From Armatimonadota bacterium (GTDB lineage: Bacteria; Armatimonadota; SYMT01), in contig JBKBRF010000030.1 of assembly GCA_046292385.1 (NCBI GenBank), positions 1 to 64,000 of the forward strand: a DNA stretch of 64,000 nt, in the 5' to 3' direction. How positions within the stretch are numbered: the stretch's first letter is position 1; every line of letters begins with the position of its first letter. Of this stretch, positions 1-64,000 are shown piece after piece. The notes under the pieces are model-generated. The model was not told the origin of the DNA and made no database searches. It saw only the letters and a list, made by a program, of their open reading frames with translations. Made by a program: the position numbers and the translations under genes.

Positions 1-8
1 CGGCTGCC

Positions 9-35
9 GAGATCCTTCACTCCGTTCAGGATGAC
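9..35. repeat. REP-like half element (GAGATCCTTCACTCCGTTCAGGATGAC), partner probably left of the window
   Basis: Resembles the GTCATCCTGA...GAAGGATCT intergenic palindromic repeat type (recalled); only one arm is visible. Confidence 0.45.
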
Positions 36-114
36 TGGGGTGGAGGACGGTAGGGCCGCTCTTCCTCACCGGCAGAACCTACGCTGCGCTCCGTGCGCCC
101 CAACCTTACAGCGT

Positions 115-221
115 GCGACACAAGCCACCGCACTCCACAGACTGCACCGAGGCAGTCTCCCTTTCGACGAGAGGGAATCTCATCCGGGCTAGCCTGTGGA
201 GTGCGAATGCTTGCTTTCGCG
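115..221. repeat. Degenerate copies of TGGAGTGCG-type REP-like repeat
   Basis: cgcactcca at 129-137 and TGGAGTGCGAATGCTTGCTTTCGC at 197-220 match the repeat at 4335-4473. Confidence 0.55.
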
Positions 222-468
222 CCCCGCGCCAGCGGGGCCCCGGAGAAGCTTCCCGATTTCGCCAACAGTATCCGCGCGCGGCCCTTCAATCGGAGTGAAG
301 TCGCCCGCGGGTGGTGACGCCTTCAGTGCCGTCCGCTTCCCGGAAACAGGCGCGTCCACGCCAGGGAGGCCGCGCGAGCGCGTCACTCCGCAAGGGTTCG
401 GGGGGGGCGTTCTGGAGTTGGCGAAGGGCGTGGCGGGTATCGGGGAGCACCGACACCCGCCACCTCTT

Positions 469-1503
469 CTAGCGCATGGCGATGGGGCGGAGGGCGAAGC
501 CCGCGGTGGCGCCCTTGATCTTGTTCACGGAGCAGACGTACGCGAACTCGTAGGCGCGGTCCTTCGCCAGCTCTTCCAGGTTGTGGAACTCAGCGATGTG
601 GACCCCCTGCCGCACTAGCAGGTAGTCGTGCACCGGGTTGAAGCTGTTGCTCCCTTCCGGCACCGGCGCCACTTCCAGGCCACTGGTGTCGGAGCCGACC
701 AGCACGGCGCCCTTCTGCTCCACCAGCCACTTCGCGGCGTCGAGATCGATCCCGGCGGTGTCGTGCTCGCGCAGTTTGGCGTGGTCGGCCCCGGTCTCGC
801 CCCAGTAGCGGGCGGTGCCGGTGCGGATGAAGACGGCATCGCCGGGGCGGATCTCGGTCTTCTGCGCCCGCAGCGCGTCCTGCAGGATCTTCGGCGTGAT
901 CCGGAAGCCGGCGGGGAGGGCGTCGACCTTCTGCAGGCCGGCAACGTCGATCATGACGCCGCGGCAAACGATCGGGGGAATCGTCTCCGCGCCGCACTTG
1001 CGGATGCCCCAGTTGCCCCCCCAGTCGGCTTCTTTGAAGCCGTTGTACCAGTGGTTGTCCCGGCCCTGGGTGATGTGGCCCAGGCTGTCGATCTGGGTGG
1101 CCACGTTGTCGCTCATGAAAAGCGCGCAGCTATGCCAGGCGGTGCCGAGACTGTTGCCCTCGCCCTGGGTGAACGGCAGGTCCTTCTGGCGCTTCACGCC
1201 CTCCGGACCGCGAAACGTCATGATCTCGCCGGGAGCGTGCCCCGGCCACTTGAAAGAGGTGCGGTCGTACGTAAGACCCATGTCGTAGACCTTGCCCTGC
1301 CGCACCAGGCTCATCGCCTCGCGCACGTCGGCCGGTCCCAGCGTGTTGAGCGCCCCGACCTCGTCGTTCGGTCCCCAGACCCAGCCATAGCCCTTGCCCT
1401 GGGTCCAGCCCTTCCGCGCCGTGGAGCGCTGCGCGTAGAGGTAGCCGGAGCCCCAGAGGAGCATCCCCGCGGCGAGGACGATGGCAGCCGATTTGATCTT
1501 CAT
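469..1503 (-). CDS. Cyclase-family (kynurenine formamidase-like) metal-dependent hydrolase, secreted
   Basis: WGPNDEVGALN, ATQIDSLGH, RGVMIDV, RTG, GSDT and HxxLLxxxGVHIxE motifs; N-terminal signal peptide; GGAGG RBS before ATG 1503. Confidence 0.85.
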   Translation of the reverse strand: MKIKSAAIVLAAGMLLWGSGYLYAQRSTARKGWTQGKGYGWVWGPNDEVGALNTLGPADVREAMSLVRQGKVYDMGLTYDRTSFKWPGHAPGEIMTFRGPEGVKRQKDLPFTQGEGNSLGTAWHSCALFMSDNVATQIDSLGHITQGRDNHWYNGFKEADWGGNWGIRKCGAETIPPIVCRGVMIDVAGLQKVDALPAGFRITPKILQDALRAQKTEIRPGDAVFIRTGTARYWGETGADHAKLREHDTAGIDLDAAKWLVEQKGAVLVGSDTSGLEVAPVPEGSNSFNPVHDYLLVRQGVHIAEFHNLEELAKDRAYEFAYVCSVNKIKGATAGFALRPIAMR

Positions 1504-1648
1504 AATCCCTCCCGAAGCCGCCCCGGCGTGAGACGGCCCGATGAATTCCACACCAGAGCGCAAACGAAAAGGGTAATGGCGCCGAACTGTCCAAAGTCTT
1601 AGCGTCCGGGCAAGCGCTTGCCTGCCCGTTCACGCTCCGAGCGATGCC

Positions 1649-2032
1649 ATGGCGAAAATACTTCTGGCCGACGACCATCCCGATATCGTGCGCCTTCTCC
1701 AGATGTCTCTTCGAGACGAAGGCCATTCGATCCTGTGCGCGTACGACGGAGCCCAGGCGTGGGAGCTGGCGCAGCAGGAGCGGCCGGACGTGGTGATCCT
1801 CGACGTGGTGATGCCGAACCTGGACGGCTACCGGGTGCTGAACCGGATCAAGTCCGACCCGGAGCTGCGGAACACCGTTGTCGTGATGCTCTCCGTGCGG
1901 GACCAGCCGGAGGAAATCACCCTGGGTCTCGACATCGGCGCCGACTTCTACCTCTCCAAGCCGTTCAGTCCCAAGGACGTGAGCGCGCTGCTGCGCCGCA
2001 TCATCGGGGGGCAGACGGCGGAGACGGTCTAA
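1649..2032 (+). CDS. Single-domain response regulator (receiver)
   Basis: ILLADD, LDVVMP (phospho-Asp), MLS, YLSKPF. Confidence 0.92.
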   Translation: MAKILLADDHPDIVRLLQMSLRDEGHSILCAYDGAQAWELAQQERPDVVILDVVMPNLDGYRVLNRIKSDPELRNTVVVMLSVRDQPEEITLGLDIGADFYLSKPFSPKDVSALLRRIIGGQTAETV

Positions 2033-2102
2033 TCCCGACGAGGCGGAGCGGCCCCGTTTCCCGGAGGTGTTCCACCGGGTAAGCGCACTCCGAGGAGGGC
2101 GC

Positions 2103-3314
2103 ATGCCACGCGCGAGATCGGTCCGCATTCAGAAGTCGCCTCGTCTCCGGCACGTGAAGGGCGAGCCTCCCGGAACGAAGCTGGGGGAGCCGCCCACCGT
2201 GAGAAGCATCTATCCGGACCTCCGGAAGGCGGTGCTGCTCGCTGCCGGCCTCTTCATCCTCTTCCGGCTGGCGGGGCTGCTCACCACGCTGCTGCTCTTC
2301 TTCCTGCTGGCATTCATTCTTGCGGCGGTCCTGAACCCGGTGGCGAACTACCTGGAGCGCTGGCGAGTCCCGCGTGCGCTCAGCGCAGCGGCTTCGGTCC
2401 TGCTGCTCCTGGGAGCCGTGGGCGGACTGCTCTGGCTGGCGCTGCCACCGCTGATCGGACAGGCCAGCGACTTCATCAACCAGGTCGACCTGGAGCGGTT
2501 CCAGGTTAGCGGCTGGTATGAGAGCCTGCTGGCCCAGTATCCTCGGCTCCGGCAGATGCTGCCCGCCCCGGAGGAGCTGTCACAGTCGCTTATGCCGAAC
2601 CTGCGGAGCGCGGTCGGCCACGTGGGCACCGTCGCGATGACCCTCGGCTCCGGCATGCTCTCGTTCTTCGTGCTGGTGGTGATGGTGATCTACTCCGTCA
2701 GCCGTCCCGCGCCGCTCCTCGGCGGGCTACTCGCGGCGGTGCCGGAGCGATACCGGATTCGGACCGACCGCGCCGTGCGCCGTGGAATGGAGCAAGTGAA
2801 GAACTGGGTGGTCGGCGCCGCCATCAGCGGGTTGATCGTGGGGCTCATTACCGGCGTCGGGCTCTATCTCCTCGGCGTGCCCTACGCGCTGCTGTTCGGC
2901 ATCCTGGCGGCCTTCGGGGAGCTGATCCCGTATATCGGGCCGTTCCTCGCCGCAGTGCCGCCGTTACTGGTGGCGCTCATCCAGGATCCCACGCTCGCCG
3001 TGTGGGTGGCGCTGCTCTTCCTGGTAATCCAGCAGCTCGAGGGCAACGTGGTGACGCCCCTGGTGATGGGCCGCGTGATGGAGCTGCACCCGGTGTCGCT
3101 CATCGCGATCATCCTGGTGATGCACGCGCTCTTCGGAATCATGGGAGCGATCCTGGCGGTGCCCACCGCGGCGCTCATCAAGGTGGTCTGGGAGGAGTTC
3201 TACCTGAAGCCGACCCGCACCGATCCGGAGTTGATGAAAGAGGAAGGACGCCGCATCCGCGACGAGCGTCCGCCGATCCTGAACCGGCCCCGGCGCCGCG
3301 CGGACGTCGGCTGA
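2103..3314 (+). CDS. AI-2E family transporter (PerM-like)
   Basis: Multi-TM; LNPVANYLE, ELIPYIGP, QQLEGNVVTPLVMG, GAILAVP; GAGGAGG before ATG 2103. Confidence 0.88.
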   Translation: MPRARSVRIQKSPRLRHVKGEPPGTKLGEPPTVRSIYPDLRKAVLLAAGLFILFRLAGLLTTLLLFFLLAFILAAVLNPVANYLERWRVPRALSAAASVLLLLGAVGGLLWLALPPLIGQASDFINQVDLERFQVSGWYESLLAQYPRLRQMLPAPEELSQSLMPNLRSAVGHVGTVAMTLGSGMLSFFVLVVMVIYSVSRPAPLLGGLLAAVPERYRIRTDRAVRRGMEQVKNWVVGAAISGLIVGLITGVGLYLLGVPYALLFGILAAFGELIPYIGPFLAAVPPLLVALIQDPTLAVWVALLFLVIQQLEGNVVTPLVMGRVMELHPVSLIAIILVMHALFGIMGAILAVPTAALIKVVWEEFYLKPTRTDPELMKEEGRRIRDERPPILNRPRRRADVG

Positions 3315-3337
3315 TTCCGGGGCAACTGAGAGAAGGG

Positions 3338-3367
3338 TTGCACTTCCCGGCTTACCTGGCTTACGAT
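3338..3367 (+). promoter_or_regulatory. Putative sigma70-type promoter TTGCAC-N18-TACGAT
   Basis: Near-consensus hexamers upstream of the nucleotidyltransferase gene. Confidence 0.4.
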
Positions 3368-3405
3368 TGGGGCTCCTCCCAACGAGGAGGGGAAGGAGCC
3401 CCACC

Positions 3406-4239
3406 ATGCCACAGCCCCAACCTGCCGCCGATCTCGAGCGCTTCGCCGCCGATTTCGATTCCGAAAACCCGTTTGCGTTCCGGGAGAGCCTGCTCTTCTG
3501 CGCGTACGTCGGCAGCCAGGCGCACGGCACCTGGATCCCGCCCGAGGAAGAGATGGGCACGGACGACATCGACCTGATGGCGGTGGTGCTGCCGCCGCCG
3601 CGGAGCGTCATCGGCCTGCGCGAGTGGGAGCACTGGTGTCCCAAGAAAGGCGACTGGGACTACGTGGCGTACGCCTTCCCCAAGTACTTCCGGCTGCTCT
3701 TGAAGGCGAATCCGAACGTGCTCGCCCTGCTCTGGGAGCGGGACGAAGAGGTCCTCTACTGCCACCCGCTCTTCGCCCGGCTGCGGGAGCAGCGGGAGCT
3801 CTTCTCCAGCCGCCGCGCCGCCGCGACGATCACCGGCTACGCGCAGTCGCAGATCGCCGGGCTCCACAAGATGAAGAAGGCCGGCTACATGGGTGAGCGC
3901 CGCGCGGAGCTGCGAGAGCGGTTCGGGTACGACGTCAAGATGGCGTCCCATGCGCTGCGCCTGCTCCAGATGGGCTGCGAGTTCCTGGAAACGGGACAGC
4001 TCCGCATCTACCGCACCGACGACGCCTGGATCTACAAGGAAGTGAAGCAGGGGAAGTGGCCGCTGGAGCGAGTGGAGCAGCGCGCGACCGAGCTGCTCGC
4101 CGACCTGGAGCGCCGCACCGCCACCAGCCCCCTGCCCGAGCATCCAGACCTGGAAGCCTGCGAGCGGCTGCTGGTCGGCACCGTGCTGGACTTCTGGCGC
4201 GAGAAGGGCTGGCTTGAGGCGGCGACCCCCGGCGCCTGA
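3406..4239 (+). CDS. DNA polymerase beta-superfamily nucleotidyltransferase (RlaP/YcgL-like)
   Basis: GSQAHG...DDIDL catalytic motif, LLLKANPNVL, GYDVKMASHALRLL, VKQG helical domain; AAGGAG RBS before ATG 3406. Confidence 0.85.
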   Translation: MPQPQPAADLERFAADFDSENPFAFRESLLFCAYVGSQAHGTWIPPEEEMGTDDIDLMAVVLPPPRSVIGLREWEHWCPKKGDWDYVAYAFPKYFRLLLKANPNVLALLWERDEEVLYCHPLFARLREQRELFSSRRAAATITGYAQSQIAGLHKMKKAGYMGERRAELRERFGYDVKMASHALRLLQMGCEFLETGQLRIYRTDDAWIYKEVKQGKWPLERVEQRATELLADLERRTATSPLPEHPDLEACERLLVGTVLDFWREKGWLEAATPGA

Positions 4240-4334
4240 GCCTGCCGCGTGTGCAGTGGGCCGACCCGGTTCGGAGGATGCGGCGCTCCGGCGCGGCCTC
4301 CCGGAGTGTGGGACGAACCGTCCGACGCAGCATG

Positions 4335-4473
4335 TGGAGTGCGGAAGCTTGCTTCCGCTTTGAGGAGCCTCCCGCCCACGGTAGGTTCTCGCGAGCGAAA
4401 GCAAGCTTCCGCAGGTGGCGGCGGCCGGAAGCCGAGAACGGCGGCGAAAGCGGTAGCAAGCTACCGCACTCCA
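4335..4473. repeat. Inverted pair of REP-like units TGGAGTGCGGWAGCTTGCTWCCGCTTT
   Basis: 4335-4361 and the reverse complement of 4447-4473 are identical except for one compensatory A:T/T:A pair; partial third unit at ~4393-4412. Confidence 0.8.
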
Positions 4474-4527
4474 AAAACTGGACCGGCAGGCCACGAGCGT
4501 TGTCGGCGGCAACTCCCGCCATGCAAG

Positions 4528-4563
4528 AAAGCCGAACCCTCCGCAGACGAAGGGTTCGGCTTT
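4528..4563. terminator. Hairpin AAAGCCGAACCCT...AGGGTTCGGCTTT between convergent genes (possible bidirectional terminator)
   Basis: 13-bp perfect inverted repeat with short T runs on both strands; also holds the shared repeat core (see findings). Confidence 0.6.
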
Positions 4564-4591
4564 AGCCTTTTACCTTTTGACTTCAGCCTTC
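4561..4591. repeat. Heptamer tandem array (TTTAGCC/TTTTACC/TTTTGAC/TTCAGCC)
   Basis: 7-nt periodicity directly downstream of the DUF1501 stop. Confidence 0.6.
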
Positions 4592-4592
4592 G

Positions 4593-6059
4593 CTAGGCCA
4601 GGATCTCGTTGACGATCTTCCCTTCCACGTCGGTGAGGCGGAAGTCGCGGCCCTGGTAGCGGTAGGTCAGCTTCTCGTGGTCGATGCCGAGCAGGTGGAG
4701 CAGGGTGGCGTTCAGGTCGTGGACGTGAATGCCGCCGTTGACGACGTTGTAGCCGAAGTCGTCGGTCTCACCGTAGGAGATGCCCGGCTTGATGCCGCCG
4801 CCGGCCAGCCACATGCTGTAGCAGCGGCCGTGGTGATCGCGGCCGTAGTTGTCGTCGGTGAGCGTGCCCTGGCTGTAGACGGTGCGGCCGAACTCGCCGC
4901 CCCAGAGGATCAGCGTCTCGTCCAGCATCCCGCGCTGCTTCAGGTCCTTCACCAGCGCGGCCGACGGCTGGTCGGTGTCCTCGCACTGCAGGCGCAGCTC
5001 GTTGGGCAGGTTGCCGTGCTGGTCCCAGCCGCGGTGGTAGAGCTGCACGAAGCGGACGCCCCGCTCCATCAGCCGCCGCGCCAGGAGGCAGTTGGCGGCG
5101 TACGTGCCCGGCTTGCGCGACTCCGGCCCGTAGAGCTCGAAGGTGGAGTCCGGCTCCTTGGAGAGATCCATCAGGTCCGGCACGGAGGCCTGCATCCGGT
5201 AGGCGAGCTCGTACTGGGCGATGCGGGTGGCGACCTCCGGATCGCCGAACTCCTTCGCCGTCATCTGGTTCAGCTTGCCGATGCTGTCGAGCAGGCGGCG
5301 GCGGCTGTCCCGGCTGATCCCGGGCGGGTCGGAGAGGTAGAGCACCGGGTCGCCGGTGGAGCGGAGCTTCACCCCCTGGTGGATGGAGGGGAGGAAGCCG
5401 CTGCCCCAGAGCCGTCCGAACAGCGGCTGGTCGGGACCCTTCTTCGCCGGGAGGGAGATCAGCACGATGTACGCGGGCAGGTTCTGGTTCTCGCTGCCGA
5501 GGCCGTAGGAGAGCCAGGCGCCGAGGCTGGGGCGGCCGGGCTGCTGCGAGCCGGTCTGGATAAAGGTGATCGCCGGGTCGTGGTTGATCGCCTCCGTGTG
5601 CATCGCCTTCAGCACGCAGATGTCGTCCGCCACGGTCGCCGTGTGCTTCAGCAGCTCGCTGAACCAGGTGCCGTTCTTTCCGTGCTGGGCGAACTTGAAG
5701 ATCGACGGCGCCACCGGCAGCGTCTTCTGGCCCGAGGTCATCCCGGTGATCCGCTGGCCCATGCGGATCGAGGCGGGCAGGTCCACCCCCTTGTGCTTCT
5801 GGAGCTCCGGCTTCCAGTCGAACAGGTCGAGGTGGGTCGGCCCGCCGGACTGGTGCATGTAGATGACGCGCTTCGCCTTCGGCGGCACGTGCAGCGCCTT
5901 GAGCGAGCCGTAGAGGCCGTTGCCCCCGGGCGCGGGGGCGGCGGCCGCCCGGTCCTGGTTCAGCAGCGTGGCGAGGGCGGCGACCCCGATCCCGGTGGCG
6001 CCGCGGCCGAACAACTGACGGCGAGTCAACAACAGCTCGCGCTCTCTAATCGGATCCAT
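4593..6059 (-). CDS. DUF1501 domain protein (sulfatase-like fold, Tat-like signal)
   Basis: [78 protein letters not shown]. Confidence 0.92.
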
Positions 6060-6097
6060 CTGGAACAACTCCTCAGGCCGGCGTCGCTGCCGGATCG

Positions 6098-9000
6098 TCA
6101 GTTCTTCGTGATCGTCTCGTCCAGGTTCAGCAGCACGCTCGCGATGGAGGTCCACGCCGCCAGCTCCGCCGGGTCCAGCTTCTTGTTCCGATCCGACTCG
6201 CCCACGCTCAGCAGCTTTTCCGCTTCCTTGGGGTTCTTCCGGAACTCCGCGAGCTGCTGCTCGTAGGTGTCGAGCAGCACGCGCAGCTCTTCGTTGCGCG
6301 GCTGCCGCGCCAGCGCCAGCCGGAAGGCGTAGCGGATGCGGTCCCGCGGCATGGCGGCCACTTCCGTCATCAGCCGCTCCGCCAGCTTGCGGGACGCCTC
6401 CACGTAGGTGGGATCGTTCATCAGGACCAGCGCCTGGAGCGGCGTGTTGGTCACGGAACGGGCTACCACGCAGAACTCGCGCTCCGGCGCGTCGAACGTC
6501 TGCAGCGCGGGTGGTGGACTGGTCCGCTTCCAGAAGGTGTAGAGGCTGCGGCGGTAGAGCGCGTCGCCCTTGTCCTGCTGGTAGGTCTGCGCGGTGAAGT
6601 CGCCGCCGAACGCGATCTCTTCCCAGAGGCCCTTCGGCTGGTACGGCTTCACGGAGGGGCCGCCCAGCTTCTCCACCAGGGTCCCGGCCACGAAGAGCGC
6701 CTGGTCGCGGATCATCTCCGCGGAGAAGCGGTAGCGCGGCCCACGGGCCAGGAGCCGGTTCTCCGGATCCCGCTCCAGCAGCTCCGGCGTGGCGGCCGAC
6801 TGCTGCCGGTACGCGGCGGAGGTGACGATCAGCTTCTGCATCGCCTTCACGTCCCAGCCGGTGCGGACGAACTCGGTCGCCAGCCAGTCGAGCAGCTCCG
6901 GATGGGTGGGCGGCTCAGCCTGCAGGCCGAAGTTCTCCGGCGTGCGGACCAGTCCGCCGCCGAAATACTTCTGCCAGTAGCGGTTGACCGCCACGCGAGC
7001 CGTGAGCGGATGGTCCGGCTGCACCAGCCACTTCGCCAGGGTGAGGCGATTCGGCGTGCCGTCCGGCAGGGGAGGCAGCACGGCGGGCGTGCCGGGCTCC
7101 ACCTTTTCGCCCTTCTTGTCGTACTCGCCTCGCAGCAGCAGGTGCGTCTCGCGCGGCTTCTCCATCTCTTCCATCACCATCGTGGTGGGGATGGAGGCGT
7201 CGAGATCCGTGCGGGCCTTCCGCTCGGCGGCGAGCTCCGCCGCGAGCGGAGCGTAGGTCGGATCGGCGTGCCGGAGGTAGCGCTCGCGGAGGAGCGTCTT
7301 CTGCTCCGCGCTGCGCTTCGCCGGCTCCACCGCCAGGGCCCCCAGCGCGCCCTCGCCGGAGACGAGCGAGGCGACTTCCGCGGCGGTCAGCTCCCGGCCG
7401 TAGACCCGCAGCTCGTCGATGGCGCCGGTGAACGGCGCACCCGGGTTGCGACGGCCCACGTGGGTGGGCGTGGCGGTCCGGATCGACTCGGTCAGCGTGT
7501 CGTGAGTGACTTCCAGCTCCGCCGGCTTGCCGTTCAGGTAGACCTTCACCCCGGCGCCCTTGCTGGAACCGTCGTAGGTCACGAAGACGTGGGTCCACTT
7601 GTTCACTTCGACCCCGCCCTTCGTGTTCACCCGAATGGCGTTGCCGGGGAACGAGCTCAGGATGTGGACGAAAGCCCTGCCGTCGTTCAGGTAGAGGTCC
7701 CACCCGCGGAACGCGGCGGCGTCGTTCATGCGGGAGACGACCGTCATCGCCTGGTTGCCCGCCGGCTTCACCCAGGCGCCGTAGGAGAACTTGTCGGTCC
7801 GCTCGAAGTCGAAGGCGCCGCCGAGGTCGAGGTAGCTCTGCCCGTCGAGCTGGAGTGCGGAGCGGAGCTGACCTTCGCTGCGGCCCGGAGTGCCGTGCGC
7901 CGCTACTACCGGGTGGGCATCCATGCCGTCCGCCGGCGCGGTGCCGCTCGCTTCATCGAAGGCGTAGTGGGCGAGAAGCCCCTGGTAGAACTCCGGACCG
8001 CCGGCGATCACCGCGGTCGCCCCCTTCTCCCAGGCAGGGAGGGCGGCGTCAGCGGCGGCGAGGCGCTCCTGCACCTGCTTGTCGAGCCCCGCGATGCGGC
8101 GGTCGTGCTCCGCCAGGCGCGCCGTCTGCTCCGGCGTCGGCACCTTGATGAACGGCTTCGCATTGCCGCGGAAGCCGTCCAGCCCCTCTTCCTTGATCGT
8201 GTTGAAGAAGGCGTAGAGCTGGTAGAACTCCTTCTGCGAGATCGGGTCGTACTTGTGATCGTGGCACTGCGCGCACTTGGTGGTGAGCGCCATGAAGACG
8301 GTCGAGGTGGTGTCGACCCGGTTGATCACGTACTCCGTTTGGTACTCTTCCGGAATCGCGCCGCCCTCGAAGTTGATCGGGTGGTTCCGGTTGAAGCCGG
8401 TCGCGACCTTCTGGTCCAGCGTCGGGTTCGGCAGCAGGTCGCCCGCAAGCTGCTCCACCACGAACTGGTCGTACGGCATGTTGCTGTTGTAGGCGCGGAG
8501 CACCCAGTCCCGCCACGGCCACATGTCGCGGTGGCTGTCGATGTGGTAGCCGTGCGTGTCGGCGTAGCGGGAGAGGTCGAGCCAGTCCTGCGCCATCCGC
8601 TCCCCGTAGCGGGGGGAGGCGAGGAGCCGGTCGACCAGCTTCTCATAGGCGTCCGGCGAGGGATCGCCGACGAACGCCTCCACCTCATGCACGGTGGGCG
8701 GAAGGCCGGTCAGGTCGAACGAGAGGCGGCGGATCAGCGTGCGGCGGTCGGCCTCCGGAGAGGGCTTCAGGCCTTCCCGCTCCAGGCGAGCGAGGACGAA
8801 GCGGTCGATCGGGTTGCGCGGCCACTTCGTGTTCTTCACCGCCGGCAGCTCCGGCCGCGTCGGGGAGACGAATGCCCAGTGCTTCTCGTACTGCGCGCCC
8901 TGCTCGATCCAGCGCCGCAGGATCTCGACCTGCTCCGGCTTGAGCGTCTTCTTGGTGGCGGCGGGCGGCATCACGCGGGCGTCGGTGGCGACGACCCGCT

Positions 9001-9292
9001 TCAGCAGCTCGCTCTCCTCCGGCTTGCCGGGGACCACCGCCTTCTTGCCGGAAGCAGCGGGACTGATGGCGCCCTCGAAGGTGTCGAGGCGCAGCTTCGC
9101 CAGGCGGGTCTTGCTGTCGAACCCGTGGCAGGTGTAGCAGTTCTCCGCCAGGATCGGCTTGACGTCGCGGTCGAACTCGACCTTCTGCGCCGCCTCGCCG
9201 CGCATCGCGGCGGCGGAGACGGAGCCGCCGATCGCCAGGGTGAGGCCCGCAAGGACGAGCAGGGGGTTTTTCAGGTGGACGCTCGCACGCAT
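6098..9292 (-). CDS. Planctomycete-type cytochrome c / DUF1549 / LamG / DUF1553 protein
   Basis: Signal peptide; CYTCH and CAQCH heme motifs; [19 protein letters not shown]; LamG-like insert (GAIDELRVY); [15 protein letters not shown]. Confidence 0.92.
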
Positions 9293-9525
9293 GATTTCAG
9301 TCTAAACTCCGTCTTGCTCCCCGGCAAGCCGTGCAACACTCTCTCTACGTTCGGAGGCTCGGCAGTACGTTCCGAGCAGCGGGGGCCGGCTCCGGCCTGC
9401 TGTACGACACCGCAGCCGGCCGGTCTCCTCCGCTTTCGGGCGTTCCGCGCCGAATGACGCGTGCTGTAACCCGATAGGGGCGCGCGCTGGCGGCGGCAGG
9501 CGGCCGGGTCTACCCCGCCGCCTCT

Positions 9526-10587
9526 CTAACGCGAGAGGAGGGCGCGGAGGGCGCTGATCGGGGCGGCGCCGCCGGTGTCGCCCTCTTCCGAGGCGACCGG
9601 CGCGGAGACACCGACCACGCGGCCGCTGGAGAGCAGGTAGACCGGCCCGCCGACCATCTCCGCCTGCACCACGCGATCCAGCTCCAGCTCCGGGCGGCCA
9701 GCCGCGTCGGTCCGCCGCTGTCGCAGGGCAACCAGGCGGGTGGGGGCAGCGAGGGGAACGGCCGGCCGCCCCGGCGCGGGCCCGGCGCCGGCAGCGAACC
9801 CGAGCACGCCGAGCGGCTCGCTCTCTCGCAGGGCGTCCGAATCCCCGAGCGGCACCGGAGGCGGCAGCCCGGCGCCGCAGTAGAGCAGCGCCACGTCCCG
9901 GACCGTATCGGCGCGGCCGATCTCCGCGGTCACGCGGCGGCCGCGAGGGATGATCACGGTGAGGCGCGTCGCGCCTTCGACCACCCGGGCGGCGGTAGCC
10001 ACGTGACTCGGACCGATGACGAACCCCGAGCCCTCGCGGGTGCCGTCCGGCGTCACCGCCAGCACGCGCACCACCGACTGCCCGAGCTGCCGCGACCAGC
10101 GCGCTGCCTGCGCGGGGGAGGTGTCCACAGCCGGGGCCGGGCCTCGCTCCGGCTCCGTCGAGTGGATCGGCTCTCGGGTCGTCACTCCCGGGGCGGGCTC
10201 GCCGGCGTGGTCCGCGCCCGGGCTTGCAGGCGTTTCCGGACCCAGGGCGGCCTGCTCGCCGCCCCTGGGCGCGGCGCCGTCCGGTGCGGAAGAAGGGTCG
10301 TCGGGCTCGCTGGGGGGCGGAACCGGGAGCCCGAACTCGCGCTGGCGAGGCCCCCGGTCTCGATCTCGGGGAGACGGAGCCGGTCGCGCGAACTGCTCCA
10401 GGTCGGGATCCGCGCCGGCGGTCGCGGGCGCGGGGGCGGGGGGCGGCTCCTCGTCACCGCGCAGCGTGCCGATGATGGCCCCCGCGGCGAGGAGCAGCAT
10501 CGCACCCGCGACCAGGGTGATCGCGCTCGGCCCGCCGCTCCGTGGGGTCCGATCTGCCCGCGCCTGTCTTTGCTCTCCTCGCGCCAC
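9526..10587 (-). CDS. Membrane-anchored trypsin-like (S1C) domain protein, probably catalytically inactive
   Basis: TM segment, Pro-rich linker, GSGFVI, DVALL, LGDSD, GGPV...GRVVGV; the His and Ser positions read R and V. Start uncertain (GTG 10587 with GGAG). Confidence 0.7.
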   Translation of the reverse strand: MARGEQRQARADRTPRSGGPSAITLVAGAMLLLAAGAIIGTLRGDEEPPPAPAPATAGADPDLEQFARPAPSPRDRDRGPRQREFGLPVPPPSEPDDPSSAPDGAAPRGGEQAALGPETPASPGADHAGEPAPGVTTREPIHSTEPERGPAPAVDTSPAQAARWSRQLGQSVVRVLAVTPDGTREGSGFVIGPSHVATAARVVEGATRLTVIIPRGRRVTAEIGRADTVRDVALLYCGAGLPPPVPLGDSDALRESEPLGVLGFAAGAGPAPGRPAVPLAAPTRLVALRQRRTDAAGRPELELDRVVQAEMVGGPVYLLSSGRVVGVSAPVASEEGDTGGAAPISALRALLSR

Positions 10588-10724
10588 CTTCAACTCCGTC
10601 GAGAATCCATGTGAGCCGTTCCGCGCCCGCGCATGCGTTTCCTTGTGGGGGAGGCCGCGGCCGGGCGGCACGGGTGAGGGTGTTAGCGGTAACGATCCCC
10701 CTCCGAATCTCGTCTATTAACCTC

Positions 10725-11705
10725 GTGAAGCGACTTCTCTCCATGGTTGCGGCCCTGGCTGCCGCGGCGCTCGGGTTGACCGGCTGTACCGCCCGCGCGC
10801 GGTCGGACGCGCCGGTGCTGATCTTTGGCGCCAAGGGGCTGCACGACGGCCAGTTCAACATGCCGCGAGAAGTGGGCTTCTCGCCCGATGGAAAGGAGCT
10901 CTACCTGCTCGACCGCTCCCACCGGCTGCAGGTCTTCACGCCGGACGGGAAGTTCGTCCGCATGTGGCCCACGCCGTTCGGGCCGCTCGGCAACCCGCGC
11001 GGGCTCGACGTCGACCCGGAAGGCAACATCTACGTCGCGGATACGCACAACAGCCAGGTGCTGGTCTACTCCGCCGGCGGGGAACTGGTCCGGCGCTGGG
11101 GGAAGCCGGGAACCAATCCCGGCGAGTTCACCTCGGTCACCGACGTGACGCTCGACCGGGACGGCAACCTCTGGGCGTGCGAATACGGCAGCTACAACGA
11201 CCGGATCCAGAAGTTCGATGCCCGCGGGAAGCTGCTGTTAACATGCGGAGAATTCGGCTCGGAACCCGGCCAGTTCAGCCGCCCGCAGGGAATCGAGTGC
11301 GGTCCGGACGGGCTGATCTACGTGGCCGACGCGGTAAACCACCGGATCCAGGTCCTCTCCCCGGACGGCAAGCTGAAGAAAGCGTGGGGTGAGGTAGGCG
11401 ACGCCCCCGGGAAGCTGCGGTATCCGTACGACGTGGCGTTCGACCGCGACGGCCGCCTCTACGTGGCGGAGTTCGGCAATTCCCGCGTCTCGGTCTTTAC
11501 CCCGGACGGGCGCTACCTGGGCGGGCTCGGGCGCCCGGGCCGGCGGCCCGGAGAATTCGACCATCCCTGGGGAGTGAACGTGGCCGCTTCGGGCGAAGTG
11601 TACGTGGCGGACACGATGAACTACCGGATCCAGAAATTCCCGCCGCTGGCGCTTCCGCCCGTGGGGACCGCCCACGCCGGCCACACGACGGAGATCCGAA
11701 GGTAG
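10725..11705 (+). CDS. NHL-repeat beta-propeller lipoprotein
   Basis: Repeats of GxFxxPxGx(x)D..G..YVAD..N.RIQ; lipobox-like LTGC. Start uncertain. Confidence 0.85.
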   Translation: MKRLLSMVAALAAAALGLTGCTARARSDAPVLIFGAKGLHDGQFNMPREVGFSPDGKELYLLDRSHRLQVFTPDGKFVRMWPTPFGPLGNPRGLDVDPEGNIYVADTHNSQVLVYSAGGELVRRWGKPGTNPGEFTSVTDVTLDRDGNLWACEYGSYNDRIQKFDARGKLLLTCGEFGSEPGQFSRPQGIECGPDGLIYVADAVNHRIQVLSPDGKLKKAWGEVGDAPGKLRYPYDVAFDRDGRLYVAEFGNSRVSVFTPDGRYLGGLGRPGRRPGEFDHPWGVNVAASGEVYVADTMNYRIQKFPPLALPPVGTAHAGHTTEIRR

Positions 11706-11707
11706 AG

Positions 11708-14700
11708 ATGGCGCTGCCTCTCGTCTCATTCTCACACCCGTGGTACCTGCTGCTGCTCCCGCTGCTGGGCGCAGGAGCGGTCTACGTCGCGCGCCAAAGC
11801 CTCGCCGGCATGGCCGGCAGCCGCGCCAGGTGGTCGCTCGGCCTCCGGATCGCCATTCTGACCTGCGCCGTGCTCGCCCTGGCGGGTCTGCAGGTGCGGC
11901 AGCCGACCCGCAAGCTCGCGGTGCTCTTCGTGCTGGACCAGTCCGACAGTATTCCGCCCGCGCAGAAGCGGCAGGCGGTGGAGCTGGTGAACCGCGCCGC
12001 GAGCAAGATGAAGTCCGACGACCTGGGCGGCGTGCTCGTCTTCGGCGGGGACGCCTACGTGGAGCGGGAGACCGGGCCGGCGCTCACCCTGAAGCAGGTG
12101 CACAGCGTCACCAGCCGGGACTACACGAACGTCGCCGGCGCCATCCGCCTGGCGCTCGCCGCCTTTCCGGACGACGCCCAACGGAGACTGGTGCTCGTCT
12201 CGGACGGGAATGAAAACCTCGGGAGCGCGGTGCAGGAGGCGGCCGCCGCGGCTTCCGCGGAGGTGCAGATCGACGTCGTGCCGGTCACCTACGAGTACCC
12301 CCGCGAGGTGCTGCTGGAAAAGATGGTCAATCCCAGCGAAGCGAAGGTGGGGGAGCCGTTCGAGGTGCGGCTGATCGCGCGGAGCACGGTCAAGACCAGC
12401 TCCACCATCAACCTGCTCCGCAACGGAGAGCTGATCGCGCGGCAGCGGGTCGATCTGCTGCCGGGTCCGAACGTCGTCACCTTCAAGCAGGCGCTCGAAG
12501 AATCTCGCTTCCACACCTACGAAGCGGTGATCGAGACCGGCAACGACGAGCTGGCGGAGAACAACCGGGCGCTCGGCTTCGTGCTGGTGAAGGGCAAGCC
12601 GAAGGTGCTGATCGTGGAGAGCAACCCGGCCGACGCCCGCTACCTGGCCGCCTCGCTGCAGGGGCAGCAGCTGGAGGTCGACATCCGCGAGCCGGGCCGC
12701 CTGCCCGCCACGCTGGCGGAGTTCCAGACCTACGACAGCATCGTGCTGAGCAACGTGGGGGCTTACCAGCTGACACCGGACCAGATGAAGGCGATCCGGA
12801 GCAGCGTACGCGATCTCGGCACCGGCCTGGTGATGATCGGCGGCGAGAACAGCTACGGACCGGGCGCCTACAAGGGAACCCCGATCGAAGAGGCGCTGCC
12901 GGTCGACATGGACGTGCGCAAGCACAAGGTGATGCCGGTCGGCGCCGTAGCGATGGTGCTCCACACCTGCGAATTCCCGGACGGCAACCGCTGGGCCGCG
13001 GAGACGGCCGCCTCGGTGGTCGACGTGCTGGGCGAGCGGGACAAGGTCGGCGTGCTGCTCTACGGCATGTCCGGCGAGCAGTGGGGCCTGCCGATGCAGC
13101 CGGCCGCCAACAAGGAGCGGATCAAGGCGCAGATCTACAACCTCGATCCGGGCGACGCGCCGGACTTCCACTCGCTGATGGACCTCGGCCACAAGGGCCT
13201 GATGACCGACGCGAGCGAGGCCGCCGTCAAGCACATGATCATCATCTCGGACGGCGACCCCTCGCCGCCGACTCCGGAGCTGCTGAACAAGATCCGGAAG
13301 GACAAGATCACCGTCAGCACCGTCGCGGTCTTCCCGCACGGCGGCGGCACCGGCACGCTGGAGAACATCGCGGCGGTCGGCAAGGGGCAGTTCTACAACG
13401 TCCGCCGCCCGGAAGAGATCCCGCGCATCTTCCTCAAGGAAGCGCAGCGGGTGCTGAAGCCCGCCATCATCGAGGAGACCTTCTCTCCGAACGTACTGCG
13501 GGACAGCCAACTCCTCTCCGGCATCCAGGGCGTGCCGCCGCTGATGGGATACGTCGCCACCACCGCCAAGGAAGCGCCGAGCGTGGAAGTGGCGATGACC
13601 TCCAAGCGGGACGACCCGATCCTCGCCTCCTGGCGGTTCGGCCTCGGCAAGTCGGTCGCGTTCATGTCGGACGCCAAAAACCGCTGGGCCGCGCCGTGGG
13701 TCTCCGCCGGCACCACCTTCTCCCGCTTCTGGGCCCAGACGATCCGGTGGACCGTCCGCAGCACCGCCCGCGCCAATCTCGACGCCAACGTGGAGATCGC
13801 CGAGCGGAAGGGGAGGGTGGTGATCGACGTCGTCGATCCGCAGGGCAACTTCATCAACATGCTCGACATCCGCGGCAGCGTGGCGGGAGACAACGTCTCG
13901 CCCTCTCTGCGGATCGACCAGACCGCCCCCGGCCGCTACGAAGGCACCTTCGAAGCTCCCGAGAAGGGGCAGTACATGGTCGCGCTGCGCTACACCGACA
14001 AAGACGGCACCCCGCGCATCCACCGCGTCGGCGCCGCGGTGCCGTACTCCAACGAGTACCGCAATCTCTCCGCGAACACGGCCACGCTGACCACCGTCTC
14101 GGAGCGAACCGGCGGACGCCTCTACCCGCCGCTGGGACCGGAGCGCCACGAGCAGGACCTCACCCACGTCTGGCGGCATGACCGCCGCAGCCACACCTCG
14201 CCGCAGGATCTCTGGCCCTGGCTGGTGCTGCTGGGAGCGCTGCTGCTGCCGGTCGACATCGGTGTGCGCCGCCTGATGATGAGCCGCACGGAGTGGCTCG
14301 CGATCATGGACCAGATCCACGCCGCCACCTTCGGCAAGCTCGGAGGGGGGCGGACGGCGGAGAAGGTCGAGTCGACCAACCGCCTCCTGGGCGCCAAGGC
14401 ACGCGCTGCCGGTCGGATTACCGAGGCGCCCGCGCCGGAGGCAGGCGGCGTGACCGAGCCGGCGGCAGCGCCCGCCGCGCCCGAAGCGCCCGCGCGGCCT
14501 CGCTACGAAGGTCCGGCGCGCAAGCTGCCGACGGTCGAGGGCGCCTCCACCGTCTCCCCCGCGCCGGGTGCGAGTGCGGCCCGCACCGGTCCGCTGCCGG
14601 AGATCGAGATCGCCGCTCCCACTGCAGCGGCACCGGTGCCGTCCGCGTCCACCGCTGCCGCCGAGAAAGCGCCCGAGCCGGCGAAGCCCGCCGCGCCGAA

Positions 14701-14899
14701 GCCGGCGGAGCCGCCGCGCGGCGGTGGCGTGGTGTGGCACAAGCCGGTGCCCGGCGTCGACCCGGCCGCCTCGTCCGCGCCGACGCCCCCCTCGTCCGAG
14801 CAGAAGAAGCCCGAAGCCCCTGCCGCGGACGGGGACGGCGACGGCTCGACCAGCCGCCTGCTGAAGGCGAAGCGGCGCGCGCGGGACCAGCAGGAGTAG
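11708..14899 (+). CDS. Membrane protein with two VWA domains, Ig-like and GATase-like domains, Pro/Ala-rich tail
   Basis: N-terminal PWYLLLL, DQSDS MIDAS, LVSDGNEN, GLVMIGGENSYGPG, IISDG, WRFGLGKSVAF, C-terminal TM. Confidence 0.85.
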   Translation: MALPLVSFSHPWYLLLLPLLGAGAVYVARQSLAGMAGSRARWSLGLRIAILTCAVLALAGLQVRQPTRKLAVLFVLDQSDSIPPAQKRQAVELVNRAASKMKSDDLGGVLVFGGDAYVERETGPALTLKQVHSVTSRDYTNVAGAIRLALAAFPDDAQRRLVLVSDGNENLGSAVQEAAAAASAEVQIDVVPVTYEYPREVLLEKMVNPSEAKVGEPFEVRLIARSTVKTSSTINLLRNGELIARQRVDLLPGPNVVTFKQALEESRFHTYEAVIETGNDELAENNRALGFVLVKGKPKVLIVESNPADARYLAASLQGQQLEVDIREPGRLPATLAEFQTYDSIVLSNVGAYQLTPDQMKAIRSSVRDLGTGLVMIGGENSYGPGAYKGTPIEEALPVDMDVRKHKVMPVGAVAMVLHTCEFPDGNRWAAETAASVVDVLGERDKVGVLLYGMSGEQWGLPMQPAANKERIKAQIYNLDPGDAPDFHSLMDLGHKGLMTDASEAAVKHMIIISDGDPSPPTPELLNKIRKDKITVSTVAVFPHGGGTGTLENIAAVGKGQFYNVRRPEEIPRIFLKEAQRVLKPAIIEETFSPNVLRDSQLLSGIQGVPPLMGYVATTAKEAPSVEVAMTSKRDDPILASWRFGLGKSVAFMSDAKNRWAAPWVSAGTTFSRFWAQTIRWTVRSTARANLDANVEIAERKGRVVIDVVDPQGNFINMLDIRGSVAGDNVSPSLRIDQTAPGRYEGTFEAPEKGQYMVALRYTDKDGTPRIHRVGAAVPYSNEYRNLSANTATLTTVSERTGGRLYPPLGPERHEQDLTHVWRHDRRSHTSPQDLWPWLVLLGALLLPVDIGVRRLMMSRTEWLAIMDQIHAATFGKLGGGRTAEKVESTNRLLGAKARAAGRITEAPAPEAGGVTEPAAAPAAPEAPARPRYEGPARKLPTVEGASTVSPAPGASAARTGPLPEIEIAAPTAAAPVPSASTAAAEKAPEPAKPAAPKPAEPPRGGGVVWHKPVPGVDPAASSAPTPPSSEQKKPEAPAADGDGDGSTSRLLKAKRRARDQQE

Positions 14900-14901
14900 T
14901 T

Positions 14902-16527
14902 TTGACAGGGCTGGCACGAGCGGCGGATGCACCCGCCGGGAAGAACGAACAGACCGCCGGGCGGCGCGGGTGGGCCGCGCTCCGGCGCACGGCACAGCTG
15001 GGCTGTGCCGCCCTCTCCGCGCTGCTGTTGAACCTGGCGTGCCCTCCCTACGACCTCGCCTGGCTCGCCTGGCCCGCCCTGGTGCCGCTCTTCCTGGCGC
15101 TGCTCCGCTTCGGTGCGCCGGAGGAGCCGGGCACCCGCGGAGCTCGCGCCGCGCGGATGCCGTTCGCTCTCGGCTTCACGTGGGGCTTCGTCTTCCTGCT
15201 CCTCCACGTCCCGTGGTTCGCCGGGTTCAGCCCGGCAGGATATCCGGTCGCGGCGGCGTACTGGGGCGTGCTCGGAGGGCTGGTCTGCCTCGCCGCCGTC
15301 ACCATCCAGCGCGCCGCGCCGCTGCGGTGGACCCCCATGGTCTTTGCCTCCGCCTGGGTACTCTTCGAATGGCTGCGCGCACAGGGGACGCTCGCCTTCC
15401 CGTGGGGCACGCTCTCCGTGACCCAGTACCGGGCGCTCCCGCTGCTCCAGATGCTGGACCTCACCGGCTCGTACGGCCTCAGTTTCCTGATGGCCCTCAC
15501 CGCAGCGGGCGCTGCCTGCGCGGCGCTCTATCCGGGGAATGCCCCCGTCCGCAAGCTGCGGGTGGTAGGGGCGGGGTGGGCGGGCGTGGCCCTGCTGCTG
15601 GTGGCCGGAGGAGTGGTGCGCGGCAACTCGATCCTGGCGCAGCCCACGAATACCGAAGGCTCGGCGCGCGTGGCCGTGATCCAGGCGAGCCACTCTGTGA
15701 AGTCCAGCGGGGTCGAGGTGGTCACCGTCTCGCCTCCCGGGGAGTATGCTGCCCGCACCCGGGAGGCGATCCGGGCCGGGGCCGACCTGGTGGTGTGGCC
15801 GGAATCTGCCAGCCAGGAAGACGGCGTGAACGATCCGTACGTCCGGCAGCACCTGGCTGGGCTCGTCGCGGGCACGGAAACCCACCTCCTCGCCGGGAGC
15901 TTTATCGAGGACCTACCTTCCGGGATGCTGACCAACGCGGCCGCAATGTTCGCCCCGACCGGGGAGGTTACGGGCCAGTACGCAAAGGTCCTCATCGTCC
16001 CGTTCGGGGAGTACCTGCCGCTCAGGCCGCTGCTGAGCTGGACGGAGCGCCTCGGCATGCCCCCCAACGATCTTCGCGCCGGCACCGGCTGGAACCCGGT
16101 ACCGTGGAGCGGCGGAGCGGTGGGAATCTCGATCTGCTTCGAGTCCGCCTTCGGCTACGTCTCTCGAGAGATGGTGAACCGCGGCGCGAACCTGCTGGCG
16201 GTGCTCACCAGCGACGGCTGGGCCGGCCGCTCCGCCGCCGGTCTCCAGCACGCCGCCTTCGCGCCGCTCCGCGCCGTGGAGACGCGGCGGTCGGTCGCCC
16301 GCGCCGCCGCCACCGGCGTCTCCCAGCTCCTCGACCCGCACGGCCGGCCGCTGGAGTCGATTCCGATGTTCACCAAGGGCTTCGCCGTCGCGGAGCTGCC
16401 GCTGCGCACCGACCTCACCCTCTACGCCCGCCTCGGCGACTGGCCGGTGCTCCTCGCCGCCGCCTGCCTCGCCCTGCTCGCGATCTCCGCCCGTCGACAA
16501 TCCGCCAGAGGGGCCGTGAGGCATTGA
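14902..16527 (+). CDS. lnt: Apolipoprotein N-acyltransferase
   Basis: EWLR...FPW, WPES, YAKVLIVPFGEYLP, ICFES, RAVE.RR.V.RAA.TG.S; TTG start after AGGAG. Confidence 0.92.
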   Translation: MTGLARAADAPAGKNEQTAGRRGWAALRRTAQLGCAALSALLLNLACPPYDLAWLAWPALVPLFLALLRFGAPEEPGTRGARAARMPFALGFTWGFVFLLLHVPWFAGFSPAGYPVAAAYWGVLGGLVCLAAVTIQRAAPLRWTPMVFASAWVLFEWLRAQGTLAFPWGTLSVTQYRALPLLQMLDLTGSYGLSFLMALTAAGAACAALYPGNAPVRKLRVVGAGWAGVALLLVAGGVVRGNSILAQPTNTEGSARVAVIQASHSVKSSGVEVVTVSPPGEYAARTREAIRAGADLVVWPESASQEDGVNDPYVRQHLAGLVAGTETHLLAGSFIEDLPSGMLTNAAAMFAPTGEVTGQYAKVLIVPFGEYLPLRPLLSWTERLGMPPNDLRAGTGWNPVPWSGGAVGISICFESAFGYVSREMVNRGANLLAVLTSDGWAGRSAAGLQHAAFAPLRAVETRRSVARAAATGVSQLLDPHGRPLESIPMFTKGFAVAELPLRTDLTLYARLGDWPVLLAAACLALLAISARRQSARGAVRH

Positions 16528-16852
16528 AATACCTCGCTGGAAGGCCTTCGGCCAAGCGTCCTCCGGACGCCCAAACCCGACCCTGCTCGGTCCCCGGAGG
16601 GGTCGCCCATCCGGGGGATGAAACTTCGTGCCGTGGTTGCCGTGGTTTCAACCGCCCGGTGGCTGCGGGCGACTGTGTTCCCTGATCTGTGTTCCTTCTG
16701 TTGGCTCCTCTGTACTACTAACCGCGAGAATCTTGCCGGGACGCGCAAATTCTGCCGGTGGTCCTCGCGAGCGTGGACCTTGCGAAGCGGGAGGGGCCAG
16801 TCTCGAGGCGTCCTTGCTTCTCTTCGAGATGCAGTCTCGAGCCCGCAACCCG

Positions 16853-17426
16853 ACCCCGCGCCCTTGTGCCGGGAGGCAGCCCTCCCGCGACGCAGGCCCT
16901 CCGCGGCCTTTTCACACTCCGCTGCGCTCCGTTAGCAGGCCGCTGCGGGAGTAGGCTCCGGTAAGCTCATCCCGCGCCAGGAAGCGTCACCCGTGCCGAC
17001 AGGGGAGCCCACGGGCTGCCTCCCGACCCTTCGAGCGACCACCCCTGGCCAGGGGTGGTCACAACTGGCGCCCTCCGGGCGCCTCCGGTCTGAGCACGGT
17101 CGGCAGCCGACGGATTGCCCGAAGCCGGTGCCGACTACCGGCTTCGCGCCCCCGGGCGTGGGGATCTGCGGAGCCCGGAAGCGCTGCCGGAGGCAGGGCG
17201 GGAGGGGTTCACTTGTGACCACCCCTGGCAGGGGTGGTCGCTTGAGCCGCCTGGAGCGGCCCGTGAGTCGCCGCATTGCCACTACCGCAGGCCGCGAACG
17301 CGGAGCGCAGCCAACCGATGGGCACGCCCGGAGCAGTCCGCTAGCGGAGCCGCAGGCGGAGCGTGAAAGGACTGCGGGAGGGCCAACCACGCGGGAGGGC
17401 CGCTCCAGGCGGTGAGGGCGCGGGGT
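16853..17426. repeat. ~570 bp fold-back (long imperfect palindromic) intergenic element, copy 1
   Basis: Ends ACCCCGCGCCCT / AGGGCGCGGGGT, ~100 bp imperfect inverted arms, internal GACCACCCCT...AGGGGTGGTC hairpins; second copy at 38091-38632. Confidence 0.85.
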
Positions 17427-17629
17427 GAACACCCGGAGCGATGACGGTCGCGCCGAGAGAATCCTTCTCCCGCGGCCTTGAGCTTGGTTGCGGCATCAGC
17501 CGCGCTGTGTCGGTCTGTGTCTGGGTCCGGAACGTTCGTCGTACCGGCAATCGAGTTTACCGGCGCCGTGCTGCGGTTAATTCATCTGTGCGCGTTGGAC
17601 GCTGCGGGGCAGCGGAGGAAAGGCACCAG

Positions 17630-18259
17630 ATGGATATCCGGATCGGAGTCGCCGTGGCGGCGGAAGACGGGAACGCCGGCCGCGTGTCGGGGATCATCCT
17701 GCATCCCGAGTCGCAGGAGGTGGAGGGGATCGTCGCGGAGCAGGGCGGCATGCTCGCGCACGACGTCGTGATTCCGATCGAGCGGATCGTCTCTGCGGGA
17801 GAGGACGTGGTGCGCGTCCGCGGCACGGTCGACGAGATCTCGGAGTGCCCCGCCTTCGCGCAGAGCCAGTACGTCGAGCCGCCGGACGAGTGGATCCCGC
17901 CGCTCGGCGGTCCCCCCACCCATTACCTCTTCCCCGCGACCCCGTACTCGGTGGGAGCCTTCACGTTCCCCTCGGTCCAGGGGGCGCCTCCGGAGCACGA
18001 AGTCGAGAACCTGGAGCCGGGCGACGTGGAGGTGGCCGCGGACACCCAGGTCTACCTGCGGGACGGATCGACCGTCGGCCGGGTAGAGCGCGTCGTCACC
18101 GAAGGCGACTCCGACCGGGTGAGTCATCTCGTGGTGTCGCGGACCGCCGGCAAAGACGTGATGGTGGGAGTCGACCGCGTGGCGCGGATGGGGGAAGACG
18201 GCATTCACCTGCAGTTGGACGAGGTCGAGCTCGACACGCTGCCGGCGGCGGCCGACTGA
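17630..18259 (+). CDS. PRC-barrel domain protein (two barrels)
   Basis: IGVAVAAEDGNAGRV...DVVIPIERI and VYLRDGSTVGRVERVV; GGAGG upstream. Confidence 0.8.
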   Translation: MDIRIGVAVAAEDGNAGRVSGIILHPESQEVEGIVAEQGGMLAHDVVIPIERIVSAGEDVVRVRGTVDEISECPAFAQSQYVEPPDEWIPPLGGPPTHYLFPATPYSVGAFTFPSVQGAPPEHEVENLEPGDVEVAADTQVYLRDGSTVGRVERVVTEGDSDRVSHLVVSRTAGKDVMVGVDRVARMGEDGIHLQLDEVELDTLPAAAD

Positions 18260-18268
18260 TCGTCCCCG

Positions 18269-18931
18269 TTATTCGCTCAGGTGCTTCCCGGCCTGGCCGA
18301 GCCATTCCTGGATCGGAAGCTCGAAGCCGGGGAGCACCTCGCCGCCGGTCAGCACGCCGTCCGCACCCAGCACCTCGCACTCCTCCGGCGAGGTGTAGCA
18401 GCGCACGCGCGGGATCTCCGGCTCCGCGATCCAGACCAGCCGCGTCCCCGCCGCGAAGTACTCCCTCAGCTTCCGCTGCATCTCCGCCTCGGTGTTGGTT
18501 GGGCTTACCACTTCCACTGCTAGGTCAGGTGCCTCGTGCCCGAACGATCCAGCTGGGAATGCGCGGTTCGGAAAGCGACTCCAGCGATAGAAGGAGACGT
18601 CCGGCTGCCTCACCAATCCCGCTCGCAGCCTGAGTAGCGCGTCCGCCCCCACAGCGAAGCCGAAGCCATCCCGTGCGCCCCACCCTTCAAGGATGTGGGC
18701 TAGCGCCATGGCGACGCGCGACTCATAGAATTCCATCGGCTTCTCCACGAGTGTCCCGTCCACCAGTTCATAGAGTCTCCCGTCGACATCAGCGTGGCGT
18801 TCGAGGTCGGCTTCGCGAGCGGTACCCGGCGCGGGATGCGCCGCGATTCGCTCTAAGGGGATCGAACCGAGTTCGCGCACCAGGTCCGCGAGGGTCGCGA
18901 TGGTCTGCGGCGGTTCTAGGGTAAGTGTCAT
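18269..18931 (-). CDS. Uma2 family (DUF820) PD-(D/E)XK endonuclease-like protein
   Basis: ELVDGTLVEKPM, RQPDVSF, APDLAVEVVSP, KLREYFAAG, LPGF. Confidence 0.9.
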   Translation of the reverse strand: MTLTLEPPQTIATLADLVRELGSIPLERIAAHPAPGTAREADLERHADVDGRLYELVDGTLVEKPMEFYESRVAMALAHILEGWGARDGFGFAVGADALLRLRAGLVRQPDVSFYRWSRFPNRAFPAGSFGHEAPDLAVEVVSPTNTEAEMQRKLREYFAAGTRLVWIAEPEIPRVRCYTSPEECEVLGADGVLTGGEVLPGFELPIQEWLGQAGKHLSE

Positions 18932-18984
18932 GCGGCCACCTCAGGCGGGCTCCAACGGCTCGTGCTCCAATGAGATGATACCCA

Positions 18985-20595
18985 TCAGTCTCCAGGCGGG
19001 CAGATCAACGTGTCCTTTACCCAGTGGGCGTCGTCCCGCTCCGGGTGGTCGACGTTGAAGTGCAGGCCCCGGCTCTCCTTGCGGCGGAGCGCGCACTCGA
19101 TGATGAGCCAGCCCGCCTCCGTGATGTTCATCAGCTCGAGCAGCTCCAGGGAGACGTGGCTGGTGCGGAAGAGGTTCTCCACGGCACTGCGGAGGATCTC
19201 CACTTCCCGCTTCGCCTGGCGGAGGCGGTGTTCCGAGCGGACGATGCCGACGTGGCTCCACATGAGCGTCTGGATCAGCAGGCGGAGCTGCGCGACGAAC
19301 TCCGGCGAGACTTCGGAGGCGCGGCGCTCCGGCTGGTTCGCTTCCACCCACGCGTCGGGATCGCTCGGCGCGCCGGCGTGCCCCTCACGCTCGAAGAGCG
19401 CCTGCGTGTCGGCGGCGGCGTGGTCGGCGAAGACGAGCGCCTCCAGCAGGGAGTTGCTGGCGAGACGATTGGCGCCGTGGACTCCGGTGCACGCTACCTC
19501 GCCGACCGCATAGAGCCGGTGGATCGAGGTGCGGGCTTCCAGGTCGGTCACCACGCCCCCGCAGCTGTAGTGCGCGGCGGGGACCACCGGGATCGGCTGC
19601 TGCGTGATGTCGATGCCGAACTCCAGGCAGCGGTGGTAGATGGTCGGGAACCGGTCCCGCACCACCTCCGGCTCCAGGTGGGTCACGTCGAGCAGCACGT
19701 AGTCGTCGCCGGTGCGCTTCAGCTCGCTGTCGATCGCCCGCGCCACGATGTCGCGCGGCGCCAGGGACGCCAGCGGGTGATAGGCGTCCATAAACGGCGT
19801 TCCATCCCGCAGGCGCAGGATGCCGCCTTCGCCGCGGACCGCCTCGGAGATCAGGAACGAGCGCGCCTCCGGGTGGTAGAGGGTGGTGGGGTGGAACTGG
19901 ATGAACTCCATGTTCCCGATGACGGCCCCCGCCCGGAACGCGATCCCGATGCCGTCCGCCGTCGCGATCGCCGGGTTGGTGGTGTGGAGGTAGACCTGCC
20001 CCGCGCCGCCGGTGGCGAGCACCGTGGCGTCGGCCAGGAGCGTCTTCACCTCGTCCGCCTGGGTGTCGAGCACGGTGGCGCCGAGGCAGACCGGGCGGCC
20101 GTCGCGCTCCTCCACGATCAGGTCGACCGCCGCGTGGTGCTCGTAGACGCGGATGTTCCGGTGCCGCTGGACCGCCGTCACGAGCGTCCGCTCGACTTCG
20201 CGCCCGGTCAGGTCCTTCGCGTGGATGATCCGGTTGCGCGAGTGGCCGCCTTCCCGCCCCAGGGAGAGCCGCGGCGGCTGGTCCGCGTGCTCGTCGGTGG
20301 TGAACTGCGCGCCCCAGGCGATCAGGTCGCGGACCCGGTCCGGACCTTCCAGCACCATCTGGGTCACCGCGTCCCGGTGACAGAGGCCGGCGCCGGCGGT
20401 CTCCGTGTCCTGGATGTGCAGCTCCGGGGCATCGTCCGCGGCCATTACCGCCGCGATGCCGCCCTGTGCGTAGTTGGTATTCGACTCGCTGTCCTGCTTC
20501 TTCGTCACGAGCGTGACGGAGGCGAGCTCTGCCGCCTTGAGCGCGTAGGTCAGCCCGGCCACGCCGCTGCCGATCACCAGGACCGTGTTCTGCAT
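18985..20595 (-). CDS. nadB: L-aspartate oxidase
   Basis: GSGVAG, NTNYAQGGIAA, REGGHS..RIIH..DLTG, QFHPT, SEAVRGEG, PAAHY.CGG, HGANRLASNSLLE. Confidence 0.96.
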   Translation of the reverse strand: MQNTVLVIGSGVAGLTYALKAAELASVTLVTKKQDSESNTNYAQGGIAAVMAADDAPELHIQDTETAGAGLCHRDAVTQMVLEGPDRVRDLIAWGAQFTTDEHADQPPRLSLGREGGHSRNRIIHAKDLTGREVERTLVTAVQRHRNIRVYEHHAAVDLIVEERDGRPVCLGATVLDTQADEVKTLLADATVLATGGAGQVYLHTTNPAIATADGIGIAFRAGAVIGNMEFIQFHPTTLYHPEARSFLISEAVRGEGGILRLRDGTPFMDAYHPLASLAPRDIVARAIDSELKRTGDDYVLLDVTHLEPEVVRDRFPTIYHRCLEFGIDITQQPIPVVPAAHYSCGGVVTDLEARTSIHRLYAVGEVACTGVHGANRLASNSLLEALVFADHAAADTQALFEREGHAGAPSDPDAWVEANQPERRASEVSPEFVAQLRLLIQTLMWSHVGIVRSEHRLRQAKREVEILRSAVENLFRTSHVSLELLELMNITEAGWLIIECALRRKESRGLHFNVDHPERDDAHWVKDTLICPPGD

Positions 20596-20619
20596 CTGGT
20601 TGAGCGTTGGTCAGATACG

Positions 20620-20645
20620 AAAAGAGCCCGGCGGGAAGCCGGGCT
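20620..20645 (-). terminator. Terminator-like hairpin AGCCCGGC-TTCCC-GCCGGGCT-CTTTT upstream of nadB
   Basis: Perfect 8-bp GC-rich stem followed by CTTTT on the minus strand. Confidence 0.55.
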
Positions 20646-20651
20646 GCAGAG

Positions 20652-20681
20652 ATTATGACACCCGCTTGCTAAGCGCGTCAA
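20652..20681 (-). promoter_or_regulatory. Putative nadB promoter TTGACG-N18-CATAAT with TG extension and CGCTT-N3-AAGCG dyad in the spacer
   Basis: Near-consensus hexamers read from the sequence. Confidence 0.55.
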
Positions 20682-20751
20682 CTTCGGGAGGCGGAGCGAC
20701 CGCCCGGCCGGCAGCCTGCCCGCAGAGGTAGAAAGGGCGGATGGGGGGCGC

Positions 20752-20851
20752 CAGTTGCAGGTTAGCAGGTTGACAGGTTGCAAGTTGCAGGTTAAGCCCT
20801 CCGGCGGCTGGGGTTCGGAACTTGAAACCTGCCAACCTGGAACTTGTTAAC
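20752..20851. repeat. Inverted CAGGTTG-type tandem arrays around a CTCCG-N6-GGGGTTCGG core
   Basis: 7-8 nt (g)CAGGTT(g) units on the left, AACCTG units on the right; homologous to 26495-26593 and 45254-45345. Confidence 0.85.
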
Positions 20852-20861
20852 AGAATCGCAC

Positions 20862-23810
20862 TCAGTCGCCCCTTCGATGGCGAGGCGCAGTCACGGGCTC
20901 GGCCACCTGAAGGTAGAGGATGCTGTGCGCCATGCCTCGCTGAGCGATGAATTCGACGTCGTTGTGGTCGCCCATCGGCTCGTCCTGGATGCCGAGACCC
21001 TGCAGCGCTACGTAGACGCCGTTGTCCCGGAACTCCCGATTGGCGACCCCGTACCACCGGCTGGCGAGGGCGATGTCGTCCCGGTACCAGCAGGCGCCGA
21101 CCGCGGACGCGCTCTCGGTCCACTCGTCGTAGTAGCGGCGCTGGAGCCATCCGTCGTTGATGGTGCGGTCCGCCACCGTCATGTAGCTGAAGTAGCACGA
21201 CTTCCGGTTCGCCTCGTTCACCGTTCCGACGGCGATCAGGTGCAGACGCCCCTCCGGCCCGGCCAGCGGCCCGCTCTCGAAGAGCAGGGTCGGACGGCGG
21301 GTCCCCCCGGCGCGGCCCGCCTCGCCCATCACCCAGCGGCGCCCGGCTTCCGCCAGCGCGCCATCCGGGAGCGCGGTGAACGTGCGCAGCAGCCAGCGGC
21401 TCTTTCGGCGGGCATCCTGGTCTTCCCCACAGGCGAGGACCAGCGTGTTCCGCAGCGGGTCGACGCACGGGCCGACCGGCACGGTGCTGCGGATCCCGAG
21501 ACCGCGCTCCGGGCCGGCGCCGGAGGTCGACCATTCCCGACAGGTCAGCTCCCGGTCCGCGCCGCGCCAGAGGAAGAGCAGCAGCCGCTCTCCCCACGAG
21601 ACGGCGCTGACCGACGCCCCGGCGGTCTCGTCCAGTAGATAGGCATCGCCGGTCGCGCGCCCGTCCGGGCCAACCTGCCGCGCTCGCAGCCCCTCCGCGG
21701 TGGGGTAGAAGAGCCAGAGGTCACCCGCGTGCGCCACCGCGTAAGGATCGCCGGTGGCGACGTCCTCGGAGACCGTCACCGGTTCGGACCACCGACCGTT
21801 CCCGCCCAGCACCCGCGCCGTCACCGGACCGGGGATCGGGGCCGCCGCTTGCCGCTCCTCCGGCGTCATCAGCTCGTCCGCCTTTGCGTCTCGCGGCGCG
21901 CGGACATAGAACGCGTAGAGCCGGTCCGCGTGGCTCGCCAGGAACGGCGCGTGGCCGGTGCGGTCCTGCGCGTCGAAGTCGCGGCCCGGCATCAGGATGC
22001 GGCGCACCCCCGCGGTGGTGCTGTAGCCGTAGTTGATGTCGGCCCGCACGTTCTCTTCCCCGAAGATGCCGTTCCAGTTCCAGTCGATCAGATTGGTGTC
22101 GCCGTCCGCCTTCAGCCGCCAGTGGTACGGCGGCCCGGCGAGGAACGCCGCCTCCTCATACTTCAGCGGCAGCCGTTCGGAGAGCTTCCGCTCGTCGAAG
22201 ACCAGGTGGGCGAGCTTGCCCAGGCTGTAGCCGATCGCCTCCGCCTTTCCGCCGAGCTGGTAGCTGTAGGCGTAGTTCATCAGGCTCGGGTAGGCGGGAC
22301 ACCAGCCGCCCGGCCAGAAGCCCTCATGCGGGAGCCCAAGCTGGTGCCCGAACTCGTGGATGAAGGTGGCGTAGAGCGCGCGTCCGCCCGCGCTGCCGCG
22401 GTCGGAGAGCATGTCGGCCTGCCCGCCGCCCGCGTTCGGGGCGAGCATCCAGTGCCAGGCCCCGCGCATTCGCGCCGGGAAGTGCGCGTCGCCGACGGCG
22501 CGCCAGTCGCGACCGTTGACCTGCTCTGCCGGCAGCGCCGGCTCCAGGACGTAGTGCAGGCGGATGCCGCTCTTTCCATCCGGGTTCGGCACCGGGAGAC
22601 CGGCGTAGTAGCGGACCGCGGCCTCCATGTCGGTGCGGGTCCGCTCCTCGTCCAGGTCAGCCGCGCGCTGGATGCGGACCAGGATATCGGCGTGGTCCGG
22701 GGTGCAGCCGAGCGCCGCGAGATCGAAGCCGCGCCAGCCGTTCACCTCCCAGCCGTCGAGCAGCCCGTCGTTGTCGGTATCCCTCCGCACGGGGTCGCTG
22801 CCCGCGGACTGCTCCGCCGCGGCGTCCAGGCCGTCCGAGTCGGGATCGGGATCGCCGTCCCGGTAGGCGAGATAGACCAGCACGTCACCGCCTGCGTGCC
22901 GCTCGTCGTCCCGGCGGAAGCGGACCAGGTCCGGCCGGCCGTCGCCGTTCAGATCTCCGCTCAGCAGCGTGGACGGCCGCTCCCAGCGGAGCTCGGAGAG
23001 CTCCGCGGCGCGGTCTGCCGCCCGCCCGGGTGCGGCCGGAAGCCCCAGCAGCGCGCGGGAGAGTGCCAGGCCGTCGTCCTTCGACCGCGTTCGATCGGCC
23101 CGCCGCTTTCCGGTGTCCGCGGAGAAGGCGCTCTCTCGCACCCGCTGCTCCGCGTCGGTCCAGACCACCTCCGCGCGGCCGGCGCCGGCGTCCGGGTCGC
23201 GGCCGCTCCAGCGGAGCACGGCGGCGGAGGGCGCCGCGCCGAGGTTGAACCTCCGGACGAGCGGCTCCGCCGGCTCCTCGGAGCGGGGGAGCGTGACGAG
23301 AGCCCCTTCGCCGGTGTGGGCGAGCAGGGTGAAGCGGACCGACTTCCGCCCCGCCGCGGCGGAGAGCCAGCGCACGTCGCTCCACTTCCCGGGCACCGCG
23401 GTCAGCACCCGGGAGCGCGTCTGGGCACCGTCCAGGCCTTCCGCCAGGTGCAGCGTGCCGTCCGCGGAGAGCGCCAGCACCTCCGCGCGGCGGTCGCCGT
23501 CCAGGTCGAGCGCGGTCGCCGCCACGCAGCCGCCGCCGAAGTCGCCGAGCACCCGCCGCGGCGGCAGCGACTTCTCCCCGCCGGCGTTCCGTGCCAGGTC
23601 GAGCCACCCGCGGCCGCGCGGCCAGAGGGAGAGGAGATCGTCGAACCCGTCGCCGTCGACATCGGCCACGATCGGGATCCGCGGCCCGGCGCCGAGATCG
23701 CGCGCCCAGGGAAACGGCGGCGTCACCCGCGTACGGCGCGGCGCCGCCGCAGACGCGGCCGCAGCGACACAGAAGAGGGCAAGGAGGAGCAGGGATCGAG
23801 AAGGCGGCAT
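20862..23810 (-). CDS. Secreted protein with FG-GAP/VCBS repeats, Ca-binding DxDxDG repeats and a metzincin zinc-peptidase motif
   Basis: Signal peptide; DVDGDGFDD, DLNGDGRPD, DTDNDGLLDGWE; HEFGHQLGLPH and SLMNY. Confidence 0.75.
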   Translation of the reverse strand: MPPSRSLLLLALFCVAAAASAAAPRRTRVTPPFPWARDLGAGPRIPIVADVDGDGFDDLLSLWPRGRGWLDLARNAGGEKSLPPRRVLGDFGGGCVAATALDLDGDRRAEVLALSADGTLHLAEGLDGAQTRSRVLTAVPGKWSDVRWLSAAAGRKSVRFTLLAHTGEGALVTLPRSEEPAEPLVRRFNLGAAPSAAVLRWSGRDPDAGAGRAEVVWTDAEQRVRESAFSADTGKRRADRTRSKDDGLALSRALLGLPAAPGRAADRAAELSELRWERPSTLLSGDLNGDGRPDLVRFRRDDERHAGGDVLVYLAYRDGDPDPDSDGLDAAAEQSAGSDPVRRDTDNDGLLDGWEVNGWRGFDLAALGCTPDHADILVRIQRAADLDEERTRTDMEAAVRYYAGLPVPNPDGKSGIRLHYVLEPALPAEQVNGRDWRAVGDAHFPARMRGAWHWMLAPNAGGGQADMLSDRGSAGGRALYATFIHEFGHQLGLPHEGFWPGGWCPAYPSLMNYAYSYQLGGKAEAIGYSLGKLAHLVFDERKLSERLPLKYEEAAFLAGPPYHWRLKADGDTNLIDWNWNGIFGEENVRADINYGYSTTAGVRRILMPGRDFDAQDRTGHAPFLASHADRLYAFYVRAPRDAKADELMTPEERQAAAPIPGPVTARVLGGNGRWSEPVTVSEDVATGDPYAVAHAGDLWLFYPTAEGLRARQVGPDGRATGDAYLLDETAGASVSAVSWGERLLLFLWRGADRELTCREWSTSGAGPERGLGIRSTVPVGPCVDPLRNTLVLACGEDQDARRKSRWLLRTFTALPDGALAEAGRRWVMGEAGRAGGTRRPTLLFESGPLAGPEGRLHLIAVGTVNEANRKSCYFSYMTVADRTINDGWLQRRYYDEWTESASAVGACWYRDDIALASRWYGVANREFRDNGVYVALQGLGIQDEPMGDHNDVEFIAQRGMAHSILYLQVAEPVTAPRHRRGD

Positions 23811-23925
23811 AGAGCAGGTCCGGGAGACCGCTCCATGCGGCTTCCCGGACTCAGTCGCGCCCCCCGCGCTCGGACTCCTCCGCTCGCCGGCCTACTCTGC
23901 AGGCTTTCAGTACTGTCCGAAGCCG

Positions 23926-24027
23926 CTAGTCGATATGGATGTTCCGGCTGGCCACCAGGTAGTAGACCAGGAATCCCAGCGCCAGCAAGATCAGCAGCGG
24001 TATGACGATGTATCCGATGAGCACCAT
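23926..24027 (-). CDS. Putative 33-aa single-pass membrane microprotein (MVLIGYIVIPLLILLALGFLVYYLVASRNIHID)
   Basis: GGGAGAGGA RBS directly before ATG; GC-biased codons; one hydrophobic helix. Confidence 0.55.
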   Translation of the reverse strand: MVLIGYIVIPLLILLALGFLVYYLVASRNIHID

Positions 24028-24238
24028 GTTCCTCTCCCGCTCCCTCTCAGCCCCTCCGCATAGGTGGTACCCGCTCCGCGGAGCGCCCAGTCTCCGGCAT
24101 TGCTCCATGCTGTTTGGTTGTGATCCGCCCGCCACGCCGTGTGGGCATTTCCCGTCCGCGTAGGGAGCCGCGCGGCGAACGTCCAACCTCCACGTGGCCG
24201 CACGCGGGAGCCCCACACTGCCTCACTCGAGCGCGATC

Positions 24239-25627
24239 ATGCCCAAGCGACAGAACCTCCTCCTCATCGGGATCGACAGCCTGTGGGCCGACCACATGAG
24301 CTGCTACGGCTACCACCGTCTCACCACTCCGCACATCGACCGCTTCGCCGGCGAGGGAGTGCTCTTCGAGCGCAACTACTCCCCGCATATCCCGACGACC
24401 AGCGCTTATGCGAGCATGCTGACCGGGACCGACTGCTTCTCCAACCAGGTGGTGGCGCTGCGGCACGAGGGCGGGCTCACCGAGCGGGTGCGGACGCTGC
24501 CGGAGATCCTGCGCGAGGCGGGCTACACCTCCACCTGCGTCGGCTTCAGCGGCAACCCCAGCTCACGCGGGTTCGACGAGTACCTCACCTATCCGGGGTG
24601 GGGGAGCTGGGCGGAGCGGCCCAGCCGAAAGGCAGAGAGCCTGAACGAGGTGACGCTGCCGGAGCTGGACCGCCTCGCGGCGGGAGAGCAGCCGTTCTTC
24701 CTCTTCCTGCGGCACATGGACCCGCACAGCCCATACCTGCCGCCGGAGCCGTTCGAGCATCTCTTCTACAGCGGCGATCCGTGCGATCCCTCCAAGAGCT
24801 CCATCAAACCGGTGCTGGAGTTCAAGCCGATGCGGGACTACTTCGCCACCTGGATGCCACCCGGCATCACCGACGCGGAGTACGTCATCGCGCAGTACGA
24901 CGGCGCGGTCGCCTACATGGACGCGTGCATCCAGCGGATCTTCCAGCGCCTGGAAGAGCTGGGGATCGCCGACGACACGCTGGTGGTGCTGAACGGCGAC
25001 CACGGCGAGACGCTGATGGACCACGAGTGCTATTTCGACCACCACGGGCTCTACGACTGCACCCTGCACGTGCCGCTGATCCTGCGCCACCCGAAGCTGC
25101 CGCGGGGAGTGCGCGTGCCGGGCTACACGCTCCACCAGGACCTGGTCCCGACGATCCTGGAGCTGCTGGAGCTGGAGGCGCCGGACCGGTTCGACGGCAG
25201 GAGCCTGCTGCCGCTGGTGAGCGGAGAGCGGGCGAGCAACTGGTCGGACTTCTACCTGACGGAGTGCACCTGGATGCGGAAGCACGGCTGGCGCGCGCCG
25301 GAGTGGAAGCTGATCCAGGCGCTGGAGCCGGACTTCCACTTCAAGCCGGAGGTGGAGCTCTACAACCTGGTCCGGGATCCCGGCGAGAACCGGAACCTGG
25401 CGGAGGCGGAGCCGGGCATCGTCGACGCGCTGCGGGCGCGGATGGAAGCCTGGATCGCCCGGCGAGAGGCGGAAACCGGTCTCCGGAACCCGATCTACAC
25501 CAACCTGAACTGGCACGGCAGCACCACACACCGCGGGCCGTTCACCAGCTCTCAGCAGGCATACGATACGCTGCACCTCGGAGACCCGGGCGCGGCGGCG
25601 CGCCTGCAGGCCAAGGACGCGAAATGA
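24239..25627 (+). CDS. Sulfatase-like hydrolase (alkaline phosphatase superfamily)
   Basis: LLIGIDSL, TTPHIDRFA.EGV.F, HMDPHSPY, YDGAVAYMD, GDHGE, ELYNL..DP.E..NL. Confidence 0.9.
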   Translation: MPKRQNLLLIGIDSLWADHMSCYGYHRLTTPHIDRFAGEGVLFERNYSPHIPTTSAYASMLTGTDCFSNQVVALRHEGGLTERVRTLPEILREAGYTSTCVGFSGNPSSRGFDEYLTYPGWGSWAERPSRKAESLNEVTLPELDRLAAGEQPFFLFLRHMDPHSPYLPPEPFEHLFYSGDPCDPSKSSIKPVLEFKPMRDYFATWMPPGITDAEYVIAQYDGAVAYMDACIQRIFQRLEELGIADDTLVVLNGDHGETLMDHECYFDHHGLYDCTLHVPLILRHPKLPRGVRVPGYTLHQDLVPTILELLELEAPDRFDGRSLLPLVSGERASNWSDFYLTECTWMRKHGWRAPEWKLIQALEPDFHFKPEVELYNLVRDPGENRNLAEAEPGIVDALRARMEAWIARREAETGLRNPIYTNLNWHGSTTHRGPFTSSQQAYDTLHLGDPGAAARLQAKDAK

Positions 25628-26490
25628 AAGAGCAGACCCACCCCACCCGGCGCGCCTTCCTGGCGCTCTCCGCAGGAGCCCTCCTCGGCGCCGTGCCCGC
25701 GGCCGCGCAGGAGCGCGCCGGCGCGGAGATCGTTTCCCGCTACGTGAAGATCGGGGAGATCCCGGCGCTCGTCGTCTCGCCACGGCAGACCCGCGGGCGC
25801 AGCCTGGTGATCTGGCTGACCGGCTTCAGCGGCAGCAAAGACTCGGTCAAGAGCCACCTGCAGGAGCTCGCGGCGCGCGGCTTCGTCGCCATCAGCTTCG
25901 ATCCGTACCAGCACGGCGACCGGCGCATCGAGGAGCAGGCGCAGCTCGTCTCCCGCGTGCGCGGCAACATCCGGCGCTACTTCTGGCCGATCCTCGCCCG
26001 CAGCGCGGAGGAGGTGCCGCTCATCATCGATTGGGCGGTGAAGGAGCTGGGCGTGAAGGACGAGGTGGGCGTGGGCGGTATCTCGATGGGAGGCGACATC
26101 TCGGTCGCCGCCGCGGGGGTCGACCGCCGCGTCCAGGTCGTCTCCGCGGCGGTCGCCACGCCGGACTGGCTCCGTGCCGGGTCGTTCGAGCCGCCGGGTG
26201 AGCCGGACGCCGCCGCGCAGGCCGACTTCGACCGCCGCAACCCGGCCACGCACCTCCGCGCTTACCGGCACAAGCCGGCGATCGCGTTCCAGAGCGGCGC
26301 GGACGACCGCCAGGTGCCGCCGGACGCGGGGGAGCGCTTTGTAGCGGCGCTGAAGCCGATCTACGGCGCCGACGCGGACCGGCTGAAGGTGAACCTCTTC
26401 CCGAACGTGGGCCACGCGTTCCCGCCGGAGATGTGGACTGCCTCCCTCGCCTGGTTCGAGCAGCACCTGGGCAAACAGCCGAGTCCGTAG
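25624..26490 (+). CDS. Tat-exported alpha/beta hydrolase (esterase/peptidase S9-like)
   Basis: TRRAFL Tat signal, GISMGG elbow, GADD.QVP, VGH; ATGA overlap with the sulfatase stop. Confidence 0.85.
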   Translation: MKEQTHPTRRAFLALSAGALLGAVPAAAQERAGAEIVSRYVKIGEIPALVVSPRQTRGRSLVIWLTGFSGSKDSVKSHLQELAARGFVAISFDPYQHGDRRIEEQAQLVSRVRGNIRRYFWPILARSAEEVPLIIDWAVKELGVKDEVGVGGISMGGDISVAAAGVDRRVQVVSAAVATPDWLRAGSFEPPGEPDAAAQADFDRRNPATHLRAYRHKPAIAFQSGADDRQVPPDAGERFVAALKPIYGADADRLKVNLFPNVGHAFPPEMWTASLAWFEQHLGKQPSP

Positions 26491-26494
26491 CATG

Positions 26495-26593
26495 AGTTCG
26501 CAAGTTGCAGGTTGGCAGGTTACAGGTTTCGAACCCCGTCGTCGCGGAGCAAACCTGTTAACCTGCAACCTGCAACTTGCTAACCTGCAACTG
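26495..26593. repeat. Inverted CAGGTTG-type arrays with core (opposite orientation to the 20752 copy)
   Basis: Reverse complement aligns with 20752-20851, including CTCCG-N7-GGGGTTCG. Confidence 0.85.
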
Positions 26594-26602
26594 GTGTTAT
26601 CG

Positions 26603-27001
26603 ATGGAGCAGCCGCCTCGACCGGTCAATCCGAACCGCGCTCGCGACCACCTGGCGAACGAGCGGACCTACCTGGCGTGGATGCGGACCGGGATCGGGAT
26701 GATGGGCCTGGGCGTCGTGATCGTGCGGCTGCGCTTCCTGCTGCCGAGCGAGCTTTCCGGCACGACCCACGGATGGCATCTCGGGCTGCTATTCGGTCTG
26801 GTCGGGCTCCTGGTGGTGCCGTGCTCCACCGTCCACTACTTCGCGGTGAAAAACGGCATCGAGAGCGACCGGTATGAGCCCGCGACCCTGTGGGTGATCC
26901 TCTTCAGCGCGGCGGTGTCACTCATCGGCGCCGCCACCCTGTACATCCTGCTCACCGCGCCCGCGGTGGTGCCGGGTGCGCCGGCTGTCCCCCAGTTCTG
27001 A
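26603..27001 (+). CDS. DUF202 (YidH-like) inner membrane protein
   Basis: RDHLANERTYLAWMRT motif plus three TMs. Confidence 0.9.
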   Translation: MEQPPRPVNPNRARDHLANERTYLAWMRTGIGMMGLGVVIVRLRFLLPSELSGTTHGWHLGLLFGLVGLLVVPCSTVHYFAVKNGIESDRYEPATLWVILFSAAVSLIGAATLYILLTAPAVVPGAPAVPQF

Positions 27002-27005
27002 CAGG

Positions 27006-27743
27006 TCAGCGGCCGGCGCGCCCGTTCAGGCACGATTCCGCCGTGAGGGGCACCGGGATCACGCGATCGATGCAGGTCGGGTAGCCGGCCTTGGTGGCGC
27101 CGACCAGGCGCTCGCGGTCGAGGATCTTGATCATCCGGTAGCGGGTGTCGATGATCTCCTCGTTGCGCAGGGCGCCGAGGATGAGCGCCAGCGTCTCCCG
27201 CCGCGTGCCGACGATGCCGGAGAGCTGCTCCTGGGTGATCGGGATGTTCTTGGAGCGGAGCCGGTCCCCCAGCCGCAGCAGTGCTACCGCCGCGCGGGCG
27301 CGGACGTCGAGCGTCGTCGCGCGGACGAAGTCGTCCGTCATCTCCGCCAGCCGCCCCGCCGCGAATCCGGCCAGCAGCCGCGCCAGCACCCCGCCTCTTT
27401 CCACCGCCAGCCGCGCGTGCTCGCCGGGGATCTCCACCACCTCCGCCTCCGTGAGCGCGTGGGCCGATTCCGGCGCGTGCGCGCCCGGATGGAGGCACTG
27501 GATGTTGAAGCACTGGCTCGCGTCGATCAGACCCGTCATCCGCGTCTCCCCGGTGCGGGCTTCGATGCAGAGGACGACGATCCCACGCGTGAGGAGAAAG
27601 AGAGAGAGGTCTCGGTCTCCCGGGGAGACCAGCGTCTCCCGGCGCTCTACCTGCTGGCGCCTGGCTACCCCGGCCCACGGCTCCAACTCTGCTTCCGGGA
27701 TGGGAGACAGGAACGGAATCTGCTTGAGTTCGGCGGCGGTCAT
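27006..27743 (-). CDS. Crp/Fnr family transcriptional regulator
   Basis: N-terminal cNMP-like beta-roll; HTH ITQEQLSGIVGTRRETL. Confidence 0.85.
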   Translation of the reverse strand: MTAAELKQIPFLSPIPEAELEPWAGVARRQQVERRETLVSPGDRDLSLFLLTRGIVVLCIEARTGETRMTGLIDASQCFNIQCLHPGAHAPESAHALTEAEVVEIPGEHARLAVERGGVLARLLAGFAAGRLAEMTDDFVRATTLDVRARAAVALLRLGDRLRSKNIPITQEQLSGIVGTRRETLALILGALRNEEIIDTRYRMIKILDRERLVGATKAGYPTCIDRVIPVPLTAESCLNGRAGR

Positions 27744-27980
27744 GGCGGCGTTCCCGGTCGGGCCGTGGTGGGGATCTGGCGCTGCGCCGTCTCGACCGGC
27801 GCAGCCGACCCGAGGCGGCTGGGAAACGTCCGCTCGGGCGCGCGGTTGCGCGGTCAGCGGGCGGACACGCCACAGTTTATCTCAAACAGGCGGATTCCTT
27901 CCTATCTTAAAAGTGTCCATCTCTCTCAACATCATCAGAAAGGTACAAACTAATCGGAAAAGAAGTTGGGCCGGGACGCC

Positions 27981-30110
27981 TCAATCACTCTGGTAGAGCT
28001 CCGCTCGCCGCTTCTGGGCGAGCAGCCCGATTCGGTACCGTGCCAGGGGAATATCGAGCAGCAGCCGCTGGAACGCCCGGCCGGGGAGCTCCAGCACGCG
28101 CGTCGGCTCGACCGCCGTCACCGTGGCGGTGCGCACTTCTTCGCCGAGGAGCGCGATCTCTCCGAAGTGATAGCCGCCCCGGAACTGGCCGAAGGTCCGC
28201 GCGGAGCCGTTCTGGCGGCTTACTTCCACACAGCCGTCGATCACCACGTAGAAGTGGGTGGCCGGCTCGCTCTGCCGCACGATCATGGCGCCGGGATTGA
28301 ACTTCCGCTCCCGGCTCAGCTCCGCCAGCTCCACCAGGGTGTCGAGACCCAGCTCCTCCCCGGTCACCTCTCGCCACCAGTTGCGGGTCTGGTAGAGCCG
28401 GTCCAGGCGCGCCTTCAGGCCGGTGTCGCGCAGGAGGGCGCCGTAGAGCGCCTCCGGGATTCGGAGCAGCCGGGTCCAGCGGGCGGTGGAGACGAGTGCC
28501 GGCGCGGCGAGCTCGGGCATCAGGGAGTGATGGAACAGGTCGCCGCGCTGCAGCGGGAGCAGCGGCTGCGCGCCCTCACGCAGCTCCAGGCTGCCGGCGA
28601 GAACCATCACCGCGCCGTCGCCGGGCAGGAGCTCCTCCTCGCCCGGGGTCCACACCTCGCCGCCGTAGAGGAGCGTGAGCAGCCAGCGCTCCGGGACGTG
28701 CTGGAGCACCGGGGAGTTGAAGAGCGCCATCGCCTCCTCCGGGCTGCGCTCTGCGCGGGGGATCAGCGTCACCGCGGTGCCCGGATCGGCGGTCGGGAGG
28801 TACTGCCGGGCGGCCTCGGGGATGTGCGTCACCATCAGCCGGCTGCAGCAGCCGTACTTCACCAGCTCCTGCACCTCCTCGGGGTCCGGGTGGATCGGCC
28901 CGCCGCCGGCGTCGGCAACGATCACGTCGGCACCCTCGTAGCTGCGGCGGACCAGCTCCGCGCGGGCGGGCGTAACGACCCCCTGCTCCAGCAGCGGGTC
29001 GAGCTGCCGTCCCCAGAGGGTGTCGCCCGGCAGGCGGATCCGCTTCCCGTCCATCGCGATGTCGACGCCGAGGGTGGGGAGGGTGTGGACGCTGTACCAG
29101 GTGCGGATCTCCGCCCCGAACCAGTGGAGCGGCTCGCCGAACTCCTCGGTGCCCGGCCGCAGCACCACCCAGCGGAACAGGCGGCGGACTTCCTCCTCCG
29201 CCACCGCGAGGATCGCGGCGAGACGGGACACGAGGCCCGCCATCACCGGGCCGCTGGTGAGCACCGTCACCGGGCGCCGCCCGATGAGCTGGCTCAGCGC
29301 GTTGGCGTGGTCCTCGTGGTTGTGCGTTATCAGGTAGCCGAGGATGTGGTCGTCCTCGATTCCGAGCCGCTTCAGGTGCTCGTCGAGGTAGGGGGTCCCG
29401 TCTACGATCAGCGGCTGGCCGTTGATCCAGACGACGAAGCAGGAGCCCCACTCCGCCCCGGAGAAGCCGCTGGCGCTGCCGATCACCTGCAGCCCGAAGC
29501 GGGGCCCCGCGACGGCGCGGTCGACGTCCGCAAAGTAGAACGGCAGCGCCTCCCGCGCGGGCGCCCGCCGCGGCACCGCGAGCACCTCGCCGCCATGGGT
29601 CACCTGCAGCGCTCCGCCCGGGAGCTCCTCCAGTAAGGTGCCGTCCGGAAGCGCGGCGCGGCCGTCTTCAAAGGCGATCACCCGCGCCATCGACTCCACC
29701 GGCGTCTGCGCGACCGGGCCGCCGACGACCGCCATCTCCCGCAGGAGCTGGCGCCGCTGGCTGGCGGGCGTGCGGTACGCCGCCATTTCCTCATCCGACG
29801 GACCCCGTAGCGAGTGCTGGAGCATCCGCTCCACGCGCTCCTGCTGCTCCGGGTCGCACACGACGACGAACGGAACCCCGTCGCGCAGGCCGTGGAGTTG
29901 GAAGAGGTGGTTAAAGAGGAGAAACTCGAAGCTGGCCTGGTTCACCCCGTGGGCGAAGAGCGGGTCGGGCGGAAGCACCACCACGCTCGGGCCCGGGTAC
30001 TCCCACAGCACCAGCACCTTCAGCGCTTCGGGTGGGGCTCCCACCATGAGGGCGCCGCCGCTGGGGAGGGTGACCAGATGGGCGGTATCGATGACCTGGA
30101 TCGCTTCCAT
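27981..30110 (-). CDS. Metallo-beta-lactamase-fold hydrolase with C-terminal cyclic-nucleotide-binding domain(s), putative cNMP phosphodiesterase
   Basis: THNHEDH, SVHTLPT, GDT, DAGGGPIH, THIP; C-terminal FGEIALL...RTATV. Confidence 0.8.
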   Translation of the reverse strand: MEAIQVIDTAHLVTLPSGGALMVGAPPEALKVLVLWEYPGPSVVVLPPDPLFAHGVNQASFEFLLFNHLFQLHGLRDGVPFVVVCDPEQQERVERMLQHSLRGPSDEEMAAYRTPASQRRQLLREMAVVGGPVAQTPVESMARVIAFEDGRAALPDGTLLEELPGGALQVTHGGEVLAVPRRAPAREALPFYFADVDRAVAGPRFGLQVIGSASGFSGAEWGSCFVVWINGQPLIVDGTPYLDEHLKRLGIEDDHILGYLITHNHEDHANALSQLIGRRPVTVLTSGPVMAGLVSRLAAILAVAEEEVRRLFRWVVLRPGTEEFGEPLHWFGAEIRTWYSVHTLPTLGVDIAMDGKRIRLPGDTLWGRQLDPLLEQGVVTPARAELVRRSYEGADVIVADAGGGPIHPDPEEVQELVKYGCCSRLMVTHIPEAARQYLPTADPGTAVTLIPRAERSPEEAMALFNSPVLQHVPERWLLTLLYGGEVWTPGEEELLPGDGAVMVLAGSLELREGAQPLLPLQRGDLFHHSLMPELAAPALVSTARWTRLLRIPEALYGALLRDTGLKARLDRLYQTRNWWREVTGEELGLDTLVELAELSRERKFNPGAMIVRQSEPATHFYVVIDGCVEVSRQNGSARTFGQFRGGYHFGEIALLGEEVRTATVTAVEPTRVLELPGRAFQRLLLDIPLARYRIGLLAQKRRAELYQSD

Positions 30111-30448
30111 GGGAGCTCCGGCGCCGCCGGCAAAAGCGGAGGGGCGCCCTTTGCGTGCCCGAGTCGGCAGCACCGCCCCATGCCGCAGCCCGCTTGACGC
30201 CTTGCCGGGCAAGCGAACGCGGGAGGGGACGAGTCCACGTTGCCGAAACGGCGGCGTTTACCCTGCCGGCCCGCCGCCGGTGTGGAAAAGTTCACACCCG
30301 GCTCGTAGTGCGTGCCGAGTATTGCGCAGCGTCGGGCAGCTACCCTCGATCGTGCCGGGCGAGGAGGCAGGGATCGCGTGTCGATCGGCAGGATCTTCCG
30401 TGAACGTCGAAGACCGGCCGATACGGACTACCCTCCAATCGCTCCGTT

Positions 30449-32455
30449 TCAGGCTGTGGGCGTGGGGCGGTCTTCGGCAGCGAAGCCTGGACCCTTGAGC
30501 AGATGGCGAATCGCCTCCGGATCGACCGGCTTGGTCAGGTGGTGGTCGAAGCCGGCCTGCTCGGCCTGCTCCCGGTCATGAGGACGGCCGTAGCCAGTGA
30601 CGGCGACCAGCGGAATATGCCGGAGCTCCGGGTTGCTGCGCAGCCGCCGCGCGACCTCGTAGCCGTCCATCCCCGGGAGACCGATATCGAGGATGACCAG
30701 CTCCGGCTTGTGCAGGCCGGCTTCCAGCAGCGCGGAGGCGCCGTCGTGCGCCACCGCCACGTGGTGTCCCCACAGCTCCAGCAGCTCCGAGAGCGTCTCC
30801 GCGGCGTCGACGTTATCGTCCACCACCAGAATCTGCTTGCCGCTGACCGGTACGGGAGTGGCGGCCTCCGGACCCCCGGCATCCGCGGCGAGCGGCACGC
30901 CGGTGGTGACTGGAAGCCACACGGTGAACTCGCTGCCGCGCCCGGCGCCCTCACTGTGAGCCTCGATGGTGCCGCCATGGAGCTCGACGAGGTTCTTGAC
31001 CAGGGTGAGCCCGATTCCGAGACCCTGCTGATCGGCCTCTCCGGCGTGATCCAGGCGCGTGAACAGCTGGAACACCTCGCCGAGACGCCCGGTGGGGATG
31101 CCCTGGCCGGTATCCTTCACCCGGATGCACACCTGATCGGCGGCTCGCTCCACCCGTAGCTCGATGCGGCCTCCCGGCGGCGTGTACTTCGCCGCGTTGT
31201 TCAGCAGGTTGCCGATCACCTGGGTGAGCCGAGCCGGATCCGCGAAGAGGCACAACGGGGCCTCTTCGAGCCGGACCTCGAGCTGGTGCGCCCGGCTCTC
31301 GATCAGCGGCGCCGCCATCTGCACCGCCTGTTCTAGCAGGCTCCGCAGATCCACGCGCTCCAGCCGCAGCTCGATGGTCCCCCGCGTAATCCGCGCGACG
31401 TCGAGCAGGTCGTCAATCAGCCGCGCCATGTGACGGATCTGCCGCTCGATCACCAGCCGCTGGCGCCGGACGACCTCCGGCGAGGAGTTTTCCTGGAGGA
31501 TCGCCGTGGCGGAGAGGATGGGGGCAAGAGGATTGCGCAGCTCATGCCCCAGGATCGCCAGGAACCGGTTCTTCTCGGCATCGGCAGCAGCCAGCGCCTC
31601 GGCCTGACGTCGGAGCTGCTCCTCGTTCCGCTTCTGATCGGTGACGTCGGTACAGAGACCCACCCATTCGCGAACGCCGCCGTCCCGATCCAGCACCGGC
31701 ACCCCGCGGGAGGCGAAGTGCCGGTAGGTTCCGTCACTGGCAAGCAGCCGGTACTCCGTGGCGTACAGTGTCCGAGTCCGGCACGCGTCCAGCCAGCTAG
31801 CCCGCACCCGCTCCCGATCATCCGGGTGCAGGTCGTCCAGCCAGCGGAGCCCGAGAGTCGTCTCCGCCTCCTTTCCGGTTACCTGCCGCCAGCCCGGCAT
31901 GTCCTGCGTGACGTTTCCGGCCTCATCAGTGGTCCAGACGACCTGGGAGATCGCCTCGACCAGGCTGCGATACCGCTGCTCGCTGGTGCGCAGCGCTGCT
32001 TCGAGCCGGGTACGCTCCCGGCGCTCATCCCGCTCCCGAAGCGCCCGCTGCACCGCGGGAGTCAGGCGCTCCAGCCGGTCCTTCAACACGTAATCCGTGG
32101 CACCCCGCTTCAGCGTGTCGATCGCCAGCTCTTCTCCCAGCGCGCCGGTCACGAAGAGAAAGGGGATGTCGGGGCGATAGGCTCGGGTCAGCTCCAGGGC
32201 GGTGATTCCGTCGAACGACGGCAGGGAGTAGTCGGCGAGGATCAGGTCCGGGTCGCGCGCCAGCTCGCGGGTGAAATCCGCCTCGGTGTCGACTCGCACC
32301 GCTTCGACGAGCTCCAGACCCCCGTCCGTGAGGTGCGCCAGGGCCAGCTCCGCGTCGAGCGGGCTGTCCTCGAGCAGCAGCAGCCGCAGCGGCTCCGGGG
32401 CCCTCCCCGGAGTCGCCGTACTGCTTTCCGCCGTGTTGTCCGTTGGATGGTACAT
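30449..32455 (-). CDS. Hybrid histidine kinase (REC-PAS-HisKA-HATPase-REC)
   Basis: LLEDS, DYSLP, PAS, LGHELRNPL, NLLNNAAKYT, GLGIGL, LDIGLPGMDG. Confidence 0.93.
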   Translation of the reverse strand: MYHPTDNTAESSTATPGRAPEPLRLLLLEDSPLDAELALAHLTDGGLELVEAVRVDTEADFTRELARDPDLILADYSLPSFDGITALELTRAYRPDIPFLFVTGALGEELAIDTLKRGATDYVLKDRLERLTPAVQRALRERDERRERTRLEAALRTSEQRYRSLVEAISQVVWTTDEAGNVTQDMPGWRQVTGKEAETTLGLRWLDDLHPDDRERVRASWLDACRTRTLYATEYRLLASDGTYRHFASRGVPVLDRDGGVREWVGLCTDVTDQKRNEEQLRRQAEALAAADAEKNRFLAILGHELRNPLAPILSATAILQENSSPEVVRRQRLVIERQIRHMARLIDDLLDVARITRGTIELRLERVDLRSLLEQAVQMAAPLIESRAHQLEVRLEEAPLCLFADPARLTQVIGNLLNNAAKYTPPGGRIELRVERAADQVCIRVKDTGQGIPTGRLGEVFQLFTRLDHAGEADQQGLGIGLTLVKNLVELHGGTIEAHSEGAGRGSEFTVWLPVTTGVPLAADAGGPEAATPVPVSGKQILVVDDNVDAAETLSELLELWGHHVAVAHDGASALLEAGLHKPELVILDIGLPGMDGYEVARRLRSNPELRHIPLVAVTGYGRPHDREQAEQAGFDHHLTKPVDPEAIRHLLKGPGFAAEDRPTPTA

Positions 32456-32474
32456 GCGATGGCCGAGCCGCGCG

Positions 32475-32936
32475 CTACTGTTTCACCGAGCCGGGCGGCG
32501 GCTGGTTGATGATCGCCCAGAACAATCCGAGCTCGCGGATGGCGCTGACGAACTCGGTAAAGTCGACCGGCTTGACCACGTAAGCGTTCACGCCGAGGCT
32601 GTAGCTCCGGATCAGGTCCTTCTCCTCGTTGGATGAAGTGAGCATCACGACCGGGACGTAGCGGAGGCCGTCGTTCTGGCGCATCTGCTCCAGCACCTCG
32701 AGGCCGTCTACCTTCGGGAGCTTCAGGTCGAGGAGCACCACCGCCGGGTTGCCTTCCGCGCGCAGCCGGAATATTCCCCGCCGGTTCAGGTAGTCGAGCG
32801 CCTCCTGCCCATCCCGCACCACTACCACCTCGTTCGCCAGGTGGTTCTCCTCCATGGCGTTCAGGACCAGCTCGATGTCGTTCGGGCTGTCTTCCACGAG
32901 CAGGATGCGCTTCAACTCCGCGGCGGGTTCCATCAC
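32475..32936 (-). CDS. Single-domain response regulator (Rcp1-like)
   Basis: [30 protein letters not shown] tail. Confidence 0.92.
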
Positions 32937-35900
32937 CGGTCCTTTCCGTTCAGATCTGGCAGTGAGAAGTAAAACGTGGCGCCTCGATCCAGCTCGCCCT
33001 CGGCCCAGACCCGTCCGCCGTGCCGATGGATGATGCGGCGCACGTTGGCGAGTCCGATACCGGTGCCTTCGAAGTCTTCCGCGCGATGCAGGCGCTGGAA
33101 GACGCCGAAGAGCTTGTTGGCGTACTGCATATCGAATCCGACGCCGTTGTCCCGCACGAAGAAGATTGTCTCGTCCTCACCCCGGTAGGTGCCGATCTCG
33201 ACTCGCGCCTGGGCGCGAGGCCGGCTGTACTTCACGGCGTTCGAGGCGAGATTCCGGAGCACCAGCCGGAGCATCGAGGCATCGGCTTGCACCGAGGGGA
33301 GCGGTGCGATTGCCCACTCGATCTCCCGCCCCAGCATCTCCGGCTCCAGGTCCCGGCGCACTTCCTCGACCAGGCGGTTCAAGTCCACCGTCATGAACCG
33401 CATCTCCGCCCGACCCATGCGGGAGAAGGCGAGCAGGTCATCCACCAGCGCGCCCGCATGCTTTGCCGATTCGCGGATGGTACGCAGGTAGCGGCGGCTC
33501 GCCTCGTCGAGCGCCCCCGCGGCCCGTTTCTCCAGCATATCCGCAAATCCGGAGATGTGGCGTACCGGCGCTCTCAGGTCGTGCGACACCGAGTACGAGA
33601 ATGCTTCCAGCTCCCGGTTTGCGTCCTGGAGGGCTGCGGTCCGCTCCTGCACGCGGCGCTCCAGCGTGGCATTCAACCGGCGGATCTCCTCTTCGGCGCG
33701 CTTGCGCTCGATCCCCTGCGCGATGACGCCCGCCACGGAGGCGAGCGCCTGGAGGGTGTCTTCCGGCAGCGCCTCTCGCGCAAACAGCGCCAGCACTCCG
33801 ACCAGCCGCTCTTCCACCACGAGCGGATAGCCGGCAAAGGCCTGCATCCCTTCCCGCCGCGCCCACTCCTGGTTGCTCACGCGGGAATCGGTCTGAACCG
33901 AGTTCGTCAGGTGAGGCAGCCGCTCTTCGGCGATGCGGCCGATCTTGAACGCGCCGACCGGCACCCGCCCGTGTGCGCCGTCGATGTGCGTGTAGAGCCC
34001 CGCGCTCGCCTCCAGCTCCAGGACGTTCTCTTCCGCGTTGAGGGTCCAGACCCGGGCGAACGCCGCGCCGAGGTGGTCCACGATCGCCTGGGTGCACCGC
34101 TGCAGCGACCGGCGAAGCGAGCCGGTTTCATTCAGGGCCAGGCCCACCTCGGCCACCAGCGCCGCCTGCCGGGCGCGCCGCTCCTCGACCCGACGCGCTG
34201 ACTCCGTCTCGTTATAGAGCCGCGCGTTATCGAGCGCGACCGAAGCCAGCTGCGCGAGCTGCAGGAGGACCGCCTCGTCCTCCTCTGTGAACTCCCCTTC
34301 GTACCGGTCGGAGAGCTGGATCAGGCCGATGTTCCGTCCGTCTCGAGACGTCAGCGGCACCGCCAGCCAACCCCGCATCGGCGGGTGCTGGTCGGCCCAC
34401 TTGCCGAACCCCCTCCACTGCGGGTGACGGACCAGCTCCTCCTGGGTGAGACGCATCGGCTGGTTCAGCCGGCAGACTTCCGCATAGATGCCGGACCCGT
34501 CCGGGGGCTCGACAAAGTCCTTCCACCGAGCGTACTTCTCCGACAGGGAAAGACCCGTAATCGCCTGGCTCCAGTTGTGGTCGATGGTCAGGCTGACCAC
34601 CCCCTGGTGCGCGCCGATAATCTCCCGCGCCTGGTGGGTGATGGTGTCCAGCAGCTCCTGTACCGACAGCGTCAGGTTGATCGCCAGCGAAGCATCCGTG
34701 ATCTTCCGCTGGCGCTCGGCATGCTCCCGCTCTCGCTGCAGCAGCCGTCGGCGCTCCGTAACGTCCTGCATCGCCCCGACCAGGCGGATCGGACGGCCGG
34801 ACTCGTCGTGGATAGCGTAGCCGCGGTCGAAGATCAGCGCGTAGCTGCCATCCGCCTTCTGGAAGCGATACTCGTCCGACCAGGAGCGGCCGCCATGATC
34901 GATGACGGCGTGGATCCCGCCCACCACTCGCTGCCGATCGTCCGGATGGATCTGCTCATACCACCAGCTCGCGTCCGCCGGAATCGCCTCCCGCTCGTAT
35001 CCGAAGAGGCTGCGCACGCCCTCGTTCCACCAGACGGTGTTCTCCACCAGGTTCCAGTCCCAGATCGCGTCGTTCGTGGCGCGGGAGACGATCTCAAACC
35101 GCTCCACGCTCTCCCGCAGCGCCTGCTGGGCCTGCTTCTCCTCGGTGAGATCCCGCACCTCGACCACGGTCCCGATCGGGATTCCGTCCCGGAAGATCGG
35201 CTCCGCCGCCACCAGCACGGGGAAGAAGGTGCCGTCCTTCCGGATGAAGACGTCCTCGTGAGCGCGGACCTGGTTCTTTTCCGGCAGCGCCCGGTCGATG
35301 GGACACTCGGTAAGGGGATAGGGGCGGCCGTCCGGGTGGTGGTGGTGGATCGCGTCGTGCAGCGGAAGGTCCCGCAGCTCCTCCAGCCGGTAGCCGATCA
35401 TCGCCTCCGCCGCCGGGTTCATGAAGGTGCAGCGCCCCTGCGTGTCCATCATGAACAGCGCCGCCGTGGCGTTGTCCGTGATGGTCCGGTTCAGGTTCGC
35501 CAGCTCCTGGATGCGTTCGCGCGTCCGCACGTGCTCGGTCACGTCCACGCCGTGGACGAAAACCCCGGAGATCGAGCCATCCGCCTCCCGGAGCGGCTGG
35601 AACACGAAGTTGACGATCACCTCCTGCGGCGGGCCGCCGGGCTCGTGCTGGATCGTCACGGGCATCTCCGTGCCCACGAACGGCTCGCCGGTCTCGCAAA
35701 CCCGGTCGAGCAGCTCGAAATACCCCTGCCCCTCTACCTCCGGCAGCGCCTCCCGCACCGGCTTGCCCAGGATCTCCCGATGCCCGACCAGCTGCAGATA
35801 GGCGGGGTTGGCGATCTCGAACACGTGGTCCGGTCCCCGCAGCGCGGCGATGAACGCCGGCGCCTGGGTGAAGACGTCGCGGAGCCTTTGCCGCTCCGTC

Positions 35901-36748
35901 TCGAGCTGCTGCTCGAGCTGCCGAAGCCCCGACACATCGGAATGCAGCCCGATCCACTCCCGAACGGAGCCATCCCGATCGAGAATCGGGATCCCGCGAA
36001 CCAGCATCGAGCGGTAAACTCCGTCCCGTCGACGAAGTCGATGCTCGACCTCGTACGACACCTTTCGCTCGACCGCCGACATCCAGGTGGCGATGGTCTG
36101 ATCCCGGTCTTCCGGATGGACGGCCTGCAGCCAGCCCTCTCCCCGGTATTCCTCCCACGATTGTCCCGTAAAGGCTTCCCACTCCGGAATCGGGTTCTCG
36201 ATCCGTCCTGTGGGGGCCACGTTCCAGGCGATGGAGGCGGTCGCCCGCACGAGGGAGCGATACCGCGCCTCGCTCTCGAGCAGCGCTTGTTGGGCCTGCT
36301 TCTCCTCGGTGACGTCCCGCACCTCGACCACGGTTCCGATCGGGACTCCGTCCCGGAAGATCGGCTCCGCCGCCACCAGCACGGGGAAGAAGGTGCCGTC
36401 CTTCCGGATGAAGACGTCCTCGTGGGCGCGGACCTGGTTCTTCTCCGGCAGCGCCCGGTCGATGGGGCACTCGGTGAGGGGATAGGGGCGGCCGTCCGGG
36501 TGGTGATGGTGGATCGCGTCGTGCAGCGGAAGGTCCCGCAGCTCCTCCAGCCGGTAGCCGATCATCGCCTCCGCCGCCGGGTTCATGAAGGTGCAGCGCC
36601 CCTGCGTGTCCATCATGAACAGCGCCGCCGTGGCGTTCGCGGCAATCGTCGCTGCGAGCGAGCCTTCGATTACCCGTTCCGGCTCGGGCGCGGGACCCGC
36701 GTCGGGCCCCGAGATCAGGATTTCGGTAGCGGAAGTAACGGCACTCAC
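32933..36748 (-). CDS. Multi-sensor histidine kinase (5 PAS, 2 GAF, HisKA, HATPase)
   Basis: [30 protein letters not shown]. Start uncertain; the ORF is open to 36925. Confidence 0.9.
35117..36637. repeat. Intragenic 357-bp direct repeat (35117-35473 and 36281-36637) encoding duplicated PAS domains
   Basis: Near-identical DNA (about 11 mismatches by eye); offset 1164 nt, in frame. Confidence 0.92.
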
Positions 36749-37057
36749 CGGTGTAGCGGGTCCTGGTCGAAAAGGGAGCGACGGAAGCGGGAGACCTGCC
36801 CGGCGACGGTTGCTCCGCAGCGGGAGCCAGCTTTCGAACGGTTGGCAGCCAAAGGAGCAAGCGGGGAGCCGCTCGGAGGCCGCCGGAGCGAGGAGTCGGG
36901 AAGGCTCAAGCACAGGTATAACCACCCGAGCGCCGCCGTAAACCTGGTGGAAGCGAGCGCGGCGGGGTGCCTTCGGTAACTCCGCGGGCGGCCGCCCCCT
37001 TTCCCAGGCGTGTCTCGGCCGCGTCTCCGGCGCGGCCGAATTTCCCGCGCCGGGCTC

Positions 37058-37086
37058 TTGACTTCGATCCGGCCCTCACCTATAAT
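37058..37086 (+). promoter_or_regulatory. Sigma70-type promoter TTGACT-N17-TATAAT for the tRNA pair
   Basis: Near-perfect consensus, 25 nt upstream of tRNA-Phe. Confidence 0.85.
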
Positions 37087-37111
37087 CACCCTCGCCGCCG
37101 GAACAGGCTGC

Positions 37112-37184
<73 letters not shown>

Positions 37185-37202
37185 CTTAACACACTTCCGG
37201 CC

Positions 37203-37275
37203 GCCGACGTAGCTCAGTTGGCAGAGCAGCTGTTTCGTAAACAGCAGGTCACCGGTTCGAGCCCGGTCGTCGGCT
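37203..37275 (+). tRNA. tRNA-Thr (CGT), CCA not encoded
   Basis: GCCGACG/CGTCGGC acceptor stem, anticodon arm GCTGT-TTCGTAA-ACAGC, GGTTCGAGCC. Confidence 0.95.
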
Positions 37276-37292
37276 ACCCCGTCCCACCTCCT

Positions 37293-37325
37293 GAAGGCGC
37301 CCTTTGCGGCGCCTTCTCGTGTTTT
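37293..37325 (+). terminator. Intrinsic terminator after the tRNA pair
   Basis: GAAGGCGCC-N6-GGCGCCTTC followed by TCGTGTTTT. Confidence 0.65.
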
Positions 37326-37422
37326 CTGCCCCTGCCTGTGGCGAGCATCGCAGCAGCTTCGGCCGTCGATTCCCCGCGAGTGAATCGCGCCTGCCGCGGG
37401 AACAGTCCTGCGGGAGGACGTT

Positions 37423-37686
37423 ATGCCAGAAGTACGGTGTACCGTTTGTAACTGCGAGTACTGGGACGAGGGGAACGCCTGCTCCGCGGGGCAGATCCTG
37501 ATTACGGCGGGAGGGGTCGGGACGGATGACCCGGCGGGCGAGCAGGCGGCGCGGCTGCCGGCGACGCCGATCCCGACCGCCGCCTACAGCCTCTGCCGGA
37601 CCTACACGCCGCGCGGCTCGGAGGATCCGGACGAGGTGGAGACCGGCTCGGAGGTGGAGGCGAATCTCGATCTGCCCTTGCGCTGA
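37423..37686 (+). CDS. DUF1540-like small Cys-rich protein
   Basis: VRCTVCNCEYW...CSA..I.I...CRTY; GGAGG RBS. Confidence 0.75.
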   Translation: MPEVRCTVCNCEYWDEGNACSAGQILITAGGVGTDDPAGEQAARLPATPIPTAAYSLCRTYTPRGSEDPDEVETGSEVEANLDLPLR

Positions 37687-37796
37687 CGGCTGCTTTACTC
37701 TGCTGCCGGGCAGGTTAAGATAGGCCTGTCCGGCAGCCCGGCACGCTGCCGCGATGCTTTCGAAGAGTGCCGTCGAGCCGAACCGGAGAGCCCCCG

Positions 37797-38021
37797 ATGA
37801 AAGTGCGCATCGAGTACTGCACCGCTTGAAACTACCTGCCCCGGGCCGTGGGCCTGGCCGACAAGGTGTTGAACCATTACAAGACGGCGATCAGCTCGCT
37901 GGAGCTCGTCCCCAGCAGTGGGGGAGTGTTCGAAGTCTCCGTGGATGGGGAGCTGGCGTTCTCCAAGAAGGAGAGCGGGCGGTTTCCGGAGTGGGAGGAG
38001 ATCCGGGGGGCGTTGGCCTGA
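37797..38021 (+). CDS. Rdx family (SelW/SelT/SelH) selenoprotein, in-frame TGA = Sec at 37827-37829
   Basis: Reads MKVRIEYCTA(U)NYLPRAVGLADKVL...PSSGGVFEVSVDGELAFSKKESGRFPEWEEIRGALA; CxxU motif; GGAGAG RBS. Absent from the ORF track. Confidence 0.92.
37841..37857 (+). promoter_or_regulatory. Putative bacterial SECIS hairpin CCGGGCC-GTG-GGCCTGG
   Basis: Stem starts 11 nt after the UGA, with G in the apical loop. Confidence 0.6.
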
Positions 38022-38090
38022 CGTTTCGACACGTTCTGGGGGTTCGCAGGAGCACCCTCCTGGCGGACCGCCGGCCTTGCCCGAGGGCCG

Positions 38091-38632
38091 ACCCCGAGCC
38101 CTAGTCGGCCGATTCAGCCCTCCCGCGACGTGGGCCCTCCGCCGGCCCTTTCACACTCCGCTTCGCTCCGTTAGCGGGCCGCTCCGGGAGTGCGCTCCGG
38201 AATGCTCTTCCCGCGCCACAGCCACGGCATCCATCAAGGGCGCGGCTCACGGGCTGAATCGGCCGCCGTCGAGCTACCACCCCTGACTCCCAGGGGTGGT
38301 CACAAGTGGCGTCCTGCGGACGCGTCGGGTTGGTGCAGTTCGGGGGGCCTACGCTGCGCCACGTTTAAGCAGAGCGCCAAAACCTGCGGAGCCCGGAGGC
38401 GGAGCCGGAGGGGTCCACTTGTGAAGACCCCTGGCGAGGGGTCTTCGCTTGAGCCGTCCGGAGCGGCCCGTGAGCCGCCCCGATGCGGACGCCGCAGCCT
38501 GCGACCGCGGAGCTCAGCAGCACGGGGAGTTCGCCCGGAGCAGTCCGCTAGCGGAGCCGCAGGCGGAGCGTGAAAGGACTGCGGGAGGGCCCAACTCGCG
38601 GGAGGGCCGGTCCGGCGGTGAGGGCGCGGGGT
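38091..38632. repeat. ~540 bp fold-back intergenic element, copy 2
   Basis: Colinear with 16853-17426; shared block GCCCGGAGCAGTCCGCTAGCGGAGCCGCAGGCGGAGCGTGAAAGGACTGCGGGAGGGCC. Confidence 0.85.
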
Positions 38633-38739
38633 GGGAACCTCGGGGAGATGCTGGGTTCGCCACGCCAGCCCACATTCGCCGCACACCTCCGGTGGTGGGG
38701 ATTCGGCCGGGCCGAACCCCCACTCCGGAACAGAGATTA

Positions 38740-39387
38740 TTACAGCGCGAACTCTCCGAAGAAGGCGTTGTTCTGGTCGGTGGCGCTCCAGGCCTTCAGG
38801 AGGGTGCCGTCGCGGTACTCCACGTTGACGCAGTAGCCGGTCTTCGCGGCCTTCACCGGGATGAACGGCTTGCCCCAGACCTCGTACGGCTGCTTGCAGC
38901 AGAGCTCGGCGGTGCCCTTCTTGATCTTCATGGAGGCGCGGCCGTCGACCGCCACCGTGAACATGTCCTTGGCGGAGTCGAAGCGGACCGGCGCGACGCG
39001 GACGTCGACCACTTCGCCGAGGGCGCCCGCGGCGCGCTCCTTCAGCAGGGCGGCGGCGGCCTGGCGCTGGGCCGGCGTGGCGGCCTCGGAGAGGTAGACG
39101 ACCGAGCGGCGCTTCGCGTCGTCGAACTTCAGGTGCTTGTCCGCGGCGACCACGGCGACCACGTTCACGCCTTCCATCGAGACGCCCTGGTACTCGCCGC
39201 CGGTCATCTTCCACGCCAGCACCGCGTTGCGGCCGGCGGTCAGGATCTCACCCTCGTGGTGGCAGGCGCCGACGAAGACGTTCGCAGAGCGGGCCTCCAC
39301 GTACTCGCCGGTGACGGCGGGCGCGGCCTGCGCGGCGCTCGCGAGGACGGCGGTCAGCGCGGTCGCGGCAAAGATGGAGAACTTCAT
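38740..39387 (-). CDS. DUF1326-like secreted protein
   Basis: Signal peptide; GEYVEARSANVFVGACH..GE; AGGAGG RBS. Confidence 0.7.
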   Translation of the reverse strand: MKFSIFAATALTAVLASAAQAAPAVTGEYVEARSANVFVGACHHEGEILTAGRNAVLAWKMTGGEYQGVSMEGVNVVAVVAADKHLKFDDAKRRSVVYLSEAATPAQRQAAAALLKERAAGALGEVVDVRVAPVRFDSAKDMFTVAVDGRASMKIKKGTAELCCKQPYEVWGKPFIPVKAAKTGYCVNVEYRDGTLLKAWSATDQNNAFFGEFAL

Positions 39388-39629
39388 CCCGGATTCCCTC
39401 CTGAGGTGCGGTGTGCCCCGCACGTTACAGATCACCTGTCAGGGTCGACCGGGTAGGCCGACGAGCCGGGATCGCCCGGCGACACGGTTTACCTGAGTAT
39501 TCTACGACACCTTGCCCCCGGTCGGGTTTCGCCAATCCGGCTCCATGGGGCCGCAACTCCCCGCGCGCCGCGAACTCTCAGTAGGTCAAAGCCGGAGCCT
39601 TGGATCGATCAGTCAACCCGGAAACTGGT

Positions 39630-42230
39630 ATGCGCCCCCATCCGCTGCTGTTGTCGCTCGTTCCCGCCGCCCTCCTCGCCGGGGCAGCCTTCGCCCTCGC
39701 CGCGGAGGCGCCCGCCCCGTCGCCGGCGCCTTCGGCGGAGCAGGCGCGGTTCTTCGAGAGCAGGATCCGGCCGGTGCTCGTCTCCCGCTGCGGAGCGTGC
39801 CATGGCGCGAAGGAGCAGAAGGGCGGGCTGCGGGTCGATTCGCGGGCGGCGCTGCTGAAGGGCGGCGCGCGCGGCCCGGCGGTGCTGCCGGGAGAGCCGG
39901 ACGGAGGCACGCTGCTGGCGGCGCTGACGCATGCGGACGGCGTGCCGAAGATGCCGCCGACGGGTAAGCTCTCCGACCGGGAGCTCGCCGACCTCCGCCG
40001 CTGGATCGAGACGGGCGCTCCGTGGCCCGAGACGCGGAAGCCGTCCGGCGGCGAGGCGGACGGCACGCACTGGTCGTTCCGTCCGATCCGGCGGCCCGCG
40101 GTGCCCCGCGTGAAGAACCAGGCGTGGGTGCGGAACCCGATCGACGCGTTCGTCCTGGCGGAGCTGGAGCGGCGCGGCCTCTCCCCGGCACCGGAGGCCG
40201 ACCGCCGCACCCTGATCCGGCGCGTTACGTTTGACCTGACCGGTCTCCCGCCGACCCCCGCGGAAGTGCAGCAGTTCCTCACCGACCGCTCTCCGGACGC
40301 CTACGAGACACTGGTGGAGCGGCTCCTCGCCTCCCCGCGGCACGGAGAGCGCTGGGGGCGCCACTGGCTCGACGTGGCGCGCTACGCGGACTCCAACGGG
40401 ATGGACGAGAACGTCCACTACGGCAACGCCTGGCGGTACCGGGACTACGTGGTGCGGTCGTTCAACCAGGACAAGCCGTTCGACCAGTTCATCCGGGAGC
40501 AGCTCGCGGGCGACTTGCTTCCGGCCTCGGAGCAGCCGGCGCGGCACGAGCAGCTCATCGCCACCGGGTTCCTCTCCATCGGCCCGAAGCTGATCTCGGA
40601 GGTCGACAGCCAGAAGGTGGAGATGGACATCATCGACGAGCAGATCGACACGGTCGGCCGCGCCTTTATGGGGCTGACCCTCGGCTGCGCGCGGTGCCAC
40701 GACCACAAGTTCGACCCGATCTCCGCCAAGGACTACTACGCGCTCGCCGGGATCTTCAAGAGCACGCAGACGATCGACGCCTGGAACAAGCCGCGGATGT
40801 GGTTCGAGCACTCGATCGCCACCGAGGCGGACCTCGCCCGCAAGGCGGAGCACGAGCGGAAGGTGGCGGCGCAGAAGAAGACGATTGCAGAGGTTGGCGC
40901 CCGGGAGACGGAGCTCTGGAAGCAGGCGAACCCCGGCGCCGAGCTGCCGAAGCAGCCGGAGACGGCATTCCGCGCCGAGGGCCAGGCGGAGCTGAAGCGC
41001 CTGCGCGAGGAGCTGGCCGCCCTGGAGAAGGCGGCCCCGGAAATGCCGGCCTGCATGGGAGTGCGGGACCAGAAGGTGGTCGACGTTCCCGTCCACCTCC
41101 GCGGCGACTTCCTCACCCTGGGAGAGATGGTGCCCCGCCGCTTCCCCGCCGTGCTCGCGGGCACCGACCAGCCGCCCCTTCCGGAGACGCGCAGCGGCCG
41201 CCTGGAGCTGGCGCAGTGGATCGCCAGCCCGGAGAACCCGCTCACCGCCCGCGTCGCGGTGAACCGCGCCTGGCGCTGGCACTTCGGCCAGGGACTGGTC
41301 CGCTCGACCGACAACTTCGGCATCCTTGGGGAGAAGCCGTCGCACCCGGCGCTGCTCGACTATCTCGCGTGGGCGTTCTCATCTCCCGCCCGCGAAGGCG
41401 GGACAGAGAGACAGAGAGACGGAGAGAGCCGTACCCGCAACGCAGGGTCAGCTCCGCGGGAGGCGGGGGTTCGGAATCGCTCTGTCCCTCTGTCGCTCCG
41501 TCCCTCTGTCGCAAACGGTCCCTCTGTCTCTCCGTCGTCACCGGGAGGTATGGGATGGAGCGTTAAGCGGCTGCATCGGCTGATCGTGCTCTCCAGCACT
41601 TACCGGATGAGCAGCCGTCACGACCCGCGGGCGGCGGAGGTCGATCCGGAGAACCGGCTGCGGTGGCGGTTCGACGTGCGGCGGCTCCAGGCGGAGGAGA
41701 TTCGGGACGCGCTGCTCTTCACCGGCGGGCTGCTCGACCCGGCGATGGGCGGACCGGCGCTGTCGCTGAAGAACCGGGAGTACGTCTTCGACCACACCTC
41801 GAAGGACAACACGAAGTACGACAGCCGGCGGCGGTCGCTCTACCTGCCGGTAGTACGGAACCACCTCTACGACGTATTCCAGCTCTTCGACTTCGGCGAC
41901 GCCAGCCTGGTGGAGGGGAACCGGCCCACGACGACCGTGGCCCCGCAGGCGCTCTTCATGTTGAACGCCGACCTGGTGATGGACGCGGCGGACGCGCTGG
42001 CGGGCAAGGCGCTCGAGCGGAAGCGGCTCACGCCGGAGCAGCGGGTGCGCGTTCTCTACTTCGAAGCCTACGGCCGCTACGCCACGCCGGAGGAGACGGC
42101 GCGCTCCCTGAAGCTGCTCTCCGACTTGGAACGGACCGTTCCGGGCGAGGGAGAGGCCCGGGAGCGCAGGGCCTGGGGGGCGCTGGCACACACCCTGGTG
42201 GCTGCCAACGAGTTCATCTTCGTGCGCTGA
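39630..42230 (+). CDS. Planctomycete-type cytochrome c / DUF1549 / DUF1553 protein with in-frame repeat insertion
   Basis: FFESRIRPVL, CGACH, WLDVARYADS, CARCHDHKFDP, RRSLY, PQALFMLN. Confidence 0.92.
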   Translation: MRPHPLLLSLVPAALLAGAAFALAAEAPAPSPAPSAEQARFFESRIRPVLVSRCGACHGAKEQKGGLRVDSRAALLKGGARGPAVLPGEPDGGTLLAALTHADGVPKMPPTGKLSDRELADLRRWIETGAPWPETRKPSGGEADGTHWSFRPIRRPAVPRVKNQAWVRNPIDAFVLAELERRGLSPAPEADRRTLIRRVTFDLTGLPPTPAEVQQFLTDRSPDAYETLVERLLASPRHGERWGRHWLDVARYADSNGMDENVHYGNAWRYRDYVVRSFNQDKPFDQFIREQLAGDLLPASEQPARHEQLIATGFLSIGPKLISEVDSQKVEMDIIDEQIDTVGRAFMGLTLGCARCHDHKFDPISAKDYYALAGIFKSTQTIDAWNKPRMWFEHSIATEADLARKAEHERKVAAQKKTIAEVGARETELWKQANPGAELPKQPETAFRAEGQAELKRLREELAALEKAAPEMPACMGVRDQKVVDVPVHLRGDFLTLGEMVPRRFPAVLAGTDQPPLPETRSGRLELAQWIASPENPLTARVAVNRAWRWHFGQGLVRSTDNFGILGEKPSHPALLDYLAWAFSSPAREGGTERQRDGESRTRNAGSAPREAGVRNRSVPLSLRPSVANGPSVSPSSPGGMGWSVKRLHRLIVLSSTYRMSSRHDPRAAEVDPENRLRWRFDVRRLQAEEIRDALLFTGGLLDPAMGGPALSLKNREYVFDHTSKDNTKYDSRRRSLYLPVVRNHLYDVFQLFDFGDASLVEGNRPTTTVAPQALFMLNADLVMDAADALAGKALERKRLTPEQRVRVLYFEAYGRYATPEETARSLKLLSDLERTVPGEGEARERRAWGALAHTLVAANEFIFVR
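41379..41552. repeat. In-frame insertion: inverted octamer arrays (GACAGAGA / CTCTGTCC) around a CTCCG-N9-GGGGTTCGG core
   Basis: 58 codons where the paralog at 6098-9292 has 3; the octamer also forms an intergenic array at 43954-44002. Confidence 0.8.
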
Positions 42231-42242
42231 GGAAGCACCGGT

Positions 42243-43701
<1,459 letters not shown>

Positions 43702-43703
<2 letters not shown>

Positions 43704-43775
43704 GGGATGAGGGCGGAAGGATGAGGGATGAATCCGAACCCTCCGTAGACGGAGGATCCTGCTCCTGCTCCTGCT
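43702..43775. repeat. Heptamer array (GAGGGAT) + core (CCGAACCCT-N7-CGGAG) + CCTGCT x3
   Basis: Directly after the DUF1501 stop; core matches 4539-4559 in reverse orientation. Confidence 0.7.
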
Positions 43776-43953
43776 CGCTGGCGACCTTCGGGGCTTCGGC
43801 ACGTCCTGGTGAGGTCCGAAGGGTTCCGCCGCCCCTCCAGGGCGGGTGATTGGGGACGGCGGAGGTCCGGGGGCTGCGCTGCGCTTGCACCCCGGCTATC
43901 GTCTCGCGCCCCTCCGGGGCGCCATCCCCGCCATCCCCGCCATGCTCGCTGCG

Positions 43954-44002
43954 CTCCGTCCCTCTGTCTCTCCGTCCCTCTGTCTCTCCGTCTCTCCATC
44001 TC
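43954..44002. repeat. Octamer tandem array CTC(C/T)GTC(C/T) x6
   Basis: 8-nt periodicity visible; same unit as in the 41379 insertion. Confidence 0.8.
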
Positions 44003-44019
44003 AGGGGCGGCCGTCCGCG

Positions 44020-45219
44020 CTAGGCGGTCTCGCCTTCGAAGAGCTGGGGCAGGAGCTCGGAGGCTTTATCGATGCGCCAGCGGGCGTCGTCGATGGCACG
44101 CTCGTCGAACGGAAGGATGCCGCGAGTCTGGGGCGCTTCGCGGCTGCCGGTGATCATGAACGGCATCCAGCCCGCCTCGGCCCGCCGCTCCTCCGTGTAG
44201 GTGGCATGGTCGACGACGACCATGATCCGGAAGTCGTCGAGCAGCCCGATCCGGTCAAGGAGTGTGCCGAAGAAGCGCTCGTCGATCCGCTTTACGGCGT
44301 CGAGCTTCGCTTCCCAGTCGCCGTCCAGACCCGCCTCGTTCGGCGACTCGAGGTGGACCAGGCAGAAGTCCCGCTCCTGCAGCGCGGTCAGCGTGGCCCG
44401 CGCCTTCATGGCGTAGTCGGTGTCGAGCGAGCCGGTGGCGCCGGGAACGTCGAGCACGCGCAGGCCGCTCAGACGCGCCAGCCCCTTGACCATCGCGCTG
44501 CCGGCGACGCACGAGCCGCCGACCCCGTGCCGGAACCCGAACCCCTGGAGCTGCGGGGCGCGGCCCGGCGACCAGGGCCACACCATGTCGGCGGTGGGCC
44601 GCCCGTCGTCGCGCAGCCGCTTGTTGAACGGGTGCTCCGCCAGCACCTCGGCACTGTCCCACATCACGCTCACCAGCTGCTCCGCGCGGTCGCCGGTGGG
44701 GAACACCTCTCGCAGCGGGCGGCCCGCCGCGGCGTACGGAGAGGTGCACGCAATCCCGTCCGGACCGCCGCGCCAGACCAGCACGTGCCGGTAGCCGGAG
44801 CCCGGGTAGAACTGCAGCGTGCGGTGCCGCAGCGACTGCTGCACGTGGCGCACCAGCTCCCGGCCGACGTTCTTGCCCAGCTTGCCGGCGGTCGGCTCCT
44901 GCAGCACGGCGCCGTCGGTATGGACCAGGTTCAAGCTGAACGCGGTGTCGCCGTGGTCGAGGTCGATCTCTACCGCCGCGGCTTCCAGCGGTCCCCGGCC
45001 GGTCCAGTGCTCCACCGGATCGAACCCGAAGAGCCCCATCAGTGCCGCCTCGGGGTCGCCCTTCCAGTCCGGCGGCAGCGTCTGGACCACTCCCACGCGC
45101 GCCTTGCGGGCCATGGCGGTCAGGTGCTCGCCCGCCCCGACGATCAGCGGTGTACGGTCGTCGAGCGCCTTGATCGGGGCATCGACCGCCCCGTCGAGGA
45201 TCACCATCACGTATTTCAT
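44020..45219 (-). CDS. ApgM-like cofactor-independent phosphoglycerate mutase homolog with degenerate active site
   Basis: MKYV.VILDG..D, RTPL, GRGPLEAA, YRHVLV, VPGATG.LDTDY..K, D F.LVH.E.P, DH. Confidence 0.8.
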   Translation of the reverse strand: MKYVMVILDGAVDAPIKALDDRTPLIVGAGEHLTAMARKARVGVVQTLPPDWKGDPEAALMGLFGFDPVEHWTGRGPLEAAAVEIDLDHGDTAFSLNLVHTDGAVLQEPTAGKLGKNVGRELVRHVQQSLRHRTLQFYPGSGYRHVLVWRGGPDGIACTSPYAAAGRPLREVFPTGDRAEQLVSVMWDSAEVLAEHPFNKRLRDDGRPTADMVWPWSPGRAPQLQGFGFRHGVGGSCVAGSAMVKGLARLSGLRVLDVPGATGSLDTDYAMKARATLTALQERDFCLVHLESPNEAGLDGDWEAKLDAVKRIDERFFGTLLDRIGLLDDFRIMVVVDHATYTEERRAEAGWMPFMITGSREAPQTRGILPFDERAIDDARWRIDKASELLPQLFEGETA

Positions 45220-45253
45220 GGGGCTGTCACGATATCGGGGAGCGGGAGGCGCT

Positions 45254-45345
45254 GTTCCAGGTTTGCAGGTTGCAGGTTAGCAAGTTGGGCACCGCTCGAT
45301 GGAGTCCGGAACCTGCAACCTGAAACCTGCCAACTCGCTAACTAC
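45254..45345. repeat. Inverted CAGGTTG-type arrays, third copy, degenerate core
   Basis: CAGGTT units, CACCG-N6-GGAGTCCGG, AACCTG units; lies between purC and the ApgM-like gene. Confidence 0.8.
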
Positions 45346-46272
45346 CTAATCGAGCTCGCGTCCGGTGATCCGGCGGTAGATCTCGCGGTATTTCTCGGCG
45401 GTCCGCTCCGCCACCTCGGCGGGGAGGGCGGGGGCCGGCGGCTCGTGATTCCAGCCGATGCCGTCCAGGTAGTCCCGCACGTACTGCTTGTCGAAGCTCG
45501 GCTGGGGACCGCCGGGCTCGTACCCTTCCGCATCCCAGAAGCGAGAGGAGTCGGGGGTCAGGCACTCGTCGATCATCGTCACCTGCCCGTCGAGCAGTCC
45601 GAATTCGAACTTGGTATCGGCGATGAGGATGCCGCGCTCGCGCGCGTGCTCGGAGGCGGTGGTGTAGACCCGGAGGCTCAATTCGATGAGCTGAGCCATC
45701 TCGCCGGCGGGGACCAGCTCCGCCATCTCCTGGTGCGTGATGTTCTCGTCGTGTCCGCTGGCGGCCTTGGTCGAAGGGGTAAAGATCGGCTCCGGCAGGC
45801 GGGAGCCCTGCAGCAGGCCCGCCGGCAGCCCGATGCCGCAGACCGAGCCGGAGCGCCGGTACTCCTTCCAGGCGCTGCCCTCCAGGTAGCCGCGGACCAC
45901 GCACTCGACCGGATAGGCCTTCGCCTTGCGGGCCAGCATCGCGCGCCCGTTCAGCACTTCCTCCGGCAGGCTCGCGCCCGCCTCCCCGAGCGCCGCGCGG
46001 ATCTCGGCGGCGTCGGTCGTCACGAGGTGGCTGGGGCAGAAGGGGCGGATGAAGTCGAACCAGAAGGCGGAGATCAGGTTCAGCACCCGGCCCTTGTCCG
46101 GGATCCCGGTGGGGAGCACGCAGTCGAACGCGGAGAGGCGGTCGGTGGTGACGATCAGCAGGTGCTGGTCCAGGTCGTAGACGTCCCGCACCTTGCCGCG
46201 GATGAAGCCGGGGAGACCCGGCAGGTGCGTCTCCAGCAGCACGCCGTCCGCACCGGTCACTTCAGCGCTCAT
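45346..46272 (-). CDS. purC: Phosphoribosylaminoimidazolesuccinocarboxamide (SAICAR) synthase
   Basis: GKVRDVY, TDRLSAFD, ECVVRGY, FTPSTKA, ADTKFEFG, TPDSSRFW, SFDKQ. Confidence 0.97.
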   Translation of the reverse strand: MSAEVTGADGVLLETHLPGLPGFIRGKVRDVYDLDQHLLIVTTDRLSAFDCVLPTGIPDKGRVLNLISAFWFDFIRPFCPSHLVTTDAAEIRAALGEAGASLPEEVLNGRAMLARKAKAYPVECVVRGYLEGSAWKEYRRSGSVCGIGLPAGLLQGSRLPEPIFTPSTKAASGHDENITHQEMAELVPAGEMAQLIELSLRVYTTASEHARERGILIADTKFEFGLLDGQVTMIDECLTPDSSRFWDAEGYEPGGPQPSFDKQYVRDYLDGIGWNHEPPAPALPAEVAERTAEKYREIYRRITGRELD

Positions 46273-46304
46273 CGGGTCGATCTCCAGTCCGGGGCGAGGG
46301 TGGG

Positions 46305-47399
46305 TTATAGTCGGGCCGCGGCGAGCACCGCCTCGCAGGTGGCGGGCACGGGTACCGGCTCGTCGATGGCGCCCAGCACCGTCGCCGGATCCTTGAGGCC
46401 GTGGCCCGTGAGGGTGCAGACCACGATCCGCTCCTCTTCCGGCACTCCGGCGAAGTAGCCCGCGTTCCAGAGCTTGCGGAGCCCCGCGACGGAGGCGGCC
46501 GAGGCGGGCTCGCAGAAGACACCGACCTCCGCGGCCAGCATCCGGTAGGCCGCCAGGATCTCTTCGTCGGTCACCGCGTCGATCGTTCCGCCGCTCTCGT
46601 CCCGGGCCGCAACCGCCGGCTGCCAGCTGGCGGGGTTGCCGATGCGGATGGCGGTGGCGATCGTCTCCGGCGCGCTGACGGGCTCTCCGCGCACGATCGG
46701 CGCGGCGCCGGCGGCCTGGAAGCCGAGCATGCGGGGCAGGCGCGCGGCGCGGCCGAGGCGGTGGTACTCCTGATAGCCCAGCCAGTAGGCGGTGATGTTC
46801 CCCGCGTTGCCGACCGGAATGCAGTGGAACGCCGGGGCGTCGCCCAGCCAGTCGCAGATCTCGAAGGCGGCGGTCTTCTGCCCCTGGATGCGGTCCGGGT
46901 TGATGCTGTTCACCACCGCGACCGGCCGCACGTGGGAGACTTCCCGCACCAGGCGGAGAGCGTCGTCGAAGTTACCCCGGATCGCCACCACGCAGGCGCC
47001 GTGGATCAGCGCCTGGCTCAGCTTCCCCATGGCGATGGCACCGTGCGGGATGAGCACCAGGCACTGCAGGCCGGCGCGCGCGGAGTAGGCGGCCGCGGAG
47101 GCGGAGGTATTGCCGGTGGAGGCGCAGATCACCGCCTCGGCGCCGCGGGAGACCGCCTGGGTGATCGCAACCGTCATCCCGCGGTCCTTAAAGGAGCCGG
47201 TGGGGTTCAGCCCCTCGCACTTGAGGTAGAGGCGAAGGGAATCGCCGCCGGAGATCGCCCGCGCCAGGCGCGGCGCCTCCAGCAGCGGCGTGTTGCCCTC
47301 CAGCAGGGTGACGACCTCGCTGGCCGGCTCCACTGGAAGGAACTCCCGGTAAGCCTGGATGAGGCCCGGCCAGGCGGCGGCAATCGGCGCGGGGGCCAT
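46305..47399 (-). CDS. thrC: Threonine synthase
   Basis: [42 protein letters not shown]. Confidence 0.96.
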
Positions 47400-47400
47400 C

Positions 47401-48696
47401 CTACTCCTCCACCCGGATGCAGTTGGCAACCTGCCGCACCACCGGCAGTGCCTCGATCTCCTGCAGGGCCGCCCGCAAGTTCCCCTCGTTGGTGCGGTGG
47501 GTAATCCAGACGATCTCCGCCGACTCCTCGCTCACCTGCTTCTGGATCATCGACTCCAGCGAGACGTTGTGCCGGCCGAAGACGGTCGCCACCGCCGCCA
47601 GCACGCCGGGGCGGTCGTCGGTCTCGGTCCGCACGTAGTAGTGCGACTCGGTCTCCTCGATCGGGAGGATCGTCTTCTCGTGGAAGCAGGTGCAGGCGAT
47701 CCGGCCGGAGCCCCCGAAGACGATGCCTCGCGCCGCTTCCATAATGTCGGCGGCCACCGAGCTGCCGGTCGGCATCGCCCCCGCCCCGCGGCCGAAGAAC
47801 ATCACGTCGCCCACCGCGTTCCCGCGGACCAGGACGGCGTTGAAGACGTCGTTCACCGCCGCCAGCGGGTGGGAGAGCGGCAGCATCGCGGGGTGCACCC
47901 GCAGCTCCAGGCCGTGGGGCCGCTCCTTCGCGAGCGCGACCAGCTTGATCGCGTAGCCGAGCTGCTTGGCGTACTCGATGTCGCGGTCGGAGATCTTGCG
48001 GATCCCTTCGTGATAGACCCGCTCCAGCGGCACGCGGCTCTGGAAGCCGATGCTGGCGAGGATCGCGAGCTTGTAGGCGGCGTCGAAGCCGTCGACGTCG
48101 TCGGTCGGGTCGGCCTCCGCGTAGCCCTGCTCCTGCGCCTGGCGGAGCGCGACCTCGAAGTCGAGACCCTGCTGGCTCATTTGCGTCAGGATGTAGTTGG
48201 TCGTCCCGTTGACGATCCCCACCACCTCGCGGATCCGGTTCGCGGCGAGGGAGACCTTCATCGCGCGGATGATCGGGATGCCGCCCGCCACGGCGCCTTC
48301 GAAGAAGAAGTCGAGCTTCCGCTCCGCGGCGCGGACCAGGAGCTGGTGCCCCGCCTTGGCGATCAGCTCCTTGTTGGCGGTGACGACGTGCTTGCCGTTG
48401 GAGAGGGCGCGGAGGATGTAGTCGCCCGCTGGCGCGATGCCGCCGATCAGCTCCGCCACGATCTGCACTTCCGGATCGTCCAGTACTTCCGCCGGATCGG
48501 TGGTGAGCAGGCCGCTCGGGAGGTCGACCGCGCGCGGTTTCTCCGGGCTGCGGACGCAGACGCGCTTGACTTCGATGCGGGCGCCGAGCTGGCGCTCGAT
48601 GGCGGCGGCATTCTCCCGCAGCGTCTGGTAGGTGCCGGACCCCACCACGCCGCAGCCGAGCATTCCGACGACGATGGTGCGAGGATCGGCCGACAT
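47401..48696 (-). CDS. hom: Homoserine dehydrogenase with C-terminal ACT domain
   Basis: [52 protein letters not shown]. Confidence 0.96.
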
Positions 48697-48754
48697 AGAT
48701 ACTCCTGGTCGGGAGCCGCGCCGGTCAGGCGAGGCGAGGCTCCAGAGACTTCCG

Positions 48755-48786
48755 ATTATATCCCACGGCTCCGCGCCTGCTGTCAA
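48755..48786 (-). promoter_or_regulatory. Putative hom operon promoter TTGACA-N20-TATAAT
   Basis: Perfect hexamers but an over-long spacer. Confidence 0.5.
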
Positions 48787-48902
48787 ACCCTCGCCCCGCT
48801 GTGAGACGGCTATCCCCGGCCTGCAGGAGACTCGCCGCCGCGCTCTGAACCTCGGGACGAAAGACGAACCGGATGGAGCCGGGGACAGGGGGTGGGGGAA
48901 CG

Positions 48903-49544
48903 ATGCGGCTGCTGGTGACCGGGGCGGAGAGCCCGCTCGGCAGGGTGGTGGTGGAAGCGCTGGAGGGGGAGCACGAGCTGCGCGGGACCGGGGACGCCGA
49001 CCTCCGCAGCCCGGAGCAGCTCCGGCCGCTGCTGGAGGGGGTGGAGACAGTGCTCCACCTGGCGCCGCACTCGCCGGCGAGCCCCGCCACTCCCGAAGCG
49101 GAGGCGGAAGTGCTCGACCTCGCCGCGCGGGGCACCTACGTGCTCCTGAAGGAGGCGCTCGCCGCGGGAGTGCGGCGGGTCGTCCTCGCCTCCCGGCTGG
49201 AGGTGCTGACCCGCTACGAGGAGGCGTATCTGCTCGACGAGAGCTGGAAGCCGCGTCCCGCGCCCGAAGCCGCCGCGCTCGCCCCGCACCTGGCGGAGCT
49301 GGCGGTGCGGGAATTCGTCCGCGCGGAGCCGCTCCTCGCCGTCTGCCTCCGCCTCGGCGACCTCGACGGCGCCGATCCCGCCACCTCCCCCGCACTCGCG
49401 GTCGAGGCGATCCGGAAAGCGCTCGCACTCGATCCCGGCGGCTCGCACTACCGCTGGTGGCTCTACCACGTGACCGAGTCGCCGCGCTTCAGCCCGGCCC
49501 GCGCCGCGGAGGCGCCGCTCGGCCTGCGCGGGGGAGGAGCCTGA
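48903..49544 (+). CDS. NAD-dependent epimerase/dehydratase-like protein (atypical SDR)
   Basis: LLVTGAESPLG, DL, VLHLA, GV.RVV.AS; no YxxxK. Confidence 0.7.
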   Translation: MRLLVTGAESPLGRVVVEALEGEHELRGTGDADLRSPEQLRPLLEGVETVLHLAPHSPASPATPEAEAEVLDLAARGTYVLLKEALAAGVRRVVLASRLEVLTRYEEAYLLDESWKPRPAPEAAALAPHLAELAVREFVRAEPLLAVCLRLGDLDGADPATSPALAVEAIRKALALDPGGSHYRWWLYHVTESPRFSPARAAEAPLGLRGGGA

Positions 49545-50359
49545 TGGGAGCCGTGCACTCGGGACGGGTCGTAGTCTTCGGGGCCGGGGGACCGGTCGGC
49601 GCCTCCGCGGCACGGGCGCTGCGGGAGCACTACACGCTGCTGCTCACCGACGCGCGCCCGCTCCCGGAGATCGCGGCGGCGGGCGAGCGGCAGTCGCCCG
49701 GCGCGCCGCTGCCGGAGGTGCTGCCGGCGCCGCACGAGACGCGGGTGGTCGACGTCACCCGCTACGAGGAAGTGCTGAAGGCCGCCCGGGGCGCCGACGC
49801 GCTGATCAACTGCACCGTGGTGCGGCGGGAGCTGGAGCCGGCGTTCGGCGTGAACCTGGTCGGCGCCTACCACGTGGCAAAGGCCGCCGTGGAGCTGGGC
49901 ATCCGGCGGCTGATCCACACCGGGCCGTACCACACCGGGCTGGACCACAACGCCGACACCTGGTGGGAGCACGACGTCTCCCCGGACGCTCCGCTCCACC
50001 CGGGCAGCGACCTGTACGCGATGAGCAAGTTCCTGGGAGGGGAAGTGACGCGGATCTTCGCGGAGGAGCACGGGCTGGAGGTGGTGACGTTCCTCTACTG
50101 CGCCTTCCGCCCCGGCGAGGGGGACGAGGCGCCGGACGGGAGTGGGGTCCACCCGTTCACCACGCGCTGGGATGACTGCGGCGAGGCGTTCCTCTACGGC
50201 CTCCGCGCCCCGGAGCTGCCGCGCCCGTACGAGCCGTTCTTCATCTGCTCCGACCTGCCGCACGGCAAGTACCGCACCGACAAGGCGAAGCAGCTCCTCG
50301 GCTTCGAAGCCCGCCACCGCTTCGAGCGCCTCTGGACGCGCGCGGAGTCTGAAGGGTAG
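49544..50359 (+). CDS. NAD-dependent epimerase/dehydratase family protein
   Basis: VVVFGAGGPVG, VNLVGAY, YAMSK; TGATG coupling to the upstream gene. Confidence 0.8.
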   Translation: MGAVHSGRVVVFGAGGPVGASAARALREHYTLLLTDARPLPEIAAAGERQSPGAPLPEVLPAPHETRVVDVTRYEEVLKAARGADALINCTVVRRELEPAFGVNLVGAYHVAKAAVELGIRRLIHTGPYHTGLDHNADTWWEHDVSPDAPLHPGSDLYAMSKFLGGEVTRIFAEEHGLEVVTFLYCAFRPGEGDEAPDGSGVHPFTTRWDDCGEAFLYGLRAPELPRPYEPFFICSDLPHGKYRTDKAKQLLGFEARHRFERLWTRAESEG

Positions 50360-50368
50360 CGAGGCGCT

Positions 50369-50794
50369 TCAGCGTGGGCGGGACCCCGGAAGGTCATGCT
50401 CCAGGAGATACCAGTCTTCCGGCGCCTCCGGTTTGTAAAGGGCGAGCCGCCCGGGGAGGCAGGAGAGCACGATCGCGAAGTCGTGCGTCACCGCGCTCTC
50501 CAGCGCCTTCCGCAGCGGTACCTCGCAGCCGTCGAGCTCCAGTGCGCACGCGATGACGTGGCAGGTCGCCGGCGCAGCCCGCTCCCGCAGGAGCCCTTCC
50601 ACCGCCTGGACGGTACGCTCTCCGCGCGGAATGAGGCGCGCCCGGGAGAGGTCGACGTCCGCGCCGTGGTTCAGGCGGTCCAGGATCTCCCGGCGGCGCT
50701 TCGGATGGGCGAGCAACTCGCCGCAGCGCCGGCGCTTCTCCGCCCGGACAAAGACCCGGCAGAATGCCTCTTCGTGTTCGTTCAGCGTGCTCAT
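50369..50794 (-). CDS. Hypothetical protein
   Basis: MSTLNEHEEAFCRVFV...LSCLPGRLALY; start overlaps the upstream stop (TGATG). Confidence 0.65.
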   Translation of the reverse strand: MSTLNEHEEAFCRVFVRAEKRRRCGELLAHPKRRREILDRLNHGADVDLSRARLIPRGERTVQAVEGLLRERAAPATCHVIACALELDGCEVPLRKALESAVTHDFAIVLSCLPGRLALYKPEAPEDWYLLEHDLPGSRPR

Positions 50795-51285
50795 CAGATG
50801 CCGAGATGCAGGATGTAGAACTCTCCGGTAGCCGCGGCCCGGCCCCACTCCGCGAGTAGCTCCAGGTCCCGCACGAGTTCGTCGCGCCGGACGAGGAGCT
50901 TTTGAGTTTCCTCGTCGCTGCGCCTTCCATCCTCGTCGCGCGTATACACCCAGCCGGCGGAGAGAATGATCTCTTCCGGGCCGAGGCGAAAGAGCTGTGC
51001 CCACGCCGCGAAGACTTCCGCGAAGAGCGCTCCACCCTCGTGGTTCACGATCGTGTCCCCGTAGAGATCGAGACCCTGAATCGGCTTGGGCGCTCGCTTT
51101 CTGTCCTGGACCAGCGCCGGAAACCATTCCAGAGAGTCGTAGAAGTAGCGCAGTACGTCGTCAGCGATCCGGAGTGGGGCATCCCGCCGACGGAGATAAT
51201 CCCAGTAAGCTGCGTAGGGGACTTCCCCTTCTCGGAGAAGCCAGAAGTCGTGATACGGGCCACGCGGCTCTTCCAGGATCATCAC
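50794..51285 (-). CDS. Hypothetical protein
   Basis: 163 aa globular composition ending YILHLGI; coupled to neighbours. Confidence 0.7.
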   Translation of the reverse strand: MMILEEPRGPYHDFWLLREGEVPYAAYWDYLRRRDAPLRIADDVLRYFYDSLEWFPALVQDRKRAPKPIQGLDLYGDTIVNHEGGALFAEVFAAWAQLFRLGPEEIILSAGWVYTRDEDGRRSDEETQKLLVRRDELVRDLELLAEWGRAAATGEFYILHLGI

Positions 51286-51289
51286 TGAA

Positions 51290-51484
51290 TCACCACCAGA
51301 TCAACAGCTGCAGTAGCTCCCACAGCCCCCGCGCAACGGAGCCGCAGCCGGGCCGCTCCCGGCGCTGGTGGTCGCGCCAGGTGACCGGCCGCAGCCACCA
51401 CCAGAGCAGCAGCGCGAGGAGCGCGACGACGACCAGCGCCCCGGTCACGGCGAGGATCGGGCTGAGTTGGGTGACGGTGCTCAC
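51290..51484 (-). CDS. Small membrane protein
   Basis: Hydrophobic helix; 4-nt gap to the next gene. Confidence 0.5.
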   Translation of the reverse strand: MSTVTQLSPILAVTGALVVVALLALLLWWWLRPVTWRDHQRRERPGCGSVARGLWELLQLLIWW

Positions 51485-51682
51485 GATCGGTTAGCGGGTT
51501 CTTGGGTGGGGCGTCCGTCCGGTGGGGGAGAGGCGCTCTTGCTCGCGGTTGGAGACACCGACTACCCCCGGCGCGCTACCCTGTCCGGCTCGCCGAGCCG
51601 GGCGGAAGCGACTTCACTGCGCAATGACGGGCCGGGCTCCGTTTGTAGAACGAGGCCCGGCGCTCGATGGTTGCGGTGTGGG

Positions 51683-53992
51683 TCAGGCGGCGTCGCGCGA
51701 GGCGCCCTGGCGGAGCTGTTCGAACAGCTCCGGATGCTGCTCCGGGCCGGCGGTCTGGGTGACCACCACCTCCACCCGCACGCGCGCCTGGAGCGGGGGA
51801 TAGCACTGGCTGTCGTCGCACGGCTGCATCGCGAGGGTGGCGATCAGCGGGTAGCGGCCCGGGGCCACCACTTCGGAGACTTCCAGCTCGGCGCCGAGCA
51901 GCACGCTGCCGGAGTAGACGGAGAGCGTCTCGTCGGCGAACGGGGCCTGCCAGTCGGTCCCCTTGGGGTAGGAGCCGGCTTCGAGCTGGAAGCCCTCCGG
52001 CATCTCCAGGCTGATCTGCGTCGGCATCAGGTAGTCCTGCTTCGGCCGGAAGCTGTTCAGGTGGTAGCCGTCGCGGATGTCGAGCCGGACGCCGATCCAG
52101 AAGCGGCTGCCTGGAGCGACCGACTTCCGCGAGAGGAAGACCTCCAGCCCCACCGCGTCGCCGCCCGGCACGCCGACCCCGTCCGGCCACTCCGCCAGGT
52201 ACTCGTCCGCGGCGACCAGCATGTTGGGGAACGCCGGGCTCATCTCCGCCATCACCGGCGCGGAGCGGGAGAGGAGGTGGGCGGCGCGCTTCCGGTACTC
52301 CTCGTCGCCGGTGCTCTTCGCCGCGCGGATCAGGGCCAGCGCGGCCATCGAGTTGCCGGAGGGGGTGGCACCGTCCTGCAGGCTGTGGGTGCGGGTGATC
52401 AGCTCCTCGTGGTCGTGGCTGGTGAAGAAGTACGCGCCCGCCTCCGGGTCCCAGAACTGCTCGTCCATCCGCTTCAGCAGGGAGAGCGCAGCCTGACTCC
52501 ACTCGCCCTCGCCGGTCACCTCGTGGAGGTCAAGGAGGGCGACCGCCAGGTAGGCGTAGTCTTCCAGGTAGGCGTTCAGGTGCGCCTTGCCCGCGCGGAA
52601 CGAGCGCAGCAGCCGCTCGCCGTTCCGCATCGTGCCGAGCACGAACCGCGCGGCGGCCTCCGCGGCAGCGCGGTACCGCTCGTCCTGGAAGACGCGGTAC
52701 CCCTCTGCGAACGCGCGGATCATCAGCCCGTTCCAGCCGGCAAGCACCTTGTCGTCCAGCAGCGGATGCACGCGCCGCTCCCGATGCTCCCAGAGGCGGG
52801 CGCGCAGCGCGGCCAGGCGGTGGTCGAGCTCCGGCGCAGTAGTGCCCAGCTCCGCCGCCCACTCCTCCAGGCTGCGCGGGAGCAGGTTGGGGATCGAGCT
52901 GCCTTCGAAATTGCCGCCGGGGGTGATGTCGTAGATCCGGTTGAAGAGGGTGCCGTCGGCCTCGCCCAGGACCTCCACCACTTCTTCCGGACCCCACACG
53001 AAGAAATTGCCTTCCACGCCCTCGCTGTCGGCATCGGTGGCGGAGTAGAAGCCGCCGTCCGGGTGGGTCATCTCGCGGAGGACGTAGTCGAGGATCTCTC
53101 GCGCCACCCGGCCGTAGTACCACTCGCCAGTCTGCGCGTGCGCCAGCGCGTAGACGCGCGCCAGGAGCGCGTTGTCGTACAGCATCTTCTCGAAGTGGGG
53201 CACCAGCCACCGCTCGTCCACGCTGTAGCGGTGGAAGCCGCCGCCGACCTGGTCGTACATCCCGCCGCGCGCCATGCGGTCGAGCGTCTTGCGGACCATC
53301 GGCAGCAGGTGAGTATCGCCGCGGCGCCCCGCCCGCCGGAGGAGCAGCTCCAGGCGCATCGAGGGCGGGAACTTCGGCGCGCCGCCGAAGCCGCCGTGCT
53401 CCGCGTCGTAGGTGCCGGCGGTGACGCGGACCGCATTCTCCACCAGCTCGTCCTTGACGGCGCCCTGGCCTGCGGTGGCGGTGGAGTACTGGTGGATTGC
53501 CAGCGCCACGCGGCTGGCCTGGTCTTCCAGCTCCGGCCGCCGCTCGCGCCACGCGCGGGCGATCTCCTGCAGCAGCGTCCCGAAGCCGGGGCGGCCCCAC
53601 CGGTCCTCCGGCGGGAAGTAGGTGCCGGCGTAGAACGGGCGCAGGTCCGGGGTGAGGAAGACCGACATCGGCCAGCCGCCGCTCTGGGTCATGAGCTGCG
53701 TCGCCGTCATGTAGATCTCGTCGAGGTCCGGCCGCTCCTCGCGGTCGACCTTGATCGAGACGAACTCCCGGTTCAGGATCTCGGCGATCGCCGGGTTCTC
53801 GAAGCTCTCCCGCTCCATCACGTGGCACCAGTGGCAGGCGGAGTAGCCGATGGAGAGGAAGATCGGCCGGTTCTCCGCGCGCGCCCGCCCCAGCGCCTCC
53901 TCGCCCCACGGGTACCAGTCGACCGGGTTGTGCGCGTGCTGGAGCAGGTAGGGACTGGTCGAGTCGATTAGGCGGTTGGGCGATGCGGACAC
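51683..53992 (-). CDS. YyaL/SPATA20-like thioredoxin (DUF255) + alpha/alpha toroid protein with C-terminal DsbD-N-like domain
   Basis: [44 protein letters not shown]-terminal G YH.N...[11 protein letters not shown]. Confidence 0.9.
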
Positions 53993-54050
53993 GGGAGGTT
54001 CCTCTGGCTCTCGTCGGCAGTGGGTCGAGATCGGCGGCTGCGGTGCGAAG

Positions 54051-54336
54051 TATTCCGTATCGCGTATCGCGTATCGTCGTCGGCTTCCTTTTACCGCTGG
54101 CGTCGTGCCGGGCGGAGGGGATGGCGGCCCCTGGTCACCGGCGGCGTGCTCCGGCATGAGCTACCCGCGCCAGTGCGAGGATACTCCACTTCCCGCGGGG
54201 GGGAGGCGGGTTCGACGGAGAAAAGGGGGCGAAGAGGCGCTGCGCCCGGCACGACGTTCGCGGGGAGCGGCCGAGGCGGGCCGCTACGGAATACGCGATA
54301 CGGAATACGCGATTAAGCGATACGGAATACGCGCTA
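54051..54336. repeat. Inverted CGTAT(C/T)(G/C) heptamer arrays flanking ~205 bp
   Basis: TATTCCGTATCGCGTATCGCGTATCG at 54051-54076 and ATACGGA/ATACGCG units at 54284-54336. Confidence 0.8.
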
Positions 54337-56211
54337 TGCCCCGCAGGCGGCGAAGGAGCGGGTCTCTTCCAGGGCGCGGCGGATCTCTTCCGGCGCGGCG
54401 GGCTTGACCAGGTGGAGGTCGAAGCCGGCTTCGCGGGCGGCGGCGACGTCCCGCTCCTGGCCGTAGCCGGTCAGCGCGATCAGCCGCAGCTCCGCGCCGC
54501 GCTCCTGCCGCAGGCGGCGGGCGACTTCGTAGCCGTCCACGCCCGGGAGACCGATGTCGACGATGGCGAGGTCCGGCTGCTCCGAACGGGCAACGGTGAG
54601 TCCTTCCGAGCCGGTGCGGGCCACGCAGGGGCGGTAGCCCCACATCTCCAGCATCTCCGCCAGCGTCTCCGCGGCGTCGACGTTGTCTTCCACCACCAGG
54701 ACCTTGAGACGGCGGTCGCCGGAGCCGTCGCTCCTCGAGACGCTCGGTGCCGGTTCCGGGGACTGCGCCAGCGGGAGGTAGGCGCGGAACTCGCTGCCGC
54801 GGCCCGGGCCTTCACTCCGGACCTCCACCCGCCCTCCGTGCAGCTCCAGCAGGCTCTTCACCAGCGTGAGGCCGATGCCGAGCCCGCCCTGGCTGTGGGC
54901 GAGCGACTCGTCTGCCTGGACGAATAGCTCGAACACCTTCGGGAGCAGCTCCGGGCTGATGCCGACGCCGTTGTCCTTCACGGTCAGCACCGCCTGCCCG
55001 CCGTCCCGCTCGAGCCGCACTTCGATCCGCCCGCCCGCGGGCGTGTACTTGGCCGCATTCGTGAGGAGGTTGGAGAAGACCTGCTCGACGCGGACCCGGT
55101 CGACCCTGGCCGGCACCGGGGTGGAGCAGATCAGCTCCCGCAGCTGGTGGTCGCCCGCCTGGACCAGCGGATGCGCCGTATCGAGCGCGCTGCGCAGCAC
55201 GTCGCGCAGGTCCACCACCTCCGGGCGCAGCTCCACCACGCCCCGCGTGATGCGGGAGACGTCGAGGAGATCGTCGACCAGCCGCTTCAGGTGGTGCGAC
55301 TGGCGGCCGATCACGCCGAGATAGCGGCTCAGCTCCGGGTCGTTCTGCAGCCGGCGGTCGAGCACGTAGTGCGCGTTGGTGATCGAGGCGAGCGGGTTCC
55401 GCAGCTCGTGCGCCAGCATCGCGAGGAACTGGTCCTTGCGCCGGTTCGCCTCTTCCTCCGCCTCGTAGAGCCGGGCCACCTTCTCCGCCATCTCTCGCTC
55501 GCGCCGCACCGTTTCTATATAGGCGGTGTAGCCGCGGAAGCCGAGGAAGAGACACGGCAGCAGCAGGAGCGCGGCGGGCCCGGTGAGGAGGTACGTGCCC
55601 CAGACCCCGGCCGCCGCCGCCGCGCAGCCGAAGTAGGCCGGCGCGGTCCAGAGATAGTGCTCCCGCCAGACCTCCAGCGGCGGCTGCTCCTGCTCCAGCG
55701 CGATCGCGGTGGCCACCCCCAGCGTGTTCAGACAGAAGTAGACCGCCGTGAAGAGGAGCACGCCGCAGAGCAGGCCGAGCTCCCCCGCGGGAAGCAGGGG
55801 CGCCGCGGTCCACGCGCCGAGCGCCGCCGCGCCGCTCACCAGGGCGCAGTGGGCTCCATTGAAGACCCGCCGGTACATCGGCTGTACCACCCAGCGGAAG
55901 CGGCCCTCCGCGTCCCGCCGGATCAGGTGGGTGGAGGTGGCGCCCAGGGCGGCGCAGGCCATCGCCACCCAGGCCGGCTGCAGGAGGAACGCCAGGCAGA
56001 CGACCGCGAAGACGAGACTCTGCTTCCCCCGCAGGATGGTGAGCTGGACCTTCCACGTCCCGGCGATGAACGATGCCAGCAGGAGCACGACCGCGGTGAT
56101 GCCGTCCACCGCCTGCGGCTGGCGCAGCGCGGCCCAGAGCACCGGCGCCAGCAGGAGCACCTGGGCCGCCACGTAGGTCTGCAGCCGTATCGGGAGCTTA
56201 CTGAAGCTCAC
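54334..56211 (-). CDS. Hybrid histidine kinase with multi-pass membrane sensor domain
   Basis: About 7-8 TMs, then LAHELRNPL, NLLTNAAKYT, GGLGIGL and a REC domain (VDIGLPG). Confidence 0.92.
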   Translation of the reverse strand: MSFSKLPIRLQTYVAAQVLLLAPVLWAALRQPQAVDGITAVVLLLASFIAGTWKVQLTILRGKQSLVFAVVCLAFLLQPAWVAMACAALGATSTHLIRRDAEGRFRWVVQPMYRRVFNGAHCALVSGAAALGAWTAAPLLPAGELGLLCGVLLFTAVYFCLNTLGVATAIALEQEQPPLEVWREHYLWTAPAYFGCAAAAAGVWGTYLLTGPAALLLLPCLFLGFRGYTAYIETVRREREMAEKVARLYEAEEEANRRKDQFLAMLAHELRNPLASITNAHYVLDRRLQNDPELSRYLGVIGRQSHHLKRLVDDLLDVSRITRGVVELRPEVVDLRDVLRSALDTAHPLVQAGDHQLRELICSTPVPARVDRVRVEQVFSNLLTNAAKYTPAGGRIEVRLERDGGQAVLTVKDNGVGISPELLPKVFELFVQADESLAHSQGGLGIGLTLVKSLLELHGGRVEVRSEGPGRGSEFRAYLPLAQSPEPAPSVSRSDGSGDRRLKVLVVEDNVDAAETLAEMLEMWGYRPCVARTGSEGLTVARSEQPDLAIVDIGLPGVDGYEVARRLRQERGAELRLIALTGYGQERDVAAAREAGFDLHLVKPAAPEEIRRALEETRSFAACGA

Positions 56212-56246
56212 TTCATCTCCATCGGTTCGGGAGGCGGAGCGTGCGG

Positions 56247-57983
56247 TCAGAGCTCGACCGAGTGCATCGGCGCGTCGCCGACCGCCAGCACGTCGTCGTC
56301 ACCCCAGGTCGACTGGTCGCCCCAGAGGCCGCCATCGTTCCACGCAGCCTGGTTGCTCCACGCCGCCTGCTGCTCCGCCACGCCGTTGCTCTGCGAGGTG
56401 ACCGCGCCGGTCCAGGTGGTGGAGGCGCCCCAGAAGAGCTGCGGGCTCCAGGCTTGCTGGCGGTAGCCGAAGAGGTCGTTACCCGAGAGGACGCGATCCG
56501 CCCAGTACAGGTTCCGATTCCATGAGAAGGTACGGGCATTGATCGTACTGGAGTAGGTGGGCGCGGCCGTCTGCCAGTAGGCGCCCGCTGACGCGCCATG
56601 GCTCACGCAGCCCGCCAGCGCCAGCGCGCCGACCACGTTCAGGCTGCCCGCTCCTTGAGTGACGGTGGAAAGCCCGGACGGGAGCGGATAGCCCCAGGAG
56701 TCGGTTACGGGGAGCCGCTCCGCCGTAAAGGTGAGCAGCCCCTTGACGGTGTTCGGGTCGAGGGCAGGATAGGCCTGGAGCAGCAGCGCCGCGGCGCCCG
56801 ACGCCTGCGGCGCCGCGAAGCTGGTGCCGGAGAGCCTGAAGTAGTCGACGGTCGACGGCGTCGAGCCGTCCGCATCGACCCGGTTGTTCGGAAGCTGGGC
56901 GTCGAGGTACGACCCCGGCGCGCGGACGGAGACGATTCGGTTCCCCGGCGCCACCAGGTCCGGCTTCGCCCAGTGGTCCAGGTACGTCGGGCCGCGGCTG
57001 CTGAAGCTGGCGACCCGATCGTCGCCCCGCGTGCCGGTCTCCATCGTGTTCAGCGCGCCGACGGTGAGCGCCGCCGGCTCGTTGCCGGGGCTCGAGATGC
57101 CGCCGTAGACGGTTTGCCCGTTGGCGTTCTTCCCCTTGTTCCCGGCGGAGCAGACCACCACCAGCCCCGCGGAGACCGCCCGCCGCACCGCGGCGCAGAG
57201 CGGGTCGGTCGTGGTGCTCTCGCCGGGCCGCTGCCCCAGCGACAGGTTGACGACGCGCAGGTTGTAGGCGGCCCGGTTCGTCACACACCAGTCGAGACCG
57301 GCGATCACCGTGCTGGTGTAGCCGGAGCCGTTCTGCCCCAGCACCTTCACCGCTACGAGGTCCGCGTCCGGGGCGATGCCGCGGATCGACTGGTTGGACG
57401 CGGCGCCGCTGCCCAGCAGCGCCCCCGCCACGTGGGTGCCGTGCCCGTTGTCGTCGTACGGCGCCGTGTAGCCGTTGATCAGGTCCTTCCAGCCCACGAC
57501 GCGGCTGGTGGAGGTGCCCCAGCGGTTCCACTCCGCCGTGTTGCTCACCACGCCGGAATCGAGCACCGCCACGCGCACGCCGGTGCCGCCGTAGCCCGGA
57601 CTGGCCCAGACCTGGTGCGCGCCGACCGTCTGGTGATCGTAGTCATTCTGGCGCACCACCAGGCGATCGGGGGAAACCCACGCCACCGCGGAATCGAGCG
57701 CCAGCTCGTCGATGAAAGTGAGGGGGATCGAAAGGACGGCCGCCTGGATACCGGGGAGCCGCGCGATCGAGAGCCCACCGTAGGCGAGAGCGAGGAGAGA
57801 CGGGCTCACGTTCGGCCGCGCGAGCTGCACGATCACCCGGCGCGGCGTGAGATCGAGCGGCCGGCTCTGCAGCTCGGAGTGCAGGTCCGGAGCGATCCCC
57901 CCGGCCGACGCCGGGCCCGCCGCGCCTAGGCAGAGGAGCGCCATCCACAGCAGGCGCGGCTGAATTCTGAGCAGGGCCTTCAT
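56247..57983 (-). CDS. Secreted S8 (subtilisin/AprX-like) serine protease with Trp-repeat tail
   Basis: Signal peptide; triad VLDSG, HGTHVAG, GTSFAAP; tail with W every 6 residues; GGAGGAG RBS. Confidence 0.92.
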   Translation of the reverse strand: MKALLRIQPRLLWMALLCLGAAGPASAGGIAPDLHSELQSRPLDLTPRRVIVQLARPNVSPSLLALAYGGLSIARLPGIQAAVLSIPLTFIDELALDSAVAWVSPDRLVVRQNDYDHQTVGAHQVWASPGYGGTGVRVAVLDSGVVSNTAEWNRWGTSTSRVVGWKDLINGYTAPYDDNGHGTHVAGALLGSGAASNQSIRGIAPDADLVAVKVLGQNGSGYTSTVIAGLDWCVTNRAAYNLRVVNLSLGQRPGESTTTDPLCAAVRRAVSAGLVVVCSAGNKGKNANGQTVYGGISSPGNEPAALTVGALNTMETGTRGDDRVASFSSRGPTYLDHWAKPDLVAPGNRIVSVRAPGSYLDAQLPNNRVDADGSTPSTVDYFRLSGTSFAAPQASGAAALLLQAYPALDPNTVKGLLTFTAERLPVTDSWGYPLPSGLSTVTQGAGSLNVVGALALAGCVSHGASAGAYWQTAAPTYSSTINARTFSWNRNLYWADRVLSGNDLFGYRQQAWSPQLFWGASTTWTGAVTSQSNGVAEQQAAWSNQAAWNDGGLWGDQSTWGDDDVLAVGDAPMHSVEL

Positions 57984-58195
57984 ACCGTCTCCTCCCTGCC
58001 AACGCAGGTAGACGCCTCGGATCTCTCCCTCTTGATCCAGATGGTGCCAGGCAGGGAGAGCTTCATCAGGGTGCTTTTCCGACCACCAAACGAGAGCCAG
58101 TGGCTCTTGGTAGAAAAGAGCTCGAAGGGCGAGCGACAGAGCGCACTCAAAGTTACCCCTGAAGGCGCAGGCTCAATCGTGCGGCGCAAGAGTAA

Positions 58196-58219
58196 GGGCC
58201 GCCCCCGCGGGGGCGGCCC
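58196..58219 (-). terminator. GC hairpin downstream of rplY
   Basis: GGGCCGCCCCC-GC-GGGGGCGGCCC followed by TTACTCTT on the minus strand. Confidence 0.5.
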
Positions 58220-58278
58220 GGAGTGGAGAGCGAGTTGGAAGCGACCGCGAGAGGCGGTCGCCCACGGGGTGGCGTGGA

Positions 58279-58959
58279 CTAACCCGCGCCGGCTCCCGCG
58301 GTCTCCTCGGCTTCCTCCGCTTCCTCCTCGGTAGTCACCGCTTCGGCTGCCGCGTGCGCCGCTTCTTCGGCGTCGAGCGCCGCTTCCACGTCGGCCGGGA
58401 TGCTCGGCGCGTTCACGGTAGCGACCGGCAGATCCGGATCCTTGGTCGGCTCTACGCCCTCCGGCAGACCGAGGTCCGCGATGCGGATGGCGGTGCCCGC
58501 CTCGCACTCTGCGACGTTGACGGTGATCATCGTCGGGAGCAGGTCCGCGCGACCCGTCACCTCGAGCTCCGTCATCTGGCGCTCCAGCACCAGATGGTTC
58601 GCGATCACCTCGTCCTCACCCACGAAGGTGACCGGGACGGTGGAGCGGATCGTCTCCCGCATGTCGATCCGCTGGAAGCCGATCGTGGTTACCCGTCCCG
58701 TCACGCCGTCTCGATCCAGCTCCCGGATCAGGGCGGGGGTCGACTCGCCGTTCACCTGCAGCTCCACGATGCCGCCGGGCGCGTGGTAGCGGAGGAAATC
58801 GGAGAGGGTCCGCTCGGAGAGCTGGATCAGCCTCGGATCTCCGTGGCCGAAGAGCGATCCGGGCACGTACCCGTCCCGACGGAGGCGTTTCAGGTCGGAC
58901 TTGCGGCCGGTCGGCTGCCGCGGCTCCGCGGCGATATGGGGTCTGGTCTGGCTTGCCAT
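58279..58959 (-). CDS. rplY: 50S ribosomal protein bL25 (long Ctc/TL5 form)
   Basis: LRRDGYVPG.LFG, VPV.FVGE, I.V.V......I.I.DL.LPEGV, acidic tail. Confidence 0.88.
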   Translation of the reverse strand: MASQTRPHIAAEPRQPTGRKSDLKRLRRDGYVPGSLFGHGDPRLIQLSERTLSDFLRYHAPGGIVELQVNGESTPALIRELDRDGVTGRVTTIGFQRIDMRETIRSTVPVTFVGEDEVIANHLVLERQMTELEVTGRADLLPTMITVNVAECEAGTAIRIADLGLPEGVEPTKDPDLPVATVNAPSIPADVEAALDAEEAAHAAAEAVTTEEEAEEAEETAGAGAG

Positions 58960-59100
58960 ACTCTTCCTTCCTGCGGTGGGGCAACACCTCATGATTGCCG
59001 CACCCGCTGTTTGCCAAACTTGCGGGTTCCGCGCGGGGAGGTGGGGCGCTCGGACGTGGCGGGTGTGGGCGCGGGCGGCGGCAGGCTGGCGAGAGGCTGG

Positions 59101-59253
59101 CGTATTGCGTATTCCGTATTGCGTAGCGGCGGGCCTGCTGCGCTCTGCGGGTCATCCTGCCGGGCGAAACGCTGCGGGCAAGCGCCCGCCCGGCACGATG
59201 TCCTGGAACCGAGGTAGCGGCTGTCCGCTACGCAATACGCGATACGCGATACG
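59101..59253. repeat. Inverted CGTATTG/CGTATCG heptamer arrays around an internal palindrome
   Basis: Arms at 59101-59129 and 59225-59253; internal TGCCGGGCG...CGCCCGGCA. Confidence 0.8.
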
Positions 59254-59276
59254 TCCCACCCGCAGCCGAGTACGAG

Positions 59277-60755
59277 CTACGGGATCCGCCGATAGACGTA
59301 GAAGACGAACGGCTGGCGGTCGCGCGGGCGGCGGTACCGGAAGGTGCGCACCCGCGCGTATTGCTGCTCCCACTCGGGTCCGGCGGCGCTGGTGACGTTC
59401 TCCAGCTCTCGGGGGCGCAGGACGATCCACTCCGGCTGCCGGGTGCGGGCAATCTCCCAGAGGGGGGAGGGGCCGCCGCGCCGCCAGTAGGGGATTACCT
59501 CCGGCGAGACGAGGCCGATCACGTCGAGGATCCGGCGCCCGGAGAAGTAGCCGGCGTATCCGATCGGCTCCAGCATGATCGTCTCGCCCGGCGCGACCTG
59601 CTCCCGCAGCCAGAGCGCCATCGGCTTTCGGAGCCGGTCCTCGATGAGCTGCGTGGTGCGAGCGGCGTGGTAGCTCCAGCCGACCAGCCCCACCGCCAGG
59701 ACCGCGGCCGCCGTTCCCGCGAGCAGCCGGCCGGCGGCGGGCGGCTGCCGGCGGCACAGCGGCTCCGCGGCCGTGACGATCCCGATTCCTACCAGCAGGT
59801 CGTGCACTGGCAGCGGAGGGACGAGATACCACTCGAAAACCGGCACCCGCACGGCGGCGGCGATGGCGCCCAGGTAGAGGAGGGCCCAGGCCAGCGGCGG
59901 AAGCAGCGCCCAGCTCCGGGCGGCGACCACCTGCCGCAGCCCGATCAGCGCCACCAGGTGTGCGGCCAGATAGGCCGGCTCCACCAGCCGCGTGAGCACC
60001 CCTCTCGTACCGGGGAACAGCTCCAGCGCGCCCGGCCAGTTGTAGACGGTCATCTTCGCCGCCGCGGTGCCGGGGAGCGGCGAGCCGAAGTAGAGAGTCG
60101 CGAACGCGAGCCACGGCGCCGCGAGCACGAGGAAGAGCGCCAGTCCGCGCCACGGAATCCGCCGCTCCCGGATCGTGAAGGCGACGGTGACGGCTCCCGC
60201 CAGCAGCGCGCCGTCCCAGCGCAGGAGGAAGAGGGCGGCGAGCAGCGCATAGGCCGGCAGCTCCCGCCGGTGGGTGTACGCCAGCCAGGCGGCGGCCCCA
60301 CAGAGCGCGACGAGCGAGGTCTCCATCCCGGAGACCGCCCAGCGGATGTGGAGCGGGTGCACGGCGATCCAGAACGCGGCGGCCCGCCCCGCGCGCTCCC
60401 ATCCCAGTGCGGTGAGCCAGCGGTACGCCACCAGGCAGAGGGCGCCGTCCGCCGCGATGTTGAGCGCCTTTCCAACGTACAGCGCCGGCGCGCCGAGCCA
60501 CGACGCCACCGCCAGCAGCAGGGTGTAGAGCGGGGTGGTGGTCCCCAGCACCCGCTCTCCCGGGTTGTAGACAAAGCCGAGCCCGTGCGCCAGGTTTTCC
60601 GCGTAGCGCAGCGTGATGAGCGCATCCTCGTTGGTGAAGTGCGTTCCCCACGCCACCCCCACCCGAACCAGCACCGCCAGCGCGGCCAGCACCCACACCA
60701 GCGGCGGGATGAGAGGGGAGGAGGGGGCAGTCGGCTCCGGAGAAGGTTGGCTCAT
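59277..60755 (-). CDS. GT-C fold integral membrane glycosyltransferase
   Basis: EDALITLRYA.NL..G.G.VYNPGE.V.G.T.PL, SGMET, R.DG, YFG..LP, D.IGL. Confidence 0.8.
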   Translation of the reverse strand: MSQPSPEPTAPSSPLIPPLVWVLAALAVLVRVGVAWGTHFTNEDALITLRYAENLAHGLGFVYNPGERVLGTTTPLYTLLLAVASWLGAPALYVGKALNIAADGALCLVAYRWLTALGWERAGRAAAFWIAVHPLHIRWAVSGMETSLVALCGAAAWLAYTHRRELPAYALLAALFLLRWDGALLAGAVTVAFTIRERRIPWRGLALFLVLAAPWLAFATLYFGSPLPGTAAAKMTVYNWPGALELFPGTRGVLTRLVEPAYLAAHLVALIGLRQVVAARSWALLPPLAWALLYLGAIAAAVRVPVFEWYLVPPLPVHDLLVGIGIVTAAEPLCRRQPPAAGRLLAGTAAAVLAVGLVGWSYHAARTTQLIEDRLRKPMALWLREQVAPGETIMLEPIGYAGYFSGRRILDVIGLVSPEVIPYWRRGGPSPLWEIARTRQPEWIVLRPRELENVTSAAGPEWEQQYARVRTFRYRRPRDRQPFVFYVYRRIP

Positions 60756-61021
60756 GAAAAAAGGTAGCGGGAGCTTGCCGGCTCTGCGGCCAGGGGTGGG
60801 GCAGCTCGAGTGGGCGGGAGGCGTTTTTTGCGGAAGCGCTCGCCCGGTGAAGGATTTTCCCGCCGCCAGGAAGGAACACCACTGAAGAGCCGCCAGTCCA
60901 ATGGCTGGTAGCCTGTTACCTGGTTCCCCACGCCCGGACCAAGTTTAGAGGCAACCCACCCCGCACGTCCGGCCGGCTCCGGCGTCCGCCCCGCCGTCCG
61001 CTGCCCCGAGAGCTCCACTCG

Positions 61022-63007
61022 ATGACGACTCGCATCCTCCGCCTGCTTCTGCTCCTGGCGCTCGTCTGCTGCGGCGGCCTTCGCCCGGCCCACGCGGCCG
61101 GCTCGATCCGCGTCACCGTAAGCCCCAACGTGCTGCTGGCGGACGGCATCAGCACTACCACGGTGACGGCGGAGGTGCGCAACTCCAACGGACGCCCGGC
61201 GCGGGACGGCACGGAAGTGCGATTCTACACCACCGCCGGCACCATCACGCAGGTGGCGTTCACCTCGGCGGGCGTGGCGCGGGCCACGCTCACCTCCTCC
61301 GCGGTGCCGCAGGCGGCGAACATCAGCGTCTCGGCCGGCCTGGACCAGTCCGTCATCACCGTGCCGATGGTGAGCAAGCTGGTGGAGGCAAACGTCGGCG
61401 GGCGCGTGATGCGCATCACCGGCAAGTACGTGGCGTACAGTGAGGACAAGCGCTACATCCAGGCGGACGACCAGGTGCGGGTGAAGTACCGCGGCGTCAC
61501 GCTGGAAGCGAACTCGGTCCAGATCGACCTCAACCAGGACACCGTGAAGGCCCTGGGGAAGATCCAGATCGCCAGCGACGACAAAACGATGGTCGGCGAG
61601 CGGCTCTGGTGGAATCTCAAGACGTTCGAAGGCTACATCCTGGCGGTGGGGGACCGGCAGTGGTTCAGCGCCTACGGCCTGACCGAGCTGCCGGAGCGTC
61701 CGAAGGAGATGAACCCGGACTTCGACCTGGTCGACATCTCCGACAGCAAGCTGGTCTGGGTCGCCGATCAGGCGAACTACGTGGTGGGCGAGCGAGTGCA
61801 GGTACAGGGCGCTCGCGCCTACGTAGGCGGCATCAAGAGCATCCGCATGCCGTTCCACCAGTCGCACCTGAACGGCGGCGGCTCCTTCGGCACGGGCACC
61901 GACCAGTACGTCGGCCTCGGCACCGAGGGCCTGTCGCTGAACATCCCGCTCTACGTGCGGATGACCCCCGGCTCCAGCACGGCGTTCAACGTCGGCTACG
62001 GCTCCCGCGGCGGGGTCGGCTACTTCAACCGGAACAACGGGCTCAACATCGACCTCGTCCAGCGCTACGGCTTCTCCGGCGCCAGCGAGGGCGAGGCGGC
62101 GCTCACCAACATCAACTCGCTCGACCGGTGGGGCTTCCAGTGGAACCACATGCACCAGGTCACCAAGAGCACCCGCCTGGTGACCAACCTGCAGTTCCCG
62201 TCCCACCGCGACCTCTATGCCCAGGCGAACCTGACCCAGGGCCTGCCGATCGGCACGCTGCAGCTCGCCGTCTCCGGCCAGAAGCCCCAGCGGGCCGGCT
62301 TCTCCAAGACCTACCAGATCGGCTTCGAGTCGAAGCCGAAGCCGCTGCTGGACGGCAAAGTGGGCGTCTCGTTCGAGGCCAGCGCGTTCGGGCAGGACAA
62401 GCAGGATGTGCGGCTCGGCGCCAACCTCAGCCCGGCAGCGCGGCGCGCCTTCCGCGGCAACCGGATCGCGGTGCCGGCCAGGCAGTACCAGAGCTTCGGC
62501 ATCCGGGCGCGTCCGGCGTCGCTCTCGCTGGGCAGCGGTCTCACCCTCGACTCCAGCGTCTCCCTGCGAGCGGTCACCGGCACCATCGGCAGCAGCTTCG
62601 GCCCCTCGTTCGAGACGACGGTCCGCAAGCAGCTCGGCAACAACGGCTTCATCCAGGCCGGCCTGCGCTACAACAACTTGACCACGATCTCGGACGTGAT
62701 CCCGAACCAGGGGAAGCTCGGCGCCACCTTCAACGCGATGGTGCCGGTCGGCAGCCGCTTCAAGCTGAGCGCCTTCGGCACGATGGCGCTCGACGCCACC
62801 AACCACCACAGCCTCCTCCAGGCGAGCTACCAGCTCTCCGACAAGTGGCGCCTCGACTTCCTCCACTCGCTTTTCCAATTCGGCGAGTTCGGCAACTTCG
62901 ACTACCAGCTCGGCATCGCGAGAATGCTCGGCGACCGGGAGCTCGGCCTCTACTGGAGCCACCGGGAGCACCGGGTGCTGGTAGAGTTCGGCGCCGCACG
63001 ATTCTAG
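61022..63007 (+). CDS. Secreted/outer-membrane protein: Ig-like (Big_1) domain + OstA/LptD-like region + probable beta-barrel
   Basis: Signal peptide; ADG.S...VTA.V...G.P..DGT.V.F.T; alternating beta-strand pattern; terminal Phe. Confidence 0.7.
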   Translation: MTTRILRLLLLLALVCCGGLRPAHAAGSIRVTVSPNVLLADGISTTTVTAEVRNSNGRPARDGTEVRFYTTAGTITQVAFTSAGVARATLTSSAVPQAANISVSAGLDQSVITVPMVSKLVEANVGGRVMRITGKYVAYSEDKRYIQADDQVRVKYRGVTLEANSVQIDLNQDTVKALGKIQIASDDKTMVGERLWWNLKTFEGYILAVGDRQWFSAYGLTELPERPKEMNPDFDLVDISDSKLVWVADQANYVVGERVQVQGARAYVGGIKSIRMPFHQSHLNGGGSFGTGTDQYVGLGTEGLSLNIPLYVRMTPGSSTAFNVGYGSRGGVGYFNRNNGLNIDLVQRYGFSGASEGEAALTNINSLDRWGFQWNHMHQVTKSTRLVTNLQFPSHRDLYAQANLTQGLPIGTLQLAVSGQKPQRAGFSKTYQIGFESKPKPLLDGKVGVSFEASAFGQDKQDVRLGANLSPAARRAFRGNRIAVPARQYQSFGIRARPASLSLGSGLTLDSSVSLRAVTGTIGSSFGPSFETTVRKQLGNNGFIQAGLRYNNLTTISDVIPNQGKLGATFNAMVPVGSRFKLSAFGTMALDATNHHSLLQASYQLSDKWRLDFLHSLFQFGEFGNFDYQLGIARMLGDRELGLYWSHREHRVLVEFGAARF

Positions 63008-63181
63008 GGTGTAGGGTGTAGCGTTTAGGGTGTAGGTCTGTGGTTGGCGGACTGCGCCATTCGGGCACGGCTGCTTCTGCACTCGCTTTTGACCGGCACC
63101 AGCGGCGGGAATAGAGGCGCATCGGTTGGGGTGAGCCCAGCCAACCGTGCCCCTACACGCTACACCCTACACCCTAAACCC
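63005..63181. repeat. Inverted TAGGGTG heptamer arrays flanking ~115 bp
   Basis: TAGGGTG units at 63005-63036 and CACCCTA units at 63152-63181. Confidence 0.8.
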
Positions 63182-63264
63182 TTCCCCAAGGCTGGTAACC
63201 CCGGGCCGCCTCCGCACGTCTAAGTGGGTAGCATCGACGGTACGCCGGCCGGGGAGTGCGTTCG

Positions 63265-63293
63265 TTGACGCCCCTCAGGGGCCGTCCTATACT
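63265..63293 (+). promoter_or_regulatory. Sigma70-type promoter TTGACG-N17-TATACT
   Basis: Near-consensus, 52 nt upstream of ATG 63346. Confidence 0.65.
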
Positions 63294-63345
63294 CGGATCA
63301 GGCGAGGGTCGGCCCGCCGCTCGGCGCTCCCGGGGAGTCTGCCAC

Positions 63346-64000
63346 ATGTCACTCAACGTCAGCCAGGACCAGTTGCTCCAGGGCAAGGTCGGCGAGGTCC
63401 GCCGCCGCATCCGCCTCCTGCTCGCGCAGCAGTGGCTCTGCGTGGGGCTGGCGGCCGCGATGGCGGCGAGCCTGCTGCTGGTGGCGCTCACCAAGCTCCA
63501 GTGGTGGACCGACGCGATGGACTACATCTGGGCGCTGATCCTCCTCGGCGGGATCGTGGGGTTCATCGTCGGGTGGTCCCGCAAGATCACCCCGATGGCG
63601 GCGGCGCAGATCGCGGACGAGCGCGCCGGCCTGAAGGAGCGGCTCTCCACGGCGGTGGAGCTCTCGTCCCGCGAGCGCACGGAGCTGACCGACGCGCAGA
63701 TCCACGACGCCGCGCGCCACGCCGAATCGCTGCGCGCCTCCGAAGTGCTGCCGTGGCGCGCGCCGAAGCACCTCCGCTGGGTGGCGGCGGCCGGCGCGGT
63801 GCTGGCGGCGGTCGTCTTCGTCCCGGATCTGCCGATCTTCCACACCAAGCAGGAGCTGGCGGACCGCGAGGCGATGCGGACCGAGGGCGAGCGGATCCAG
63901 CAGATCGCGAAGAGCCTGGAGAAGAAGGCCAGGGAGCAGCGCGCGGACGACAAGAACGCCGAGATCCTGCGCCAGATCAGCCAGAACATGAAGCAGGTGG
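63346..64000 (+). CDS. Membrane protein with coiled-coil region, truncated by the window end
   Basis: Open frame MSLNVSQDQLL..., two TMs, ADERAGLKERLSTAVE, third TM, then a charged helix; no stop, so absent from the ORF track. Confidence 0.8.
   Translation, partial: MSLNVSQDQLLQGKVGEVRRRIRLLLAQQWLCVGLAAAMAASLLLVALTKLQWWTDAMDYIWALILLGGIVGFIVGWSRKITPMAAAQIADERAGLKERLSTAVELSSRERTELTDAQIHDAARHAESLRASEVLPWRAPKHLRWVAAAGAVLAAVVFVPDLPIFHTKQELADREAMRTEGERIQQIAKSLEKKAREQRADDKNAEILRQISQNMKQV

Follow-up and report, generated by a model that had tools for sequence, protein, structure and literature searches.

The 64-kb window analysed here (the whole stretch of DNA, from a genome of 69% GC) carries a dispersed set of short repeat elements, in which arrays of tandem 6- to 8-mers, referred to as arms and lettered by type, are joined to small hairpin cores. 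The arms commonly meet the core at a conserved 8-base segment, which we refer to as the word. The features of the window are:

4528..4592, no strand assigned: symmetric form, a palindromic core of 28 nt (4532-4559) that has the word at each end; fold z -4.0 and -6.2
4560-4592: type A heptamer arm following the symmetric core, abutting the stop of a DUF1501 gene (4593-6059, minus strand)
6098..9292, minus strand: paralog of the host gene at 39630..42230, with an unfilled 7-residue loop (same-window empty-site control)
20754..20852, plus strand: type E arm, core and word, inverted type E arm; fold z -2.9 and -3.4; ends 10 nt past the stop of gene 20862-23726 (minus strand)
26494..26594, minus strand: type E arm, core and word, inverted type E arm; fold z -9.7 and -6.7; begins 4 nt past the stop of gene 25624-26490 (plus strand)
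39630..42230, plus strand: host gene of the in-frame copy, PSCyt1 + DUF1549 + DUF1553, 866 aa, frame open through the insert
41402..41536, plus strand: type G octamer arm, core and word, inverted type G arms; in frame in the PSD1/DUF1553 loop
43701..43756, minus strand: type B heptamer arm (43701-43731) that overlaps the stop of a DUF1501 gene (42306-43703, plus strand), with word and hairpin core (43732-43756)
43757..43810, minus strand: 'C block', a hexamer arm (43757-43776) with a conserved leader
43830..44003, no strand assigned: REP-like palindrome block, followed by a type G arm (43954-44003); apgM (44020-45219, minus strand) has its stop 18 nt from this arm
45254..45345, plus strand: pair of type E arms and a degenerate word, between apgM and purC (45346-46272, minus strand) and abutting the purC stop; fold z -4.3 and -2.7
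54056..54333, no strand assigned: type D inverted heptamer arms with their own hairpin core, a sibling without the word
59100..59253, no strand assigned: a second such type D sibling, also with its own hairpin core and without the word
63005..63182, no strand assigned: type F inverted heptamer arms, a sibling without the word

The type G arm at 43954-44003 completes a mosaic between convergent genes, and several of these modules recur elsewhere in the genome: C blocks are joined through the word to A, B, I or E arms, the REP-like block at 43830 is of the same kind as one preceding a RAYT gene on C22, and the type F unit of 63005..63182 brackets four-helix-bundle genes on C25 and C49.

The original prediction described a core, CTCCG-N6-9-RGGGTTCGR, and exact matches are indeed present at 4539-4559(+), 20799-20818(+), 26529-26549(-), 41452-41474(+) and 43734-43754(-); a sixth, degenerate copy at 45290-45309 also holds up, sitting between two heptamer arms. 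Dinucleotide shuffles of the window yield a mean of 0.07 cores and a maximum of one, with none of 100 shuffles reaching five. All of the copies are flanked by tandem arrays, which differ as had been described (three CAGGTTG-type pairs, and one each of a TTTTACC-type arm, a GAGGGAT-type arm and an octamer pair), and in five of the six an arm lies 1-10 nt from a called stop codon; element ends blur into stop codons. The exception is the copy at 41402-41536, which lies in frame within the open reading frame 39630-42230 and which, like the hexamer arm at 43757-43776, had been overlooked.

The core as drawn is not supported by genome-wide comparison. Its strict pattern is found at 26 sites, with an array directly behind it at 20 of them as judged by eye, but the conserved piece is its 3' half, the word, and not the CTCCG half, which is one strand of a small hairpin present in a subset of copies. 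The word lies at the inner end of tandem arms in 318 cases, 212 of them exact and 106 with a mismatch, and only 17 of the 318 have the full core. An exact word followed by an arm occurs 191 times, compared with 0-3 times for each of five control words (one reversed, four scrambled), and the arm families number 82-277 arrays each compared with 0-4 in a triplet-shuffled genome; slippage alone is therefore inadequate, as had been argued. The word is at the inner edge of 47/85 A, 57/75 B, 20/67 E and 9/58 G arms, against a background of 3.4%, whereas it is at the outer edge of only two A, five B, no E and three G arms, and five arm families begin a few bases from it. Other arms mostly lack it in this genome (C, 3/136; D, 0/58; F, 2/66; H, 0/26), and since these families have spread here, the word is not required for spread. 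Type E, the commonest arm type in the genome, forms pairs both with a detected word (40) and without one (26).

The arms are polar, stop codons lying at their outer end and the word at their inner one. Outer ends lie within 15 nt of a stop for 37/107 A, 39/104 B, 76/275 E and 66/119 F arms, compared with only 0-2 inner ends per family. Elements occupy 29% of spacers between convergent genes, 19% of co-directional and 8.5% of divergent spacers, and among 236 two-sided spacers there are facing pairs and no back-to-back arrangements. At least nine arm unit families coexist and exchange in this genome, and the number of units varies from copy to copy. A symmetric palindromic form of 27-28 nt is represented by 4532-4559 and by type I elements, and a 20-21-nt hairpin of another kind occurs at 32 places in the genome, some of them within A arms.

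Exchange of arms at a fixed point, as originally proposed, is seen where the core is nearly constant. Among 56 C-block copies, 10 of the 19 core pairs differing by no more than one base carry different arms, and the fraction of nearest neighbours with the same arm is 0.43, compared with 0.46 when shuffled, so arm type is unlinked from core lineage. A matching arm stands opposite an A or B arm in 5 of 75 cases with a C block and in 17 of 46 without, indicating that halves are replaced rather than added to. Outside the word, cores differ by family. The elements are a dispersed, non-autonomous family, as had been suggested.

The in-frame copy provides a second view of exchange. It forms part of a 62-residue loop that is seven residues long in most unfilled paralogs, and an in-frame palindromic insert is present at 19 of 53 DUF1553 loci, with single-frame matches at every locus. 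All 19 sit in a single loop of a single paralog family, where the core is found in two orientations and the arms in two combinations; the G and B arrays that fall within called genes are all in DUF1553 loops, except for one match in an acidic tract. In a 38-row quick tree of 19 filled and 19 empty paralogs (with 14 loci lacking a parsable loop and one long-branch row excluded), AU tests reject the filled paralogs as a clade (p-AU 9e-58), and also reject clades of the seven G-plus-B copies (p-AU 3e-7) and of the five inverted-core copies (p-AU 5e-8); an 88-row tree is likewise a quick tree only, and our conclusions draw on the smaller one with its AU tests. In divergent paralogs the element is found repeatedly at a single codon position, with inversions and arm changes, and domain shuffling among paralogs could be another source of the scattered filled and empty states on the tree. 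Gene conversion would be expected to co-convert the flanking codons, but Mantel tests comparing core with flank identity gave null results in all 11 windows, and synonymous identity beside the insert is lower in filled (0.42-0.50) than in empty paralogs (0.53-0.73). Near-identical short flanks are confined to a few hand-picked paralog pairs, and the search for flank tracts in paralogs is confounded by GC-rich codon bias. Third-codon GC drops beside filled sites only (0.71 versus 0.92 upstream and 0.83 versus 0.97 downstream). Around intergenic arms we saw no mutational halo, the GC drop being absent beyond five codons before them.

Related genomes extend the exchange to a second genus. The 40 relatives searched include no genome of the same genus and gave no orthologous filled/empty pair from a close strain, and the purC-apgM spacers of same-family genomes and of eight metagenome loci contain unrelated sequence. 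A genome of the same family and another genus (G005) has a homologous core and word in the same DUF1553 loop, followed by a D or B arm; the word is joined to D arms 19 times there and once here, and to B arms twice there and 67 times here. In the loop inserts of G006 (L137, L139) and G005 (L140), the arm unit is that of a four-helix-bundle cassette in the same genome (L067, L081), and the word abuts an arm at none of 18 four-helix-bundle loci of the relatives. The strict B-arm junction pattern is absent from all 40 relatives, which suggested a word specific to this genome, but the G005 matches, with looser spacing, overturn this. The A-arm junction pattern was found at 32 loci across genome contigs, none in an array, and the symmetric core at three sites here and at one site each in four of 300 genomes from this phylum, again none in an array. 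Contigs of four sequencing runs gave mostly noise at 80% likeness; one contig from the X3 run bridges 44977-45487, with 17 substitutions and 16 gap positions.

The original prediction envisaged copies enclosing a gene for a small helical protein or a nuclease, and such copies exist elsewhere in the genome. All eight PF05635 four-helix-bundle genes have arrays on both sides, of types A, B, C, D, F or H, the arms being inverted in seven and direct in one, with the word at an arm-gene junction in three; no such gene with E or G arms turned up in this genome. All four GxxExxY nuclease genes are bracketed by their own 8-9-mer arms, and at one of these genes the word stands outside both arms. Searching PDB sequences with a single four-helix-bundle protein returned only the uncharacterised 2RLD, and one of four such proteins scanned matches the Avd model, at 33 bits compared with a cut-off of 80. 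Other candidate enzymes were rejected. DUF559 has no matches; two small Ssn-like GIY-YIG genes have hairpin repeats of their own, without tandem arms or an arm-word junction; and none of five Y1 transposase (RAYT) matches is flanked by the core palindrome, there being other palindromes instead. Ahead of one RAYT gene lies a B arm whose word is degenerate, and the palindromes of the RAYT genes themselves join mosaics in this genome.

The elements work like BIME/REPIN mosaics, Rickettsia palindromic elements and S23p intervening sequences, and correspond in full to none of these. Calling them undescribed was too strong for some parts, in that inverted heptamer pairs near stops (PMC4692102) and heptamers beside an S23p gene (PMC4990558) are already reported. 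The former, from Xanthomonas and Nostoc (Rehm et al. 2015), are intergenic, are described there as having one unit type per genome, and were read as G-quadruplexes (PMC4692102); the description of these pairs names no junction word, mixed arms or gene-bearing forms, in contrast to the exchanging unit families here. The Coxiella account describes S23p intervening sequences as a four-helix-bundle reading frame between complementary termini, with upstream tandem heptamers in strain-variable number, located in 23S rRNA and excised by RNase III (PMC4990558). A four-helix-bundle frame between complementary termini is found in seven of eight gene-bearing cassettes elsewhere in the genome, but in no window copy, and all copies examined lie between or inside protein genes, none in 23S rRNA; the rRNA search covered 16S, which is not assembled. 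REP, BIME and REPIN elements are characterised as short palindromes, inverted doublets and module mosaics, mostly extragenic with some in genes (PMC3116915, PMC3733652). The elements here are similarly short, palindromic, largely extragenic and often inverted doublets, but the arms are tandem 6-8-mers and not REP units, no RAYT gene is flanked by the core, and the class consensus, inspected by eye from 32 nt before to 14 nt after the word, has no GTAG or CGTC tag. Rickettsia palindromic elements, as summarised in PMC10969869, are palindromic inserts of ~150 bp translated in frame in many unrelated host genes; the in-frame insert here is likewise palindromic, but confined to one loop of one paralog family. 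The Ssn GIY-YIG nucleases with NTS/SRM repeats, whose small gene is portrayed as flanked by a genome-filling repeat family (PMC11893778), are a model for finding a cognate protein, although the small GIY-YIG genes here are not flanked by arm-word repeats. Unlike the Avd diversity-generating retroelement, there is no reverse transcriptase (no PF00078 matches in this genome, which is 98% complete). Elhai et al. in 2008 reportedly described Nostoc SDR as hairpin elements of 21-27 nt, often embedded in heptamer arrays and inserted precisely. The symmetric 27-28-nt form here is comparable, but most cores are asymmetric and carry whole arm blocks, with the partner arm usually replaced. SDR are noted from Nostocaceae only (PMC5861425).

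We propose, with a probability of about 0.5, that these are modular intergenic repeats, likely gene-less derivatives of cassettes, reshuffled by homology-guided copying at the word. The 6-8-base arms are interchangeable at this shared 8-base junction, and the elements would descend from small cassettes with a four-helix-bundle or GxxExxY nuclease gene between inverted repeat arms. We assume this direction, the converse being that genes landed in existing arms. Spread and swapping of halves would proceed at the DNA level by gene conversion or template switching, with the word as crossover point and perhaps with help from cassette proteins, the four-helix bundle binding and the PD-(D/E)XK nuclease nicking; copies would persist where tolerated, just past stop codons and in a permissive protein loop.

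A doubtful alternative, the original proposal in its strongest version, is a dedicated enzyme system (four-helix bundle plus GxxExxY nuclease, or an unknown partner) for which the word is a recognition or priming site that is cut, and a new tandem arm written or grafted. The start of arms a few bases from the word in five families is consistent with this, as is retention of the word between two genera while the partner arm changed; an 8-base word is also short for RecA-type exchange, and the third-codon GC drop at filled sites might reflect error-prone local synthesis. However, that drop is absent beyond five codons before intergenic arms, C, D, F and H arms are abundant without the word, about one-third of arm-adjacent words (106/318) have a mismatch, and there is no reverse transcriptase in the 98% complete genome. 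We regard as similarly tentative the fuller proposition of an undescribed, protein-driven system with the word as its cut-and-graft site, whose four-helix-bundle and GxxExxY proteins build or exchange tandem-repeat arms and home whole units into one codon position of divergent paralogs.

It is rather unlikely that the core is instead a very small mobile palindrome, SDR-like or REP-like and possibly moved by RAYT, inserting at the apex of pre-existing tandem-repeat hairpins of any unit, with the arms as targets and not as its own parts. Such insertion would account for the symmetric form, for E pairs with and without the word, and for D arms lacking it here and having it in G005, and the five Y1 transposase matches and the other hairpin, at 32 places and partly within A arms, are compatible with it. 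But 70 of 75 C-block cases lack the partner arm, which does not resemble insertion into an intact hairpin, the cores vary from family to family outside the word, and the RAYT genes (0/5 flanked by the core palindrome) and the tagless class consensus do not fit.

It is improbable that the elements are RNA 3'-end structures selected by the host, as terminators or stabilisers, which converged on a shared hairpin word, and the structured-RNA reading in the original prediction is not supported. Arms do begin at stop codons, convergent spacers are the most often occupied (29%), and at 4528 T-rich sequence follows a strong hairpin. However, there is no strand bias of G-T versus A-C wobble pairs (71:63 relative to the word and 95:92 relative to the mRNA strand), E pairs have the word on either strand of the mRNA (24:21), and, except in type F, arms fit their own partner no better than those of other copies. 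The B-plus-C form folds no better than shuffles (z +1.1 and +0.1), and 19 copies are within coding sequence. At gathering score, Rfam 15 finds only two tRNAs in the window, with otherwise sub-threshold hairpin matches. Finally, independent slippage arrays beside a chance motif are refuted: 69% GC and differing unit numbers would suit them, but the observed cores (5 versus 0.07), arrays per family (82-277 versus 0-4) and word-arm junctions (191 versus 0-3 for control words) do not.

Long 6-9-base tandem repeats have been noted in bacteria, in a paper that describes their origin as lacking an accepted explanation (PMC4692102), and the S23p four-helix-bundle proteins are described as having no known function (PMC4990558). 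This genome is a natural experiment in which unrelated arms replace each other at a fixed junction, and a protein loop has been filled anew, with inverted elements and with new arms, in divergent paralogs and in two genera; such repeats can repeatedly lengthen proteins by 50-60 residues. For binding, cleavage and exchange, it points to a short substrate (arm plus word) as well as to candidate proteins. If the protein-driven cut-and-graft reading were true, it would supply the missing machinery behind unexplained bacterial heptamer repeats.

The pattern CTCCG-N6-9-RGGGTTCGR, which the original prediction took as the core of a dispersed element, has five exact matches in the window (0.07 expected), and a degenerate sixth copy is present as well; tandem arrays were found beside all six, and five of the six start 1 to 10 nt from a called stop codon, in line with the claim that most copies do. 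The core is conserved only in part, however. Its 8-base 3' half (hereafter the word) is constant, whereas the CTCCG half, which makes up one side of a small hairpin whose loop is four bases long, accompanies just 17 arm-adjacent words. Scanning the genome (G000; 7.04 Mb in 91 contigs, 69% GC, 98% complete; the window is positions 1-64000 of contig C30) gave 26 occurrences of the strict pattern, and the word, with at most one mismatch, directly precedes an arm 318 times (E 109, B 99, A 76, I 24, G 10), exactly so in 212 cases. Word-arm junctions number 191 with the real word and 0 to 3 with each of five control words (one reversed, four scrambled). A symmetric form of the core (e.g., 4532-4559) is a 27- to 28-nt palindrome with the word at either end. 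The repeat pattern in the window is real and modular.

Window features, with one reference copy of each arm type (H, I, and K arms lie outside the window), are:
4560-4592, A arm
20754-20793, E arm
37112-37275, tandem tRNA-Phe(GAA) and tRNA-Thr(CGT)
37423-37686, short DUF1540 gene after the tRNA pair
41402-41427, G arm
43701-43731, B arm
43757-43776, C arm
59100-59125, D arm
63005-63036, F arm

Nine arm families have 82 to 277 arrays each in the genome versus 0 to 4 in a triplet-shuffled genome; type I arrays are under-called in this count and number 29 by a separate one. Arms are polar: by our own calling of 5546 genes, a stop codon is no more than 15 nt from the outer end of 37/107 A, 39/104 B, 76/275 E, and 66/119 F arms, and from the inner end of 0 to 2 per family. 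Of the 236 spacers whose arms run both ways, 177 have facing arms of the same family, 59 have other families only, and none has arms back to back. At their inner edge, 47/85 A, 57/75 B, 20/67 E, and 9/58 G arms are bounded by the word, which does not mark this edge of C, D, F, or H arms in this genome. Genome-wide, body third-codon GC is 0.935 in genes ending at an arm versus 0.912, suggesting that arms favor long-resident genes. A 9-base tandem repeat (2.7 copies, 43920-43943) sits between a REP-like block and the G arm of a mosaic.

Arms are also interchanged. In the 56 copies with a parsable leader, the C block (leader, C arm, and hairpin core) meets its partner arm through the word, and that partner is of type A (31), B (22), I (2), or E (1). 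Arms differ in 10 of 19 pairs of C-block cores that differ by at most one base, and nearest-neighbor cores share an arm at a frequency of 0.43, compared with 0.46 when shuffled (p 0.67). A matching arm faces an A or B arm in 5/75 cases with the C block and 17/46 without it; because that arm is mostly missing where the block is present, one half has been replaced, with the word as the joint.

Translation runs through the element at 41402-41536, which forms part of a loop of the DUF1553 domain (gene 39630-42230). Such a loop is parsable at 39 of the 53 DUF1553 loci in the genome, 19 filled (54 to 67 residues, one longer) and 20 empty (7 to 13), with matches confined to one frame at every locus. 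Filled loops are of G-core-G form (six, plus one decayed), a core-inverted variant (five, one assignment doubtful), or G-core-word-B (seven). Loops have been refilled repeatedly: on a tree of flanks without the insert (38 rows, quick search, one long-branch row left out), the filled state involves at least seven label changes across well-supported branches, and a single clade is rejected for all filled loops (p-AU 9e-58), the G-plus-B type (3e-7), and the inverted type (5e-8). The loop-type core occurs mainly in DUF1553 loops, and two intergenic copies were examined. A parsable loop is present in 95 of 120 database homologs, 66 being short; longer loops occur in 26 homologs from other organisms, many with periodic peptides. 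Only in filled paralogs does third-codon GC drop sharply within ~12-15 codons of the insert (e.g., 41350-41400 and 41540-41580): upstream it is 0.71 against 0.92 across 12 codons (p 2e-6), and downstream 0.83 against 0.97 (p 7e-6). The fall recurs at a few loci in G005, of the same family but another genus (0.69 versus 0.85), and is not seen in the relative G006.

Copies enclosing a gene for a small helical protein or nuclease, as the original prediction anticipated, are present elsewhere in the genome. All eight PF05635 four-helix-bundle genes (four checked as TIGR02436) are bracketed by arrays (F, F, H, C, B, D, A, and B; seven inverted pairs, one direct), and all four GxxExxY (PF13366) genes lie between 8- to 9-mer arms; at one of these four the word is located beyond both arms. 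The word is at the arm-gene junction in three of the eight loci, whose proteins are related (arms B, B, and A), and none of the four-helix-bundle genes found in the genome has E or G arms. The arms at G000:C7:141205-141453 are direct, and arm polarity is reversed at G000:C34:61883-62191 and in locus L079 relative to L080. By eye, arms flank each side of 14 of the 18 four-helix-bundle loci examined (of 20 matches) in three genomes of the same family, and the word abuts an arm in none of the 18. The arm unit is itself word-like in L076 (G006:C585) and L073 (G005:C3), and from these sequences the word may have originated as a relic arm unit.

Some relatives' loop inserts reuse the arm unit of their own genome's four-helix-bundle cassettes. 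Among the best loci, the parsed loops that are long at the DNA level number 7/11 in G005, 6/14 in G006, and 1/24 in the relatives G001-G004. The G005 loop has a homologous core and word, followed by D or B arms; word-arm combinations number 19 versus 1 in G000 for D, 2 versus 67 for B, 0 versus 54 for A, and 0 versus 52 for E, with none in the remaining six genomes from this order.

We give a probability of about one-half to the elements being gene-less derivatives of repeat-armed cassettes, which would spread and exchange halves through homology-guided copying at the word, the cassette proteins perhaps having some role. Co-conversion of DUF1553 flanks was not demonstrated, which counts against such copying. 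That a dedicated enzyme acts at the word, where halves are exchanged, is doubtful; no reverse transcriptase is found in this 98%-complete genome. Its five RAYT and two small GIY-YIG genes do not fit as cognate enzymes. The latter (C56:27090-27305 and C43:29013-29222) have their own long hairpin repeats on both sides, like Ssn with SRM repeats, and 4440-4476 in the window is a REP-like palindrome of the kind that flanks RAYT genes on C40 and C83, with 282 genomic matches to its 10-base end motif. Entry of a very small mobile palindrome into pre-existing hairpins is unlikely, palindromic as the symmetric core is. A 20- to 21-nt hairpin inside type A arms and other repeat families (32 sites; C4, C7, C9, C17, C42, C47, C49, and others) resembles such an element. 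Least probable of these is a host RNA function, and the structured-RNA part of the original prediction is not supported. Folding is strong for either strand of matched-arm elements (z -2.7 to -9.8), but the B-plus-C form folds no better than expected (z +1.1, +0.1). In 167 matched pairs, G-T oppositions are not in excess over A-C ones (71:63 by word strand, 95:92 by mRNA strand), the word can occupy either strand of the mRNA (24:21 among E pairs), and only in type F does an arm match its own partner better than it matches other copies' arms; these results argue against selection on RNA structure.

Papers on REP/RAYT, S23p, heptamer, Rickettsia, SDR, and Ssn repeats hold precedents for parts of the element (PMC4692102, PMC4990558, PMC3733652, PMC10969869, PMC5861425, PMC3936711, PMC3116915, PMC11893778). 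The elements have the full set of membership characters of none of the repeat families compared. Full-text literature searches, a scope that most subscription journals fall outside, yielded no paper that describes in its title or opening abstract lines the junction word, filled DUF1553 loops, or cassettes in which repeat arms bracket a four-helix-bundle or GxxExxY gene at non-rRNA sites. Comparison was also made with the Nostoc small dispersed repeats reportedly treated by Elhai et al. in 2008. The gene-less elements are a variant, partly unexplained, of known mosaic repeats. At least three, and probably four, of the eight cassettes lie between a DUF1553 gene immediately upstream and a DUF1501-like gene that follows (C49, C25, C47, and C7), so that these paralogous operons attract gene-bearing and empty forms alike.
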